Part shown: positions 1-54,406 of the stretch, in pieces
Numbering within the stretch: position 1 is the first letter of the stretch
Layout: the number at the start of each line of letters is the position of its first letter
DNA from: a virus
Taxonomy: Duplodnaviria > Caudoviricetes
Virus record (IMG/VR): IMGVR_UViG_3300020043_000644
Coordinates: 1-54,406 of that record
Strand: one strand, 5' to 3'
Length of the DNA stretch: 54,406 bases
The notes under the pieces: generated by a model
Seen by the model: the letters and a program-made list of their open reading frames with translations, nothing else
Databases searched by the model: none
What the model was told of the DNA's origin: nothing
Made by a program: the position numbers and the translations under genes

Positions 1-2
1 AC

Positions 3-320
3 AATGATGCAGGTAGCAACATCAACACAAATCGTACTCACTTGCAAGGTGCAATTGTGTGTACCTTTGCAGATCTGACAAATACATTCGGTAACCCACT
101 GAAGGATGGGTTCGATGACTATAAGTCAGATGCCGAGTGGCAGATACAGTTTGAGGATGGCTCTGTGGCTACGATTTACAACTACAAGAATGGCAAGAAT
201 TATTGTGGTGCAGATGGGCTAGAGGTCTGGGAGATTACCCAGTGGAATATCGGTGGGCATGAGATGGACTGTGTACATCATGTCCGTAATGCAGTGGCAC
301 ATGTGAAGGAGAATGTATGA
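3..320 (+). CDS. conserved phage hypothetical protein, 5'-truncated by the window edge
   Basis: The frame is open from position 3 (NDAGSNINTNRTHLQG...), so the TTG at 42 is probably not the real start. Its stop overlaps the next start (ATGA). Confidence 0.7.
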   Translation, partial: NDAGSNINTNRTHLQGAIVCTFADLTNTFGNPLKDGFDDYKSDAEWQIQFEDGSVATIYNYKNGKNYCGADGLEVWEITQWNIGGHEMDCVHHVRNAVAHVKENV

Positions 321-781
321 AGATAAGCAAAGTAGAAGTGGAAGTACCTGCAGGTAGGTATATCTTAGGTGACCCATGCTATGCAGTACCCGAAGATAAG
401 TGGATGGAATTGCTAGAGTCATGCAATTACTTTGAGAATCCGATTGGTACTTTCTCTAGGGGTACAGACAACTACTACATTGTTGCATTCGGTACTCGAT
501 GGGGCGATGGTTGCTATCGGGGTACGGATGGTAACAGTTACCCTGTAGATGCAGGCTTGATAGGTCTGGTGCCTGTCGAGGTGGTGGGTATGGATGCACT
601 ACGAGATGACCTGTGTACTGTAGTCACATTCGATAAGCCCACTAAATGTAGCAGTGATGGTGACGGGAAGCTACGCTTTGGACACATAACAATTGATACA
701 GATCCTACACAGGATGAGGAGGAAGAAGATGAGGATGAAGCAGAAGCTCAGAGAATTGATGATGCATCATGGAGGGCATAA
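317..781 (+). CDS. hypothetical protein with acidic C-terminal tail
   Basis: RBS AGGAG upstream; GDPCY and GDG.Y...VDAG.IG motifs; tail DEEEEDEDEAE. Confidence 0.75.
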   Translation: MKISKVEVEVPAGRYILGDPCYAVPEDKWMELLESCNYFENPIGTFSRGTDNYYIVAFGTRWGDGCYRGTDGNSYPVDAGLIGLVPVEVVGMDALRDDLCTVVTFDKPTKCSSDGDGKLRFGHITIDTDPTQDEEEEDEDEAEAQRIDDASWRA

Positions 782-784
782 AGA

Positions 785-1000
785 ATGAAAGTCAAGCACT
801 GGGATTTACACCTGACATGGGAAGATGGATCGGTACATGAAGTGAGTAGCTATGTATCCATGGGATTAGTTCGTGAGGTCGAAGACTTCATTGACTACTG
901 GGAAGAAAAGCATGGTGAAGAAGATAAGGTGACAAGCATTGATGTATCAAAGTGTGAAGCAAAGGATGGGGATGAAGACTCATTCTCGAACCTTAATTAA
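785..1000 (+). CDS. small acidic hypothetical protein
   Basis: Tightly packed ORF, GGAGG upstream. Confidence 0.65.
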   Translation: MKVKHWDLHLTWEDGSVHEVSSYVSMGLVREVEDFIDYWEEKHGEEDKVTSIDVSKCEAKDGDEDSFSNLN

Positions 1001-1011
1001 ACGGAGGATGT

Positions 1012-1194
1012 ATGAAAAAGTATGAGGTACTCATAGCTAGAAATGAAACCACTATCTACACCATTGAGGTGATGGCTAAGTCAGAGGAAGAAGCAGAGAC
1101 AAAAGCTTATGTAAAGTTCGCCAAGAATGACATCGCAGATGAAGATGTAGTGTATGGCGAGGAAGAAACCCACGAGATCAATGAGCTTGAATAG
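1012..1194 (+). CDS. small acidic protein (Y.V.I...EVMAKSEEEAE, DpnD/PcfM-like pattern)
   Basis: RBS GGAGGATGT-ATG; about 17 of 60 residues are D/E. Confidence 0.7.
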   Translation: MKKYEVLIARNETTIYTIEVMAKSEEEAETKAYVKFAKNDIADEDVVYGEEETHEINELE

Positions 1195-1202
1195 GAGGAT
1201 GT

Positions 1203-1568
1203 ATGAAAGTATTTGTCTATCGTAACTTGCACAAGAACTGTTGGTCGATCAAGGCACTTGAAGGTGAGAACAAGGGCAGGGTCATTTACCATGCAGAGGA
1301 TGTGACCCTGACGGACTGTACATTCAAGGTCTCCAAGGCAGGCAGGGAGCGTGTGCTGCGAGAGCGTAGAAAGAATGTACATGCAGGTGTAGTAGGTCAG
1401 CTAATCAAAACGAATGTTCCCCTCAGTCACATGCCACAGATGGTATCTGTTACCTACAACCCATACAAGTACGAGTCCTTTGTCCGTAAGTACAACGACT
1501 TCATGCCAGTACACAATGCATCTTGGGTACATATGGGTAGGGATAAAAGTGTAGGGGCTATCCTATAA
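1203..1568 (+). CDS. conserved phage hypothetical protein
   Basis: Same RBS context (GGAGGATGTATGAAA) as the previous gene; VYRNLH...GRERVLRE..KNVHA pattern. Confidence 0.75.
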   Translation: MKVFVYRNLHKNCWSIKALEGENKGRVIYHAEDVTLTDCTFKVSKAGRERVLRERRKNVHAGVVGQLIKTNVPLSHMPQMVSVTYNPYKYESFVRKYNDFMPVHNASWVHMGRDKSVGAIL

Positions 1569-1587
1569 GGATAAGGGTTTGTCCCTA

Positions 1588-1616
1588 TTGTACTGTCGAA
1601 TGTTCGTCACTAAACT
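1588..1616 (+). promoter_or_regulatory. sigma70-type promoter
   Basis: TTGTAC(1588-1593)-17 bp-TAAACT(1611-1616) in an intergenic gap. Confidence 0.55.
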
Positions 1617-1628
1617 GGAGATCAATAA

Positions 1629-1730
1629 ATGCGATATGCAATTACTGTTTTGGCTGTCTTCCTAGCTAGTACAAGCTTCATGGCTGGGTGTTTATTAATT
1701 GGGTACACAATCGGAGGGATGTTGAAATGA
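1629..1730 (+). CDS. 33-aa single-pass membrane peptide (below the ORF-track cutoff)
   Basis: MRYAITVLAVFLASTSFMAGCLLIGYTIGGMLK; GGAG upstream; stop overlaps the next ATG (ATGA). Confidence 0.6.
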   Translation: MRYAITVLAVFLASTSFMAGCLLIGYTIGGMLK

Positions 1731-1969
1731 TGGATAAAGCAACTGCAATCAAAATGTTTGGCTGTTCCATGGAGGAGTTAGATTACATGGAGAAAAACAA
1801 TATCTACATAAGCATGCATGGTGAGGGACTGGGTAGCATATGGCTTGCCTGTTCCATCCTCAGCGATGCACAGGAAGTCATGGCAGGTGGTAACACCGAG
1901 TGTGCCAGACAGTTTATTAACAAAGCCAAGCACCTATTGTTTAACTTGATGGACAAGGAGAGAGCGTAA
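1727..1969 (+). CDS. hypothetical protein
   Basis: Start re-placed at ATG 1727 (GGAGG upstream, coupled to the previous stop). Confidence 0.65.
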   Translation: MMDKATAIKMFGCSMEELDYMEKNNIYISMHGEGLGSIWLACSILSDAQEVMAGGNTECARQFINKAKHLLFNLMDKERA

Positions 1970-2196
1970 TGCCAAGAGAAATACATTTCAATGGTCGTAA
2001 GCCTAGCAAGGCACAGGTAATGAAGCATGTCCGTGGGTTAATCAAAGAAGGTTGGAGTCATATCCAAGTATTTTGGGGTGAGAACTGGCTAGACTTTGAG
2101 AACATTCATGGGTACTGGCACGGCAGTGGGTGGATCAAAGATATAGGAGGGCAGGACTTGGCTAACTTTGAACTGAACGAAAGGAGATCTACATAA
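1969..2196 (+). CDS. hypothetical protein
   Basis: TAATG coupling, AGGAG RBS. Confidence 0.65.
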   Translation: MPREIHFNGRKPSKAQVMKHVRGLIKEGWSHIQVFWGENWLDFENIHGYWHGSGWIKDIGGQDLANFELNERRST

Positions 2197-2553
2197 ATGG
2201 ACATAACCCAAGACAAACGGGATAAGCTTCAACGTCAGGCTAACATTGCACTGGGGTTGCACTTCGATGGTAGTGATGACTGGTGGCACTACGTCACAGT
2301 GGATGATGAGGAGTGGGGCATCAACATATGGGATGACTGCCAGTGGGGTGACGGCACTACTGCAGGTACGAAGTGGGGACCCGTAGTCAAGCACGATGAT
2401 TTCCCTGACGATGATGGCAGGCGTAGCATGGTGATCACAGCCTACCTCTGCAATGATGATGGGCTTGATACATCTGACTGGGTCAACCTGCAGGTAGACA
2501 AGTTCCCCTTGTGGGTAATGGAAGCTAGAGTAAAAGTGAAGGAGGTGTTTTGA
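2197..2553 (+). CDS. acidic, Trp-rich hypothetical protein
   Basis: AAGGAG RBS, abuts the previous stop. Confidence 0.65.
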   Translation: MDITQDKRDKLQRQANIALGLHFDGSDDWWHYVTVDDEEWGINIWDDCQWGDGTTAGTKWGPVVKHDDFPDDDGRRSMVITAYLCNDDGLDTSDWVNLQVDKFPLWVMEARVKVKEVF

Positions 2554-2759
2554 TGACAGGCAAGCTAGTGCTGTGGGTAATACGAGAGAAGGACACAGAC
2601 CACATATTCAAGCGACTGAAGGATGCCCGTGCATCTGATGTTGGCTGGGTCTGGAGAAGTGATATTCGTATCATTAGTCGGATAGTACTTGACAAGGTTA
2701 GAAATTGTACCTACAATAGAAAAAAGAAAGGAGTTCTGTGCAAGATTCAACAGACGTAG
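2550..2759 (+). CDS. hypothetical protein
   Basis: AGGAGGT RBS; 3' half overlaps a promoter. Confidence 0.45.
   Translation: MMTGKLVLWVIREKDTDHIFKRLKDARASDVGWVWRSDIRIISRIVLDKVRNCTYNRKKKGVLCKIQQT
2689..2717 (+). promoter_or_regulatory. strong sigma70-type promoter
   Basis: TTGACA(2689-2694)-17 bp-TACAAT(2712-2717), followed by AAAGGAG and the GTG start at 2738. Confidence 0.75.
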
Positions 2760-3157
2760 TAGTACCGAACCATCCAATGGCTAGGCAGTACAACCATCTA
2801 GGTGGGGCAGTCGATGTAAAGACACACAACTGGGTACACTCGAACATCAAGTTCAGAGGTGAACCACAGGAGTACAAGCCCATCAAGGATGCGTTCACTA
2901 CCTTAGATCCATGGCATGCATTGGGCTATGTACCTGACAGAGATTGTCCTACGCTGAGTGTCAGCCGATGGTCATACCGAGACAGTCCCGTAGCTAAGCA
3001 CGATGGTAATAGTTTGTGGGTAGCGATGGAGTCACTTCATGAAGCACCCCACAAGTTTGTTCAACATGTAGCTAACAAGTATCGTATCGTAGTAGATGTA
3101 TCAACATGCCCGACTTATTCAATTCGTTGGGTCAACAAAACTTTTAAACCTGAATAG
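2738..3157 (+). CDS. hypothetical protein
   Basis: AAAGGAG RBS, GTG start. Confidence 0.65.
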   Translation: MQDSTDVVVPNHPMARQYNHLGGAVDVKTHNWVHSNIKFRGEPQEYKPIKDAFTTLDPWHALGYVPDRDCPTLSVSRWSYRDSPVAKHDGNSLWVAMESLHEAPHKFVQHVANKYRIVVDVSTCPTYSIRWVNKTFKPE

Positions 3158-3168
3158 GAGTAGTAAAC

Positions 3169-4050
3169 ATGCTTACATTTAAATCGTTAGATCACATCCC
3201 AGCATTGCCAGCAGTACTGGACTTCGAGCCACAGCGTGAGCAACAGACACGCAATGGTTTGGCTATCCCCAATCGTTACTGGGTAGTCAACCCTATCACT
3301 GACGAGGTGATCGGTGACGGCAAGTCCGTGCACAATCCCAAGAACTTCCGCATCATGTGGGACAACATGCGTGAGGGTTTATCCTTGGCTAAGTTAGACA
3401 CAAGCAATGTCGATGTAGACTTCCATGCACTCGGTAGTGGTGCAGGATTCTCAGCCAAGATCGTACTCAAGGCATACAACTTCGAGAAGAAGTTAGGTGA
3501 GGCAGCCAAGATGGTGATGCATGTACGTGACTCACATGACCAGTCAGTCAAGATGCAGATCAATGCAATGATCTACCGCCTTGCTTGCTTGAATGGTATG
3601 GTTGCACCACGAGAGCGTGTCGGTATTGCACAGAAGCACACCACGTTCTATGACCCAGAGGTCATCGGCAAAGTGGCTGCGACTTTCCCTGAGAAGTTAG
3701 AGCGTGATGCAGAAGTCATGGCTCAGATGCGTCAGATCCCCGTAGCCCGTGATTACTCGGTTGATTTCTTCCGTAGAAATGTAGCTACCTATCAGACCAA
3801 GACTGGTCCGAAGGTAAATAACAAATGGCTTGAGAAGATCATCGGTATCTACGATAGCTACACTGAGATCGGTCACGATGCGTATCGTGTTTACAACACA
3901 CTCACTCACATCAGTACCCACGTAGAAGCACAGCGTGATGGCACTGAGGTAGAGCGTAAGCGTATCCGTGTTGAGCAGGACATCGAGTCTGTGATTCAGG
4001 GTGCTGAGTTCCAGCGTTTGATTGCTGGTGAAGAGATGGCAGTAGCGTAA
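3169..4050 (+). CDS. DUF932/DUF945-family phage protein
   Basis: SHD.S...YRLACLNGM...KHT and YN.LTH motifs; AGGAG RBS; followed by a terminator. Confidence 0.75.
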   Translation: MLTFKSLDHIPALPAVLDFEPQREQQTRNGLAIPNRYWVVNPITDEVIGDGKSVHNPKNFRIMWDNMREGLSLAKLDTSNVDVDFHALGSGAGFSAKIVLKAYNFEKKLGEAAKMVMHVRDSHDQSVKMQINAMIYRLACLNGMVAPRERVGIAQKHTTFYDPEVIGKVAATFPEKLERDAEVMAQMRQIPVARDYSVDFFRRNVATYQTKTGPKVNNKWLEKIIGIYDSYTEIGHDAYRVYNTLTHISTHVEAQRDGTEVERKRIRVEQDIESVIQGAEFQRLIAGEEMAVA

Positions 4051-4055
4051 CTAAC

Positions 4056-4082
4056 AGGGGGCTTCGTGCCCCCTATTCCTTT
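4056..4082 (+). terminator. intrinsic terminator
   Basis: AGGGGGC-TTCGT-GCCCCCT hairpin followed by ATTCCTTT. Confidence 0.7.
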
Positions 4083-4093
4083 GGAGGTAGTAC

Positions 4094-4345
4094 ATGATTA
4101 ATCAACACGACTTAGAAGATATGTGCCCACTGTATGACCTGCATAGGGGTGACAAGTTTGTGATTGCAGATGAGCATCAAGAGGTACGTGTGCCCCCGGC
4201 ACATGTGCAGTTTGATATGTCCGATGTGTTTACATTCTTTGATGTTGACGGAATGTATTCTTTCTGTAAAGATAGTAAAGACCAAGTGATACACTTGGCT
4301 GCTTGGACAAAGGTAAACAAAGTGAAAGGTAAGAACGATGAGTGA
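4094..4345 (+). CDS. hypothetical protein
   Basis: GGAGGT RBS. Confidence 0.7.
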   Translation: MINQHDLEDMCPLYDLHRGDKFVIADEHQEVRVPPAHVQFDMSDVFTFFDVDGMYSFCKDSKDQVIHLAAWTKVNKVKGKNDE

Positions 4346-4679
4346 TGAGTTAAGACACCTGCATGTGATCAAGAACAAGGTAGCAACCAAGACACGTATC
4401 CATTTGGAAGATGCAATCATGGATGTGTGGCAGACAGAGAAGGATCTTAAAGGTTTCATTGAACTACTGGTAGACCATCCTGACATTCGATTAGATGAGC
4501 AAGAGGTCTGGAACTATGTTGACAGTATCCGTAAGGTACATGACATGCGTATGCATGTACTCATGGATACATTTGCACAGGCATTTCACTTGGATGGGTA
4601 TGGCACACTAGCGGAGGTACTTGCATGTGATGAAGAACAAGAGGATGCAAGTGTAAAAAAGAAGGGTAAGAAGAAATGA
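4338..4679 (+). CDS. hypothetical protein
   Basis: Overlapping, coupled ORF. Confidence 0.65.
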   Translation: MSDELRHLHVIKNKVATKTRIHLEDAIMDVWQTEKDLKGFIELLVDHPDIRLDEQEVWNYVDSIRKVHDMRMHVLMDTFAQAFHLDGYGTLAEVLACDEEQEDASVKKKGKKK

Positions 4680-4870
4680 ACATCCAGATTAAGATCATCA
4701 AAGAGAATCCTGATGGTAGTGCAGAAGCCAGAGCCACCTATGACAAGGAGGCACTGGAATACATGGTTGAATACGCCATCACAGGTATGCTTACAGAGTA
4801 CGTACAGAAACTAAAGGACGAAAAACAGAATGCCAAAGTTAAAAGAAAACCACGAAGTAAAGCTGTATGA
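4676..4870 (+). CDS. hypothetical protein
   Basis: ATGA coupling; KENPDGSA motif. Confidence 0.6.
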   Translation: MNIQIKIIKENPDGSAEARATYDKEALEYMVEYAITGMLTEYVQKLKDEKQNAKVKRKPRSKAV

Positions 4871-5006
4871 CCAGTCGTATGCTGACATCGGCAGAGAGAT
4901 AGGCATACATCGTAACAGCGTAGCTGACATCGAGCAACGAGCATTGAAGAAGATCAAGCACAAGCTAGAACAGAAGGGCTACAAACTGGAGGACTTTTTT
5001 AAATGA
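4830..5006 (+). CDS. 58-aa stand-alone sigma-70 region 4-like HTH protein (below the ORF-track cutoff)
   Basis: MPKLKENHEVKLYDQSYADIGREIGIHRNSVADIEQRALKKIKHKLEQKGYKLEDFFK; resembles the sigma70 region 4.2 pattern; stop coupled to the next ATG. Confidence 0.7.
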   Translation: MPKLKENHEVKLYDQSYADIGREIGIHRNSVADIEQRALKKIKHKLEQKGYKLEDFFK

Positions 5007-5107
5007 CACAATTTCTACTAGACATGGTAATGTTTTTATCCATCATCGGCATAGCTGTACTGCTAGTAATACTAATAGACATTGCAATGGGACTAATATC
5101 AAAATGA
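5003..5107 (+). CDS. 34-aa membrane peptide (below cutoff)
   Basis: MTQFLLDMVMFLSIIGIAVLLVILIDIAMGLISK; GGAGG RBS; ATGA coupling at both ends. Confidence 0.6.
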   Translation: MTQFLLDMVMFLSIIGIAVLLVILIDIAMGLISK

Positions 5108-5349
5108 CATATCAAAAGAAACTAGATGAAGCACCTTATCATCCGGGCTATGAGGATGCGGTTGTACCTCCAGCACCCAAGTACACCGGCATGAATCCAT
5201 CTAAGATGCTGTGGAAATCAAAGCCATTAACAGATGAGGAAATAGTTAGTCTTTATGAATCATCATATTTAGAAAGCGGGCTAGATGAGTGGGAGTTCGA
5301 CTCTGTTTATTTTGCTAGAGCAATAGAACAAAGGCATGGGATTAAATGA
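5104..5349 (+). CDS. hypothetical protein
   Basis: KPLTDEEI...FARAIEQRHGIK motif typical of small phage proteins. Confidence 0.65.
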   Translation: MTYQKKLDEAPYHPGYEDAVVPPAPKYTGMNPSKMLWKSKPLTDEEIVSLYESSYLESGLDEWEFDSVYFARAIEQRHGIK

Positions 5350-5525
5350 AGCTACGTTACGAAGTAATGGACGAGCATAACCAAACAGTCAGGTGCTTTG
5401 CTACCAAGCAGGAAGCACAGGCACACTGCAAGTTAGACTCCAGCTTTTGGATCAAGGTTAATCCCATCAAGAAACGTAACTTCTTTAGAGAAGCATTTGA
5501 AAGGTTGGGCGAATGTCGATTCTAA
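5346..5525 (+). CDS. 59-aa hypothetical protein (below cutoff)
   Basis: MKLRYEVMDEHNQTVRCFATKQEAQAH...LGECRF; fills the gap with coupled start and stop. Confidence 0.6.
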   Translation: MKLRYEVMDEHNQTVRCFATKQEAQAHCKLDSSFWIKVNPIKKRNFFREAFERLGECRF

Positions 5526-5743
5526 TGAGAGCATTCATCATGTGTGCATTTGTATTTGGTGTATGGGTAGGATTTATTGCAGGTCGTATGGAGTGGGATC
5601 ATGAAGGGTGCGTAGACTCACAAGGTTTACACACACGATACGAGGCATGGCTATCTGTACGTCATGGTACATACCGATGCTTCTGGATTGAGAAAGATTA
5701 CCCACATAGGGTGAAGCTGCAAGGTGTGATTGATGTCAAGTAA
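5525..5743 (+). CDS. membrane-anchored hypothetical protein
   Basis: N-terminal hydrophobic helix; start re-placed at the TAATG junction. Confidence 0.55.
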   Translation: MRAFIMCAFVFGVWVGFIAGRMEWDHEGCVDSQGLHTRYEAWLSVRHGTYRCFWIEKDYPHRVKLQGVIDVK

Positions 5744-5954
5744 TCACATCAAGTGGGCAGGCACAGTGCTATGTCTTGTGGGTATTGCACTCACAAGCTT
5801 TAATGTGTACCCACTGAATGTGTTCTTGAGTCTGGTAGGTAGTGCACTGTGGACATGGGCAGGGTATCTGCAAGATGACTTGCCTTTGATTTTAGTAGAA
5901 GCTGTAGCTGTAACTTTATATTTAATAGGAGCTATTACATGGATGATGCAATGA
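5730..5954 (+). CDS. small three-TM membrane protein
   Basis: Three hydrophobic stretches in 74 aa. Confidence 0.65.
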   Translation: MMSSNHIKWAGTVLCLVGIALTSFNVYPLNVFLSLVGSALWTWAGYLQDDLPLILVEAVAVTLYLIGAITWMMQ

Positions 5955-6154
5955 AGTTGACTGAGTTGCCCGAAGGGTTTGTACCTGTGAAGAAGGAGAG
6001 ACCTAAGCTTGAGCGTAGGAAAGTAATCGTAGCACCCAAGGAAGAGTACATACCCCTCACCGATGATGACATCGAGTCATGCCGTAAGGGACAGGACATC
6101 TTTGATTTTGCACGGGACATTGAGAATATTATTAAGGAGAAGAACAAGCTATGA
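5939..6154 (+). CDS. hypothetical protein
   Basis: PLTDDDI...FARDIE motif similar to the 5104 protein; true start probably 5951. Confidence 0.6.
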   Translation: MDDAMKLTELPEGFVPVKKERPKLERRKVIVAPKEEYIPLTDDDIESCRKGQDIFDFARDIENIIKEKNKL

Positions 6155-6366
6155 ACGTACCATATAACAACGGCAAGATTAAGATTGGTTCAGAGTACTA
6201 CCTGAATCCGCTAAGACCCAAGTACATAGAGCAGGATGTAGACATGCTTGAACTGCAGAGTTACCTAATCCATGATCCCAGAATTATAAACAGGGAGTAC
6301 TGGACTATCCGTATTTATACTGTTGTTGTCCTATTTATTTTAACTGTTGTACTGATGTCCACTTAA
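6151..6366 (+). CDS. hypothetical protein with C-terminal TM helix
   Basis: VPYNNGKIKIG motif, hydrophobic C-terminus. Confidence 0.65.
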   Translation: MNVPYNNGKIKIGSEYYLNPLRPKYIEQDVDMLELQSYLIHDPRIINREYWTIRIYTVVVLFILTVVLMST

Positions 6367-6383
6367 CCATTGAAAGGAATGAA

Positions 6384-6662
6384 ATGAAAGTAACTTTTGA
6401 ATTACCAGACGAGCAGACAGATAAGTTAGTTGTCGCAACTTTGAAAGAGGCATACGAGTCATGCGTTACTACACTCATGCAGCAATCACGTCAGATGTTT
6501 GACCCGGTTGAAGATGTAATCCGCAGGCAGGCTGCACTGTCTGAAGTCTTATCGTACTTCATGCTTGGACCTGACTACTCAAACTACATTCGCCAGTGGA
6601 ATACCAAGTTAATGGAGAGTACATTCGAGAATGAAACCAAGGAGGAAAAGGAGGAGGACTAA
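6384..6662 (+). CDS. hypothetical protein
   Basis: AAAGGA RBS; coupled to the recombinase start. Confidence 0.65.
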   Translation: MKVTFELPDEQTDKLVVATLKEAYESCVTTLMQQSRQMFDPVEDVIRRQAALSEVLSYFMLGPDYSNYIRQWNTKLMESTFENETKEEKEED

Positions 6663-7567
6663 TGGCTAAGAAGAAACTGGTAGCCGTGATTGATGAGTAC
6701 TATCAATCCTTAGACTATCGGGTTCTCTCGCCTACCACCCAAAGGGACTATCGCTATTGCATCCAGACATTCCTAAGTACCCATGTACGTAGTAGGGATA
6801 TATCCAAGATGTATATCGATTCACTTGATACCCCCAATGCCCAGACTGCATACAATAAATGGGCAGAGAGGGGTGTCCCATACGCCAACCATACCCATGC
6901 TGTAGTCAGTAAGCTGTACAACTATGCGATACAGCTAGGGTATGCCCAGATAAATCCGTTCAGCAAGGTATCTAAACGCAGGCATACGCCACGCAAAGTG
7001 GTGTGGTCAAGGGAGGATATCAAGTTGTTCTTGGACACAGCCTACAGCCGTTTTAGATGGCGTAGTGCAGGGCTTATTGTGCAGATGGCATACGAGTGGT
7101 GTCAGAGGCTAGGCGATATGGCTAATCTGACATGGGATAACTACGATTTTGATAAGAGAGTATTGTACCTGCAACAATCTAAGCGTAGGGCTAGGGTAGA
7201 ACTACCCACTACCGATGAGTTACATGAGATGCTGGTACAGCAGAAGGCTGACGTAGACTTTCAGCAGTACATAGCACCTTACTGTAAGGACAATAGCATC
7301 ATAGCCAAGCCGTATGATAGGAAGGCACTATCAGCATTAGGCAGGAGCATCATCCGTGCAGCAGGGTTACCCACGGAGTATCAGATTATGGACATGCGTA
7401 GGACAGGCACAGTCGAGATGATTGATGCCGGTGTATCCATGCCCCAGATCATGGCAGTTACTGGTCACGCTAATCCCCAGTCAGTAAAACCCTACATGAA
7501 AAATACCTTGACAAGTGCAAGGAATGCTGCTAAGCTCCGCTTTAACACGGCAGGTGATACAGTATAA
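6662..7567 (+). CDS. int: tyrosine recombinase/integrase
   Basis: Catalytic pattern QR.GD, QSK, MDMRRT, TGH, terminal Y; core-binding region SPTTQRDY...INPF. Confidence 0.85.
   Translation: MAKKKLVAVIDEYYQSLDYRVLSPTTQRDYRYCIQTFLSTHVRSRDISKMYIDSLDTPNAQTAYNKWAERGVPYANHTHAVVSKLYNYAIQLGYAQINPFSKVSKRRHTPRKVVWSREDIKLFLDTAYSRFRWRSAGLIVQMAYEWCQRLGDMANLTWDNYDFDKRVLYLQQSKRRARVELPTTDELHEMLVQQKADVDFQQYIAPYCKDNSIIAKPYDRKALSALGRSIIRAAGLPTEYQIMDMRRTGTVEMIDAGVSMPQIMAVTGHANPQSVKPYMKNTLTSARNAAKLRFNTAGDTV
7508..7536 (+). promoter_or_regulatory. possible sigma70 promoter for the replication genes, inside the recombinase 3' end
   Basis: TTGACA(7508-7513)-17 bp-TAAGCT(7531-7536). Confidence 0.45.
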
Positions 7568-7575
7568 GGGATGAT

Positions 7576-7950
7576 ATGAAAGAGTTCTTTGACAAGGTAC
7601 GTAAGATAGCTAAAGATTTAGACAGTGGTGAGTATTCCGTGTGCTCACTGGAAGAGGCTGAAGCATTTGCAAATAAACGAAACAGTAAAGGAAAGATAAT
7701 GCCAAACAACTATTACGAGATTAGCTGTAAGTTAGATACCATTCAGTACAAGCTAGAGAATGCAGCCGATGTGCTAGAGATTATTGCTGAGAGTATTAGT
7801 GAAGATCCTAGCAGTGGTGCAGTTTGGTGTGTACGGGATGTGATTGATGGACTAGCAAAGGAACTAACCCATGTGTCTAGCCAGACTATGGACTACCATT
7901 TGGAACAGCAAGAAATAAAGGTAGTAGTACCAAAGAAGAAAAAGAAATGA
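7576..7950 (+). CDS. hypothetical protein
   Basis: ORF between recombinase and primase; an alternative internal start near 7699 has a good RBS. Confidence 0.6.
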   Translation: MKEFFDKVRKIAKDLDSGEYSVCSLEEAEAFANKRNSKGKIMPNNYYEISCKLDTIQYKLENAADVLEIIAESISEDPSSGAVWCVRDVIDGLAKELTHVSSQTMDYHLEQQEIKVVVPKKKKK

Positions 7951-8726
7951 TGGATGTAAGAAGATACGTACAAGACCTAGACCTATCTCTGGGGCAGTTG
8001 TATCGTGGCAATTGCCCAGTCTGTAAGAGATACAAAACATTCACAGCTATCAATGACAATGGCAAGTTAATGTGGAACTGCTATGCCAACAGTTGCAATG
8101 TGTCTGGCATTACACGCACACATCTAAGTGCATCTGAACTGTACAAGATGATGCGAGAGGAAGTGTTTCACAATGATCTGCCTATCGAATTCAATCTGCC
8201 AGAGTGGATCGTGGTGGACTACGATAAGCCGTACCTAAAAACTTTATGTGATCGGTACAAGCTAGATCCCCACTGGCTAGACCTACGATATGACATTCGT
8301 GAGGATCGGATAGTATTCCCCGTCCGGCATGAAGGTAAGTTAGCTGATGCCACTGGTCGTGCCGGTCACCCTGAGACACAGCCTAAGTGGAGACGCTATG
8401 GTGAGGCACGTTTGCCATACATTGTAGGTGACTCAGGCGTAGCTATAGTCGTAGAGGATTGCATTAGTGCAGCCGTAGTCGATACGTTAGGTGGCACAGG
8501 CTTCGCCCTCTTAGGTACTGCACTATTGGATGAACACAAAGATATGCTTTACAAGTACCCCACTGTTGTGGTAGCATTAGATCCTGATGCAATGAGTAAG
8601 ACCCTGATGTTTACCCGTGAGTTACGAGCCGGTGGTATTAATGCTAAGGCACTTAACCTACATGATGATATCAAGTATCGAACTCCAGAAGATATAGAAA
8701 TGTTGAAACAAATTATAGGAGAGTAA
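7947..8726 (+). CDS. DNA primase (Zn finger + TOPRIM)
   Basis: CPVC...CYANSC zinc motif; VVEDCISA and LDPDA TOPRIM motifs. Confidence 0.85.
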   Translation: MMDVRRYVQDLDLSLGQLYRGNCPVCKRYKTFTAINDNGKLMWNCYANSCNVSGITRTHLSASELYKMMREEVFHNDLPIEFNLPEWIVVDYDKPYLKTLCDRYKLDPHWLDLRYDIREDRIVFPVRHEGKLADATGRAGHPETQPKWRRYGEARLPYIVGDSGVAIVVEDCISAAVVDTLGGTGFALLGTALLDEHKDMLYKYPTVVVALDPDAMSKTLMFTRELRAGGINAKALNLHDDIKYRTPEDIEMLKQIIGE

Positions 8727-9950
8727 ATGGAACTCACGCTGATTAGAAGTCTCATGAACAAGGGCTTCTACGATGAGACAAGAGGTAACAGATGTCCTGA
8801 AAAGCTATTCACTAAAGATACCCGTAAGATTAAATCCGTCATAGACAGTGCGATGGAGCAGTACCAAAGAGATTTAACTGTCGATGAAGTCCAAGCATTA
8901 TTCTTTGCAGCAAACCCCACACTAACTACAGCACAGAAACATTCATACGAATTGCAGTTCAATAAGATTCGTAATGAAGATGTCATGGGTTCTGATGTAG
9001 CTACTGAAGTGCTGAGCAATATGTTCAGGCAGGTAGTCGGTGAGGAGGTAGCTAACCTAGGATTCTCGTATGTCAATGGTGATGAGACTACGATGGAACC
9101 ACTACGCAATATCTTGAATCAATATCAAGATGACTTCACTCCATCGATTCGTATTACATACGTAGACAATAGCATTGATAATCTGTTGGCTACATCTGCA
9201 TCCAATACCAAGTGGAGATTTAATATCCAGTCACTGTTCCAGTCAGTCAATGGACTAGACAATGGCATGCTGTTTGTAATCGGTGCACGTAGTAACGTAG
9301 GCAAGTCAAGCTTTCACAGTACGCTGTGTGCTGCACCACATGGATGGGCACACCAAGGTGCTAAGATTTTAATCCTGTGTAATGAGGAGAAGCCTGAACG
9401 TGTAGCGTCACGTTACATGACTGCTGCTACTGGCATGACCATGGCACAGATCGTGTCAGATAAGAACACAGCACATCGTGTGTATGATCCTATCAAGGAC
9501 AACCTAAAGTTTGTTGATGCTACTGGCAAGACAATGAAGTGGGCTGAGTCAGTTATCAAGAAGCACAAGCCTGACATTGTCGTGATGGACATCGGTAGTA
9601 AGTTTGCTGAGGATGGTGCTGCATCAAACAATCACGAGACACTCAAGGCTAATGCTATATACGCACGCAATATAGGTAAGTTGTATGGATGTCTAGTTGT
9701 GTATTGCACACAGTTGTCGGCTGAAGCAGAGGGCAAGATCGTATTGTCACAGGCTATGATTGAAGGTAGTAAGACAGGACTTGCCGGTGAATCGGATCTC
9801 ATGATTCTCATAGCACGTAATCCACCAATGAATGATCAGACAGAGGATGATGGTATGCGGTACTTAAACATTGTGAAGAACAAGATTAGCGGTGTGCACA
9901 GGATTGTGAACTGTGAGTTTGACTATCAGACTGGAGCATACAGTTCATGA
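8727..9950 (+). CDS. DnaB-like (SF4) replicative helicase
   Basis: Walker A GARSNVGKS, NEE, VVMD, TQLS, IVKNK. Confidence 0.9.
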   Translation: MELTLIRSLMNKGFYDETRGNRCPEKLFTKDTRKIKSVIDSAMEQYQRDLTVDEVQALFFAANPTLTTAQKHSYELQFNKIRNEDVMGSDVATEVLSNMFRQVVGEEVANLGFSYVNGDETTMEPLRNILNQYQDDFTPSIRITYVDNSIDNLLATSASNTKWRFNIQSLFQSVNGLDNGMLFVIGARSNVGKSSFHSTLCAAPHGWAHQGAKILILCNEEKPERVASRYMTAATGMTMAQIVSDKNTAHRVYDPIKDNLKFVDATGKTMKWAESVIKKHKPDIVVMDIGSKFAEDGAASNNHETLKANAIYARNIGKLYGCLVVYCTQLSAEAEGKIVLSQAMIEGSKTGLAGESDLMILIARNPPMNDQTEDDGMRYLNIVKNKISGVHRIVNCEFDYQTGAYSS

Positions 9951-11995
9951 TACTAACCCTTGACGTAGAGAACACAGTCAGTAATCGGGATGGGCGTAAA
10001 CACTTAGACCCATTCGAGACTGGCAATACTCTCGTGATGGTTGGATGCAAACCCTTGGATGAGCCGTGCCAAGTATATACATTCGATCACATGGAGGTAC
10101 AAGAAGATGTGCCGGCTAATCATACTGCGGTACAGAAGTTGCTAGACAAGACTACACTTTTAATCGGGCACAACATCAGTCACGATTTAGTGTGGCTCTG
10201 GGAGTCTGGCTTTAAGTATGATGGTGAAGTATTCGACACCATGCTGGGTGACTATGTGCTGCAGCGTGGTATTAAGATGCCCTTGGACTTAGGCAATGTA
10301 GCTATCCGCCATAACTGCGAGGTACTAAAGCAAGACACGATTAAGGAATACTTCAAGCGTGGGTACAGCACTCGTGATATCCCACATGCAGAGTTGAGCA
10401 TGTACCTTGAGCATGACTTGGGTGCGACTGAAGGTATCTACAAATCCATACAGCGTAAGTTGCAGACACCACAGGATCAGGGTCTAGCTAGTACGATTGC
10501 AATGTCTAACGAAGTATGCATCGTGTTATCCCGTATCTACCAGACAGGCATACGAGTTGATCTTTCTGCCTTGGATATGGTACGTGTGCAGTTCGAGACA
10601 GAGAAGGCTGACATCGAGAAGCTATTGCATGAGCATGTACGTAAGTTGATGGGCGATACTCCAATCAATCTCAATAGCCCAGAGCAGTTGTCATGGGTTG
10701 TGTACAGTCGTAAGCCTAGGAGTAAAGATGCATGGGCTACAGCCATCACACCTTATATGAAGGACACTGAGTTTAAGGATGCAGTCAAGAGGCATTTCGA
10801 TATGGTGTACAAGACAAAGGCAGAGAAGTGCCATAGCTGTAGTGGTAAAGGGTTCTTCTATCGGACTAAGAAAGATGGCAATGCATTTAAGAATTCCACT
10901 AAGTGTGCTACATGCAATGGTGTAGGCTTTGAGTTCAAGCCAACTAAGGAAGTTGCAGGTTTGAAGTTCACTGCACCTAATGCGAAGTGGGCTAGTGCCA
11001 ATGGCTTTGGTACAGCTAAGGACAATCTAGAAACACTAGAGCGTGTGGCTACATCCAAGGGCATGGCAGATGCTGCTGAATTTTTAGGCAAGTTGCGTAG
11101 GCTATCTGCACTGGATAGTTACCTAAGTAACTTCGTTGAGGGTATCTCTAACTTCGTCAAGCCAGATGGTAAGTTACATGTACGCTTGAATCAACACATC
11201 ACTTCGACTGGTAGATTCAGTGGATCTAATCCGAATATGCAGAACATGCCACGGGGTGGTACGTTCCCAGTTAAGCGTGTGTTTGTATCTCGCTTTGATG
11301 GTGGCAAGATTATGGAGGCTGACTTTGCACAGCTAGAGTTTCGTGTAGCTGCATTCCTATCCCAAGATCCAGTTGCCATGAAGGAAGTATCGGAAGGGTT
11401 TGATGTGCACTCGTATACGGCTAAGGTTATTACGGATGCAGGTCAGCCCACATCTAGGCAGGTAGCTAAGACACATACCTTTGCTCCGTTGTATGGTGCA
11501 ACTGGGTATGGTCGTACCCAATCTGAGGCTGCTTACTACACACACTTCATGGAGAAGTACAGTGGTGTGGCAAGGTGGCACAGTGTACTGGCTAAGCAAG
11601 CATTGAATTATGGCTACATTAAAATCCCTAGCAACAGGGAGTTCTCGTTCCCTGATGTCAAGCGTAAGAGGGATGGCACAGTGACACACTTTACTGCCAT
11701 CAAGAACTACCCAGTTCAATCCTTTGCTACTGCTGACATCGTACCCTTGGCACTGGTAGAGATCTATAAGAGATTGAAACCATACCAAAGCTGTGTGGTT
11801 AATTCAGTACACGATTCTATTGTGATTGACGTACACCCTGACGAGGTCCAACAGATAGTGGATGTGATCGATTCAGTACAGGCAGATCTAGTAGGTTTGA
11901 TCAACAATAAATGGAGTATAAATTTCAATGTTCCCCTTGCACTTGAAGCAAAGATAGGGGATAATTGGCTAGAGCAAAAGGAGGTTCACCAATGA
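9947..11995 (+). CDS. polA: family A DNA polymerase with 3'-5' exonuclease and DnaJ-like zinc-finger insertion
   Basis: DVE/GHN exonuclease motifs; TGRFSG.NPN.QN; DFAQLEFR; AKTHTFAPLYG; VHDS; CHSCSGKG and CATCNGVG. Confidence 0.95.
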   Translation: MILTLDVENTVSNRDGRKHLDPFETGNTLVMVGCKPLDEPCQVYTFDHMEVQEDVPANHTAVQKLLDKTTLLIGHNISHDLVWLWESGFKYDGEVFDTMLGDYVLQRGIKMPLDLGNVAIRHNCEVLKQDTIKEYFKRGYSTRDIPHAELSMYLEHDLGATEGIYKSIQRKLQTPQDQGLASTIAMSNEVCIVLSRIYQTGIRVDLSALDMVRVQFETEKADIEKLLHEHVRKLMGDTPINLNSPEQLSWVVYSRKPRSKDAWATAITPYMKDTEFKDAVKRHFDMVYKTKAEKCHSCSGKGFFYRTKKDGNAFKNSTKCATCNGVGFEFKPTKEVAGLKFTAPNAKWASANGFGTAKDNLETLERVATSKGMADAAEFLGKLRRLSALDSYLSNFVEGISNFVKPDGKLHVRLNQHITSTGRFSGSNPNMQNMPRGGTFPVKRVFVSRFDGGKIMEADFAQLEFRVAAFLSQDPVAMKEVSEGFDVHSYTAKVITDAGQPTSRQVAKTHTFAPLYGATGYGRTQSEAAYYTHFMEKYSGVARWHSVLAKQALNYGYIKIPSNREFSFPDVKRKRDGTVTHFTAIKNYPVQSFATADIVPLALVEIYKRLKPYQSCVVNSVHDSIVIDVHPDEVQQIVDVIDSVQADLVGLINNKWSINFNVPLALEAKIGDNWLEQKEVHQ

Positions 11996-12153
11996 AACTC
12001 GAATACAAACATGACGGCAAACAATTCACATTCAGTATCGATGGCGTTGTCGTAGAAAGAAGTAGTAATGTGCATCAACTAGTACAGAAGATTAAGAAGT
12101 ATCGACTAAGCTACGATGCACAAGAATCAAGCAGAAGTAAATATCAAATATAG
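11992..12153 (+). CDS. small hypothetical protein
   Basis: GGAGG RBS and ATGA coupling at 11992. Confidence 0.5.
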   Translation: MKLEYKHDGKQFTFSIDGVVVERSSNVHQLVQKIKKYRLSYDAQESSRSKYQI

Positions 12154-12163
12154 AAAGGTAATC

Positions 12164-13051
12164 ATGTCAGATATTACATTAGTAAACAAGAGTAACTTTG
12201 CAGCAATGGCACAAGCCATGGGTATGGGTGCAGATATTGCTGTGCCTAAAAAACAAAACACACTAGCCCGATTGAAGTTGGATCACAAGGGCATCATGGG
12301 TGAGAGCACTGTCAATGGTAAGAAGAAGAAGGTAGAAGTTGTAGCTGCAGGTAGCTACGTACTGGATCGTCCTAACCTTGACCCAGTGTATGCATCGGAT
12401 GTATCTATCCGTTTGTTCAATCAACGCTTCATGTACAAGCGGTACATCCAAGGCAGTGGCGATAGCAAGGGCAAGTATGTCAAGACTATCATGGCTAAGG
12501 ATTTGAAGGAAGACTTGCGTGACAACGTAGGTGGATTTAACTGCGGTAAACCAAGTGGTTGGATTGAAGACTATCAGGCACTGCCTGCTGAGACCAAGAC
12601 ACTATTGAAATCCATCAAGCGTGTACGTGTACTGTTCGGTCAGGTGACCATGAAGGGTGCAGTCAATGCTAAGGGTGAAGAACTCGGTGATGTTGAGTCT
12701 GTTCCATTCATTTGGGAAGTAGATAACAAGGATGCATTTAAAACCATGGGTGCTCCTATTGCACAGATGGCTAAGCAGAATCGTATCCTGCCCCAGCACA
12801 ACATTAGCCTTGGATCGGATGAGCAATCATTACCTACAGGTGCATCGTACTATTTGCCTACAGCAACACTAGAGTTAGGTAATACGATTGATCTGACAGA
12901 CAATGATCAGGTATTGTTTGCTGACTTCAATGCATGGATTGATAACTACAATGACTACATCGTCAAGGAGTTCAATGACAATGCTAAGGCACAGCCTGAT
13001 GCAGAGCTTGCTGAAATCGTTGAAGAGTTTGTTGACGTAGAGGTAGAGTAA
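12164..13051 (+). CDS. probable single-stranded DNA-binding protein
   Basis: Position after PolA, acidic C-terminus (EEFVDVEVE); start re-placed after GAAAGGT. Confidence 0.55.
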   Translation: MSDITLVNKSNFAAMAQAMGMGADIAVPKKQNTLARLKLDHKGIMGESTVNGKKKKVEVVAAGSYVLDRPNLDPVYASDVSIRLFNQRFMYKRYIQGSGDSKGKYVKTIMAKDLKEDLRDNVGGFNCGKPSGWIEDYQALPAETKTLLKSIKRVRVLFGQVTMKGAVNAKGEELGDVESVPFIWEVDNKDAFKTMGAPIAQMAKQNRILPQHNISLGSDEQSLPTGASYYLPTATLELGNTIDLTDNDQVLFADFNAWIDNYNDYIVKEFNDNAKAQPDAELAEIVEEFVDVEVE

Positions 13052-13908
13052 TGCACCATCCTGCCGAGTTAAAGATACACCAGTATCTCAGTAAGGTCAG
13101 ACATGGCGATAGCACACTTAGCGAAGAGGTTGTAGAACAAATCGTTAGTGATGTCCGTGCTGCCTTACTCCGGCAGTTTGTAGATAAGAGGGATAACAAC
13201 TTCTCATTGCGAATGTCAAACGTAGGGCGTGACTACTGTCAGCTTTGGTTTGATAAGAACAGTCCACAAGATGCTGTTCCTCACTCTACAAATTTCATAA
13301 TCAACATGATGATGGGTGACATAGCTGAGGCTGTGTTCAAAGGTTTATTAACTCAAGCAGGTGTGGCATATGCAAATGGAGATAAGGTAACTCTGGTTGC
13401 GGGTGATCACACGATTCATGGCACACCAGACCTAGTCACTGAAGGTGCAGTCGATGACGTAAAGTCTGCAAGCCCATGGTCCTATGCCAATAAGTTTGTG
13501 GATTACAAAACCCTACACGACAATGATTCATTTGGATATGTAGGACAACTAGCTGGATATGCTAAGGCAATGGACATTAAAGCAGGCGGTTGGTGGGTAA
13601 TCAATAAAGCTAATGGTGAGTTTAAGTATGTGGCTGCCGATACGATTGATCTAGATGCAGAGGTGCAGAAGATTAAAGAGAAGGCAGACAAACTAAAGAA
13701 CAATGAGTTTGAACGATGCTATGAAGCTATACCTGAAACCTATCGTAAGAAAGAGACAGGCAACCTTGTACTCGGAAAGGAATGTGGTTGGTGTTCCTAT
13801 AGGTACAAGTGTTGGAAAGGATTAGAAGAGAGACCATCTCTTGTATCAAGAGCAGAAAACCCACCGATGGTAGCGTATGTACACATTGCTAAGAAAGACA
13901 CAGAGTAA
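13051..13908 (+). CDS. PD-(D/E)XK Cas4-like exonuclease
   Basis: GTPD...DDVKS, QL.GY, C-terminal CGWCSYRYKC. Confidence 0.8.
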   Translation: MHHPAELKIHQYLSKVRHGDSTLSEEVVEQIVSDVRAALLRQFVDKRDNNFSLRMSNVGRDYCQLWFDKNSPQDAVPHSTNFIINMMMGDIAEAVFKGLLTQAGVAYANGDKVTLVAGDHTIHGTPDLVTEGAVDDVKSASPWSYANKFVDYKTLHDNDSFGYVGQLAGYAKAMDIKAGGWWVINKANGEFKYVAADTIDLDAEVQKIKEKADKLKNNEFERCYEAIPETYRKKETGNLVLGKECGWCSYRYKCWKGLEERPSLVSRAENPPMVAYVHIAKKDTE

Positions 13909-14366
13909 TGCGTAAGTTTAGCCAGAAGGCATATGATGCAGCTAAAGCCTATGGCTATCGTAGTGGGCTAGAAAAAACTGTTGAGGAAGATCTAAAGCAA
14001 TTAAATGTAGATGCGAAGTATGAATCTATTAAGATTGAATGGGAAGACTTGTGTTACCGAAAGTACACTCCAGACTTTCTATTACCCAATGGCATCATAG
14101 TCGAGACGAAGGGGTTGTTTACTGTGGCAGATAGGCGTAAGCATCTACTGGTACAGAAGCAACACCCTGAGTTGGATATTCGATTTGTATTTGCAAGTAG
14201 CAAAAGAAGATTAAGCAAGGTATCTAAAACAACGTATGCAGAATGGTGTGAGAAATATAATTTCTTGTACGCAGATAAAAAGATACCAGAGCAGTGGACT
14301 AAAGAACCACCTAAGAAAATAATGCCATTAGAATATAACCCATATAAAGGAACTAAACATGAGTAA
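13908..14366 (+). CDS. endonuclease I (T7 gp3-like Holliday junction resolvase)
   Basis: YRSGLE, YTPDF.LPNGIIVETKG, DIRFVF, TTYAEWC. Confidence 0.9.
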   Translation: MRKFSQKAYDAAKAYGYRSGLEKTVEEDLKQLNVDAKYESIKIEWEDLCYRKYTPDFLLPNGIIVETKGLFTVADRRKHLLVQKQHPELDIRFVFASSKRRLSKVSKTTYAEWCEKYNFLYADKKIPEQWTKEPPKKIMPLEYNPYKGTKHE

Positions 14367-14694
14367 CCCAATTAAAAAAGATGACATCGTATTAATTCTC
14401 CGACCTAACTTTGAGGGTGAAGATTGGAATGGCACAGTAGATTTAAACATGATGTGCATGCCATCCGAAAAACTATCTGAGGATTCTTATCTAGAGTTGT
14501 TGCATTTAATGCAAGGGGTTATTACTTGTTTCCATTTACTAAATCGTGATGAAGAATTTGGTAACATCGTTGCAGATGAAATGGATACCATGATTAAGTC
14601 AGGTGAATTAGTATTCAATGATTTAAATACGCAGAATGAATTCAGTAATGTAATCGATCTAACACAATGGACACAGACAAGGGGGAATGCATGA
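14359..14694 (+). CDS. conserved hypothetical protein
   Basis: AAAGGA RBS; C-terminal T.T.GNA. Confidence 0.7.
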   Translation: MSNPIKKDDIVLILRPNFEGEDWNGTVDLNMMCMPSEKLSEDSYLELLHLMQGVITCFHLLNRDEEFGNIVADEMDTMIKSGELVFNDLNTQNEFSNVIDLTQWTQTRGNA

Positions 14695-15083
14695 GCGTAG
14701 ATCCATTCAATACAAAACGATTGAACGATGCCACTCCAGATGAGTGGAGTGAAGCAGTTAAAAAGTATACGTATGCCGAGCCGGGAACAGAAGATTACTT
14801 TCAAGAAAAGTTGTTTGATAAAGCTGATGACTTGTTTAAGAAAGAAGATGAAGACGAAGTCAATGAACCACAGCACTACAACTACGGCAAGTTTGAAACC
14901 ATTGATGTAATCATAGATACACTAGGTAAGTTTGAAGCGATCAACTACTGCCATGGTAATGTACTTAAATACACCATGAGAATGTGGCACAAGGATAGAC
15001 CCATTACCGATTGCAAGAAAGCAAGATGGTATCTGGATAAGATGATTCAATTACTAGAAGAGACAGAGGGGTTACACTGGTGA
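14691..15083 (+). CDS. DUF3310 protein (T7 gp1.7-like nucleotide kinase family)
   Basis: VNEPQHY...ETID...GNVLKY..R..HK...KARWYL. Confidence 0.8.
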   Translation: MSVDPFNTKRLNDATPDEWSEAVKKYTYAEPGTEDYFQEKLFDKADDLFKKEDEDEVNEPQHYNYGKFETIDVIIDTLGKFEAINYCHGNVLKYTMRMWHKDRPITDCKKARWYLDKMIQLLEETEGLHW

Positions 15084-15259
15084 GCATCATAGTCGAAGTA
15101 CATTTTGAGGTAATCTTAGATCCTGAGAGTATGCCCAATACGTACTCCGACCCAGATTATCTAGAAGAAATCATTGATGAAGCTATCCACGATGCCATGT
15201 ACGATATTGGGGCAGAGAAGGTTAGCAATGTAAGAATGGACATTGAGGGACTTGAATGA
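15080..15259 (+). CDS. 59-aa acidic protein (below cutoff)
   Basis: GTG start; MSIIVEVHFEVILDPE...DIEGLE; coupled at both ends (GTGA, ATGA). Confidence 0.65.
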   Translation: MSIIVEVHFEVILDPESMPNTYSDPDYLEEIIDEAIHDAMYDIGAEKVSNVRMDIEGLE

Positions 15260-17001
15260 ACTACCACGGAATAACAATAGATATAGCTAGGGACAGTCGT
15301 TTATCTGAGCAGGCAATGCAACTGCTTCAGGACTACTACCTACTCACAGAAGAACGAAGCCCACAGGAAGCGTTTGCAAGGGCTGCATTGGCTTATTGTG
15401 CAGGGGATATAGGTCTAGCCCAACGGGTCTACGATTACGCCTCTAAGGGCTGGTTTATGTACGCCAGTCCAGTGTTAAGTAATGCACCTAGATACGGGGA
15501 GAAACCCAAGGCACTGCCCATATCCTGTTTCCTTACCTATGTAGGGGATAACCTAGACGAATTGATTAACCACAATGCTGAGGTAGCTTGGCTATCGGTT
15601 AAAGGTGGTGGGGTAGGTGGACATTGGTCAGATGTGCGGGGTGTCAGTGATAAGGCTCCGGGACCCATACCATTTCTTAAAGTAGTGGATAGTCAGATGA
15701 CTGCATACAAGCAGGGTAAGACTAGGAAAGGAAGCTATGCTGCATACTTGGATGTTAGCCATCCCGACATTGTCGAGTTTACTAATTTTAAGTTGCCCAC
15801 TGGTGGTGACATTAATCGCAAGTGCTTTAATTTATTTAATGCAGTAAACGTATCCGATGCATTCATGCAGGCTGTCATTGATGGCACAGAGTGGGAGCTA
15901 AAGGATCCATCCAATGGTACAGTTCGTGAGACTACACCTGCCCGTCATCTATGGCAGCGTATCTTGGAGGCACGATTCCGTACTGGAAGTCCTTACATTA
16001 ACTTCATTGATACAGCTAACAAAGGATTGCCACAAGAACAGAAAGACATGGGTCTAAAGATTCATGGCAGTAACCTATGCAATGAGATTCATTTAGCTAC
16101 ATCACCAGAGCGTACTGCAGTATGCTGTCTGTCTAGTGTGAACTTAGAAAAGTTTGACGAGTGGAAGAATACACAGATGGTTCGTGATCTCATTCGCTTC
16201 TTAGATAATGTATTGCAAGTATTCATTGACAATGCCCCTGATGATATTGCCAAGGCACGATTCAGTGCACAGCAAGAGCGTAGCTTAGGGCTAGGTGCAA
16301 TGGGATTCCATGGCTACCTACAGAACAGAGGTGTGTCATTTGAAAGTGTGGCAGCTAAGTTAATCAATCGCAATATGTTCAAACACATGAAGGAGGAAGC
16401 AACACATGAGACCAAAGTACTTGCCCAAGAGAGAGGGGCTGCACCCGATATGGTTAAGTCTGGGGTTCGGAATGCTCATCTTATTGCAATTGCTCCTAAT
16501 GCCAATAGTTCTATTATCTGTGGTTGCTCTCCAAGTATTGAACCTATTAAGTCGAATGCTTATGTCCATCGTACACGGGCTGGTTCGCATCTCGTCAAGA
16601 GTGATAGCTTGGCTAGAGTCTTAGACGAGCATCACGAAAACAAAGATGAAGTGTGGGCATCAATCATTATGAATGAAGGTTCTGTACAGCACCTGCCATT
16701 CTTAACGGATGATGAGAAGAGTGTATTCAAGACAGCCTTTGAACTAGATCAAGGATGGGTTGTTGAGCATGCTGCAGATAGACAGCAGTACATATGCCAA
16801 GGGCAATCTGTCAATCTATTCTTCCCTGCAGGTAGCAATAAGTCGTATGTCAATTCGATACACTTACGTGCATGGAAGGCAGGACTAAAAGGATTGTATT
16901 ACTTACGTACTAGTGCAGGTGTGCAGGCTGATAAGGTTGGTCTTAAGGTAGAGCGTGATGCCCTTAAGGATGCTGAGGAGTGCATAAGCTGCCATGGCTA
17001 A
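15256..17001 (+). CDS. nrdA: ribonucleotide reductase class Ia alpha subunit (no ATP cone)
   Basis: SCF, SNLCNEI, IAPNANSS, CQGQS.N, YYLR, C-terminal CISCHG. Confidence 0.95.
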   Translation: MNYHGITIDIARDSRLSEQAMQLLQDYYLLTEERSPQEAFARAALAYCAGDIGLAQRVYDYASKGWFMYASPVLSNAPRYGEKPKALPISCFLTYVGDNLDELINHNAEVAWLSVKGGGVGGHWSDVRGVSDKAPGPIPFLKVVDSQMTAYKQGKTRKGSYAAYLDVSHPDIVEFTNFKLPTGGDINRKCFNLFNAVNVSDAFMQAVIDGTEWELKDPSNGTVRETTPARHLWQRILEARFRTGSPYINFIDTANKGLPQEQKDMGLKIHGSNLCNEIHLATSPERTAVCCLSSVNLEKFDEWKNTQMVRDLIRFLDNVLQVFIDNAPDDIAKARFSAQQERSLGLGAMGFHGYLQNRGVSFESVAAKLINRNMFKHMKEEATHETKVLAQERGAAPDMVKSGVRNAHLIAIAPNANSSIICGCSPSIEPIKSNAYVHRTRAGSHLVKSDSLARVLDEHHENKDEVWASIIMNEGSVQHLPFLTDDEKSVFKTAFELDQGWVVEHAADRQQYICQGQSVNLFFPAGSNKSYVNSIHLRAWKAGLKGLYYLRTSAGVQADKVGLKVERDALKDAEECISCHG

Positions 17002-17440
17002 ACCTCCACGTAAGGTATTTAGTAAGTCGTTATTTGATGAGACAGATACATCTGCAAGAGCCTCAGCTAAATTGTACTGGCAGTCGCTAGGACATACAGT
17101 TGAGGATCACCCTGACAGATACGCTGTGGATTTAATTGTAGATACAGGAACTGAAACATTTTATTGTGAAGTAGAGATCAAGAAGGTATGGTCTGGTGCT
17201 ACATTTAAATACGACACATTACAAATACCAGAGAGGAAGTCAAAGTTTGCTAAGCTAGATAAGCCTGCATATTTTATGGTGTTTAATAACGAAAGAACAC
17301 ATGCATTCTTGTGCCCATCTAGTATACTTCTATCGTCACCTGTAGTTGAGGTGCCTAATAAATATGTATACAAAGGTGAGATGTTCTTTCAGGTACCAGT
17401 TAATTTAATATCAATAGTAGAGATACCAAATGGCAACTAG
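16994..17440 (+). CDS. PD-(D/E)XK-type nuclease-like protein
   Basis: VDL...EVEIK motif. Confidence 0.55.
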   Translation: MAKPPRKVFSKSLFDETDTSARASAKLYWQSLGHTVEDHPDRYAVDLIVDTGTETFYCEVEIKKVWSGATFKYDTLQIPERKSKFAKLDKPAYFMVFNNERTHAFLCPSSILLSSPVVEVPNKYVYKGEMFFQVPVNLISIVEIPNGN

Positions 17441-17993
17441 GAAACATGACGATCAGACGGCAGAAGATCGCATTGATATTGTACTGTTAGAGAATCACAT
17501 ATTCTATTTGTATGATGAGATCGAAGCAGACAATATAGCTAAGTGTATTAAGTGGCTTACCTATGAGAATGTAGATAAGAAAGAAAAGACTTTAACTATC
17601 TACATTAACTCTGGCGGTGGGGATCTATATCAAGCTTTTGCATTGATCGATGTGATGCGGAACAGCAGTCACCCAATCCGTACTGTAGGTGTTGGTTCTA
17701 TTATGAGTGCAGCATTCTTAATTTTCTGTGCTGGTACCAAAGGAGAAAGATACATTGCTGCTAATACTAGTGCTATGTGCCATCAGTTTTCAGACAACAT
17801 CGAAAGTAAATACCACGACTTTAAATCTGCAGTTAAAGAAGCAGACATCTGTAATCAAAAGATGATACAGATCTTGCGTGATGCAAGTGGCATGTCAGCA
17901 ACAGTAGTGAAACAAAAACTATTACCTGCAAGTGATGTATTTTTAACTGCCAAAGAATTAGTTGATTTAAATATTGCCGACCACATACTCTAG
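17430..17993 (+). CDS. clpP: ClpP-family serine protease
   Basis: IYINSGGG, catalytic MSAA, CHQ, DVFLTAKE...IADHI. Confidence 0.9.
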   Translation: MATRKHDDQTAEDRIDIVLLENHIFYLYDEIEADNIAKCIKWLTYENVDKKEKTLTIYINSGGGDLYQAFALIDVMRNSSHPIRTVGVGSIMSAAFLIFCAGTKGERYIAANTSAMCHQFSDNIESKYHDFKSAVKEADICNQKMIQILRDASGMSATVVKQKLLPASDVFLTAKELVDLNIADHIL

Positions 17994-18001
17994 GAGATAC
18001 C

Positions 18002-18349
18002 ATGGCTACCGTACCACACTACGTATTTGATAATAATATTGTTGCACTAAAGAAAGCACATGCTATAGTTGTGTGTGCAATGGAAGCAGCAGGAAATAAA
18101 GTAATAGACAGATCAGAACAGATTGACTATGCTTTATGGGAAGCTAGTGTATTATTAGAAGATGCAATATTTCAATTTGAAGATGAAGTAAGCTGGGATA
18201 CTGCGGGGATTCTGTCCAAGATAGAATGTGTCAAGGAACAGATGGCACAGATCGTAGAGCGATTTGCTGACTGCCCCGTAGTAATTCCTGCTAATGGAAG
18301 TTTATTAACCGAGATAGCTGAGGCTATCAGAAATGCGGAGATAAAATGA
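18002..18349 (+). CDS. hypothetical protein
   Basis: AGGAG RBS. Confidence 0.6.
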   Translation: MATVPHYVFDNNIVALKKAHAIVVCAMEAAGNKVIDRSEQIDYALWEASVLLEDAIFQFEDEVSWDTAGILSKIECVKEQMAQIVERFADCPVVIPANGSLLTEIAEAIRNAEIK

Positions 18350-18609
18350 AGAACATATTATTTGTAACAGTAGCAAGTGCAGTAGTAATTGGATGCTCAA
18401 GCAATCCTTATGGCAATCGTTCTGAATTGTTAGTAGAAAAGAAAGTACATGCTATGAGTAGGCAACAAGTTATAAATGGTATCAGTGACTGCGAGGCAGC
18501 AGCAATGAGACCTGTAGTAATTATGTCAAAGCGTAGGGTTGGGGATTACTTTAGTGACGTTATCATTGACGTTACCTGTGCTCCAAAGGCAGTCCAGTAC
18601 TACAAATAA
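18346..18609 (+). CDS. predicted lipoprotein
   Basis: Signal peptide with lipobox VIG-C. Confidence 0.65.
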   Translation: MKNILFVTVASAVVIGCSSNPYGNRSELLVEKKVHAMSRQQVINGISDCEAAAMRPVVIMSKRRVGDYFSDVIIDVTCAPKAVQYYK

Positions 18610-18642
18610 ATGGATAACAAAAACAATAAGATACAAAGGGGG

Positions 18643-18671
18643 TTGATTTAAGGGACCAATTTGCATATAAC
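18643..18671 (+). promoter_or_regulatory. sigma70-type promoter upstream of nrdB
   Basis: TTGATT-17 bp-TATAAC. Confidence 0.5.
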
Positions 18672-18683
18672 TAGAATCCCAAG

Positions 18684-18708
18684 GGAGCATTTCTGCTCCT
18701 ATTTTTTT
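18684..18708 (+). terminator. intrinsic terminator
   Basis: GGAGCA-TTTC-TGCTCC followed by TATTTTTTT. Confidence 0.7.
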
Positions 18709-18737
18709 CCACAATCAATTCCTCGGAGTACCAATCT

Positions 18738-19715
18738 ATGAGTCTAATATCGCCCAGCGTTTCCTATAAACCTTTCTTTGCACCTTGGGCTGTTGAGTAC
18801 GCCATCAAGTCAGAGAAAGCCCACTGGGGTGAGTGGGAAGCTAAGTTACAGGATGACTTGGCACAGTGGCAGGGTGGCAAACTGACACCACAAGAAAAGA
18901 ATCACATCACACAAATCCTACGATTGTTTACACAGAGTGATGTTGCTGTAGGTACAAATTATCTAGAGCATTATGTACAGAAGTTTAAGAACAATGAGAT
19001 ACGTGCCATGCTCACTAGCTTTGCTAATCGTGAGTTCGTACACCAGCGTAGCTATGCATTACTAAATGACACACTTGGATTGCCAGAGGAAGAGTACTCG
19101 GCATTCTTGAAGTACAAGCAGATGAGTGAGAAGATTGACTTCATGTCACAGATTGATACCAACAGCCATGCCGGTTTAGCTAAGGCTATTGCAAGATCAG
19201 TTATGAATGAGGGCATGTCTTTGTTCTCAGCCTTTGCAATGCTCCTTAACTACCAGCGTTTCGGTAAGATGAAAGGTATGTGCGAGATCGTAGAGTGGTC
19301 CGTGAGGGATGAGAGTATGCACTGCGAGGGAATGGTTAAACTGTTCCGTGAGTTCTGCAATGAGCATCCACGTATCGTGACTGATGATTTCAAGAAGGAC
19401 ATCTATGAGATGTTCAGAGAAGGTGTAGCACTTGAGGATGCTGTTACCGATGCAGCATTTGAGATGGGTGAGATCCAAGGTCTTACAGCTGCGGATGTCA
19501 AGAAGTACATCCGTTATATTGCTGACAGACGATTGATTCAGCTTGGCTTGAAGGGTAACTGGAAGGTCAAAGAGAACCCATTAGAGTGGCTAGATTGGGT
19601 CATCAGTGGGGATAGCCTCAAGAACTTTTTTGAAGGCGTAGTAACCGACTACAATGCAGCCGGCATGGAAGGTGATTGGGGTTGGGGTACTACTGAGGAG
19701 AAGATGGCAGCTTAG
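18738..19715 (+). CDS. nrdB: ribonucleotide reductase class Ia beta subunit
   Basis: FTQSD, EFVHQRSY, EG..LFSAF, RDESMH, NFFE. Confidence 0.95.
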   Translation: MSLISPSVSYKPFFAPWAVEYAIKSEKAHWGEWEAKLQDDLAQWQGGKLTPQEKNHITQILRLFTQSDVAVGTNYLEHYVQKFKNNEIRAMLTSFANREFVHQRSYALLNDTLGLPEEEYSAFLKYKQMSEKIDFMSQIDTNSHAGLAKAIARSVMNEGMSLFSAFAMLLNYQRFGKMKGMCEIVEWSVRDESMHCEGMVKLFREFCNEHPRIVTDDFKKDIYEMFREGVALEDAVTDAAFEMGEIQGLTAADVKKYIRYIADRRLIQLGLKGNWKVKENPLEWLDWVISGDSLKNFFEGVVTDYNAAGMEGDWGWGTTEEKMAA

Positions 19716-19969
19716 TAGTATACAAATGCAGGGGTATGCTCACCAACGTATGCCCCTGCAGTATTGTAGTGGAAGTATTCATCAGCTTCTTCCAACGTCA
19801 TACCCTCATTCTTGGCTAATAACTCAATACACTTATTAGCGTCATAGCATACAGCCCATGGAGTATTAACTCGACTGGCTACCCCAAGGATAGCTTCATC
19901 AAAATACTTCTCTTGTAATAGCAAGAGTGCTGAGTCTGGGTAATTATCTTCTATGTCTTGTCGTGTCAT
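19712..19969 (-). CDS. conserved phage hypothetical protein
   Basis: FDEAILG...GMTLEEADEYF.YN..GAYVGE.TP pattern; last gene of the - arm. Confidence 0.7.
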   Translation of the reverse strand: MTRQDIEDNYPDSALLLLQEKYFDEAILGVASRVNTPWAVCYDANKCIELLAKNEGMTLEEADEYFHYNTAGAYVGEHTPAFVYY

Positions 19970-22900
19970 TAACGGTATCTTTCAATGAGTGCTTCATACT
20001 TATAGACTTGTTTATAGTCTTTTGCTTCATCCATTGTAGTACCATTATTTTCTTTTGCATAGAGTTCGTTGATAGCTTTTCTTTCTTCAGCAGTTTTATT
20101 ATTAAAGATTAGCTTATCCATTCTGTCTCTATCTTTACCTAACATCTTATTTCTGGCTATTTCTCTTCCTATCGTTACGGATTCCCTCATGTTATTGCCC
20201 ATTGCCAGTGTCTTTTGAGCATCTGTCATTTTATTGTATCGATCAGATTTTAATAAGGGGACAACCCTTTGATTAATGAAAGGCGAAGCTTCATCCATTA
20301 CTGCTCTATCTAATACCTTATCTCCAGTAGATCCAAAGTATTTATAAGGATCTAAACTAAGGCGTACAAATTCCCGTTCTATATCATTAGCCCTTGGAAC
20401 AAGTCTAACACCCATCAAAGTATTAAAGAATTCCCCGGCACGTACTGGAGTTTCTTTTCTTAGGTATCTCTTAGCCTCTGGTAACTCTTCTTTGAATCCC
20501 GGAACTTTAGCTTTGATACGATTTAATGCTGACTCAGTTACAATATCATCGCTAGTAATAACATTTGGATCTCTAGCAACCTGACTTTCAGTATTAAATA
20601 ATTCAAAGAAATTAAATATAGGTTGACCGGGCTGGATAAAACGATTTGCAAAATCTCCAAACACAGCACCTAAAGATTTTTCTAATCGCTCTGCTTCTTT
20701 ACCCTCAGTGTTATTGTATGCTGCAGTTATTTGATCTATTATATATCCCTGAGCACCTCCCGGAATTTTCATACCCACAAGAGTTTCAATGATTTCTTTT
20801 GTATTTGATTTCTTACCCTCTATTGATTTTGCAATGAACTCGCCCACTGCTAAGTATGGTGCAATAGGAAACAAAGCACGGGTATCTACTGTGCCACCGT
20901 CTTCATTTGTAAATGTATACCAAGGGCTTTCTTGGTTATTCATTCTGTAGTTAGTAGCTGCAACAAGAGCAGCTGTTCCAACCATTCCTTTTGATAATTT
21001 TTCTAAGCCCTGTGTATATAAACGAGCAGATAATTGTGGATCTTTTTTCTTATTATATGCTGCTCGACCTAAATCTACAGTACCAAATGCACCACCAATC
21101 GGGCTATACTTGTACTGGAATGCCATTGCATTAGTCATAAACCTTGGGAAAGTTACAAGTAATGATCCACCCGGAACTTGCTCGAATAGCTTTACAAAGT
21201 GATGTGCTACCCCTTGCTTAGGCATATATGAAAAAGTACCTTTCAATGCTTCGTCTGCAGCATTTTTTACAACGTCAGTAGGTATTGCTTTATTACTTGC
21301 TAGTACTTCATACATATCCATACCAACTTTACGCATCTGTCTTTCTACACTTGCTGTAAAGATAGCACGTCTAAATATAGCATCTTGTGCTACGTTAAAA
21401 GTATTTGCCATCTTAGAAACTTTCGATAGGTTTTGATTTCCCGTTTCTTGTAAGGCACTAAACAGTTGTTCTTTTATTCTTGGGTTGTCTACTAAAATTT
21501 TATCTACTACTTCTGCTGTAATGCCACCATTAGTTAAGTAAGTTAAAGTATTAAAGGTGTCACGTACAACTGTGTTTAAACCGACAGAAAGATCTTCCTT
21601 TTCAAATTTTCCTTCCTTAATAGTTTTAAGTACTTTACCACTTTGGTATAAAGCACTTTCCATAAAATTAGAAAAAGCATCAAAGGTTAAGCTTACAGAA
21701 GTTCCCAATACGTTACGCACTGTTGTTGCAATGCTTGATACAACTAATGCCTTTGACTCTCTTTCAAATCTATTTATACCATCTTTTAAAGTTATTAAAA
21801 AATCTGGCACATGATATTTTCTAAGGAACATATCGTCAATAACTTTCTGTGCATCAGGATCGATTTGTGCCTGACGAGAAAGAACACGAGACAGTGCAGA
21901 GTATGCTTGCATAATAGAAGCAGCATCGGATACTGTAGTTCCTGTTACTTTAGAAAACTCTTGTAGCGTAAGTCCTTCTTTTTCAAGGGCTTTTGTCAGT
22001 GCAACATCATTTACTTTATCTAAGGATCCAAACACTTCGCTCACAGCACTAGATACTTTTTGTTGTTTAGTACCTACCCTTCTTGCAACATCACTAAAAG
22101 CAGGATCTTCTAAAAGAATAGCTTTAGCTACATTAATAGCACGAGTATTAATATCTGTTTTTAATTCTGCTTGTGTAATTTCTGTTGGTGGGTTTAACTG
22201 ATCAAGAATTTTTCTACCTTCAAAGATGTCAAACTGCCGAAGTGTCTCATCCAACTGTTGATCAAACGCATCTGCAAGATCTTTACTAGCAGTGTCTACA
22301 GTTTCAGTAAGTAGTTTCTTTCTTCCTTCTAAAACATTTTCTAAATCTTTTGCGGTTGTTAGCTTAGGTGTTTTAAATGCTGCTCTTGCTTCAAATCCAC
22401 CAAACACAGCACCGATTGCACCACCAATAGCAGCTTCACCCTTACTTATTTGTCTACTATTTATTTCTTTTATTTTTTCGTTTTGTTTTTCCTTGAAAGC
22501 ATTGAACTGCTCTTGAGTTATTTCTCCTGACTTAAATGACTCTCTTGCTTTGTTTAATTCAATATCAACTTTTTCAGTATCTAATACCTGTTGTACTTTT
22601 AAATCTCTTTGTAATGACACAGCAGATTGTGCAGTTCCAAGTACAGCTTCAGCACTTGCTCCTCCAACTACAGCTTTTGTCTTAGCACTTATTGCTGTCT
22701 TGATAGCTGCCCTTGCTGCCTGTTGTCTAGCAGCAGCACCTATTCCAAAAGATATAATATTAGTAGGCTCAGATACAGCAGATAAAACTGACTCTGCTAA
22801 AGGACGAATACCGGGCTGTCCACCTTTTTGAAAAAAGTATGGCACCTTTTCGTATAGTTCAAAGGCACGGGCAGTTTTAATTGCCTCGTCAGGCTTGGCG

Positions 22901-23319
22901 TTGTAGATCCAATTTAATTCTGGTACAGCATTTAGTGAGGTGTTGTATTCAACCTGACGCATTGCTGTCATGAATCGTTTGGCATAGTCCTCATCAGATT
23001 CATTTGGTTTTTGTTTACCCGATTCACCGAAGCGTACTTCTCCATACTCCTTAATTATTTTAAGGTTATCTGGATTTTTATATAAAGACTCAAAAGGAAC
23101 TTCCTGTTCTTTGACTGGTAAGTCGAACTCAGAAGTAACCTTTTGTTCTTTGGTATCTTTGACAGGCTTAACAGGTAAGTCAAACTCAGAAGTAGGTGCA
23201 GCAGTCTTAGGACCCATAGCAGCTGCAGTCTGAGTTGCTGCTGTAGTCTTAATAGGTAAATCAAATTCAGACTGCGGCTCAGTAACACCCGTCTGTAGAA
23301 AGTCTAATTCACTAGCCAT
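19969..23319 (-). CDS. large internal virion (ejection) protein
   Basis: 1116 aa, helical, position at the end of the structural arm; three N-terminal SEFDLP repeats. Confidence 0.65.
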   Translation of the reverse strand: MASELDFLQTGVTEPQSEFDLPIKTTAATQTAAAMGPKTAAPTSEFDLPVKPVKDTKEQKVTSEFDLPVKEQEVPFESLYKNPDNLKIIKEYGEVRFGESGKQKPNESDEDYAKRFMTAMRQVEYNTSLNAVPELNWIYNAKPDEAIKTARAFELYEKVPYFFQKGGQPGIRPLAESVLSAVSEPTNIISFGIGAAARQQAARAAIKTAISAKTKAVVGGASAEAVLGTAQSAVSLQRDLKVQQVLDTEKVDIELNKARESFKSGEITQEQFNAFKEKQNEKIKEINSRQISKGEAAIGGAIGAVFGGFEARAAFKTPKLTTAKDLENVLEGRKKLLTETVDTASKDLADAFDQQLDETLRQFDIFEGRKILDQLNPPTEITQAELKTDINTRAINVAKAILLEDPAFSDVARRVGTKQQKVSSAVSEVFGSLDKVNDVALTKALEKEGLTLQEFSKVTGTTVSDAASIMQAYSALSRVLSRQAQIDPDAQKVIDDMFLRKYHVPDFLITLKDGINRFERESKALVVSSIATTVRNVLGTSVSLTFDAFSNFMESALYQSGKVLKTIKEGKFEKEDLSVGLNTVVRDTFNTLTYLTNGGITAEVVDKILVDNPRIKEQLFSALQETGNQNLSKVSKMANTFNVAQDAIFRRAIFTASVERQMRKVGMDMYEVLASNKAIPTDVVKNAADEALKGTFSYMPKQGVAHHFVKLFEQVPGGSLLVTFPRFMTNAMAFQYKYSPIGGAFGTVDLGRAAYNKKKDPQLSARLYTQGLEKLSKGMVGTAALVAATNYRMNNQESPWYTFTNEDGGTVDTRALFPIAPYLAVGEFIAKSIEGKKSNTKEIIETLVGMKIPGGAQGYIIDQITAAYNNTEGKEAERLEKSLGAVFGDFANRFIQPGQPIFNFFELFNTESQVARDPNVITSDDIVTESALNRIKAKVPGFKEELPEAKRYLRKETPVRAGEFFNTLMGVRLVPRANDIEREFVRLSLDPYKYFGSTGDKVLDRAVMDEASPFINQRVVPLLKSDRYNKMTDAQKTLAMGNNMRESVTIGREIARNKMLGKDRDRMDKLIFNNKTAEERKAINELYAKENNGTTMDEAKDYKQVYKYEALIERYR

Positions 23320-23328
23320 TTGTATCCT

Positions 23329-24612
23329 TTAAGGTTGCCAGCCGGTACCGTTCCAAGTTCTTACTGTTTTACCGTCTTTGCCTATATATTTTTGATCTTT
23401 TACTAACTTAGTAGGATCCCATGCACCATCAACAATAGCATTTGCAGGAGTAGGTATTGGCTTATCTACTACTTTTTGTGCTGCTGTAGCTGGTTTAGCT
23501 GGGGCTGCAGGTGCTGGAGCAGGTGCAGGTGCTGTAGTTCCGGGTGTAACTACTGTAGTAGCAGATCTCCACGATATCAGTTTACCATCTTTAATTTGAG
23601 CGTATGGTAAAAGTGCATCCTCTGAATTTCTACCGCCAATAATGTTATTATCTTTATCGAGAATTCCCATCTCTCTAGCACGAGATTCAACGATATCGTT
23701 TCTTTGTTTCATAAAGCTGTTAATAGAATCTATGTCCCCAGTAATAGGTATGTAGGTATTTGATTCTTGATCATAACGTACAACCTTACCAGTAATAAAC
23801 GGCTCTAAACCAATACGTAATGATTTATCAAATATACGATTAACCTGATCCGCAGTTCTTGGCTTACCAGCTTCTCCCTCACCAATCATTTCTTTAATTG
23901 ATGTATTGGCTTTAAGTCTAGCTAATAGCCTTTGATTGTCAGGATCGGAATAACTACCACCTTTAGCAATATTTTCTGCCAATCTATTCTGAACCATCTC
24001 GATGCTTTCTGGTTTCTTAAATTGGGATAGGTCAATTTCTAAAGGCACGGCAGCTATTTCCTCTGGGGAACCTAGTGCCTTTGCTTTAACTTCACGAGCA
24101 GACTTACCAGATATCTGCTCAAACTGGGCTTGTGCCTGTGCATAAGCAGGAGACTCAAGTCCAAATGCCCCACGTACAACTGGGGTTGGTTGTGACTCTG
24201 GCAGTCCCATTGGAATAGAAGTAGTGCGTCTAATATAATCCATGGGCTTAGGTACATCTTCTGGTTTAGCCCCTACTTTAAGTATCTTACTGAAGTCAAC
24301 ATTGCTTAAATCTTTTTCAGTTTCTAATGTTTTTAAAATCTGTTTAGCTCTAACTGGTTGCATTAGTAATGCAGTAATTTGTGTCTCTGTTAAAGCCACA
24401 CCTTTACCATCTCGATAGTCGGCTAACGCTTGAGCAGTAGAAGTAAGTTCATCTCTTTTAGTACGAAGCCTATCGTCTTTTTCTTCTGCTTCTTTACGTC
24501 TTGCCTCTAATTCAGCCATAGCATTCTTACGTATTTCATTATTACGTTTTTCAATACTTTCCGCTGCACCTTCACTGGCACCTGCTACAAATGCTTTTAC
24601 TAGTAGTGACAT
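23329..24612 (-). CDS. internal virion protein
   Basis: N-terminal hydrophobic segment plus coiled coil; PA-rich linker; small C-terminal beta domain. Confidence 0.6.
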   Translation of the reverse strand: MSLLVKAFVAGASEGAAESIEKRNNEIRKNAMAELEARRKEAEEKDDRLRTKRDELTSTAQALADYRDGKGVALTETQITALLMQPVRAKQILKTLETEKDLSNVDFSKILKVGAKPEDVPKPMDYIRRTTSIPMGLPESQPTPVVRGAFGLESPAYAQAQAQFEQISGKSAREVKAKALGSPEEIAAVPLEIDLSQFKKPESIEMVQNRLAENIAKGGSYSDPDNQRLLARLKANTSIKEMIGEGEAGKPRTADQVNRIFDKSLRIGLEPFITGKVVRYDQESNTYIPITGDIDSINSFMKQRNDIVESRAREMGILDKDNNIIGGRNSEDALLPYAQIKDGKLISWRSATTVVTPGTTAPAPAPAPAAPAKPATAAQKVVDKPIPTPANAIVDGAWDPTKLVKDQKYIGKDGKTVRTWNGTGWQP

Positions 24613-24616
24613 AATA

Positions 24617-25102
24617 TTATTCCATTGTCTCTGTAGGTTTAGCCATTAAGCCACGAGGCTTCTCTTCAACTATACTTAGTTGCTCTTTATTTTTTCTCAT
24701 TCTTTCTACAGCTTTTCTAGCCTCTCTTGGAGATATGGATAGAGACTTAGCCACAGCTTCTGGAGACGGTACATAAGTAACATTATTCATATCTGCTACT
24801 GCCATGATGAGTTCTTCAATGACTGGTAAAACTAACATGCCAACATCCAGTGTATGAACCCCATTCATTACAGAGTTCTTTTGTAGGATAGAAGCCAAGT
24901 TACTTACAGGTACACCTAGTTCTAAAATATCTAGCAACTGATCATGTGCCTCTCGATTCCCCAGTATCTTAGAAGCGTAGTATTCCATAGCTTCTTCAAT
25001 AGTAACTAAGCTTGGTGGATTCTCCCAAGGTCTATCCCCCGGTGTAGTAGTTAAAGACATCCCCGGAATAGGTGCATTTAAAAATCCAGTATCAGCTGCC
25101 AT
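24617..25102 (-). CDS. conserved virion-associated protein
   Basis: APIPGMSLT..PG.RPWENPP; C-terminal RGLMA. Confidence 0.65.
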   Translation of the reverse strand: MAADTGFLNAPIPGMSLTTTPGDRPWENPPSLVTIEEAMEYYASKILGNREAHDQLLDILELGVPVSNLASILQKNSVMNGVHTLDVGMLVLPVIEELIMAVADMNNVTYVPSPEAVAKSLSISPREARKAVERMRKNKEQLSIVEEKPRGLMAKPTETME

Positions 25103-25319
25103 TTTTCTTACCTTTACCAGTTAATAATTCTTTTCTCTTTTGCCGTATTGCATAGATAAATTCACTAACACTAGCAACAGCATCCATTTGTTTCATGGCT
25201 TCTTTCTTAACTGCCCCTTTAGGTGCCAGCAATCCACGAGCAGAATCCAGTTCCTTAGAACTAGTATTTTTCTTGTTGATGTAGCTTTCTATTTTATTTT
25301 TGTAATCATTGATGCTCAT
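25092..25319 (-). CDS. small basic hypothetical protein
   Basis: AAGGA RBS; RGLLA motif. Confidence 0.6.
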   Translation of the reverse strand: MSINDYKNKIESYINKKNTSSKELDSARGLLAPKGAVKKEAMKQMDAVASVSEFIYAIRQKRKELLTGKGKKNGS

Positions 25320-25328
25320 TGTCTTTCC

Positions 25329-27380
25329 TTAATCGTATGAATCCGTTTCCCACCAGTCTGGATACTCATTGGGACCTACATAAGAATAGCTGTCAAGATT
25401 ATTGCCAATACCAAATAAACTATCCCATGTGCCAGCTATGGTACTCTTAGCAAGATCGTATCCACCCTTAATAATATCACCAAAGATAGAAGCACCTGTA
25501 GAGCCTGCTGTTGTACCACCAAGAATAGTAGCAGCTGCCTTACCAATGGTTTCAGTCAGTGCTGCATCCTTTGCCATAGCAGCTGCAAGTACTGTAGCGT
25601 TAGATGAAATCTCTTGTCTTGTAATTTGATTGATACGATCCGCTGCATTATCTGCAGACTTCCATGAGTATTCAATCTCATCACGGAACTGTTGCCATAC
25701 GTTATTATACTCTATGGTTGTTAATTCCATAGCCTTCGTAGCATTAAATTCATTAGCACGATTTGTAGCTGCAGTATTAGCAGTAGCAATCTCTCTACGC
25801 CACTGAGCATTAGACTGGTCAATAACTAAACGATTCTGAGCATTGAATTGGTCACGCTGGTTCTGCACCTCAGCATTAAATCTAGACACAGTGTTAGCCT
25901 GATCGGTATTAAACTGTGACATTGCATTAGTCTGCTGGGCATTAAACTGATTTACTTGGCTAGTTAAATTAGAAAAGAATTGATCAGCCTGATTCTGACT
26001 AGTTGCATTAAACTGTCTTGATGCATTCTCTGCAGCTTGATCTGTCAATATACTTTGTACAATAGACTGTGACTTAAATAGTTCAGCCTGTTGTTCGTTC
26101 TGTAAGTTAGCCATATCCATCTGCAAGAAAGACTGGGCATTAACTACAGCAGCTTGCTGTCTATTGTTTAAGTTAGCTGTCTCTAAGTTAGCAATCTGAG
26201 CAGCCTCAGCCATTACAAGGGCTTGTCTATTACTTAAGTTAGCCAAGTCCATTGTCTGTGCTAGACGTGCATTCTCTAGGGCTACCTGTTGCTGTGCAGT
26301 AAAGTTCATGTTAGCAATGTCAGCTACACGAGCAGCATTAGTAACACGGGTTTGGAATGACTGATCAAACTCTTGACCTAAGAACTGGGCACGTTGCTGT
26401 GCAGTTAATACAGCTACCTGCTGACGATTGGATAAGTTCTGTAGACCCATCTGCTGGAATGCTTGAGCATCAGCACTAGCAATAGGTACAGCAGCCTCTA
26501 GGGTAGCTTGAATAATAGCTTGACCTGCTAGGCTAGATGCACCTAAACCACGAGCAGCCATCTGTGCTGTAGCATTACGTAAGGATGCAGCAGCCCATGA
26601 TGGAGGATTACCAGATTCAAAGCCAGCAGTTAATTTAGCTAACTGTCCTTGAACTGTCATGTCTTCTGTAACTACACCTTGAGCAGCTTCTGCTTTAGCT
26701 AGTGCATTTTCTACTTCAGTCATGTTAACAGCAGGACCACTGACCATCTCACCGACTTGTTCACCACGTACAGGTGCACCAGTTACTTGTCTAGTTAAAC
26801 CTTGAGCAGCATCTAACTGACCAACAGCAGTCTCAGTAGGCGTAGCCTGTGCAGCTTGTACTTGGGCTTGCTGTGATACAGTACCCTGTGCAGGTTGTAA
26901 CCCTTGAACTGCAGTAGTAATAGCAGGGGCAGCTTGCGTAGCTTGTGTAGTAGTTATTGGCTTGACAGTTGGAACAGCTGCGGATATAGTAGGCGTAGCA
27001 GCAGCAGCCGTAACTTGTGGTGCCTGTATTGGGGCTAATTCTGTTTTTATTGTCTGGTTATCTTCTGCCGTTGTAAGAGCAGGTTTTACACCAGACATCT
27101 GTGGTTTTACTGGTATAGTAAGTCCTTGCTTTTCTTCTTCCGTAGTTGAGGTAGTAGCAGTAGTAGTAGTCTGTTCTTCTGGGGCAGTGATAGTTCCACC
27201 CTCAGCCATGCCTTTAACCATACCACCACGAGCCATAAACTTGTCTGTAATCAAACCAAACTTCCTAGCATCGTTAGGACTAGACTTTAGATACTCATCG
27301 AACATTTGCATAGGACCATCATAGCCCATCCTACGAGCGATTACTTCCCGTTGTTTTTCTGTAAATGTTTTATCTGCCAT
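25329..27380 (-). CDS. Q/A/N-rich internal virion (DNA pilot-like) protein
   Basis: Long QFNA-type coiled-coil repeats; MARGG/MAEGG near the N-terminus; ATG at 27380 preferred over TTG 27389. Confidence 0.65.
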   Translation of the reverse strand: MADKTFTEKQREVIARRMGYDGPMQMFDEYLKSSPNDARKFGLITDKFMARGGMVKGMAEGGTITAPEEQTTTTATTSTTEEEKQGLTIPVKPQMSGVKPALTTAEDNQTIKTELAPIQAPQVTAAAATPTISAAVPTVKPITTTQATQAAPAITTAVQGLQPAQGTVSQQAQVQAAQATPTETAVGQLDAAQGLTRQVTGAPVRGEQVGEMVSGPAVNMTEVENALAKAEAAQGVVTEDMTVQGQLAKLTAGFESGNPPSWAAASLRNATAQMAARGLGASSLAGQAIIQATLEAAVPIASADAQAFQQMGLQNLSNRQQVAVLTAQQRAQFLGQEFDQSFQTRVTNAARVADIANMNFTAQQQVALENARLAQTMDLANLSNRQALVMAEAAQIANLETANLNNRQQAAVVNAQSFLQMDMANLQNEQQAELFKSQSIVQSILTDQAAENASRQFNATSQNQADQFFSNLTSQVNQFNAQQTNAMSQFNTDQANTVSRFNAEVQNQRDQFNAQNRLVIDQSNAQWRREIATANTAATNRANEFNATKAMELTTIEYNNVWQQFRDEIEYSWKSADNAADRINQITRQEISSNATVLAAAMAKDAALTETIGKAAATILGGTTAGSTGASIFGDIIKGGYDLAKSTIAGTWDSLFGIGNNLDSYSYVGPNEYPDWWETDSYD

Positions 27381-27409
27381 ATTATGCAACCCTTACTTAT
27401 AATTGATTA

Positions 27410-27883
27410 TCATGAAAGGTATAACGCTCTTTCATCTTTTCGTCTAGTGGTAAGACCTTTTAATTCTTTACCACCTGCCTTATTCCACTTTAAGAATTCA
27501 TCGGCAGCTGCTTCGTATTCACCTCGGTTATGCTTCATCCGAAGGGTAGAATTTTGGAGATTACCAAGTCCAACATTGAAGGCGAATGATACAAGTGCAC
27601 CAAAGCGACCAGTATTAAGACCAGTAGGACATAGTCTTCGTACACCACTTTCAAATCTTTCCAAATCTTTAGCAAGAATTTCATTGACCTCATCCCCACT
27701 TAATATTCTATCCCAACCTGCAGGAATTGGCAATGCTTTTCTTTCTGCCAATGGTACCCTAGCATGATTAGGATCTATTACATGCCCTACCCCGACAGTC
27801 CATAAAAGTGCAGGGCATTGGTATGGTTTTGTCTTAAAACCTTCATGATGCACGATAAGATCTAATACTTTTTTATCTAACAT
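27410..27883 (-). CDS. GH24 lysozyme (endolysin)
   Basis: E-x8-C-x5-T triad (HEGF...QC...WTVGVGH), ALVSFAFNVG, GLTTRRKDE. Confidence 0.9.
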   Translation of the reverse strand: MLDKKVLDLIVHHEGFKTKPYQCPALLWTVGVGHVIDPNHARVPLAERKALPIPAGWDRILSGDEVNEILAKDLERFESGVRRLCPTGLNTGRFGALVSFAFNVGLGNLQNSTLRMKHNRGEYEAAADEFLKWNKAGGKELKGLTTRRKDERALYLS

Positions 27884-28368
27884 TACTTCTTAGCGAATGC
27901 TTGGGTACCAAACCAGAAGGCAATAATTGAGGCAAGGATCTGCATCTCATCTGCATCAAATACCATAGGGATAGCCTCGGCAAATGCTGCACCGCTAGAC
28001 CATGCCCACCAGATAGAAGCTATATCAACTATGATTAATAATAATACAAATAGGTAGGTAACTACAGGACGTACAGAAGCCCGTAGATTAATAATCCATT
28101 GGCTTGCACCCTTACCAATCTCAATGTCATGCTGGTACATAGCTGTACGTTCTTGTGCCTGCGTTTGCATCTGCACTTGATCTGTACGAATCTCTTCGAT
28201 TCTAGCCTGAGCAGCATAGCCACGCTCTAGCATCTGGAGTTCTCTGTCCATCTGCATACGAGCAAGTTCTAGTTCATGTGACTTATCCGATCTGTCTTGG
28301 AAGAAGTCTAGTAGTTTAGGTAGTCCACCCATTAGGAAGGACAAAGCAGTTGATATTAGTGTGAACAT
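27883..28368 (-). CDS. holin (three-TM, GTA-holin-like)
   Basis: RASVRP..TY, IIAFWFG; directly upstream of the endolysin. Confidence 0.7.
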   Translation of the reverse strand: MFTLISTALSFLMGGLPKLLDFFQDRSDKSHELELARMQMDRELQMLERGYAAQARIEEIRTDQVQMQTQAQERTAMYQHDIEIGKGASQWIINLRASVRPVVTYLFVLLLIIVDIASIWWAWSSGAAFAEAIPMVFDADEMQILASIIAFWFGTQAFAKK

Positions 28369-28371
28369 TAT

Positions 28372-28824
28372 TTACCCTTTATGACCCCAAGTAAGGTACC
28401 AAGCAATGACTGCAGCCACTGCATAGCACATGAACATTGCTCTACGACTCTTTGCCAGATCTTGCTTAAACTCTCGATTAAGTTCATTGTCCTGTTTCTC
28501 TATCTTTTGTTTAATGGATTCGATTTCACCCCAGCGTTTACTGCCATGCCTCTTAATGAAATCAGCTTTTACTTTTGCTTCTTCAACACGAATGGTTTCT
28601 TGTCGTTGCCACTCTATCATTGCTCGTTTAAAGTATTGCTCTTTAAAGACCTGTGCTTCTCTTATCTGTCTTCTACGCTCTAGGTCTTTCTGCTGGGCTG
28701 CTGATGCAGCTTCCTTCTGTACATCGGTAATACTCTTTGTAATAGAATGACTAGCCTCACGACTAGCATCCATACTACTTGTTACAGACTTTGCTCCTTC
28801 TATAAATCCAAATTGATCTGACAT
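28372..28824 (-). CDS. coiled-coil protein with C-terminal TM helix (lysis module)
   Basis: Charged coiled coil plus hydrophobic C-terminus. Confidence 0.6.
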   Translation of the reverse strand: MSDQFGFIEGAKSVTSSMDASREASHSITKSITDVQKEAASAAQQKDLERRRQIREAQVFKEQYFKRAMIEWQRQETIRVEEAKVKADFIKRHGSKRWGEIESIKQKIEKQDNELNREFKQDLAKSRRAMFMCYAVAAVIAWYLTWGHKG

Positions 28825-28832
28825 ACATAGGC

Positions 28833-29045
28833 TTACTTTCTAAATATTAAATCAGCCATCCATGTTACAAAGCCACCAAATACTGAGGCAGCACCCATGA
28901 TTGCCCACAAGGAACCCTTAGATCTTTCAGCCATCATGACAAGCTTCTTAATGTCAGCTTCCATAATGTCAATCTTCTTCTCCATGGTTTCTACTTGGGC
29001 TACAAGTTTCCCATATTTATAGGGGTCTAAGAAATCTTCACTCAT
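28833..29045 (-). CDS. small coiled-coil/TM protein (XhlA/holin-like)
   Basis: YGKL.AQV...KG.W plus TM segment. Confidence 0.6.
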   Translation of the reverse strand: MSEDFLDPYKYGKLVAQVETMEKKIDIMEADIKKLVMMAERSKGSLWAIMGAASVFGGFVTWMADLIFRK

Positions 29046-29305
29046 TTAGGATACTTCGCTTTCACGGCTAGGCAATCCGCTATGTATTTATCAATCTGTG
29101 CTTGGTCACCTTTTACTACACCATCAATGTAATCGGTGATAGGTGGATATTCTGATGCTCGTTTAGCAATATAAGCATGGGCATCAACATAAGCCTGTAC
29201 TGCATCTTTATCGTATGCGACTTCGTTACCATCGGCATCGTAGGCTACATCGCCACGAACAGTTACTACTGTGGGGTTTAGTTTGTAAATAGTATCGTGG
29301 TTCAT
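29042..29305 (-). CDS. tail-fibre chaperone-like protein (paralog of 32448-32711)
   Basis: KRASEYP...VKAKYPK. Confidence 0.7.
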   Translation of the reverse strand: MNHDTIYKLNPTVVTVRGDVAYDADGNEVAYDKDAVQAYVDAHAYIAKRASEYPPITDYIDGVVKGDQAQIDKYIADCLAVKAKYPK

Positions 29306-29778
29306 CCTGCAATCTCCATAAGAACTATTGTTGCCGTAATTGATCCAAACCTAGCAGACGCAAGACCATTTGAACTCCTAACTTGCGTTTTATATGTTGT
29401 TGATGAAGTTGTAGCTGGAGAGTCCAAATATGTGTAACCAGTATTAATATAAAGTAATGAAGCACTAGACGCTGTATATACATTTACTATTGTTGCGAGT
29501 GCCGTAGCACCCCTTACAAGTTGAAGTATTGCATTTAAATCATTAGTTTGTTTGCCAATATCTTGTGAAACCATTACAAGTATTTTGCTTGTTGAAAATT
29601 TTGGGGTAATAGAAGCACTTAGTCCTGTATCAATAAAACTAGAAGATGATGTAGTGGTATCTGATGGTCCAAATGTACCTTGAACCACTTGCAATACACT
29701 ACCTACTGGTAATGCGGCACTAGGAATAGACTGACCGCTTGCCAGTATCATCCCGCCTTGTACTTGTGTTAATGCCAT
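29302..29778 (-). CDS. receptor-binding/tail-fibre tip protein (paralog of 32708-33217)
   Basis: GSVLQVV...TGLSASITP..TSKI...LDSPATTS.TTYK...MEIA. Confidence 0.7.
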   Translation of the reverse strand: MALTQVQGGMILASGQSIPSAALPVGSVLQVVQGTFGPSDTTTSSSSFIDTGLSASITPKFSTSKILVMVSQDIGKQTNDLNAILQLVRGATALATIVNVYTASSASLLYINTGYTYLDSPATTSSTTYKTQVRSSNGLASARFGSITATIVLMEIAG

Positions 29779-29788
29779 ATTCTATCTC

Positions 29789-29998
29789 CTAGGGTAGCGT
29801 TGCTACGTATGTTTTTGCCTGTTCGGGCGTCATCGTGTTCCCATCCGCATCTTGAAGTTGGGCTTCGTCAGCAAGGATTTCTTTCTTGAAGTTTGCGTAG
29901 TCGGTGTTGGCTGGGTCAAATGGGATAGCAGAGCCATCACTTAGACGAAGAACGCTTTGAAAGGTTGCATCTGGATTGACTGGAATAGTCTTGTACAT
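29789..29998 (-). CDS. tail-fibre chaperone-like protein (paralog of 33217-33438)
   Basis: IPFDPANTDYANFK...QLQDADGNTMT.EQAK. Confidence 0.7.
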   Translation of the reverse strand: MYKTIPVNPDATFQSVLRLSDGSAIPFDPANTDYANFKKEILADEAQLQDADGNTMTPEQAKTYVATLP

Positions 29999-31075
29999 TT
30001 ATAACTCCGAAGAAAATTGAAGTGTTGCATCAGCCCTAAAAGTTGCAACATAGTTGTCCGCAAGACCGCTAAATCCACCAAGAGATAGTGGCATAAAAGT
30101 GTAATTATTAGAAATTGATAACACAGTAACAGTAGTTGAAGTAGAAGATGAAAACCCACCTTGCGTAAAAGCATACTTAGTACCAGCACCCAAAGTTGGG
30201 GTTGGTGTAGCCCTCATGGGGACTGGAGCTTGTATACCAAAATAAACTATATTAGTACCTTGTTGTTTGCCAGCAATATATGTGAAGGTATCGCCACTAA
30301 TTTGCCAGTAATAGCGTTGGCAAAGCTGTAACTCAGTTCCATAAGGTCTGTAATCAAAGCTAGTAGCTGTAGAGCCTACCTCTAATTGCACACCAGTAAT
30401 GTAGAATGTTGCTCCGTTTGTACCGACTACGGAGGTTGCTCCTGTGGGAGCGTAATAAGAACCTGCCGCCCATGCGTTTGCTGTTGTGCTTCCAGTTGAG
30501 CCTGTCCCTAAATTAAACCAAGCGTACAAGCCCACGCCGTTAGTTGCGCCAATCCATGTGCCAGTTGTGTCGCCAGCAATCGTTACAGACTTTTGTTCCC
30601 ATGTGTTTGCCGTAGAAACTGTGTAGCTAAACGGGTAGCTTCTACTGTAAGCACTGTTATTAATAGCGCCTCCAAAAGTTCCTGTCAGGCTTGAGCGAAC
30701 CCAAAATGACAATGTAATTGTCGAAGCGCCAGCAGCGCCAAACCCCAAATCCGAGGTGTTAAAACCTTCTAGCGCCTGACCAATTAAAAAATAATCGCTT
30801 GATACAACCGAGTAAGCTGAAGACGAAGTAACACCTAAATAATTTTTAAACCCAAAAGGAGGCGTAACAGCGCCAGCGTTTTGTTGCACTGTAAATTTAC
30901 TAGCTTGCGTGGTAGCTACCCTAAATCTATCCAATGTGTACTCCATATTTGATGGAGTCACACTCGCCCCCGCATTCCTTTGGTCTATCACCATCGCACC
31001 ATTGATGATTCTGTTCTTGAATCCTTGTGATACCCCCGTAGAGGCTTGTTGGGCTAACGCAACGGCTTGTGTCAT
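29999..31075 (-). CDS. receptor-binding tail protein with carbohydrate-binding-like domain (paralog of 33440-34738)
   Basis: FKNRIING.MVIDQRNAG...YITGVQLEVG...EL.LCQRY. Confidence 0.75.
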   Translation of the reverse strand: MTQAVALAQQASTGVSQGFKNRIINGAMVIDQRNAGASVTPSNMEYTLDRFRVATTQASKFTVQQNAGAVTPPFGFKNYLGVTSSSAYSVVSSDYFLIGQALEGFNTSDLGFGAAGASTITLSFWVRSSLTGTFGGAINNSAYSRSYPFSYTVSTANTWEQKSVTIAGDTTGTWIGATNGVGLYAWFNLGTGSTGSTTANAWAAGSYYAPTGATSVVGTNGATFYITGVQLEVGSTATSFDYRPYGTELQLCQRYYWQISGDTFTYIAGKQQGTNIVYFGIQAPVPMRATPTPTLGAGTKYAFTQGGFSSSTSTTVTVLSISNNYTFMPLSLGGFSGLADNYVATFRADATLQFSSEL

Positions 31076-31293
31076 ACCGATAATCCTTTCAATTCTTCTA
31101 GGCTGGTTGCATCATCAGCTAGTTTAGTAATATCTCTGAGCCTTTGTTTCTCAGCTACAATAGCAGTTGTATCAGCACCACTTTCTAATGCTCGTTGAAA
31201 CGCTACATCCTGTGCTTGTAATAGCGGAGTGCGTTCTGCTCTTAAGCGGTCTTTAGTAATTGCTTTAGCTTTGGTTAAGTTAATCGTAATCAT
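31072..31293 (-). CDS. tail-fibre assembly chaperone-like protein
   Basis: R.ER.PLL...DV.FQRALE...KQRLRDIT; start re-placed at 31293. Confidence 0.7.
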   Translation of the reverse strand: MITINLTKAKAITKDRLRAERTPLLQAQDVAFQRALESGADTTAIVAEKQRLRDITKLADDATSLEELKGLSV

Positions 31294-31475
31294 GCTGTGT
31301 ACTCCCATGCGTTACGGAATGTGCGGTCAGTAGGAATGTCTGCAACATCCACAATCTTGTATGGTTTGCCTTGCGGAACATCTTTAGCGGCAATCTGTTC
31401 AATAGTTAATCCGCAATCGGCTGGCACAATAATTGATACACCATCTTCAGTAGGGTAAATAATTCGTTGGTTCAT
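31290..31475 (-). CDS. tail-fibre chaperone-like protein
   Basis: IAAKDVP.GKPYKIV...PTDRTFRNAWE. Confidence 0.7.
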   Translation of the reverse strand: MNQRIIYPTEDGVSIIVPADCGLTIEQIAAKDVPQGKPYKIVDVADIPTDRTFRNAWEYTA

Positions 31476-31484
31476 AGTTGTCCT

Positions 31485-32447
31485 TTAGCGAAAGATGGTT
31501 ACAGAATTAAAGTCAGCGTCAAATGCACCTCTTTGTCCACCTGTTCCAGAAACATAATACGAGAATATTCTTAGTGACGAACTTGTAATTGGTGTGCCTG
31601 AGTCTAGCGGTGCACATTCATAACCAGATATATTACAAGACCAAGAATAATTCGCATCAGGCATTGCGTTTGTAAAATTAACTGTAAAATCCCCTGTTCC
31701 ATTATCTGTAATAGAGGTTACATTACCACTAGCACGAATAAATACAGTACCAGTGCCATTAAAGTTTACCCATGCACGACAGCCGTATGCCGTAGCGGCA
31801 GAACCATAACCTGAGTTAAAAGATAAATCACCGCCTGAAGTCCAAGACGGTCCACCAGTAGAAATTTTTGCTGGGGTTACATTCGCATCTGCTATCTTTG
31901 CTGTAGTAACTGCACCAGTATTTAAGTAGGTATCCGTTACAGCATTTGCCACTGCTGGGATAGCGTTTAGCACACTGCTTACATAGAACGACTCCACGAC
32001 TACCAAGTCACCTGAACTAGCAGCAGATGCTAATACGACTGTCGTGCCGTTAGTAGCGGTGTAGTCGGCTGTGCCTAGTAATGCACCATTACGGTAGACG
32101 TTGATATATCCGACTGTGTAAGACGGTGGGGTGAAGGTAGTCTGTCCTGCGGTTGCTGTGAACTCCGTGACAGTACGATAAGCCGTAGTAGTTACGCCAG
32201 ACGCTGGGATACCTAGAAAGCGTACTGAGATGTTGCCTGTTCCCGCTGGAGGAGCAGCAGAGAAGGTTAGGGCTGTGCCTGAGACACTATATGTAGAGGG
32301 ATCTTGTAAGACCCCTGAGACCGCCACGATGATGGAGTTTGTATTTGCGGGTGCGGCAGATAGCGTGAATACCGTACCTGATCCATTAGCGGAAAAGGTA
32401 TCCGTCAAAAACGCTGTAGTTGTTGGTTGGTTACCTATGTAGGACAT
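31485..32447 (-). CDS. tail-fibre/receptor-binding protein
   Basis: MSYIGNQP N-terminus, two beta-sandwich repeats, C-terminal CRAWVNFNGTG...SITDNGTG. Confidence 0.75.
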   Translation of the reverse strand: MSYIGNQPTTTAFLTDTFSANGSGTVFTLSAAPANTNSIIVAVSGVLQDPSTYSVSGTALTFSAAPPAGTGNISVRFLGIPASGVTTTAYRTVTEFTATAGQTTFTPPSYTVGYINVYRNGALLGTADYTATNGTTVVLASAASSGDLVVVESFYVSSVLNAIPAVANAVTDTYLNTGAVTTAKIADANVTPAKISTGGPSWTSGGDLSFNSGYGSAATAYGCRAWVNFNGTGTVFIRASGNVTSITDNGTGDFTVNFTNAMPDANYSWSCNISGYECAPLDSGTPITSSSLRIFSYYVSGTGGQRGAFDADFNSVTIFR

Positions 32448-32711
32448 TTAGGCTCCTTTGGGGTATTTATTTTTTACGGCTTGAATCTGTGCCTTCCAAG
32501 CATCTAAGCCTTCGTGGAAGATTGTGTCAAACTGGTCGGCATAGGAGGGGTACTCGGCTGCTCTCTGGTACTTATATGTGTCTGGGTCAACCCAAGCGTT
32601 TACTGCGGCTAGGTCAATCTCAACCTTGTTGCCGTCTTTGTCAAAAGCACCAGCACCGTCATCAACAGTAACGACTTGTGGATATATTGCTATAATAGCT
32701 TTATGGTTCAT
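32448..32711 (-). CDS. tail-fibre chaperone-like protein
   Basis: YQRAAEYPS..DQ.D...VKNKYPK. Confidence 0.7.
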   Translation of the reverse strand: MNHKAIIAIYPQVVTVDDGAGAFDKDGNKVEIDLAAVNAWVDPDTYKYQRAAEYPSYADQFDTIFHEGLDAWKAQIQAVKNKYPKGA

Positions 32712-33217
32712 GCTGCTATCTCCATGACTGTAATTGTAGATGTAAACGCAGTATCAGTAGAAGAACGCCTGTTAACATATTGTGTTCCAGTATTTGATTT
32801 CATTTGCAATTTATAAGTCGTAGCTGATGTTGTGGCTGGAGAATCTAAGAAATTAATTGCTAAAGGCAAAATGTTATCGCCAAGGTCTAAGTATGCACAA
32901 AAAGTTCCAGCAAATGCTGGCGTTGTTGCTGGCTGAGAAATATTAGTAGAATTTCTTACTAAGTTAAAAGTATTTAATCCTGCACCGCCACTTGAAGATA
33001 CGGCAAGGTTAACAATAATAAAAATTTTGCTTGTTGCACTTGTTGGTGTAATTGTTGCTGACAGTCCAGTAATGTCAACAAAAGTACCGCCAGTCATTGA
33101 AAATGTATCCGTCTTTGTTGTGCTAACCACTTGCAACACAGAACCAGCACCTAATTTAGAAGTGCTAATTCCAGCCGCAGCCGCAATACTCGCATTGTTT
33201 ATAAAGCTGACAGCCAT
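32708..33217 (-). CDS. receptor-binding/tail-fibre tip protein
   Basis: GSVLQVVS...ITGLSATITP...LDSPATTSATTYK...MEIAA. Confidence 0.7.
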   Translation of the reverse strand: MAVSFINNASIAAAAGISTSKLGAGSVLQVVSTTKTDTFSMTGGTFVDITGLSATITPTSATSKIFIIVNLAVSSSGGAGLNTFNLVRNSTNISQPATTPAFAGTFCAYLDLGDNILPLAINFLDSPATTSATTYKLQMKSNTGTQYVNRRSSTDTAFTSTITVMEIAA

Positions 33218-33438
33218 TATGGTAACTCCTTCACAAAGTCTTTTGCCTGTTCTGCGGTCATGGTGTTGCCGTCTGCGTCTTGTAACTGCGCCTTGTCTTC
33301 GAGGATGGCGGTCTTGAAGTTAGCGTAGTCGGTGTTGGCTGGGTCGAATGGGATGCAAGCGTTGTCTGATAATCGAATAACAACAATAGATTCTGAAGTT
33401 GCGCCTGTAATATCTTTGCAATGTTGTAATTTATACAT
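33217..33438 (-). CDS. tail-fibre chaperone-like protein
   Basis: IPFDPANTDYANFK; start re-placed at ATG 33438. Confidence 0.7.
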   Translation of the reverse strand: MYKLQHCKDITGATSESIVVIRLSDNACIPFDPANTDYANFKTAILEDKAQLQDADGNTMTAEQAKDFVKELP

Positions 33439-33439
33439 T

Positions 33440-34738
33440 TTATAACTCCGCACTTGCTGTCATGTTGGTTGCAGCATCCCAATAACTTGTACCAGAACCT
33501 AATTGAAAAGATACATAGTCAATTCCAATATTTGTTGAGGTTGGGTTTGCACCAGCCCAATTACTAGAAACTATTGTTGGAATAGCACGCATGGTAACTT
33601 TGTAAAAAATAGGTAGCCAAGCATTAGTTAAACTTCCGTTATAAGGAACTCCAATTAAAGCTGTCCCACTAACCGCAGCAAGTTTATAAAAATACCTCTG
33701 ACACAAAGCCAATTCAGCACCGTATGAACCACCCGCTGTTGTGAAGGTCGTTGCCTGTGTGCCTACCTCTAGCTGAACTCCAGTAATGTAGAAGGTAGCA
33801 CCGTTTGTTCCTACTACAGATGTTGCTCCAGAAAATGACCAAACATTAGAAGCGTTCCATGAGTTTGCAGTTCCATGTCTGTCTGAGCCAGTTCCAAGTG
33901 CAAACTCAACAATAGCACATCGATTATTAGATGTTGCCCAAGTTCCACTTGTTGCTCCAGTAATCGTAACCGACTTTTGTTCCCAAGTGTTTGCGGCAGA
34001 AATACTATAACTAAACGGATAGTTATAGTCCGAAGCATTATTCCTAATTGCACCAGCAAAAGTACCAGTTAGGGAACTTCTTACCCAAAATGAAACGGTA
34101 ACTGTTTTAGCATTAGCCGTACCCCAACTTAGGTCAGCTAGGTTAAAACCTTCTATTGGCTGGTTTACAGAGAAAAAATCACTTGCTACGACAGAATATG
34201 CTGATGAAGAAGTTACCCCAAGATATTTTGTAAACCCAACAGGAGGGGTAACCGAACCTGCATTTTGTTGAACTGTGAATTTAGAAGATTGAGTTGCTCT
34301 AGAAATCCATCTGTCTATTGTATATTGCTCGTCAGTAGGAGTAACACTAGCACCAGCGTTCCTTTGGTCAATAACCATGTTGCCGTTGATAATGCGGTTC
34401 TTAAAGCTAATACCTAAATCACCCTGAACATTACTGTCTAATGTATTCCAGCTAACCGTTCCCTGACTTGGTGTAATCGCCTGAGTCGTGGTGCTGAGGT
34501 AACGCACGTAGACGTTCTGTGTGCCAGAGCTTGGTGCAGAGGTAAAGGTAATAGTCGTACCGCTGATGGTATACGCATCATTCGGGACTTGAACAACGTT
34601 GTTGACTACCGCCTGAATGTCATTAACAGAGGCTACCGTGCGGGATAAGGTAAACGCAGTAGTAGATCCGTTGCCGTTGAAGTAGTCAGTGCCAGAGATA
34701 AAACTCTGGGTGGTTGGTGTATTACCAAGATATGCCAT
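33440..34738 (-). CDS. tail-fibre/receptor-binding protein
   Basis: MAYLGNTP N-terminus, one beta-sandwich, then the FKNRIING domain. Confidence 0.75.
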   Translation of the reverse strand: MAYLGNTPTTQSFISGTDYFNGNGSTTAFTLSRTVASVNDIQAVVNNVVQVPNDAYTISGTTITFTSAPSSGTQNVYVRYLSTTTQAITPSQGTVSWNTLDSNVQGDLGISFKNRIINGNMVIDQRNAGASVTPTDEQYTIDRWISRATQSSKFTVQQNAGSVTPPVGFTKYLGVTSSSAYSVVASDFFSVNQPIEGFNLADLSWGTANAKTVTVSFWVRSSLTGTFAGAIRNNASDYNYPFSYSISAANTWEQKSVTITGATSGTWATSNNRCAIVEFALGTGSDRHGTANSWNASNVWSFSGATSVVGTNGATFYITGVQLEVGTQATTFTTAGGSYGAELALCQRYFYKLAAVSGTALIGVPYNGSLTNAWLPIFYKVTMRAIPTIVSSNWAGANPTSTNIGIDYVSFQLGSGTSYWDAATNMTASAEL

Positions 34739-34748
34739 GGTCTACCTC

Positions 34749-35075
34749 TTAGGCTATTTCTAACAATGAGCAAACTACATCGGCACTGCTTGCAGCTGAA
34801 GATATTACTTTTAATGCATCCGCAGCTTCTAATACAACCTTCTGATCTCCACCTACAATAACCAATGATCCACCTACAGGTACCGTAGCACCCTTGATCA
34901 AGTAGTAGTCTACTGCTGAAGAAGTGACATACGCATCACAAGTGATTGGGGACGATGTAGTATTAGCTACTGACAGTCCGATCAATGTAGTTTGTGTTGC
35001 CGAAGGAGCAGTGTATATCGTGGCAGCAGATGTGTCTACACTTTTACTGAAAGAGTTCTTGAATGTATTTGCCAT
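34749..35075 (-). CDS. small tail-fibre adaptor-like beta protein
   Basis: MANTFK...IYTAP...LLEI; follows a fibre ending in ALSIALG. Confidence 0.65.
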   Translation of the reverse strand: MANTFKNSFSKSVDTSAATIYTAPSATQTTLIGLSVANTTSSPITCDAYVTSSAVDYYLIKGATVPVGGSLVIVGGDQKVVLEAADALKVISSAASSADVVCSLLEIA

Positions 35076-35100
35076 TTTATTTAGTTTCCTTAATTGTTAC

Positions 35101-36771
35101 TCAGCCCAACGCAATGGATAAAGCTACTGCTGTACCTGCAGGATCACCAGAAGTAATAGTTGTAAATGATAAAGTCCCCGATCCATTTGTTTGTACTACC
35201 TGTCCATTTGTACCATCAGTAGTAGGTAATGTGAATGCCCCTACGAAAGAAGTTAAGTTACTATCATATGCCTGTATGTCGGTACCAATTGTTAAACCTA
35301 AAGATGTCTTTAGTGTGGCTCCCGATTCAGCTACAAAGTTAGTGCCATTACCGATAATGACTGCGTTATCTGTTGGTGTTAAACCAGCAATGTCAGCTAA
35401 CTGTGCGTCATAGCCCTGCACATCTGTACCAATTGCAAGACCTAGTGAGGTCCTTAGTGTGTTACCAGATTCAAGTACAAAGTTAGTACCGTTACCAACA
35501 ATGACTCCATTATCTGTTGGTGTTAGTCCGGCAATGTCTGCAAGCTGGGCATCGTAGCCTTGTACATCCGTACCGATTGCAAGACCTAATGAAGTTCTTA
35601 AGGTATTGCCTGACTCAATTACAAAGTTAGTACCATTGCCGATTATAACACTATTATCGGTAGGAGTCAATCCTGCAACATCAGCTAACTGTGGATCGTA
35701 ACCTTGTACGTCTGTGCCAATTGCTAGACCAAGAGCAGTTCTTGCAGCACTTGCAGAAGTAGCACCTGTACCACCATTAGCAATAGGCAATGTGCCAGTA
35801 ATATCGGCAGTACTAATATTGAGATCATCCCAAGAGGTATTAGTACCATCCGATTTTAAATACTTACCATTAGCACTAGCCTGAGATGGTAATAGATTAT
35901 TGATAGCAGCGTTAGCTGTAGAAGCACCAGTACCACCATCGGCAATAGCTAAGTCAGTAATGCCAGTGATAGAGCCGCCAGAGATGGTTACGTTACTTGC
36001 ATCCTGTGTAGCAATAGAACCTAAGCCTAAAGAAGTTCTTGCTGTAGAGCCTGACTCCCCTACGAAGTTAGTACCGTTACCTACAATAAAGTTATTGTCA
36101 GTTGGGGTAAGACCAGCAATGTCTGCTAGTTGTGCATCATAGGCTTGAACATCGGTACCAATCGCTAGACCTAAGAAAGACCTAGCAGATGGACCACCAG
36201 CACCTAAAGTAGTCAGGTCAGCATCATACGCTTGAACGTCAGTGCCAATGGCTAGTCCAAGTGAAGTACGAGCAGTAGCCCCAGTCTCAATTACAAAGTT
36301 AGTACCATTACCAATAATGATACCGTTGTCTGTGGGGCTTAAACCTGCAATGTCAGTAAGCTGTGCATCTAATGGTTGCTTATTATCTAACTGGGTTTGA
36401 ATAGCAGAGGTAACACCGTCAACATAATTTAACTCAATACCCGTGGGGGTAATGACAGTGCCATTTATTTCTAGGGTATCAATGTATGCAGTACCATCAA
36501 TGTACGCATCTTTGAATTGGAATGTAGCAGAACCTAAGTCTACCGTATCGTCTGTCTTGGGGGTTACTGCACCTGTGGATACAACAAGATCTTGAGCAGG
36601 ACCTACCTTAGTAATCGGGGCACCATTATTGGCACCGTCATGATTGTGTCCAGTTGAGGCACTGAAGGCTGATTGTAACGCATCAAACTCGCCATCTAAG
36701 TCTGACGCATTAATAATATTACCATCAGCAATGTTATTAACCGAGTCGTTACGGATGTATCCAGTACCCAT
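35101..36771 (-). CDS. proximal tail fibre with 48-aa repeats
   Basis: N-terminal anchor (A.DL..EF..GHNHDG); repeats of GLAIGTDVQ.YD.QLAD.AGLTPTDN..I.GNGTNFV.ESG. Confidence 0.8.
   Translation of the reverse strand: MGTGYIRNDSVNNIADGNIINASDLDGEFDALQSAFSASTGHNHDGANNGAPITKVGPAQDLVVSTGAVTPKTDDTVDLGSATFQFKDAYIDGTAYIDTLEINGTVITPTGIELNYVDGVTSAIQTQLDNKQPLDAQLTDIAGLSPTDNGIIIGNGTNFVIETGATARTSLGLAIGTDVQAYDADLTTLGAGGPSARSFLGLAIGTDVQAYDAQLADIAGLTPTDNNFIVGNGTNFVGESGSTARTSLGLGSIATQDASNVTISGGSITGITDLAIADGGTGASTANAAINNLLPSQASANGKYLKSDGTNTSWDDLNISTADITGTLPIANGGTGATSASAARTALGLAIGTDVQGYDPQLADVAGLTPTDNSVIIGNGTNFVIESGNTLRTSLGLAIGTDVQGYDAQLADIAGLTPTDNGVIVGNGTNFVLESGNTLRTSLGLAIGTDVQGYDAQLADIAGLTPTDNAVIIGNGTNFVAESGATLKTSLGLTIGTDIQAYDSNLTSFVGAFTLPTTDGTNGQVVQTNGSGTLSFTTITSGDPAGTAVALSIALG
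35270..35730. repeat. degenerate 144-bp tandem repeats in the fibre gene (further copies at about 36030-36370)
   Basis: ACAAAGTTAGT recurs at 35333, 35477 and 35621 (144-bp period). Confidence 0.8.
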
Positions 36772-36779
36772 GTTTTACC

Positions 36780-38759
36780 CTATCGTCTATCGTAAGTCGA
36801 ATATTCTAAAGTTGCAGCGTCAAGTGAGAATGCAGGATCTGTACTCTCAGACACAAACTGTAAAGAAACTGTAAAGCCAGAACCTACTACCTGTGTCTGG
36901 AATAATTTCTTTAATTTGGTTCCATACCGAACAGTTCCATAAGTAGCTGTAGACGAACCATAAAAGCCTACGGCACCTGTTTGATTTGATAATGTTATGG
37001 TGTCAGGTTGTATCACACCTTCATCGTCAAAGTCAAGTTTTAAATTCACAGAAGTTGTTACACTTCCCTGTGGATCCGTATATAAGAAAAGCTTATAAAA
37101 TGCCTTACGAATACGTGGATCTTCCATCGGTACAAATGGGGTAGAGAAGGTAGCAATAATGTTATCACCGTTAAAGCTATTGCCTTTCTCCATCTCATAT
37201 ACATAACCATCTGTATGAGAGAACACAACAGTCTCTACCCTACCGTAATAGTCACTGTCTGCTACGTATGCTTTAATACCTCGTAGTTCAGCCCAAGAGA
37301 TTGTGCCAGTCTGGTCACCAATCGTCTGTGTTCCTAGTACACCTACAGCATTTTGTGTAGTAACATTAGCATTATATCCAAAGATACGATACTGTGACTT
37401 CTCTCGTATTACAACACTAGAGAAAGATGTACTCGATCCAATAAAAGCAGTCATCTCACTCTGAATAAACTTAGATACCACTGCCAAGGAGTAGTCACCA
37501 AACTTATCTGTACCACTCAAAAGTCTTAGACCGTCAGGACCTAAGAACATTACATCTGATCCAACCTCTTGGATTGTATCTGTATCTACGCAACCAACAT
37601 TTAAAGTAATAGGTTGCAATACAAAATCAGCTACTGTGTTACCAACTAACCTACTAATCTTTTGCTGGCTAAATATAATAAGCTGTTCACGGAATACAAT
37701 TAAACCAGTGATAGCATTACCAACACTTATAACACCAGATCCATTTGCTGGATTAAAGTCATTGTCTGTATAGGGAGAAGTAAAAGTTAACTTGTCACCC
37801 TTAGCAAAGAACAATTGATTCTTAAACCACACTACATGATCTGCACCTACAACATCATTTGGTGCTGAATGTAATTCTGTGAAAGATGTATCATCATATA
37901 GAAACGGTACATTGACACTATCTACACCGCATATCTTTTCTGTGGTACCAATACGATACTTTTCAAACCTGTACTTAGTTGCTGCATCTCGTGCTGCAGA
38001 TAAGAAAGTAATTGCAGCATTGTCAGCAGGACTAGAGGCTAGTGCTGGATTAATCGCTAATGTCGCACCGCCACTGGTTACTGTTGCATCGGCAGTGACT
38101 GTATACACAAGTTCAACACCAGCAATACTAAATGTGTCACCTGTCTTTGGTGTAGAGGTTAATCCATCTACAACAAGACTAGAGCCAGTCTGACCAGCAC
38201 CATTAACTAATACAGTTCCATATGCTGGTGCACTAATCTTTGTCCAGCCACTGCCTGTACTTCTGTATAAACTATTATTACGTGCAGCAATTACCTTACC
38301 AGTCCATGCTGCTACACCTTGAATCGTACCAGTACCTGATGTAAAAGTAATAACAGCTTTATCAGCAGGGCTAGATGCTAGACTGGTTGTTAGTGTTAGT
38401 GTTGCTCTTTTAGTACCAGAGCTATATGACACACCGCCAGTAGCAATCGTATATGTTCCAGCTACACCTGCAATAGTAAATGTATCACCTTCTAATGGTG
38501 ACGCTATTAAGTTGGCTATGATTAGGGTAGTACCTGTCTGCCCACTGCCATGAACTCTAGCATCACCATACGCTGGGACAATGGCACTGTCGTATTTATC
38601 AAAGCCATCAATGCGTCTGTAACCACCCTCAATGGATGGTTCAAAGTTTCTTAACACCCTAGCACTGCCCGGAAACTGAATACCAAGCTGCAAAGGTGAT
38701 AGATTTGTAATTAGCCCACCCTTAAACTCGAATGGGTAGGTCTGCCATCTATCAGCCAT
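36780..38759 (-). CDS. tail tubular protein B / nozzle
   Basis: GGYRRIDG, beta-propeller-like body, position after tube A; two internal Ig-like inserts. Confidence 0.7.
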   Translation of the reverse strand: MADRWQTYPFEFKGGLITNLSPLQLGIQFPGSARVLRNFEPSIEGGYRRIDGFDKYDSAIVPAYGDARVHGSGQTGTTLIIANLIASPLEGDTFTIAGVAGTYTIATGGVSYSSGTKRATLTLTTSLASSPADKAVITFTSGTGTIQGVAAWTGKVIAARNNSLYRSTGSGWTKISAPAYGTVLVNGAGQTGSSLVVDGLTSTPKTGDTFSIAGVELVYTVTADATVTSGGATLAINPALASSPADNAAITFLSAARDAATKYRFEKYRIGTTEKICGVDSVNVPFLYDDTSFTELHSAPNDVVGADHVVWFKNQLFFAKGDKLTFTSPYTDNDFNPANGSGVISVGNAITGLIVFREQLIIFSQQKISRLVGNTVADFVLQPITLNVGCVDTDTIQEVGSDVMFLGPDGLRLLSGTDKFGDYSLAVVSKFIQSEMTAFIGSSTSFSSVVIREKSQYRIFGYNANVTTQNAVGVLGTQTIGDQTGTISWAELRGIKAYVADSDYYGRVETVVFSHTDGYVYEMEKGNSFNGDNIIATFSTPFVPMEDPRIRKAFYKLFLYTDPQGSVTTSVNLKLDFDDEGVIQPDTITLSNQTGAVGFYGSSTATYGTVRYGTKLKKLFQTQVVGSGFTVSLQFVSESTDPAFSLDAATLEYSTYDRR

Positions 38760-39481
38760 TAATTAACCCTAAAGCCTGCTGTATATCTTTTGTTTTGTGG
38801 AAGCATTGTAGAGCGAACATATTCAGTACGATTAACTAACATGATCCTCATATGCTTTAGATTCTGTTCAAACTTTGCTTTTGCTAATGCTGCGTCTTGT
38901 GCATTACCTCTGAACATATACGCATAGTATGTAGCACCTTCAACAATCACATGCCGATACATCTCTGGAATTAGAGGAGCATCTGAATACGCAGACAAGT
39001 CAGTAGTTACTGTGTAGTACTCATACGTAAGTTCGTATGCTTCTTTAGGTGTCTGCACTAATACAAACTGTCTATTAGGTGCCTGTACAATAAAAGAAGG
39101 AATATCTCGTAAGCTTGTATCTGCATTATATTCTTGATCTACAAACTTCTCTAAGTACTCTTCGTAAGACAGAATCTTTAATTTAACTGTCTCATTATTA
39201 AACGTAGTATTCTTCCTAATACGAAAAGAATCGAAGTCAATTACTTTCGCATTAGCAGGATAACTATACCGGCTAGTGCCGGCAGTTAGTGTAGTTGTTT
39301 GGGTTGTGTGATTCCAATGCCATTGAAACTCTAGCTGATTAATGTCCTGAATAGCTGCATTAACTGCATCTTTAGCATGCGAGTAAAATCCTCTAGCACT
39401 ATCAAAGTTAGAGCTTGTAAGTTCTACTTCATTTAATTTTCTATTGATGTCGTTAACTAGACCTAGGAAATTGTAAGCCAC
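38759..39481 (-). CDS. tail tubular protein A / adaptor
   Basis: FL.LVN...LNEV, P.IPE.YRHVIV.GA; GTG start. Confidence 0.7.
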   Translation of the reverse strand: MAYNFLGLVNDINRKLNEVELTSSNFDSARGFYSHAKDAVNAAIQDINQLEFQWHWNHTTQTTTLTAGTSRYSYPANAKVIDFDSFRIRKNTTFNNETVKLKILSYEEYLEKFVDQEYNADTSLRDIPSFIVQAPNRQFVLVQTPKEAYELTYEYYTVTTDLSAYSDAPLIPEMYRHVIVEGATYYAYMFRGNAQDAALAKAKFEQNLKHMRIMLVNRTEYVRSTMLPQNKRYTAGFRVN

Positions 39482-39500
39482 TGTAGCCCCTTGTTAGAAC

Positions 39501-39534
39501 ATAAGAAATGGGAGACCCTTGTGGAGTCCCCCAT
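39501..39534 (-). terminator. intrinsic terminator after the capsid genes
   Basis: ATGGGGGACTC-CACAA-GGGTCTCCCAT then TTCTTAT on the - strand. Confidence 0.7.
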
Positions 39535-39545
39535 CATTTACAACA

Positions 39546-40034
39546 TTAAGCTAATTGATCACGATCAACTTCGTCTGCAGCGATACGACCATCTACATTC
39601 ATTAGCACAGCCCAAACACGGGCTACACCAGAAGTAGGAGCGGTTGTTGCAGTAGCGATGGTGATGTCGATTGTGTCAGCAGTTGCACCAACTACGAGAG
39701 GCTGGAATGCAGCAGCATTTTGTGCATAAGCACCAGCAGCAGCAGCATCAGCATCGAAGCCGTCAACAAAGTTATCAGCATCAACGCCAGTGCCTAAGTC
39801 AAATGTGGTATCGCTTGACTCGCCACCTAAAACTGTGGTGATTTCAATACCAGCATTTAGAATGACTGTGTTAACGGGTACAGAGATGCACTCGATAACG
39901 TCAGCAGCTGCCAAGGCAGAGCCTTTAGCAGTAGCTGCAGCAGCAAAGTCAATGCTCTTGTCTACTAAATATGGTACAGAACCAGCGGTACGACCTGCTG
40001 ATGCTCCACCTGCGAGGGTAGTTACAGTTGCCAT
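39546..40034 (-). CDS. capsid decoration/minor capsid protein
   Basis: Ala/Thr-rich beta protein directly after the MCP, AGGAG RBS. Confidence 0.6.
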   Translation of the reverse strand: MATVTTLAGGASAGRTAGSVPYLVDKSIDFAAAATAKGSALAAADVIECISVPVNTVILNAGIEITTVLGGESSDTTFDLGTGVDADNFVDGFDADAAAAGAYAQNAAAFQPLVVGATADTIDITIATATTAPTSGVARVWAVLMNVDGRIAADEVDRDQLA

Positions 40035-40051
40035 TTATGTTTCTCCTTAAA

Positions 40052-41122
40052 TTAAGCTGCGTTGTACTTGGCGGTAACAATAGCCTCTGGACGGAGGATC
40101 TTGCGACCATAGAGATGCATACCACGAACAATGTCAGCGAAGCTGTCAGGATCACGATAGCTCTCTGTCTTGGTGATTTGCTGAGCGGAAGCAACAGCTG
40201 CGTCATGACCAGCAACGATAACACCAAAGTTAGATGACTGTGCAGATGCACCGGTTGTGCCGGGACCTGTACCAATCTTTGGTAGGTTGTTGGAAACATA
40301 AACACGGAAGCCATGGAGATTATTTAAAATCAAACCATTTTGCAATCCAGAGCCACCAAAGTCACCGTTCAATAAACGGCTGTCTTCGTCTTTCAACATC
40401 TCAACAAACACTGGGTCAACAACTAACCAACGACCATTTGTGTCTACGAACTGTTGATCAAGTAAACGACCCATACGAGCGATTACTGTCAGTGGCGATA
40501 CAAGCGTTGTTGATACAGCTGTTTGACCGGGGAAGCGTGGTGATAAAGGAATCGAATCACCAGCAGAACCACCAGATGTCAAGTTACCAAAGTTAGGACG
40601 GCTCAACTGCATGCCAGACAACAACTCGTTAGAACCAGCAGAGCTTACAGCCTTGGTGCCGGGGAAAGTTGTACGTGCTGTGTCAGGTGAACTGTGCTTA
40701 GCTGATTGGCTAAAGCCAGCCAAATAACCTAGTACGTCTTGGTCATACTGGTCACGCAAGCGATATGCTGCACGATCAGAAGCCATAGACATAAAGTTTA
40801 CGTGGCTATGGGCTGCTTCGATATCGTCAATCTTGAATGCGAAGTAGTTAGCTTGGTCAACAACGAGTGTGAAGTCCTCATCGTCCAAGTCTTGTGCTGT
40901 GATCTGTGTGCCACGAGCATACGACTGAACAGAAACTTCTGGCTCTTTGATGATCTTAACGCTGTCACCCATGTTAGCGATCTCACCAAAGTAATCATTG
41001 TTGGTGATGTCTTCTACTACGGACGATTTACGGAATGCAAGTTGTACTTGTTTGGAATAGATAACCGGTGAAAAATTTCCATTTGGAAGGTTACCATATC
41101 CCGCTGCTGAAGGGAATGCCAT
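40052..41122 (-). CDS. major capsid protein
   Basis: NF.P.IYSK, NNDYFGEI..GDSVKI, E.YRDPDSFADIVRG..LYGRK.LRPE. Confidence 0.9.
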   Translation of the reverse strand: MAFPSAAGYGNLPNGNFSPVIYSKQVQLAFRKSSVVEDITNNDYFGEIANMGDSVKIIKEPEVSVQSYARGTQITAQDLDDEDFTLVVDQANYFAFKIDDIEAAHSHVNFMSMASDRAAYRLRDQYDQDVLGYLAGFSQSAKHSSPDTARTTFPGTKAVSSAGSNELLSGMQLSRPNFGNLTSGGSAGDSIPLSPRFPGQTAVSTTLVSPLTVIARMGRLLDQQFVDTNGRWLVVDPVFVEMLKDEDSRLLNGDFGGSGLQNGLILNNLHGFRVYVSNNLPKIGTGPGTTGASAQSSNFGVIVAGHDAAVASAQQITKTESYRDPDSFADIVRGMHLYGRKILRPEAIVTAKYNAA

Positions 41123-41224
41123 TTTTAATTCTCCTAATAAGTGAAAGGCATAATATAAAATTACTCTCTACTCATATCGGGAGCCTCATGCATTAGGTGC
41201 TTATAACTTAAACCTCTAGACTGT

Positions 41225-41779
41225 CTAAGGTATAAGGGCTAACTCTGTAGGGTAGTCCTTGATACTATTGTTTTGAGCTACATAATGACAAAGCTGAATA
41301 AACAATTGCTCTGAATACTCTTGCTTCATCTTATTAATAGCAGCACAGACTAATTGAATGTTGCCAACAATGTAGCCTTTACCACTATCAATTCGATCTA
41401 GGCTTACGGTATTAAACTGGTTGGATGTTGCAAGCATCGGCAGCTTAGTATAAGCACAAAGACCTTTTTGTATACCCCAAAGATTTTGTAAATCAATCTC
41501 TGAAATATTAAATTCTTTATTTTTTCTTTGTCTTGCATTAGTACATAAATTTTTTAATCTTGAATCTATGTCCCTAGTAAACTTTGGTGTATACGTTTTA
41601 CTATAGCAATTTACTCTTGTTTTTATATCTTCTTTATTTCTAAGGTAGTAGTGCTTTGAACTGATCCTTGCACATTTTTTACATTCACCACCTACCCCGT
41701 ACTTTTTTGTTTTGTCTTTATTAAAATTTAATATTAACTTTTCAATACCACAAGTACGGCATTTCTTTAATTGTTCCAT
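41225..41779 (-). CDS. HNH-like homing endonuclease with N-terminal zinc ribbon
   Basis: CRTC...CKKC; SLDRIDSGKGY..GNIQLVC..INKMK; AT-rich insert between scaffold and MCP. Confidence 0.75.
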   Translation of the reverse strand: MEQLKKCRTCGIEKLILNFNKDKTKKYGVGGECKKCARISSKHYYLRNKEDIKTRVNCYSKTYTPKFTRDIDSRLKNLCTNARQRKNKEFNISEIDLQNLWGIQKGLCAYTKLPMLATSNQFNTVSLDRIDSGKGYIVGNIQLVCAAINKMKQEYSEQLFIQLCHYVAQNNSIKDYPTELALIP

Positions 41780-41856
41780 CTTTAACTCCGCTCAGTTAAG
41801 GATGGGCTATCTAGTAAAGCGGTACCAGAAAGGGAGCTACCCTGTTCGCCCATGTA
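41776..41856 (-). ncRNA. candidate structured cis-regulatory RNA (three-way junction plus kissing hairpin)
   Basis: P1 AUGGGC/GCCCAU, P2 AGGG-UAGCU-CCCU, P3 CUGGUA-CCGCUU-UACUAG, P4 UUAACU-GAGCGG-AGUUAA; loops of P3 and P4 are complementary. Confidence 0.55.
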
Positions 41857-41861
41857 CTACA

Positions 41862-41889
41862 GTTATAAACTAAAAATCTAGTTTGTCAA
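41862..41889 (-). promoter_or_regulatory. sigma70-type promoter for the HNH-MCP unit
   Basis: TTGACA(41889-41884)-16 bp-TATAAC(41867-41862). Confidence 0.6.
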
Positions 41890-41892
41890 TAC

Positions 41893-42771
41893 CTATCTTG
41901 CTGAACCAGTACGGTCATATATAAACTTACCCGCCTTAATTGCAGCTACAATAGCTTCTTGATTCTTCTCATATTCTGCAGAAGACATCCGTTCTATATC
42001 TGATTCACGGAATGTGCCCTGTTCATTGGAAGCATCAAAACCTGCTTTACTGCTACTACCTACGGATTTAGCAGCATCTCTGTCATCTGACTTCTTAGAC
42101 TTCTTGCCAGTTAAACCCATGTCTGCCTTGTATAAATCAATTGCACGGGCAGCCGAGATAGCATCACTTTCGTTCTCATACAGGGCACTTTGTACCCATT
42201 TAGGCTGAGCTTCCACCCAATCATGGAACTGCTCTTGGTCACGAATATCATTAAAATCAGGGTGTAGACGCATTAATTCTGTCTCTGCCCTCTGTCTTAA
42301 TGTCTCCGCTTCCCTTTCATCTAGCTTCTTAAGACGCTCTTCCAAAGCCTTAGATTGTTCCTGTGCCTTTTTCATGGCAATGGTTTCAACAATCTTAGCT
42401 ACGTCAGGAAACTCCTTAGACCATTCGGCAATCTCTTCTTCCGACTTTGGCATACGAAGCTGCTTAGTAGCTGCTTTATCTAGTTGTCCCTTTAGTTCTT
42501 CAATCTGCTTTTGCATATCAGCTTGTTGCTTCTGAGTATGCCTACGCAAATCTCCGTACCGTTTCTTGAAGCTTTTCTCTTCTGGGTTAGTTGGCTCTGG
42601 ACCATCTTCCCCATCAGCATCTTGTGCTTCAGCCTTTACTTCTTCACCCTTGTTAATATCTTGTAATGTCTTTAACTCTGCTTCTTCTTGCTCAATTCGT
42701 TCTTTGTTAGCATTCCGTGTTGCAAAACCAGAAGCCATCTTAACTTGAGTCTCTACTTTTTGAAGTTCCAT
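41893..42771 (-). CDS. capsid scaffolding protein
   Basis: FKKRYGDLRRH, HPDF, coiled coil, C-terminal GKFIYD.TG.AR; lies upstream of the MCP. Confidence 0.8.
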   Translation of the reverse strand: MELQKVETQVKMASGFATRNANKERIEQEEAELKTLQDINKGEEVKAEAQDADGEDGPEPTNPEEKSFKKRYGDLRRHTQKQQADMQKQIEELKGQLDKAATKQLRMPKSEEEIAEWSKEFPDVAKIVETIAMKKAQEQSKALEERLKKLDEREAETLRQRAETELMRLHPDFNDIRDQEQFHDWVEAQPKWVQSALYENESDAISAARAIDLYKADMGLTGKKSKKSDDRDAAKSVGSSSKAGFDASNEQGTFRESDIERMSSAEYEKNQEAIVAAIKAGKFIYDRTGSAR

Positions 42772-42846
42772 CTTTTCCTCTTTGGTTGGGGCTAACAGTT
42801 GCCAGACTAAGCTGGGGTATTAGGTAGCCATTATTAAGGGGTAAAT

Positions 42847-44109
42847 TTATATCTTAGATGCCAGCCCCTTACTAGCAGTCTTCTTAGGTTTAGTCACTTT
42901 CTTGCGAGGAGCAAGCAGTGGTTTTTTACTGTATTTTACCATGTTAGTACTAATAAGTCCACCCTCAGCTGCACCGATTGTTTCTACTTCTTTGTATCCT
43001 TCAGGAATAGGTGCCTGTGGTTCATCATCTTTAAATGAAATCATTGTGGTTTTACCAGCGTCATTTTGGAATTTACGCAATTCATATTTAGACTGGGCAA
43101 CAGAAGTTAATGCTACTTTATTATCTGTATCCATACTGCCAGTAACTTCATCTTCTCCAGAATAAGTACCGTATGGAGCACTCCTACGCTGTACTAAAGT
43201 AGTAGTTGGAATTGGAGGAGGAGTGTACATACTGTCCAGTATCTCTCCAGAAATTGCTTTAGTTGCTATTTTTTTACCTGTTTTTTCTATTCCGTATTCT
43301 GTTGATGGGGGAGGTTTATATAATTCATTAGCACCATAGGATCCTACTAAGTTCTGCGACACTGCCTGTTCTCCTATGCCACTAGCAGTCATACGAGCAA
43401 TGTCTGCTGCAGCTTGTGGCTGCATTCCTTCTTGCTTTAGTATCATCTCAATCTGTTCTGCACCTGCTCCACTTACTCTGGCAGCTTCTGCTTGTGCTGC
43501 TGCAAAGTCTGCGTCTGCTTGTAAGTTAGGGGTGTAAGTATTGCCAATACCAAATTCATTCTTAACTAAATTGTATCCCTCAGATACGGCACCACCAACA
43601 CCGCCTACAACACCGCCAACAACTGCACCTTTAGTGGTACCCTCTAAGATATCTTTGCCCCTTACTCCTGCTGTGATACCCCCAGTTACACCACCAACTG
43701 TAGCACCAGTAATTGCCGATGTTGCAATTTTACCTGCCGTAGGTCCTAAGAATTCAACAGCAGAAGGTCCAACTTCAGTACCAATCATTGGAGCTAGTTC
43801 TGCACCGATATACGCAGTACCAAAAGATAACGCAATATCTTCAAGGCTACCCCCCTTTACAGCCGTATTAGCAGCAGCAATGTAAGGTATGAGATAGTAT
43901 TGTTGAGTTACAACAGCAGCAGCCGTAGCAATCGTTCCCGGATCTACTTGCTGTATTACTGCTTCATCAAAATCAGCAAGTGCATCACCAATAACTGGAC
44001 CCGGATCTATGTTGGCTAATTGTTCACCAGCACCTTCCGTCCAGTTGTCTGCTTTGTCAATTGCATTATCGACAAATGGTACTCCTGTTGGTCCTCCACC
44101 ACTACACAT
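42847..44109 (-). CDS. Gly/Ala-rich internal virion protein starting MCSGGG
   Basis: Glycine-zipper hydrophobic segments; follows a GNAT gene; AAEGG and KGLAS near the C-terminus. Confidence 0.6.
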   Translation of the reverse strand: MCSGGGPTGVPFVDNAIDKADNWTEGAGEQLANIDPGPVIGDALADFDEAVIQQVDPGTIATAAAVVTQQYYLIPYIAAANTAVKGGSLEDIALSFGTAYIGAELAPMIGTEVGPSAVEFLGPTAGKIATSAITGATVGGVTGGITAGVRGKDILEGTTKGAVVGGVVGGVGGAVSEGYNLVKNEFGIGNTYTPNLQADADFAAAQAEAARVSGAGAEQIEMILKQEGMQPQAAADIARMTASGIGEQAVSQNLVGSYGANELYKPPPSTEYGIEKTGKKIATKAISGEILDSMYTPPPIPTTTLVQRRSAPYGTYSGEDEVTGSMDTDNKVALTSVAQSKYELRKFQNDAGKTTMISFKDDEPQAPIPEGYKEVETIGAAEGGLISTNMVKYSKKPLLAPRKKVTKPKKTASKGLASKI

Positions 44110-44118
44110 AGTTTTTCC

Positions 44119-44559
44119 TTATAAGCTTTTAACGCTATTAAACCCGCCAGTTCTATATCCGTTATGAATAAAAAACTTTCTAGTTTGCTCTATCTTCCCG
44201 CCTACTGTGTGACCCATATATAATTCTTTAACACCAGTACTTCTAGCCCAGTCTTCTAAAGCACGTAACAGTAAGAATGCTGCTCGTCCCCCTCTATACT
44301 CTGGCAATATATAAAACCCTAAGTCTGTTGCTCTTTCATAATCAGAAAAAAAGAAAGGTCCTACAAAGCCACCGATAAAACCAATACAGACATCGTCTTT
44401 ATAAGCTAAGAACCCAGCACTTTTGGGGTATTCAAATAATGCTTGTATCTTTTTTCTTGATGGTTTAGCGTGTGAAAATACACTCTCTTCTACCATCTGC
44501 TCTATTAAACTAAACAACAAGTCTAAGTGTTGTTGTTCTACTCTTATTATTTTTATCAT
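44119..44559 (-). CDS. GNAT-family acyl/acetyltransferase
   Basis: FYILPEYRGG.AA..LL..LE.WA; FF...GY. Confidence 0.8.
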   Translation of the reverse strand: MIKIIRVEQQHLDLLFSLIEQMVEESVFSHAKPSRKKIQALFEYPKSAGFLAYKDDVCIGFIGGFVGPFFFSDYERATDLGFYILPEYRGGRAAFLLLRALEDWARSTGVKELYMGHTVGGKIEQTRKFFIHNGYRTGGFNSVKSL

Positions 44560-44562
44560 GTA

Positions 44563-46092
44563 TTACTGTATATCTAACGTCCAACCCTTTTCTGTTTCTT
44601 GTACGTCATAACCTAAACGAGTTAAAGGTTCGATATCTCCTTTGCTGTCAGACTCTAGTGTTTTAATTCCTGCTTTCTTAGCTACTTCAATACCAGTAGT
44701 AATAGCCTCATCTAGTTTCTCTGGAGTATCATTACTAAAGAAGAAAGGGTCTAATACACCGGGTCTCTTTACGAATCCAACAATAACAGTATCATTATGT
44801 CTAGTAGTAATTACCCGCTTAGCACGAGTTAGTTTTTCTACTTTCTGAATAAATTGATCTGCCTCTTGTTGTTTGTCTGGTCCAAAGTTGGCTTTAATAA
44901 TACTAGTAGGTGTCAGTCCTTCAGTGGGATTACTGGGAGGTAGAGAAGCTATCTCAGGTTCCTTTTCCTTCATTCTATTTGCAGTCTCATTAATGTACTG
45001 CATTTGCTCTGGAGTTAGTTCAGGTACTTTAGACGCAGCATCTTCCTGTGTCATGCCCTCTGGCATAGCCATACCACCCACTTGCATTTTAATTAAACTG
45101 TTACTACGTTGCTTAGCCGCTTCTACTGCTTCTTCTAAAGTATTGTGTGTGCTTGTTGGTTTAATTTTACCAGAAGCTAACATGTCTTCAATTTCATCTT
45201 CTTCGTATTGAATACCGTCTTGAATACTTGGGACATTAACGTATCCATCTTTATAGGGAACAGTGATTGATTTTTCAGATACTATTTCCCCTTCAGCAGT
45301 TTTGTATAAAGGTCTTCCTGCCTCAGACATTTCACCAGTAGGCTCTCCCACTTTTTTACGAGCCATACCGCCTACTTGCATTTTTGTTTCTTCTTCACCC
45401 TCGCCTTCAATCTCTTCAAAGATTTCATCTAGCTGGGATTCAAACTCACCATCATCTTCTTCAGTAGCCTCGTCAGCATTACTCATCTGACCCATGTCTT
45501 CCATCTTCTTAAGACCTTCTTTGGCAGCCTGACGCATCATCATCAGACGCTCAAGACCAATGTATCGAACTACATCGGCAGGGAATACGAACTCACCCTC
45601 ACTTAATTTAGCAGGGATGTCATCACGTACTTCTTCTTTCATGGCACCAACAGGAACTTCATTACCACTTTCCTCGTCTACTGTGCCACCTTCTTGAAGC
45701 ATACCGCCCTCTTGAAGAAGTTTCTTAGTTTGTAGTTTTGCTTTCACAGCACCGCCTTTAGCCATACCTGCTTGTTCTTTAGTTATACCTGCCTCATCAG
45801 GATTTTTACCAGTTCGCTTCATATACTCTTCTTTCCATGCCGTAGGATGTTCTTTAGACTTTAACATCTCTCCTGTTTCGGGATTAGACGAACTCCAGTG
45901 ATATTTATTTTTATCGTAAGGATCTCTTTGTGGTCTTACGCCAGCCTTCCACGCAGAGCGATAATCATAGTCTTTGGTATTTAAGTCTGGCTCTTCCCCG
46001 TATTCTTTTACGTACTCTTTGAACCATTCAGTTTTTTTAATACCAGCTTGAAAATCTTGCTCTTCCTTATCCGCTTGATTTTGTTTCGGCAT
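44563..46092 (-). CDS. modular virion-associated protein with five xxxGG motifs and a DDIPAKLSEGEFV domain
   Basis: Directly downstream of the portal region; motif similar to the D.IPA.LS.GEFV segment of tape-measure proteins. Confidence 0.65.
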   Translation of the reverse strand: MPKQNQADKEEQDFQAGIKKTEWFKEYVKEYGEEPDLNTKDYDYRSAWKAGVRPQRDPYDKNKYHWSSSNPETGEMLKSKEHPTAWKEEYMKRTGKNPDEAGITKEQAGMAKGGAVKAKLQTKKLLQEGGMLQEGGTVDEESGNEVPVGAMKEEVRDDIPAKLSEGEFVFPADVVRYIGLERLMMMRQAAKEGLKKMEDMGQMSNADEATEEDDGEFESQLDEIFEEIEGEGEEETKMQVGGMARKKVGEPTGEMSEAGRPLYKTAEGEIVSEKSITVPYKDGYVNVPSIQDGIQYEEDEIEDMLASGKIKPTSTHNTLEEAVEAAKQRSNSLIKMQVGGMAMPEGMTQEDAASKVPELTPEQMQYINETANRMKEKEPEIASLPPSNPTEGLTPTSIIKANFGPDKQQEADQFIQKVEKLTRAKRVITTRHNDTVIVGFVKRPGVLDPFFFSNDTPEKLDEAITTGIEVAKKAGIKTLESDSKGDIEPLTRLGYDVQETEKGWTLDIQ

Positions 46093-46309
46093 TGACTTCG
46101 TCTCTCAAATGTTTAAGCTGTCTTAGTGCTGTAATCGCACCTTGGGCTTGGTATAAATTAACAGGCTCTACGGACTGTTCTAACTTCTTTTGCTGCAACT
46201 CAATATGGTAGTCAAGCATATCTGTAAATGCTTGCCACTGAGTATTAGTATTAACCCAGCCCTTGAGCTTGGGGAGGTACTGCTTGCTGTTGCTGTTGGG
46301 GTTGCTCAT
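46067..46309 (-). CDS. small conserved protein after the portal
   Basis: LY.AQG.I..LR.L..LRD; start re-placed at ATG 46309. Confidence 0.65.
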   Translation of the reverse strand: MSNPNSNSKQYLPKLKGWVNTNTQWQAFTDMLDYHIELQQKKLEQSVEPVNLYQAQGAITALRQLKHLRDEVNAETKSSG

Positions 46310-48359
46310 TACCTGTGAATCCTTGTTCTTGTGGTGTAGGTGCCATGCCAACACCAATGTTACCACCTCCAGTACCAGCAGTATCTGCTACACCGGGAAC
46401 TCCGGGAGCACCAGCAGCTGGAGCAGGTGGTTGACCTTGTTGCATTAGCACGGCTTGTCTTGCTGCTTCTTCAATGCTATTGGTTACCTTCTCAGGATCC
46501 AAATCCATTGCCTTAGCAATCTCCCTAATAATATACGGGAATTTAGCATAAGGTGCAAGTGCTGGACTGCTGGCAACTTGCAAGAACTGCATGAGTCTTT
46601 GGCTACGTACTTCGTTAGCCATGAGACTTTCAGTACCACGGGCTTTAACTTCTAAGTCACCCTTAATCTCAGAATCAAAATCAAACTGCATGTTAAAGCT
46701 AAAGAATGCTTCACCGATAGGACGTAACAAATAATCGTCTACGTTCTTGATAACGGTCTTAATACTACCAGATGCAGCATTCATTAACATGCTAATACCA
46801 CTAGCTGTACGACCTACACCAGATACACCAGTCTGCCCATGGGAGAATGATGGTAAGCCGGTAGCTTCGTCAGCTAATATACGAGCCTTGTCAAACAACT
46901 GTAGGTTCTCGTTGGATACGTTAGGAAACTTCGTACCAAAGATAGCCTGACCGGGAGCACCACCTTGTCTACGGAATACTTTTCCGGGATACACAGACAG
47001 GTCTTGACCGGGTACGAGATTGGTTTCATCCACCTCGAACACTAAATTGCCAGATAGGACGGCATTGTCTACCGCCATACGCATAAACCCATTCATTAAA
47101 GTTTGTGTGTCGTCCATGTTTTCTGCGACACCGATGCCAAAGAAAGAGTAGGGGTTTAGTTCGTAAGGGACAGCATAATACGGAATCCTAGCTGGCTTAA
47201 AAGGATTTAATACCATTCGCAAGATACGACCATTGCAATACCAAATGTTTGCCTGTAATTCATCGGCAGCATTTAATTCAGCAGGGACTTTAACTCCATT
47301 AGCTTCTAGTACATCACGCTCAACGGAACCCCAAAATTCTAATACTTCAAAGCGATCAATACCTTGATCTACTTGATAGTCATTTAAATCATCTTCCCAG
47401 TACTTCTTGGTATAAGACTCACCACGATTGATAACATCATCGATTACTTTAGAACGGAAGAATGGACGTTTCTTTAAAGCTCGCATTTGACTACGGCTCA
47501 TCTTGTGTCGCTCGATAATGTATTGAGCTTCGTCCATGTTAGATGCATCTGGATCTGGGTACAGATTCCAAACGCTTACATGAGATGTAGACGGTACAGT
47601 TTTAATGTTAGGAGAATACTCTCCATCGGTTGTCCAGTTTGCATATTCTTTATCTACAGCAAACGGACCTTTCATGATACCAGTACCGAAGAGTGCCATC
47701 TCAAATGCAGTAGATCTTAACTGCTTACTTGCATTGCTCTCATCTAACTGGTCTTTAATCTTCTTCTCCATCTTCTTAGCAGCAATCATTGCTGGGCTAA
47801 ATGTGACAGAGGTAGGAGTAATACCCGGACCTTCATTTAAATTTTGAATGCCAGATAACTCGTCTGTTAAAGGACCTAATCTATCTTGTAATGTTTTATA
47901 TGTAGCTCCGGGAGGTAGATTTTGTCCATCGCCTTTATATCCGTATGGAGAAAAGTCAGGAACAGCCTGACGTACATTTGCTTCGTTGGGATCAAAGCTA
48001 ACATCTTCAACAACACCTTCTGGTAGTACAGTAGGATCTACGCTAATGGGGAAATTATTATTGGAGAACAGTACATCTACAATTTGACCATAGGCTGCCA
48101 GTGTTTTAGTCTTGGTGACCTTGATAAACACACGGCTCTTCTCTGCCTCAGTAAACTGTACATCAGGACCATACAAGCCACGATAGTTACGATAGGCACG
48201 TAGCCATCTTTCTTCGTCATTGCGTCTTGTTGTCTCTGCTTTGTTGTACTTCTCCATTAATAACTGAACAATGGGAGCAGCTACAGGATCTTCCTCGTTG
48301 ATGTTGCTCACATCTTTTAAGTTAATGGACTCGTCTTCGATTAGGTTCTTATCTGCCAT
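46251..48359 (-). CDS. portal protein
   Basis: W..AYRNYRG, LFGTG..KGP, YPDP.A, FFG.G..E, RTASG.SML; follows terL. Confidence 0.9.
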   Translation of the reverse strand: MADKNLIEDESINLKDVSNINEEDPVAAPIVQLLMEKYNKAETTRRNDEERWLRAYRNYRGLYGPDVQFTEAEKSRVFIKVTKTKTLAAYGQIVDVLFSNNNFPISVDPTVLPEGVVEDVSFDPNEANVRQAVPDFSPYGYKGDGQNLPPGATYKTLQDRLGPLTDELSGIQNLNEGPGITPTSVTFSPAMIAAKKMEKKIKDQLDESNASKQLRSTAFEMALFGTGIMKGPFAVDKEYANWTTDGEYSPNIKTVPSTSHVSVWNLYPDPDASNMDEAQYIIERHKMSRSQMRALKKRPFFRSKVIDDVINRGESYTKKYWEDDLNDYQVDQGIDRFEVLEFWGSVERDVLEANGVKVPAELNAADELQANIWYCNGRILRMVLNPFKPARIPYYAVPYELNPYSFFGIGVAENMDDTQTLMNGFMRMAVDNAVLSGNLVFEVDETNLVPGQDLSVYPGKVFRRQGGAPGQAIFGTKFPNVSNENLQLFDKARILADEATGLPSFSHGQTGVSGVGRTASGISMLMNAASGSIKTVIKNVDDYLLRPIGEAFFSFNMQFDFDSEIKGDLEVKARGTESLMANEVRSQRLMQFLQVASSPALAPYAKFPYIIREIAKAMDLDPEKVTNSIEEAARQAVLMQQGQPPAPAAGAPGVPGVADTAGTGGGNIGVGMAPTPQEQGFTGNEQPQQQQQAVPPQAQGLG

Positions 48360-48368
48360 TCTTTACCT

Positions 48369-49952
48369 TTAATATCCAAATGTTGGATCTGCAATAGGGA
48401 CACCACTCTTTTGATGCAAGGGGTTATAGTCCCACAAATTACTTCTTGGTCTACTCATTATACCGTAACGCATTGCGTCATACAAATGGTCTTCCGACTT
48501 CGTATCAATATCCTCTGGGTTATGTTTATCCAAAGGAATGATAGGAAGCTGGGCAATTAAGTTCGTACAGTTGCTAGTTATAACCAATCTTGGCTCTTCT
48601 GTAAACTGGTCTACCTGTAATCGCCTATGTATTTCATTCTTACCTGCAATACGACTACCTGCACTTCTATCTGCGGGTCTCCACCGACACCCTTGCTGAA
48701 TCATTTGTTCCGCTAAGGATGGACCAGTGTCTCCCCTCTTGTGCCAACACGATGAATCCAGTACGCCATAGCGAATAGTTCCATCATTCTGCTCTAATTC
48801 CAGTACCATATTCGCCAAATCCTTGGCTAATACCTTACTTACGTACAATTCCCTGTAAACAATCAGTTGTTCTGCTGGAGTTACAGCAAACCAGATAACT
48901 GCTGAGTAAGAACCGTAGCCATAGTCACACGCTCTGAACTTAACCCAGCTTTTAGGGATGTCCATCGGATCAATAACGTGGATCGTGCGATTAAACTCAG
49001 GGAAAGCTGCTCCTTCTGATACATCCCAGTTACCCTCCAACAATTGCTTACGTTGATGCTCTGGTAATGACAGTAGCATCGTCTCATAATCACCTTGCTC
49101 AGCAAGATATGGGTTATCTGTCAGCATTGCAGGTATAAACCTACGCTTAAACAGGGGTTGCCCCTCCTTACTGTGCCCCTTTGGGTAGGACATTACCTGT
49201 GCTGTCTCAATATCCGTAGCCCAGTACGCTCTACCCGGTCTTGATGGGTCAATAAACATCTTTTTAACCCATGCATGTCCCGGTCCACCGGGGTTTGTAG
49301 TAGCTCTCATGTAGATTGGCAGGTCTGGTGCCGTACTACGCAGACGAGAACGCATATAATTCCATGCAAATGGGGTAGACCACTGCGTTAACTCATCAAA
49401 TCCTACCCAACTAAACGCTAAACCCTGATAACGGAGGACATCTTCGTCCCTATCGAGGTATGAAAACCATAATCTAGCCCCACTTGGAGCCACCCACTGC
49501 ATCTTTCTCTCCGACCACTTGATGCCGGGGTAGATTTTGGGGTACATTTCCTGACTTTTCCAAATCAGTTCTCGTAATTCCTCAGTCGTATGACGCAAAA
49601 GCAGTCCACTAAACTGTGGATGACCCATATACCGCAGTGGATCGGCTAACATCGCATACGATTTACCACCTCCAGCAGCCCCGCCATACAATACTTCACG
49701 TTCTGGTGCAGCTAAGAAGAGTGTCTGTGGTCCCGGATTGGGTTTAAAGATAATATTCTGTTCCGTAATATCGGGAACATAAGCATCATCACCAGTACTC
49801 TTCGCACTCGTCTTCACTTCTGGCTGTGGCTCTGTCTTTGTAGACTTTTTTGCCGAGCCTGTTTTCGTATTTCTCTGCTTCTTCAATGGCGTGTCTGAGT
49901 CTTGCAGCCCAGCTTCGGAGAGTAGAAGCTTTTGTCTTGTTGTACTGCTCAT
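48369..49952 (-). CDS. terL: terminase large subunit (start uncertain)
   Basis: YGGAAGGGKS, FDEL, ATTNPGG, DYGY, EDHLYDAMRY. Confidence 0.95.
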   Translation of the reverse strand: MSSTTRQKLLLSEAGLQDSDTPLKKQRNTKTGSAKKSTKTEPQPEVKTSAKSTGDDAYVPDITEQNIIFKPNPGPQTLFLAAPEREVLYGGAAGGGKSYAMLADPLRYMGHPQFSGLLLRHTTEELRELIWKSQEMYPKIYPGIKWSERKMQWVAPSGARLWFSYLDRDEDVLRYQGLAFSWVGFDELTQWSTPFAWNYMRSRLRSTAPDLPIYMRATTNPGGPGHAWVKKMFIDPSRPGRAYWATDIETAQVMSYPKGHSKEGQPLFKRRFIPAMLTDNPYLAEQGDYETMLLSLPEHQRKQLLEGNWDVSEGAAFPEFNRTIHVIDPMDIPKSWVKFRACDYGYGSYSAVIWFAVTPAEQLIVYRELYVSKVLAKDLANMVLELEQNDGTIRYGVLDSSCWHKRGDTGPSLAEQMIQQGCRWRPADRSAGSRIAGKNEIHRRLQVDQFTEEPRLVITSNCTNLIAQLPIIPLDKHNPEDIDTKSEDHLYDAMRYGIMSRPRSNLWDYNPLHQKSGVPIADPTFGY

Positions 49953-50241
49953 CTTTTACTCGTTTCAGTAATCCTACGTGGGATATATATCTGCCAGTTA
50001 CCTTAGTAAGCCAAGCTGCTACATGCCTAGACGAATATCGATTTAAGTACTCCTTGGCTTTTTCTAATGCTTCTAGCTCTACAGGAATCGGATCCAATAA
50101 AAATTCATCATGATCCGATACTTTATACCCAAACGGTATTTGTCTTCTATTCAAACGAGGGATCGGTACATACTCCCCCTTCTCTGCTGCTTCTTTCGGT
50201 TGTGGCAATATCCATCTACCTACTGTAGTACGGATAGCCAT
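49789..50241 (-). CDS. DNA-binding protein resembling a serine-recombinase 'recombinase' subdomain
   Basis: IPFGY...S.R.VAAWL....GR.ISH.GL; no catalytic domain. Confidence 0.55.
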   Translation of the reverse strand: MAIRTTVGRWILPQPKEAAEKGEYVPIPRLNRRQIPFGYKVSDHDEFLLDPIPVELEALEKAKEYLNRYSSRHVAAWLTKVTGRYISHVGLLKRVKDEQYNKTKASTLRSWAARLRHAIEEAEKYENRLGKKVYKDRATARSEDECEEYW

Positions 50242-50245
50242 TCAC

Positions 50246-50617
50246 TTACTCCTCTATATCTTTTTCCTTGGGTGGAAGAATCATCAAACCATTGGTAGCT
50301 TCGACTTGTACTTTCTCAGTCTTGACTAAACCAACACGATCCAATAGATCCTTAGCAGCACTTAGTTTATCACGTAATCCTAGTTCTGTCGGGTCAACCA
50401 TACCACTGACAAGTGACATAGCTGCACGAGGAGCATTACGTGCCATATAAAGTTGGGTACGTTCCATGATCTCTTCTTTAAGTCCCTTGATGATATCGGT
50501 TGTTGGACTATTATCAGAGTACCCAGCCAATTCTTTTGCACGTACAACATCACCGCCTGCTTGTTCAAACAGGACCTCTAGAAACTTAACTTGCTTTTCA
50601 GTTAGTTCTCTACTCAT
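50246..50617 (-). CDS. terS: probable terminase small subunit
   Basis: LTEKQ..F...A..AGYS and AAKDLLDR.G; two genes upstream of terL. Confidence 0.65.
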   Translation of the reverse strand: MSRELTEKQVKFLEVLFEQAGGDVVRAKELAGYSDNSPTTDIIKGLKEEIMERTQLYMARNAPRAAMSLVSGMVDPTELGLRDKLSAAKDLLDRVGLVKTEKVQVEATNGLMILPPKEKDIEE

Positions 50618-50865
50618 TTTGTTTTCCTAAATGGTTTTACTTTTTTAGCAACAGCTTTCGGCTGTGCAACAAACTGTCTACCTTTTGCTGTGCCCACTCG
50701 TTTAGCTCTTGTCGTTGCTTCATATTCCGCAGGAGTAAGAGCTTTAATAGCAGCCTCTGGTAGATATCTTTCCCCTGTCTTGGAGCTTGGCTTTCCACTT
50801 TTGGTACGCCACTTTTGTTTGCCCCACGACTTAAGAGATAGCTGCGGTTTTTTAAGAGCACTCAC
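50614..50865 (-). CDS. small basic protein (DUF5872 C-terminal-half-like)
   Basis: W.KQKWRTKSGKPS..TGERYLP. Confidence 0.65.
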   Translation of the reverse strand: MSALKKPQLSLKSWGKQKWRTKSGKPSSKTGERYLPEAAIKALTPAEYEATTRAKRVGTAKGRQFVAQPKAVAKKVKPFRKTK

Positions 50866-51047
50866 TTATAACCCCCACCGGCAGCTTTATATTTCTTTGC
50901 CACTAGTTGTGCTTTTCTTGCTGACCACTGACCTGCGGCTGTTCCTTGTACTGCGGCAGCCTTTACCTGTGAGACTATCTTCTTACGCATCTCTGGCTTG
51001 GTATAGTTACCAGCAGCATTTACTTTTGATTTAGTTTTAGTAGCCAT
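50862..51047 (-). CDS. small basic protein (DUF5872 N-terminal-half-like)
   Basis: NYTKP..RK...GQWSARKAQ...YKAAGGGY. Confidence 0.65.
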   Translation of the reverse strand: MATKTKSKVNAAGNYTKPEMRKKIVSQVKAAAVQGTAAGQWSARKAQLVAKKYKAAGGGYK

Positions 51048-51050
51048 AGT

Positions 51051-51383
51051 TTATAGTGCCGTAGCAAAGTCCTCAAGTACTTTAAAGGTTACAGTAACGC
51101 TGGTATTAACATTTGCTAACGCTCTGATCTTATCGGTTGCAACTAAGTATATCGATTCTTCTATCTGGATTATTCCATTTGGTACTAGTGGCATATCCTT
51201 CATCAAATAACTCCATGTACTGTTCACAGAGTCGTAGTACTCCATCGATATTGTTCTCGGTGATGTAGTGGTATTTGTAATAAAAATACTAAATACTTCT
51301 GCATTCCAACGATCTGGTACTGTGTAAATATCTTGATTGCTGGTAGTCAAGACGGTACTAATTGTTCTGTTCTTAGTTGGCAT
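51051..51383 (-). CDS. small beta protein, paralog of 34749-35075
   Basis: IYTVP...NTTTSP...L.ATDKI; start re-placed at ATG 51383. Confidence 0.65.
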   Translation of the reverse strand: MPTKNRTISTVLTTSNQDIYTVPDRWNAEVFSIFITNTTTSPRTISMEYYDSVNSTWSYLMKDMPLVPNGIIQIEESIYLVATDKIRALANVNTSVTVTFKVLEDFATAL

Positions 51384-51384
51384 A

Positions 51385-52638
51385 TTATCGTGATACCTCT
51401 TCCCAGTCAAAGGAAGCATGGATTTGTGCACTATTGGTTGAAGCTGCTGCAATTAAAGTTAGTTCATACGGAGTGCTAGTCAATCCATTTCTTTCTAACT
51501 GATTTGCAAACAAAGCTGCTTTCAAAATATCAATGGTACTTGCCCCTTGATTTGATCCCTGTGTATAGCCAGATGCTAGTATCCTACCCCCAGTAAAAGA
51601 ACTACCAGTAAGATTATATTCAATGCCAGAGTTTGTCCCAGCACTAACCCAAGTTCCACCTGTCGTAGTTCCAGAAGCTACTACTCGCCATTCATAATTG
51701 ACGTTATTGGTAATGCCTAAAATAGAGGCAGCGGTTAAAATAACAATTGCGTCAAGCCTAGTGGTTTTGAGTCGCAATGAAATAATGGGGTAGAAAGTTC
51801 CTGCAGTAGCTAAAGAAGTAGGAGATGTTATTGGTGTGCCTATTGCTTGCTGCAGCCCACTTAAACTATATCCACCTTCTGAAATAACGGTAGAGCATAC
51901 TTGCTTGAGTTTACTTGCACTTGCTGTTACTGCCGTATTTTTAATCTCATACCGCAATGGTAAAGATGCAGTAGTAATATACGTAGTTGTTACTAAGTTA
52001 GCATGATCAAAATTATGGGCTGGAACAAAGGTCCCATTGATAACAAATCCCATACGTACCGTACCAAGACCTAACCACTCGATGTCCATGTACATGATCT
52101 GAGCCTTGGATAGATCCAGTGTTATGCCAGACGGTCCAGTGCCATCTAACTTATCCTGATTCCAGCTAGACTGAGCTACTTGCGTATTTGTTGTAGCTCC
52201 AGTCACAAGACTACGTTCTACTAAATAAACACTAGTTCCATCACGTTCTATGTAGTACCCGTTATCTGCTCCGTAGTATCCAACTCTCTGACGTAGTCCT
52301 GCCTTAGCAGTACCCATGACAAAGGTATTCATGACTAATAAACTTTTGCCGGGCTGATAAGAAAATATTTTAGTAGTCTCTCTTACCACCTCATCATTGT
52401 TTGCTGTCCCTACATCTAGGTCAACTAAACCTTCATTGGCTACAAATGTAGCACTTGCTGTCCCTGTGGTAGCAGTACTCCAAAGGTTATTATCTGAATA
52501 CCGATGAGAGGAATCAAATAAGGTAAAAGGCTCACAGATCCTTAGTCTACCAAATGCATCTACACTAGGTCCACCAAATGCAGTATAGACGGGTAGGTTA
52601 GGAGACTGCCCTCTGGCAGGGTAATACGTAATCGTCAT
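51385..52638 (-). CDS. Thr/Gly-rich probable structural protein
   Basis: DAFGRLR..P.TLFDS, YQPGKS, EWLG.G.VR, SEGG. Confidence 0.6.
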   Translation of the reverse strand: MTITYYPARGQSPNLPVYTAFGGPSVDAFGRLRICEPFTLFDSSHRYSDNNLWSTATTGTASATFVANEGLVDLDVGTANNDEVVRETTKIFSYQPGKSLLVMNTFVMGTAKAGLRQRVGYYGADNGYYIERDGTSVYLVERSLVTGATTNTQVAQSSWNQDKLDGTGPSGITLDLSKAQIMYMDIEWLGLGTVRMGFVINGTFVPAHNFDHANLVTTTYITTASLPLRYEIKNTAVTASASKLKQVCSTVISEGGYSLSGLQQAIGTPITSPTSLATAGTFYPIISLRLKTTRLDAIVILTAASILGITNNVNYEWRVVASGTTTGGTWVSAGTNSGIEYNLTGSSFTGGRILASGYTQGSNQGASTIDILKAALFANQLERNGLTSTPYELTLIAAASTNSAQIHASFDWEEVSR

Positions 52639-52641
52639 GGA

Positions 52642-53043
52642 TTACTTTTTCTTTCTAGCAACCGATAAGGCAATAGCAATCGCCTGCCCTTTATCTTTAA
52701 CTACCTTACCATTCTTGCCTGAGTGCAAAGACTTATCCTTAAACTCACCCATGACCTTACCTACTTTAGCAGTTTGCTTTTTAGACATACTCTTGCTTGC
52801 TGTCGCTACGCCACCCTGTGCCATCTTTTTTACTGGTTTAGCTTTTTTCACCATGCCACCTTTTCTGAGAGCAGTAGTTGGTGAATCTACAGATGCAGAT
52901 TTCTTTTTCATCAACTGCTGTTGTAAATCCATAATCTGTTTATTCAAACGGGCATCGGGTACAGATCTATCTGATGCCTGTACCTTAAGAGCAGTTAGCT
53001 GTCTAGTTAAAGACTCAATTTCTAATGCGTCTTTGGTTGCCAT
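52642..53043 (-). CDS. basic protein with C-terminal DUF6496-like domain and two xxxGG motifs
   Basis: KV.KVM.EFK...LHSG...QAIAIALS.AR. Confidence 0.7.
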   Translation of the reverse strand: MATKDALEIESLTRQLTALKVQASDRSVPDARLNKQIMDLQQQLMKKKSASVDSPTTALRKGGMVKKAKPVKKMAQGGVATASKSMSKKQTAKVGKVMGEFKDKSLHSGKNGKVVKDKGQAIAIALSVARKKK

Positions 53044-53046
53044 AGC

Positions 53047-53394
53047 TTACTTCTTCTTTGCTTTAGGGATACCAATCATAACGGCTAGGAAAGGAGCCTT
53101 ACCTGCTTTAGCAGCTTTAGAACCAGACTTAGTAACCTTACCACCAGCTGCCATCTTTTTAGCTAAACACTTGCCAGCAGCTTTGCACTTGGCAGGTGAC
53201 TTGCATTCGCTACAGGATTTGAATCCCTTCTTAACATCTCCACCCTTAGCCATCTTCTTCTCCTCTGCTTCTTTCTCTTTAGCCTTAGAAGCTTTGTATC
53301 TATCGTTATCTTCCTTGGCTTTCTTATTCTGCTCAGGGGTACCCATTACATTCTCATAGGCACGTTTAAAGATATTAGGATTTGTGCTTGGCAT
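53047..53394 (-). CDS. Lys-rich protein with a 4-Cys module flanked by MAxGG motifs
   Basis: MAKGGDV...CSECKSPAKCKAAGKC...MAAGGKV. Confidence 0.7.
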   Translation of the reverse strand: MPSTNPNIFKRAYENVMGTPEQNKKAKEDNDRYKASKAKEKEAEEKKMAKGGDVKKGFKSCSECKSPAKCKAAGKCLAKKMAAGGKVTKSGSKAAKAGKAPFLAVMIGIPKAKKK

Positions 53395-53395
53395 A

Positions 53396-53776
53396 TTACT
53401 TCTTCGCTTTCTGTGCTGGTTTCATGGAGGCACCACAGTTAGCCATACCACCTTTGTTGTATGCCATAGGTTTCTTCTTCTTAGCCATACCACCCTTACG
53501 CATATTCAACTCGTCTTGCAACTGCTTCTTCTCTTTCTCGGTAAGCTTACCTTTTGGAGCAGTCTTAGACTTACCCATAGCAGATGCATATGCCTCTTTA
53601 TCGGCAGCAGCTTCTTCTTCTTTGCTGAGCTTCTTGCTCTTCTCAATCTTTTGCTCTTTAGCGTACTCTTTCTGAGCAGCTAATGTGTCATCATCATAGC
53701 CGGGGGAGCCAGCCATCTTCTTTGCTGACTTGTCCATCTTTTCCAATTGCTTGGTTAGAAAACGTGCGATTGCCAT
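53396..53776 (-). CDS. Lys-rich protein with two xxKGG motifs
   Basis: MRKGGMA, YNKGGMA; AAGGA RBS. Confidence 0.7.
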   Translation of the reverse strand: MAIARFLTKQLEKMDKSAKKMAGSPGYDDDTLAAQKEYAKEQKIEKSKKLSKEEEAAADKEAYASAMGKSKTAPKGKLTEKEKKQLQDELNMRKGGMAKKKKPMAYNKGGMANCGASMKPAQKAKK

Positions 53777-53810
53777 ATGCTTAATCCTTCAAGTTAAAAA
53801 TTAATAATTG

Positions 53811-54080
53811 TTACCACTTCACCTTATCAGCCCAATACGCAGCAGAAAGTTTACCCTTTGAAATATTCTTAGCGTGTCTTGCCTTAAAAGACTTTTGTCT
53901 TGCCTTCTCTGCTGGTGTCTTGGGAGATGAACCAGCACCTGATACACCTTGTTGTCCAAAGCGTATTAACTTTTCTGTACTGCCTTCCTTAGCTAGTACA
54001 GCATGTGACTTGGTTGGGTGGCTAGGAGTTCTCTTAGGCTTGTTATAGCCACTGAACTCTTCCTTACCTTTTTTAATCAT
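53811..54080 (-). CDS. small basic conserved phage protein
   Basis: K.IRFGQQG...R.KSFKARH...SAAYWA.KVKW. Confidence 0.75.
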   Translation of the reverse strand: MIKKGKEEFSGYNKPKRTPSHPTKSHAVLAKEGSTEKLIRFGQQGVSGAGSSPKTPAEKARQKSFKARHAKNISKGKLSAAYWADKVKW

Positions 54081-54354
54081 GTAAACTTATACCGTTGTGG
54101 TTTTAAGACTCTGGACTCATTCCAACCCTACACCTTAACCCCTCCACATGCAACCCCACACGTTAATCCCTACACAAGTACTGCTGTAGTTAAGATATTA
54201 GGCTATGGTGTATAATCGATTCTGAAGGGCATAGGAAGCTCTTAGAGGCATTTAAATGTGAAGTTGGTATCTAGGTATCACTTTCAGTGAAAACAGCATA
54301 GCGTGGGTTTAAACGTGTCTTACCTTTGGATAGTACTTAAAGTGAAAATAATAC

Positions 54355-54384
54355 TTGACAAAAGTATGAAAGTACGGTTAAACT
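54355..54384 (+). promoter_or_regulatory. sigma70-type promoter facing out of the window
   Basis: TTGACA-18 bp-TAAACT with an A/T-rich upstream element. Confidence 0.5.
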
Positions 54385-54406
54385 ACGTCTAACAGACACT
54401 CACTTA

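What the first reader, a model, noticed from the sequence alone, without database searches (positions are those of the whole stretch)
27195..53503. Candidate di-glycine tagging/processing system: 14 copies of [MLY]-x-x-G-G-x-[VAIL] in six unrelated late proteins
Seen (low coordinate of each): MAEGGTI 27195, MARGGMV 27222, AAEGGLI 42958 (variant), MQVGGMA 45073 and 45367, LQEGGTV 45685, LQEGGML 45703, MAKGGAV 45751, MAQGGVA 52810, LRKGGMV 52855, MAAGGKV 53140, MAKGGDV 53239, YNKGGMA 53447, MRKGGMA 53489. They are usually paired, sit in low-complexity linkers, and bracket discrete modules such as the 4-Cys unit in 53047-53394. I saw no comparable set in the early arm. Known: adenovirus protease cuts (M/I/L)xGG-x, ASFV polyproteins are cut at GG-x, and ubiquitin-like proteins and bacteriocin leaders use Gly-Gly. 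Inference: a phage-wide signal for capsid loading, proteolytic maturation or ligation, read by the DDIPAKLSEGEFV domain (about 45586-45624), by ClpP or by a head protein. I am not aware of a characterised system like this in podoviruses.
Basis: partly seen in the sequence, partly recalled or inferred. Interest (0 to 1): 0.85.

Follow-up and report, generated by a model that had tools for sequence, protein, structure and literature searches.

The report
Gly-Gly hook motif on ejected phage proteins
A short Gly-Gly motif repeated on several internal proteins of this marine podovirus is real and conserved, and it belongs to an old module also found near the cut end of tape measure proteins of long-tailed phages such as lambda and T5.

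Summary
The window is an HMO-2011-type podovirus. Thirteen copies of [MLY]xxGGx[VAIL] plus one variant lie in six late proteins, against about 2.7 expected for the late proteome. The motif is kept in orthologs: 50 of 50 post-portal proteins in related viral contigs carry it, against 0 of 40 terminases, 0 of 44 scaffolds and 2 of 40 capsid proteins.

The new point is that the "SEGEFV domain" is not a folded reader. Together with its flanking GG motifs it is a module shared with the C-terminal region of tape measure proteins (TMPs): all five PHROG hits are TMP families, and it matches Nitrincola, Rhodococcus and Vibrio TMPs and, through them, lambda gpH. In T5 the mapped TMP cut lies two residues before such a GG motif. 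In lambda the last copy lies in the stretch modelled at the gpI plug.

The post-portal protein is therefore a TMP-like, polyvalent ejection protein, with the GG motif at each module boundary and on C-terminal tails. My best reading is a docking or tether peptide for ejected proteins (about 0.45). Processing sites are the main rival (about 0.25). No GG-type protease was found, and ClpP is not conserved in relatives.

The parts
44563..46092 (-). Post-portal protein (509 aa). It is a TMP-like, polyvalent ejection protein carrying 5 motif copies (aa 110, 126, 132, 238, 336).
   Evidence: Its family has 3081 clusters at E<=0.001. All 5 PHROG hits to aa 100-250 are tape measure families.
45478..45624 (-). 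Core of the module (aa 157-205: DDIPAKLSEGEFV, then a helix with IG..L).
   Evidence: Invariant columns. It matches the Nitrincola TMP (profile E 5e-6) and TMPs. It is not globular.
45679..45765 (-). Three motif copies at fixed offsets upstream of the core (MAKGGAV, LQEGGML, LQEGGTV).
   Evidence: the same offsets (about -52, -38, -32) recur across the family.
45067..45381 (-). An inserted module of about 100 aa, bracketed by two MQVGGMA copies (45361-45381 and 45067-45087).
   Evidence: close relative P0005 lacks the module and has a single copy.
42847..44109 (-). A 420-aa protein: the detached C-terminal half of the ancestral long post-portal protein. It has Gly/Ala-rich hydrophobic stretches and a degenerate C-terminal tail (AAEGGLI at 42952-42972, ending in KGLASKI).
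   Evidence: Long relatives such as P0097 and P0118 carry this part fused.
44119..44559 (-). A GNAT acetyltransferase gene lying between the two halves.
   Evidence: An ortholog is found in 12 of the 50 related loci.
25329..27389 (-). A 686-aa protein with a conserved N-terminal stretch, a tandem motif pair (27216-27236 and 27189-27209; aa 52-67), and then a Q/N-rich domain.
   Evidence: The pair is kept at the same place in HMO-2011 gp25 and MW202701, and after an N-terminal extension in CRP-1 gp35.
53396..53776 (-). A small Lys-rich protein (126 aa) with 2 motif copies in its C-terminal tail (53483-53503, 53441-53461).
   Evidence: 11 of 11 orthologs carry the motif; orthologs have 2 or 3 copies.
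53047..53394 (-). A small Lys-rich protein (115 aa) with 2 motif copies (53233-53253, 53134-53154) bracketing a 4-Cys unit.
   Evidence: 11 of 16 orthologs; the 4-Cys unit is in 7 of 11 orthologs examined.
52642..53043 (-). A small protein (133 aa) with 2 motif copies (52849-52869, 52804-52824) ahead of a C-terminal DUF6496 domain.
   Evidence: 13 of 23 orthologs.
46251..48359 (-). Portal gene, immediately upstream of the post-portal protein. It is a candidate docking partner; this is inferred only.
17430..17993 (+). ClpP gene in the early arm. It is not part of the system.
   Evidence: It is absent from the relatives' loci.

Best explanation
The motif is a short linear peptide under selection. 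Its consensus is hydrophobic (M>L>F,Y) - x - x - G - G - x - hydrophobic (V>A,L).

It is one half of an old two-part module. One or more GG 'hooks' flank a core of the form IPAxLSxGEFV..(8)..IG..L. The same module lies near the C-terminal end of tape measure proteins of long-tailed phages, including lambda gpH.

In HMO-2011-type podoviruses the module sits in the gene after the portal gene. That gene encodes a TMP-like, polyvalent protein, which I infer is carried in the virion and ejected. In this lineage the hook has been multiplied: there is one copy at each cargo-module boundary and one or two copies on C-terminal Lys-rich tails. It has also spread to several small basic proteins and to the 686-aa protein.

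The most likely mechanism (inferred, not shown) is that each hook is a flexible docking or tether peptide. It would fit a repeated site in the DNA-exit path or inner virion (portal, adaptor, nozzle or a partner protein). Tagged modules would then be loaded, held and ejected together, in the way the C-terminal end of lambda gpH sits on the gpI plug.

Trimming next to some copies, as in T5 pb2, may occur in addition.
For: Selection and specificity:
- Enrichment over shuffles and synonymous differences between copies.
- Kept in orthologs at the same places.
- In 50 related loci the motif is in 50 of 50 post-portal orthologs (202 copies) and in 11 of 11, 11 of 16 and 13 of 23 orthologs of the three small proteins. 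It is in 0 of 40 TerL, 3 of 47 portal, 0 of 44 scaffold, 2 of 40 capsid, and 0 of 30 and 0 of 26 tail proteins.
- Further small carriers have 2-3 copies in a Lys-rich C-terminal tail.

Tag-like layout:
- In the 120 close family members listed, the motif recurs at the same offsets around the core and additional copies accompany additional modules.
- Indels carry one module plus one copy.
- 54 of 110 family members of at least 400 aa have a copy in the last 60 residues, often two copies about 16 aa apart with the last 3-5 residues from the end.
- In 301 distinct GG contexts, position -3 is M 134, L 57, F 18 and position +2 is V 139, A 40, L 30.

TMP link:
- All 5 PHROG hits to aa 100-250 are tape measure families, at the same profile positions as the Nitrincola TMP.
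- A profile of the core hits the Nitrincola TMP at E 5e-6 among 593 targets.
- The Nitrincola module aligns with lambda gpH 733-785 at 41% identity, pairwise E 1e-9.
- GG motifs next to the core are seen in lambda, Nitrincola, GuyFagieri, LV6 and PG28 TMPs.

Docking analogy:
- Lambda gpH 818-849, which holds the last copy (842-848), is modelled uncut in the tail tip on the gpI tripod (passages read in PMC10721106 and PMC12617516).

Cargo nature:
- Modules in 65 family members include tail lysozyme (2), LPD23 (2), methyltransferase (3), HNH (2) and LysM (1). One of the 28 members whose sequences were read (P0108) was listed with ART-PolyVal among the precomputed Pfam domains of the 120 rows.
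Against: - No partner has been identified.
- No virion proteomics for this phage group was found, so even virion residence of the carriers is inferred from gene position and family.
- Lambda gpH is not a significant hit to the podoviral profile directly (E 1.2; hhalign E 0.0027, probability 11%). That link rests on the Nitrincola intermediate and on shared PHROG families.
- The residue-level contacts of the lambda motif with gpI were not inspected.
- The only mapped events next to such a motif are cuts: T5 after R1127, and lambda in the Gly-rich stretch. That favours the processing rival.
- Tandem copies 6-9 residues apart are odd for a one-site docking peptide.
Confidence: 0.45

Rival explanations
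1. The motifs are processing sites. The post-portal protein would be a polyprotein whose modules are cut apart at or next to each motif, by a host protease or an unrecognised phage protease, during assembly or after ejection. This would parallel gpH to gpH* + gpHC in lambda and pb2 to pb2* + pb2C in T5.
For: - There is a beads-on-a-string layout with one motif per module boundary.
- The T5 TMP is cut after R1127 (PMC10038345, passage read). In my translation that is two residues before an AEGGMM motif, which precedes a GE..E.V.P stretch.
[quoted passage not shown] The first motif copy is at 733.
- In motif numbering the T5 cut falls after position -3. In the podoviral motif that position is M/L/F/Y, a set typical of P1 residues of chymotrypsin-like or Clp-type peptidases; that comparison is my recall.
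Against: - No protease family was found in the window proteins scanned: Pfam on about 35 proteins and PHROGs on 30 late proteins. Most early genes were not scanned.
- ClpP is not conserved in relatives.
- No peptidase domain was found in 65 family members.
- Copies 3-5 residues from the C-terminus and tandem copies 6-18 aa apart would release only tiny peptides.
- Separately encoded small proteins keep the motif.
- The last lambda copy is uncut in virions, and only one cut is known in lambda and in T5.
Confidence: 0.25
2. The motif is structural punctuation only. It would be a helix stop or turn and a flexible hinge between modules, with no specific partner and no cut.
For: - Many copies follow helix-prone K/E/A-rich stretches.
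- In the AlphaFold2 model a helix ends exactly at the GG of the second copy.
- In lambda the coiled coil 818-842 ends at the M of the last copy.
Against: - A hinge would not need M at -3 and V at +2 kept across thousands of clusters.
- It would not be expected to occur as tandem copies 6 residues apart or as the last 10 residues of proteins.
- It would not be expected to co-occur with the core element across phage groups.
Confidence: 0.15
3. The motif is a recombination junction. Short conserved DNA at module borders would let modules be shuffled, and the peptide would be a by-product.
For: - Module indels are bounded by duplicated copies.
- The two MQVGGMA copies in the window share 22 of 24 bases.
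Against: - Copies differ at synonymous positions, and only about 9 of 21 bases are fixed by the peptide.
- The motif also stands on single-module proteins and at extreme C-termini.
- It is conserved as a peptide between phages of Proteobacteria and Actinobacteria.
Confidence: 0.05
4. The Met of the motif marks internal translation starts, so that modules are also made as separate nested proteins.
For: - Met is the commonest residue at -3.
- One copy (53233) is preceded by GAGGAG.
Against: A 5-mer Shine-Dalgarno word upstream is as rare for 121 motif Mets (3%) as for 1034 other internal Mets (3%), against 32% for 488 ORF starts.
Confidence: 0.02

Closest known systems
C-terminal region of tape measure proteins (lambda gpH / gpHC, T5 pb2 / pb2C, and TMPs of Nitrincola, Rhodococcus and Vibrio phages)
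   Same: - They share the two-part module: GG motif(s) next to a core of the form ..LSxGEFV..IG..L.
- The host protein is long, has Gly/Ala-rich hydrophobic stretches and sometimes wall-degrading domains, and is ejected ahead of the DNA.
- The last motif copy is close to the C-terminus.
   Different: - This is a podovirus with no long tail, and the gene follows the portal gene.
- The motif is multiplied (5 copies here, up to 7-8 in relatives) and also stands on other proteins.
- The variable cargo modules are of the polyvalent-protein kind.
- No Pfam family covers the module. Tape_meas_lam_C covers gpH 627-701 only.
Polyvalent proteins and MuF-type minor head proteins (Iyer et al. 2017; Jamet et al. 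2017; both recalled, not read here)
   Same: - The gene lies next to the portal gene.
- A conserved anchor is joined to highly variable effector modules.
- LPD23 is found in 2 of 65 members, and ART-PolyVal was listed for one of the 120 rows.
   Different: No MuF domain is present. The anchor is the TMP-type module, and the borders carry a repeated GG motif.
T4 capsid targeting sequence and encapsulin cargo-loading peptides (recalled)
   Same: They are short, portable peptides that send diverse cargo into an HK97-fold shell. Encapsulin peptides are usually C-terminal, rich in small residues and have hydrophobic anchors.
   Different: - The T4 sequence is N-terminal and is removed by the prohead protease.
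- No prohead protease is present here.
- The receptor is unknown.
- The TMP link argues that the ancestral partner was not the capsid shell.
Adenovirus protease sites (M/I/L)xGG-x, ASFV GG-x sites, Ubl and bacteriocin double-glycine signals
   Same: A Gly-Gly with a hydrophobic residue upstream.
   Different: - The spacing differs (hydrophobic-x-x-GG, not hydrophobic-x-GG).
- A conserved hydrophobic residue also lies downstream.
- No matching protease, beta-grasp domain or C39/ABC exporter was found.

Membership tests
TMP-type GG + GEFV module | Sequence similarity of the core to tape measure proteins | tested here: met
   - Five of 5 PHROG hits are TMP families, E 6e-4 to 0.04.
- The profile hits the Nitrincola TMP at E 5e-6.
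- tblastn hits TMPs of 5 phages in 6 database records.
- Lambda gpH is linked only through Nitrincola (E 1e-9) and shared PHROGs. Directly it gives E 1.2.
TMP-type GG + GEFV module | Hydrophobic-xx-GG-x-hydrophobic motif next to the core | tested here: met
   - Both sides in the window and its family.
- Both sides in lambda, Nitrincola and GuyFagieri.
- Downstream copy clear, upstream copy degenerate, in LV6 and PG28.
- Upstream only in T5.
Tape measure protein (as a protein class) | Encoded in a long-tail gene cluster, between the tail chaperones and the tip genes, with length matching the tail | tested here: not met
   The gene follows the portal gene in a podovirus map, and the family's lengths range from 130 to 1600 aa. 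It works like, or descends from, a TMP end, but it is not a TMP.
Tape measure protein (as a protein class) | Proteolytic release of a C-terminal fragment | not testable with these tools
   Known for lambda and T5 only.
Adenain-type or other GG-directed protease system | Site consensus (M/I/L)xGG-x with the hydrophobic residue at P4 | tested here: not met
   The hydrophobic residue is three, not two, residues before GG in 13 of 13 window copies and in the family.
Adenain-type or other GG-directed protease system | A cognate cysteine, JAB or C39 protease encoded nearby | tested here: not met
   - None was found by Pfam or PHROGs among the scanned window proteins or in 65 family members.
- Most early genes were not scanned.
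- Lambda does have JAB + NlpC/P60 gpK (PMC1779556, passages read).
Polyvalent proteins | Many unrelated effector or LPD domains in one virion-delivered protein | tested here: inconclusive
   LPD23 in 2 of 65, MTase in 3, HNH in 2, lysozyme in 2. ART-PolyVal was listed for one of 120 rows. Most modules have no Pfam family, and delivery is not shown.
Encapsulin-like cargo-loading peptide | The peptide binds the inner face of the HK97-fold shell protein | not tested

The most novel reading that the evidence does not exclude
The GG hook is a portable address label that began as part of the tape-measure C-terminal module. Any module or small protein that carries it would be loaded into the virion's ejection train and delivered into the host. 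HMO-2011-type phages, among the most abundant marine viruses, would then swap tagged cargo cassettes freely. The same hook would mark the long-unmapped cleavage and anchoring region of lambda gpH.
Probability: 0.3. Interest if true: 0.8.

Novelty: new variant of a known kind. Interest (0 to 1): 0.62.

Why it matters
How podoviruses choose and load the proteins they inject is largely unknown. The T4 targeting sequence is the main model.

A simple, countable peptide tag on swappable cargo modules, in a phage group that dominates marine viromes, would give a handle for predicting injected proteins from sequence alone. It would also allow tagged reporters to be loaded.

The link to tape measure proteins ties podoviral internal proteins to the ends of siphoviral TMPs. 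It also points to specific residues in lambda gpH (motif copies at 733, 779 and 842) for testing two questions that PMC12617516 states are still open: where gpH is cut and how.

Tried and rejected
Complex prediction. I submitted three copies of aa 100-250 of the post-portal protein with the motif tail (aa 70-125) of the 126-aa protein. The result was no verdict (score 0.00; the mark is 0.32). It is evidence neither for nor against binding. Portal, capsid and scaffold partners could not be tried because only one job was allowed.

Monomer fold of aa 100-250. Confidence was low and no globular domain appeared, so no fold search was run.

Searches that found nothing:
- A profile search of solved structures.
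- Pfam at E up to 10 on the core and the small proteins, apart from DUF6496.
- The protein atlas gave only unnamed viral clusters, a weak crAss cargo lead (0.83) and a 'tape measure' structural row. It gave nothing for the 126-aa protein.

The lambda gpH database search returned only near-identical E. coli prophage proteins and gave no diversity for a TMP profile.

Ideas rejected:
- Chance or composition.
- A DNA-level repeat.
- Internal translation starts.
- ClpP as reader.
- An acylation site: Lys at -1 is not constant.
- A DNA-binding hook: copies also sit in acidic stretches.

T7 gp6.7, gp7.3 and gp13 have GG near their ends, but with different spacing, so I do not count them as the same motif.

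Papers. No description of this motif was found by searches, or in the passages read in PMC9038755, PMC4819975 and PMC10386132. T5 fig.

Full report
**What the window is.** Genes on the plus strand up to 19715 are early genes (replication, RNR, ClpP). Genes on the minus strand from 54080 down to 19969 are late genes. In transcription order the late genes are:
- small basic proteins and a virion structural protein;
- TerS and TerL;
- portal (46251-48359);
- a 509-aa protein, a GNAT, a 420-aa protein, and a scaffold-like 292-aa protein;
- an endonuclease and the P22-type capsid protein;
- an SU10-type adaptor, tail tube and fibres, and the endolysin;
- a 686-aa protein followed by proteins of 75, 161, 427 and 1116 aa.

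The nearest named phages are Puniceispirillum phage HMO-2011 and the Roseobacter CRP phages.

**The observation.**
- The late proteome has 14 matches against about 2.7 expected. The early proteome has 1 match against 0.84 expected.
- In the five carriers, 13 of 15 GG dipeptides are in the motif.
- Copies differ at synonymous sites.

**Conservation.**
- HMO-2011, CRP-1, the freshwater contig MW202701 and pelagiphage HTVC115P carry the motif in the corresponding proteins. In the three HMO-2011-type genomes the tandem pair is near the N-terminus of the homolog of the 686-aa protein (behind an N-terminal extension in CRP-1); HTVC115P gp47 has none there. In MW202701 and HTVC115P a copy lies near the C-terminal end of a giant internal protein.
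- In 50 related viral contigs the motif is in 50 of 50 post-portal orthologs. It is in 11 of 11, 11 of 16 and 13 of 23 orthologs of the small proteins.
- It is practically absent from terminase, portal, scaffold, capsid and tail proteins.
- Other small proteins in those contigs consist of one helix plus a Lys-rich tail with 2-3 copies.

**Layout.**
- The post-portal family is very large: 4190 of 4370 candidates at E<=0.001, and 3081 clusters at 50% identity.
- Only about 100 residues are conserved (60-85% identity). Everything else varies, and lengths run from 130 to 1600 aa.
- The motif stands at fixed offsets around the core and at module borders. Modules come and go together with one copy.
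- In 54 of 110 long members a copy, often a pair, lies in the last 60 residues within a basic tail.
- Cargo modules include lysozyme, LysM, methyltransferase, HNH, LPD23 and ART-PolyVal. No peptidase was found.

**The tape measure link.**
- AlphaFold2 does not fold aa 100-250 into a domain.
- tblastn with the core hits tape measure proteins of five siphoviruses in six records.
- The module in the Nitrincola TMP and in lambda gpH (733-790) has the same order: GG motif, core, GG motif. A further copy lies at the very end of gpH. GuyFagieri, LV6 and PG28 show the same arrangement.
- The statistics are as follows: profile against Nitrincola E 5e-6; Nitrincola against gpH E 1e-9; all five PHROG hits are TMP families, at the profile positions hit by Nitrincola.
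- The direct link to gpH is weak.
- Pfam has no family for this stretch.

**What is known there.**
- Lambda gpH is cut in its Gly-rich C-terminal region into gpH* and gpHC. The site and the enzyme are unknown (PMC12617516, passages read).
- gpH 818-849 is modelled on the gpI tripod (PMC10721106). By my translation that stretch includes the last motif copy.
- T5 pb2 is cut after R1127 (PMC10038345), two residues before a GG motif.
- The lambda tail genes include the JAB + NlpC/P60 protein gpK (PMC1779556). I found no counterpart in this window.

**Reading.**
- Shown: the motif is real and selected. It is specific to a set of late proteins, is part of a TMP-type module, and is arranged as a per-module and C-terminal tag.
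- Inferred: the carriers are internal, ejected proteins, and the motif docks them to a repeated site.
- The main rival is processing next to the motif, which the T5 and lambda precedents keep alive.
- phiM6 and RHph_N3_19 share the capsid, the portal and a homolog of the 686-aa protein (phiM6 also the scaffold), but lack both the core and the motif. The two features therefore travel together.

**Limits.**
- There are no proteomics for this phage group.
- The one complex job gave no verdict.
- Most early genes were not scanned for proteases.

Noticed in passing
window 17430-17993 (+): A ClpP gene sits in the early arm between the two ribonucleotide reductase genes. No ClpP was found in the loci held for HMO-2011, CRP-1, HTVC115P, MW202701, phiM6 or CHOED.
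   Followed up: partly
window 44119-44559 (-); L007 21405-21854; L064 1972-2454: Acyl/acetyltransferase genes recur beside these proteins. There is a GNAT between the two halves of the post-portal gene here (an ortholog is in 12 of 50 loci). HTVC115P has a gene annotated as 'toxin-activating lysine-acyltransferase'. RHph_TM3_14A has an 'N-acyltransferase' directly upstream of its core-bearing protein. This could mean that ejected proteins are acylated.
   Followed up: no
window 41225-41779 (-): An endonuclease VII/HNH-like gene is inserted between the scaffold and capsid genes. An ortholog is present in 10 of 50 related loci, which looks like a mobile endonuclease.
   Followed up: no
L062 (T5) pb2 residues 1125-1150: The published T5 TMP cut (after R1127) lies two residues before an AEGGMM motif. 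The stretch called a Zn-carboxypeptidase motif in T5 papers follows that motif, in the place where the core follows it in the module; I did not align the two.
   Followed up: partly
L009 (T7) gp6.7, gp7.3, gp13: These small T7 proteins have Gly-Gly near their C-termini (for example ..FGGKK at the end of gp6.7 and ..KGG at the end of gp13). Two of them, gp6.7 and gp7.3, I recall as ejected (the record notes injection only for gp6.7). The spacing differs from the motif here.
   Followed up: partly
window 50614-51047 and 53811-54080 (-): Three further small basic proteins (83, 61 and 89 aa) were seen; the 83- and 61-aa ones are conserved in HMO-2011 and HTVC115P. They lack the motif in 0 of 24, 0 of 22 and 0 of 20 orthologs.
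   Followed up: partly
window 53047-53394 (-) and orthologs: The 4-Cys unit (C-x2-C-x6-C-x5-C) is present in 7 of 11 orthologs between two motif copies. It is lost together with the motif copy that follows it in 3. In two contigs (L036, L046) it stands without flanking motifs.
   Followed up: partly
alignment A4 (orthologs of window 53396-53776): The number of motif units in the tail varies between 2 and 3 among close orthologs, through indels of about 11 residues.
   Followed up: yes
window 46251-48359 and 38759-39481 (-): The portal and adaptor match the Pfam families built on phage SU10. The solved SU10 virion could therefore serve as a structural template for this head-tail junction.
   Followed up: no

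What the first reader, a model, noticed from the sequence alone, without database searches (positions are those of the whole stretch)
41776..41889. Kissing-loop RNA switch in front of a homing endonuclease inserted in the capsid operon
Seen on the - strand just after a TTGACA/TATAAC promoter: P1 AUGGGC(41853-48)/GCCCAU(41807-02) encloses P2 (AGGG-UAGCU-CCCU) and P3 (loop CCGCUU). P4 follows (loop GAGCGG) and holds the GGAG RBS. The two 6-nt loops pair fully (5 WC + 1 GU). Alternatively CCAUC(41805-01) pairs with GAUGG(41780-76), burying the AUG and excluding P1. Known: T4 homing endonucleases are held down by RBS-sequestering hairpins. Inference: a two-state translational switch, or an RNA cofactor that travels with the nuclease as one mobile unit.
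Basis: partly seen in the sequence, partly recalled or inferred. Interest (0 to 1): 0.75.

Follow-up and report, generated by a model that had tools for sequence, protein, structure and literature searches.

The report
Kissing-loop RNA leader of homing endonucleases
A folded stretch of about 80 bases of RNA that hides the ribosome-binding site sits in front of a selfish nuclease gene in this lake phage, and the same fold precedes many unrelated nuclease genes in very different phages, so it appears to be an undescribed portable control element of these mobile genes.

Summary
Every helix named is present at window 41853-41777 (- strand). The window copy alone folds no better than shuffles (z -0.69). 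Comparison settles it: 124 of 169 loci fetched through the nuclease protein carry the same leader ending at the ATG. In 82 distinct leaders, 23 of 24 pairs change on both sides. The 6-bp loop-loop helix has 42 different L3 sequences. Own partners pair over at least 6 bp in 76 of 82; foreign ones do so in 7.5%. Its 3' end always covers the Shine-Dalgarno. The same fold precedes endonuclease genes falling into 11 BLAST clusters (His-Me/HNH types, GIY-YIG, LAGLIDADG, DUF559) in phages of 30-60% GC, including E. coli phage EP_H11. No Rfam family matches, and four literature searches found no description. Relatives without the nuclease show that leader plus ORF is the inserted unit and that the TTGACA/TATAAC promoter is resident. 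The proposed AUG-burying alternative helix is not conserved, so a two-state switch is unsupported. Unrelated nucleases argue against an RNA cofactor. Best reading: a portable translational throttle. A sensor role for the conserved junction is not excluded.

The parts
41862..41889 (-). Promoter-like element TTGACA-N16-TATAAC. It is resident to the phage (the presumed capsid-gene promoter), not part of the insert.
   Evidence: Sequence. It is the only match in the window. It is conserved in HEG-less relatives L294, L295, L296 and L299. The consensus scanner did not list it because the last base of the second hexamer is C. Promoter function is inferred.
41777..41853 (-). Structured leader: P1-P2-P3 three-way junction, P4 hairpin, L3:L4 kissing helix and start codon.
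   Evidence: The covariance model R1 matches 41777-41861 at 68 bits, E 6e-16, and is the only match in the window with filters off. Covariation.
41848..41853 (-). P1 5' strand AUGGGC. It pairs with 41802-41807.
   Evidence: All 5 scored P1 pairs change on both sides in A4.
41802..41807 (-). P1 3' strand GCCCAU.
41844..41847 (-). Junction strand J1/2 (GAAC here, GAAAA in most). The first three bases, GAA, are nearly invariant.
   Evidence: G 81 of 82, A 82 of 82 and A 82 of 82 in A4. Invariant in the 72 leaders of A2.
41831..41843 (-). P2 hairpin AGGG-UAGCU-CCCU.
   Evidence: The stem covaries in rare variants with different stems and loops. GGGUAGCUCCC occurs in 78 of 82, but that sample is biased by the search pattern.
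41811..41828 (-). P3 hairpin (CUGGUA / UACUAG) carrying the anti-SD loop L3, CCGCUU, at 41817-41822.
   Evidence: All 6 P3 pairs covary. There are 42 distinct L3 sequences.
41808..41810 (-). Junction strand J3/1 (AUA here, CUA in most). The UA is invariant.
   Evidence: U 82 of 82 and A 82 of 82.
41782..41799 (-). P4 hairpin (UUAACU / AGUUAA) with loop L4, GAGCGG, at 41788-41793. The Shine-Dalgarno GGAG is at 41786-41789.
   Evidence: All 4 scored P4 pairs covary. The 3' end of the kissing helix lies 5-11 nt before the AUG, mostly 7-8.
41225..41779 (-). Free-standing homing-type endonuclease gene (184 aa), a divergent His-Me finger / endonuclease VII-like protein.
   Evidence: PHROG 1035, endonuclease VII, 7e-31, and PHROG 3118, HNH, 3e-16. 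hhalign to an endonuclease VII-type family gives 99.2% probability. No Pfam or PDB match by sequence. Presence/absence polymorphism.
41262..41852 (-). Approximate extent of the inserted cassette (leader plus most of the ORF). The last ~12 codons and the stop are read from native 5'UTR sequence.
   Evidence: Alignment with four HEG-less relatives. Identity runs up to 41853 and resumes at about 41258-41263.
40052..41122 (-). Major capsid protein gene downstream of the cassette.
   Evidence: Pfam Phage_capsid_4, 1e-11. PHROG 267, major head protein, 2.5e-65.
41893..42771 (-). Upstream 292-aa ORF at the scaffold position of the head module. Function not shown.
   Evidence: PHROG 13678, unknown function, 3.6e-59. 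The name 'scaffold' is my inference from gene order.

Best explanation
This is a conserved, cis-acting structured mRNA leader of about 80 nt that belongs to free-standing homing endonuclease cassettes of phages.

Fold:
- A three-way junction (P1, P2, P3) has a nearly invariant junction core: a C-G closing pair, GAA on one strand and UA on the other.
- The junction presents the 6-nt loop of P3.
- That loop forms a 6-bp kissing helix with the loop of a fourth hairpin, P4, lying 1-11 nt after P1.
- The 3' end of the kissing helix plus the 3' strand of P4 contain the Shine-Dalgarno, 7-8 nt before the AUG.

Proposed mechanism: folding buries the ribosome-binding site. The nuclease is then translated only at a low, leak-through level, whatever transcript it sits on. 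In the window that transcript is the promoter-proximal 5'UTR of the major capsid mRNA. Elsewhere it is a tRNA array or the inside of an operon.

Shown: the fold, the loop-loop pairing, its overlap with the SD, the association with many nuclease families, and the insertion of leader plus ORF as one unit.

Inferred: that it lowers translation, that this is constitutive rather than signal-dependent, and that the conserved junction serves geometry (P3 folded back along a P1-P4 stack so that the two loops meet).
For: Structure.

Specificity of the kissing helix:
- 76 of 82 leaders pair over at least 6 contiguous bp with their own partner, and 80 of 82 over at least 5.
- Non-cognate combinations reach 6 bp in 7.5%.
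- There are 42 distinct L3 sequences.
- The helix ends 5-11 nt before the AUG.

L3 starts with C (80 of 82) then C or U. These bases pair with the G (77 of 82) and G or A that begin the SD.

The leader always ends at the start codon of the nuclease: 124 of 169 loci of the window's nuclease family, and 17 of 80 loci of a second endonuclease VII-type family.

A scan with a 14-nt pattern that is blind to the downstream gene gave full motifs in 67 of 120 loci. All 49 distinct complete downstream ORFs fall in endonuclease families or clusters.

Cassette boundaries.

Two near-identical phages share the leader and the first ~8 codons at 100% identity, but their nuclease bodies are only 35-73% identical.

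Precedent: T4 I-TevI, I-TevII, I-TevIII, segB and Aeh1 mobE carry consensus SDs sequestered in stable RNA structures (PMC2988022, passages read).
Against: - No experiment or expression data bears on translation. RNA runs gave only contigs.
- A simple hairpin or a weak SD would be enough for a constitutive throttle. The elaborate junction and the strongly conserved P2 sequence therefore hint at an additional partner or signal.
- Many homologous nucleases do without it: 63 of 80 in the second family, and 34 distant relatives among the 45 of 169 loci without a match in the first family (the other 11 are partial matches or loci cut at a contig end).
- The window copy on its own is not unusually stable.
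Confidence: 0.62

Rival explanations
1. Conditional switch. The same fold is a sensor (riboswitch-like, protein-binding, or dependent on Mg2+, temperature or RNA processing). The conserved junction and P2 bind a universal factor or metabolite, which stabilises or releases the kissing helix. The nuclease is then made only at a particular stage or state of infection.
For: About 10-16 conserved unpaired positions, comparable with small aptamers: GAA and UA invariant, and CU plus the UAGCU loop nearly so. Helices vary freely while the junction does not. The architecture (three-way junction plus loop-loop contact that controls the SD) resembles known riboswitch logic; this is recalled, not tested. 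T4 nucleases are temporally controlled through RNA structure.
Against: No conserved alternative pairing was found; the only one proposed fails. P2 is replaced wholesale by other hairpins in several lineages. The regulated genes are selfish nucleases with no metabolic link that would suggest a ligand. There is no Rfam match.
Confidence: 0.2
2. RNA processing or stability element. The junction is a small self-cleaving ribozyme or an RNase substrate (RNase P/E-like) that frees or protects the nuclease mRNA, or a 5'-terminal stabiliser. SD pairing would be secondary.
For: P1 begins 3-10 nt after a -10-like hexamer in 17 of 51 distinct contexts, and directly after tRNA genes in 6 of 51 (tRNAs confirmed in L218, L235 and L172). 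Precedent of an RNA device in front of a homing endonuclease: the GIR1 branching ribozyme (PMC2219692, abstract in the listing).
Against: No match to any ribozyme family in Rfam 15. In 28 of 51 contexts there is neither a -10-like box nor a tRNA upstream. The most strongly covarying feature is the SD-covering helix, at a fixed distance from the AUG.
Confidence: 0.1
3. P1 alternates with a CCAUC/GAUGG helix that extends P4 and buries the AUG.
For: The helix exists in the window and is in its MFE structure.
Against: Across 72 leaders it is 60.3% paired against 61.5% in shuffles, with 0 of 4 pairs covarying, and 491 of 500 shuffles do as well. P1, which it would exclude, covaries strongly.
Confidence: 0.03
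4. RNA cofactor or guide that works with the nuclease protein.
For: Strict physical linkage with nuclease genes.
Against: The linked nucleases belong to 11 BLAST clusters and at least four catalytic superfamilies. The variable loops pair with each other in cis, not with a plausible DNA target. There is no Rfam hit to HEARO-type RNAs.
Confidence: 0.02

Closest known systems
RBS-sequestering hairpins of T4-type homing endonuclease mRNAs (I-TevI, I-TevII, I-TevIII, segB, Aeh1 mobE)
   Same: A strong SD about 8 nt before the AUG of a phage homing endonuclease is buried in RNA structure, limiting translation (PMC2988022, passages read).
   Different: Those are simple, gene-specific hairpins relieved by late promoters that start inside the hairpin. 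This is one conserved family with a three-way junction and a kissing loop, shared by unrelated nucleases in unrelated phages. No conserved internal start or alternative fold was seen.
Riboswitches whose loop-loop or pseudoknot contacts occlude the SD (purine-type three-way junction with kissing loops, guanidine-II, SAM-II/preQ1 types). Recalled, not fetched.
   Same: A compact fold with a conserved junction, variable helices, and a tertiary helix that includes the SD.
   Different: No Rfam family matches. The kissing sequences are hypervariable rather than conserved. No ligand is suggested by gene context. No expression-platform alternative was found.
GIR1 lariat-capping (branching) ribozyme in front of homing endonuclease ORFs in twin-ribozyme introns
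   Same: A structured RNA device placed directly 5' of a homing endonuclease ORF that serves its expression (PMC2219692, abstract seen in the listing).
   Different: GIR1 is group-I-related and catalytic, and is larger and eukaryotic by recall. Here there are 80 nt, no Rfam match, and a direct SD-pairing role.
HEARO / omega-RNA of IscB nucleases (recalled)
   Same: A structured RNA next to an HNH-type nuclease gene on a mobile element.
   Different: That RNA is a guide bound by one protein family. Here the proteins are small, diverse homing endonucleases, the RNA ends at their start codon, and no Rfam hit was found.
E. coli rpsO (S15) operator pseudoknot
   Same: A pseudoknot or hairpin structure at the translation start region that controls initiation (abstract of PMC3985624 in the listing).
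   Different: It is protein-dependent autoregulation of a single gene family. Here autoregulation is implausible because the proteins are unrelated.

Membership tests
Any Rfam 15 family (riboswitches, ribozymes, leaders, HEARO, GIR1 and the rest) | Covariance-model match at or near the gathering score | tested here: not met
   No matches in the whole window at gathering thresholds. Nothing at the leader with E up to 10 in 41000-42100. Nothing at the 9 motif sites of 8 diverse loci with E up to 1.
T4-type RBS-sequestering hairpin of homing endonuclease mRNAs | SD of the nuclease gene base-paired in a stable local structure | tested here: met
   The kissing helix plus the P4 3' strand cover GGAG/GGGG 5-11 nt before the AUG in 82 of 82 distinct leaders.
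T4-type RBS-sequestering hairpin of homing endonuclease mRNAs | A single hairpin formed by adjacent sequence | tested here: not met
   The pairing partner is the loop of P3 inside a three-way junction, so this is a loop-loop helix.
T4-type RBS-sequestering hairpin of homing endonuclease mRNAs | A promoter inside the structure that gives transcripts lacking the inhibitory half | tested here: inconclusive
   No sigma-70-like site inside the leader. The P1-P4 linker is only 2 nt in 30 of 82. Phage-specific promoter types are not covered by the tool.
Riboswitch | Conserved aptamer-like core with covarying helices next to an expression platform | tested here: met
   The junction GAA / UA is invariant and the helices covary.
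Riboswitch | Mutually exclusive alternative structure, or ligand-dependent folding | tested here: inconclusive
   The one proposed alternative helix is not conserved. No other was searched for systematically. Ligand binding is not testable here.
Riboswitch | Specific small-molecule ligand | not testable with these tools
   Needs in-line probing or equivalent.
Self-cleaving ribozyme | Site-specific self-scission | not testable with these tools
   Only the absence of matches to known classes could be shown.
Free-standing homing endonuclease gene (the window ORF 41779..41225) | Nuclease-family protein | tested here: met
   PHROG 1035 at 7e-31. hhalign gives 99.2% probability to an endonuclease VII-type family of which 13 of the 49 scanned proteins hit Pfam Endonuclease_7. 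Caveat: the DH of the catalytic motif reads DR in all 37 aligned members.
Free-standing homing endonuclease gene (the window ORF 41779..41225) | Presence/absence polymorphism at a fixed site between conserved genes | tested here: met
   Of 70 loci with both flanking genes, 9 have it (gap 696-836 nt) and 61 lack it (gap 182-348 nt). Boundaries.
Free-standing homing endonuclease gene (the window ORF 41779..41225) | Site-specific cleavage of the empty allele, and homing | not testable with these tools
   Needs co-infection or in-vitro cleavage assays.

The most novel reading that the evidence does not exclude
The leader is more than a lock. It would be a new class of sensor RNA, or a small catalytic or processing RNA, that unrelated homing endonucleases have repeatedly captured. 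Its invariant junction would read a universal cue of the infected cell (a metabolite, ion, ribosome or RNA-polymerase state, or RNase) and license nuclease translation only then. That would make it the first shared 'expression licence' of selfish nuclease genes, and a naturally modular, programmable kissing-loop switch.
Probability: 0.2. Interest if true: 0.92.

Novelty: new variant of a known kind. Interest (0 to 1): 0.8.

Why it matters
Control of free-standing homing endonucleases is called largely unknown in the T4 review read here. The known cases are idiosyncratic hairpins.

A single, structurally elaborate leader shared by His-Me/HNH, GIY-YIG, LAGLIDADG and DUF559-type nucleases across phages of very different composition has several implications:
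- These selfish genes travel, and swap their ORFs, as a standard RNA-plus-ORF cassette.
- It explains how they can sit in the most heavily transcribed places of a phage genome, such as the capsid mRNA leader and tRNA arrays.
- It gives annotators a marker for nuclease cassettes whose proteins have no Pfam hit, such as the window's own and that of EP_H11.

The hypervariable yet always self-complementary loop pair is a natural set of orthogonal kissing-loop locks, which may interest RNA engineers. The copy in a cultured E. coli phage, with a sister phage that lacks it, makes the questions directly testable.

Tried and rejected
- Single-sequence folding. The window leader is not more stable than shuffles (z -0.69), so thermodynamics alone gives no support.

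- Rfam. Nothing at gathering thresholds or at permissive E-values, in the window and in 8 diverse loci. The three weak window hits (TCL6_1, mir-499, IS009) lie elsewhere and far below threshold.

- Alternative AUG-burying helix. Rejected.

- uORF idea. In the window P1 starts with AUG and opens a 23-codon frame ending 2 nt before the nuclease AUG (read). Most leaders have no AUG there, and the closest relative L123 hits a stop inside P3. Rejected as a family feature.

- tRNA-like or CCA idea. A subset has CACCAA after P1. The window clade lacks it, and the Rfam tRNA model does not hit the motif. Not pursued.

- Pairing between the P2 loop and J3/1. There is no covariation: AUA junctions keep UAGCU loops.

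- Hammerhead-like reading of GAAA / CUG junction strands. The order of strands does not fit. This is my inspection against a recalled consensus.

- Promoter scan. The consensus scanner does not list TTGACA/TATAAC because it demands T at the last position. The -10-like box may therefore be atypical. A search for the box elsewhere in the window gave chance numbers.

- Expression. RNA-library runs hold only small shares, and only as contigs. One 165-nt record covers 41846-41977. Nothing can be concluded about transcription, ends or levels.

- Deposited phages. BLAST with two motif queries found only EP_H11. This method sees only near-identical cores.

- Cellular genomes. The 19-nt core occurs once in 185,579 species genomes, on a 4-kb MAG contig.

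- Protein identity of the window nuclease. No Pfam hit and no PDB relative by profile. The AlphaFold2 model has mean pLDDT 67.7, with residues 109-135 (the first part of the catalytic region) below 50, so no fold search was run.

- Literature. Four full-text searches found no description of this motif. The main text of PMC10690425 (over ten thousand candidate structured RNAs in viruses and phages) mentions homing endonucleases only in its reference list. Older motif catalogues that I recall are represented in Rfam, as far as I know.
Full report
**What is in the window**

On the - strand a 292-aa ORF (42771..41893; PHROG 13678, unknown function) ends with TAG. It is followed by these elements:
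- TTGACA (41889-84), 16 nt, TATAAC (41867-62);
- an 85-nt leader;
- a 184-aa ORF (41779..41225);
- a 102-nt spacer;
- the major capsid gene (41122..40052; Pfam Phage_capsid_4 and PHROG 267).

These are P1 41853-48/41807-02, P2 41843-40/41834-31, P3 41828-23/41816-11 with loop CCGCUU, and P4 41799-94/41787-82 with loop GAGCGG. GGAG lies at 41789-86. The two loops are complementary (5 WC + 1 GU).

Taken alone, this is not significant. RNAfold gives -23.6 kcal/mol against -21.25 +/- 3.39 for shuffles (z -0.69). No Rfam family matches.

**The nuclease**

The 184-aa protein has no Pfam or PDB relative by sequence. It does match PHROG 1035 'endonuclease VII' (7e-31) and HNH PHROGs. Its family profile aligns with an endonuclease VII-type His-Me family at 99.2% probability. 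The position of the catalytic DH reads DR in all 37 aligned members. An AlphaFold2 model was too uncertain in that region to search with.

**Relatives prove the fold**

A deposited lake podovirus (MW202701.1, L001) has the same gene order. Its leader differs in P1, P3 and both loops, yet every pair is kept, and the loop pair is changed at four of six positions.

I then fetched 169 loci through the nuclease protein. The covariance model R1, built from 72 distinct leaders, finds the leader in 124 of them, always ending at the nuclease ATG. The 45 misses break down as follows:
- 34 distant homologues (at most 39% identity) in other contexts;
- 8 loci holding only partial or weak matches;
- 3 loci cut at a contig end.

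On the 72 leaders:
- 96.7% of cells are paired, against 82.7% in shuffles;
- 17 of 24 pairs change on both sides;
- the kissing helix is 99.3% paired, with 5 of 6 pairs covarying;
- 0 of 500 shuffles reach four of the five measures (the count of further pair types was reached by 414 of 500);
- slid controls drop to 35-53% paired.

RNAalifold independently predicts P1-P4. It adds a seventh P3 pair, G-C in most and U-A in the window clade.

**The family is much wider than this nuclease**

With R1 it gave 67 loci with full-length motifs of 35-101 bits, in contigs of 30-60% GC. Three loci have two copies. The other 53 loci hold only the 14-mer.

Of the 61 hits I tabulated, 49 distinct complete ORFs start at the motif's ATG. 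I dropped duplicates, two ORFs cut by locus ends (L222, L186), and two low-scoring hits without an ATG at that place (L171 and the second copy in L248).

The 49 proteins form 11 BLAST clusters:
- a cluster of 33 that includes the endonuclease VII-like proteins (33 of 49 match PHROG 1035 and 13 match Pfam Endonuclease_7);
- HNH_2 types (4);
- GIY-YIG / NUMOD types (3, plus L240 matching a homing-endonuclease PHROG);
- zf-His_Me types (2);
- HNH_3 with and without AP2;
- a minimal HNH;
- DUF559;
- LAGLIDADG;
- L263, matching endonuclease PHROGs.

In a second endonuclease VII-type family fetched through its own alignment, 17 of 80 loci carry the leader. So the association is frequent but not obligatory.

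**The combined alignment**

There are 89 hits, 82 of them distinct. In it, 95.5% of cells are paired against 71.5% in shuffles. 23 of 24 pairs change on both sides, and 0 of 500 shuffles reach any of the five measures. The kissing helix was not in the model, so its columns were not fitted to it.

A script that ignores the alignment and asks for the longest L3-to-tail helix gave these results:
- at least 6 contiguous bp in 76 of 82 leaders, and at least 5 in 80 of 82;
- 7.5% of non-cognate combinations reaching 6 bp;
- 42 distinct L3 sequences;
- the helix ending 5-11 nt (mostly 7-8) before the AUG, which is on the SD.

The invariant unpaired positions are GAA after P1 and UA before its 3' strand. 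The P1-to-P4 linker is 1-11 nt long, most often 2. From this I infer a continuous P2-P1-P4 stack, with P3 folded back so that the two loops meet. This geometry is an inference.

P2 is GGGUAGCUCCC in 78 of 82, but many of these were found with that very pattern. Where retrieval was blind to P2, other hairpins occur with different stems and loops. P2 is therefore a real but replaceable arm.

**The mobile unit**

80 loci were fetched through the capsid protein. Of these, 70 hold both flanking genes:
- 9 have nuclease plus leader, with a gap of 696-836 nt;
- 61 have neither, with a gap of 182-348 nt.

I aligned four empty relatives, whose capsid proteins are up to 98.6% identical to the window's. 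The TTGACA...TATAAC element and the next 9 nt are resident. Identity stops exactly at the first base of P1 (41853/41852). It resumes inside the 3' end of the nuclease ORF at about 41258-41263, so the last ~12 codons are read from native capsid 5'UTR. The cassette thus replaced some 130-170 nt of that UTR.

One empty relative (L355) keeps a degenerate junction-like relic of 24 bits, without P4, SD or ORF. It is probably the scar of a lost cassette.

Two nearly identical phages (L174 and L262) share flanks, leader and the first ~8 codons at 93-100% identity. Their nuclease bodies are only 35-73% identical. This is an ORF exchange behind a common leader.

Among 50,697 deposited phage records, my BLAST-level searches found the core only in E. 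coli phage EP_H11 (OP688485.1, 22489-22573, 85 bits). It lies in front of a 303-aa ORF with a weak GIY-YIG signal. Its relative IME392 lacks leader and ORF, and the left breakpoint lies about 7 nt before P1.

The 19-nt core occurs once in one genome per 185,579 prokaryotic species, on a 4-kb MAG contig. The window itself is held by lake, freshwater and estuary metagenomes.

**How it most likely works**

Shown: a conserved fold in which the SD is base-paired to a loop presented by a three-way junction, directly 5' of nuclease genes, moving with them.

Inferred: this lowers initiation. T4-type endonucleases offer the precedent. Their consensus SDs are sequestered in stable hairpins and their over- or mistimed expression is harmful (PMC2988022). 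I therefore read the leader as a portable translational throttle. It lets a nuclease cassette sit on very abundant transcripts, here the first cistron of the capsid mRNA, without flooding the cell with nuclease.

The leader is not tied to a 5' end. A -10-like box lies 3-10 nt before P1 in 17 of 51 contexts and a tRNA gene lies just upstream in 6 of 51. In 28 of 51 there is neither.

Against a purely constitutive lock stands the cost of such an elaborate, conserved junction. I give 0.2 to a signal-dependent switch and 0.1 to a processing or stability role.

A nuclease cofactor is implausible given the unrelated proteins.

**Novelty**

No Rfam 15 family matches, and four full-text searches found no description. 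Supplementary tables of large phage RNA-motif catalogues (PMC10690425) could not be read and may list it without interpretation. The principle of SD sequestration for homing endonucleases is known. The conserved kissing-loop family shared across nuclease superfamilies is, to my knowledge, not.

Noticed in passing
window 41123-41258 (- strand); L294, L295, L296, L299 intergenic regions: Relatives without the nuclease have a 182-348-nt 5'UTR between the resident promoter-like element and the capsid ATG. Its 3' ~135 nt are well conserved, also in the window. It may hold a structured element of the capsid mRNA of its own.
   Followed up: no
L355:1995-2080: A nuclease-less relative keeps a degenerate junction-like relic (P1, GAAAA, a P2 hairpin, CUG, an imperfect P3, CUA; 24 bits) with no P4, SD or ORF behind it. 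It is probably a scar of cassette loss.
   Followed up: partly
window 41779..41225 protein, residues 126-152: In the window's nuclease family, the DH of the His-Me motif of the related endonuclease VII-type family aligns with DR (LDRID). R129 is invariant in 37 sequences, and the CxxC after it is absent. Whether the protein cuts, nicks or only binds is open.
   Followed up: partly
P2 loops in window 41835-41839, L001, L248:6756-6846, L392: Several independent P2 variants have self-complementary loop cores (AGCU, AAUU within UAAUUA, UGCA, GGCC), and two are perfect 12-nt palindromes. This could be a mutational by-product of hairpin formation or a dimerisation site. Other variants (GACG, UCGCU, UAGC) are not palindromic.
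   Followed up: no
window 41853-41782 (- strand): P1 begins with AUG about 9 nt after the -10-like box. It opens a 23-codon frame through the whole leader that stops 2 nt before the nuclease AUG. This is not conserved in other leaders.
   Followed up: partly
L244:2843-2901, L191:5631-5691: Rfam DUF2815 RNA (RF03084) matches above the gathering score in two of the phage contigs that also carry the leader.
   Followed up: no
L218, L235, L172 and others: Leader-nuclease cassettes sit inside phage tRNA gene arrays, with P1 starting a few nt after a tRNA 3' end. L218 has two cassettes with the same L3 sequence.
   Followed up: partly
L244, L201, L245, L191, L173, L251, L197, L237, L198 and related loci: One large clade shares the insertion site directly after a gene ending in a conserved C-terminal peptide. 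It also shares a CACCAA stretch between P1 and P4, and often TAGTATAAT just before P1.
   Followed up: no
window 41862-41867: The conserved -10-like hexamer ends in C, not T. This is unusual for sigma-70 promoters, and the element is unique in the window. The polymerase that uses it is unknown.
   Followed up: partly
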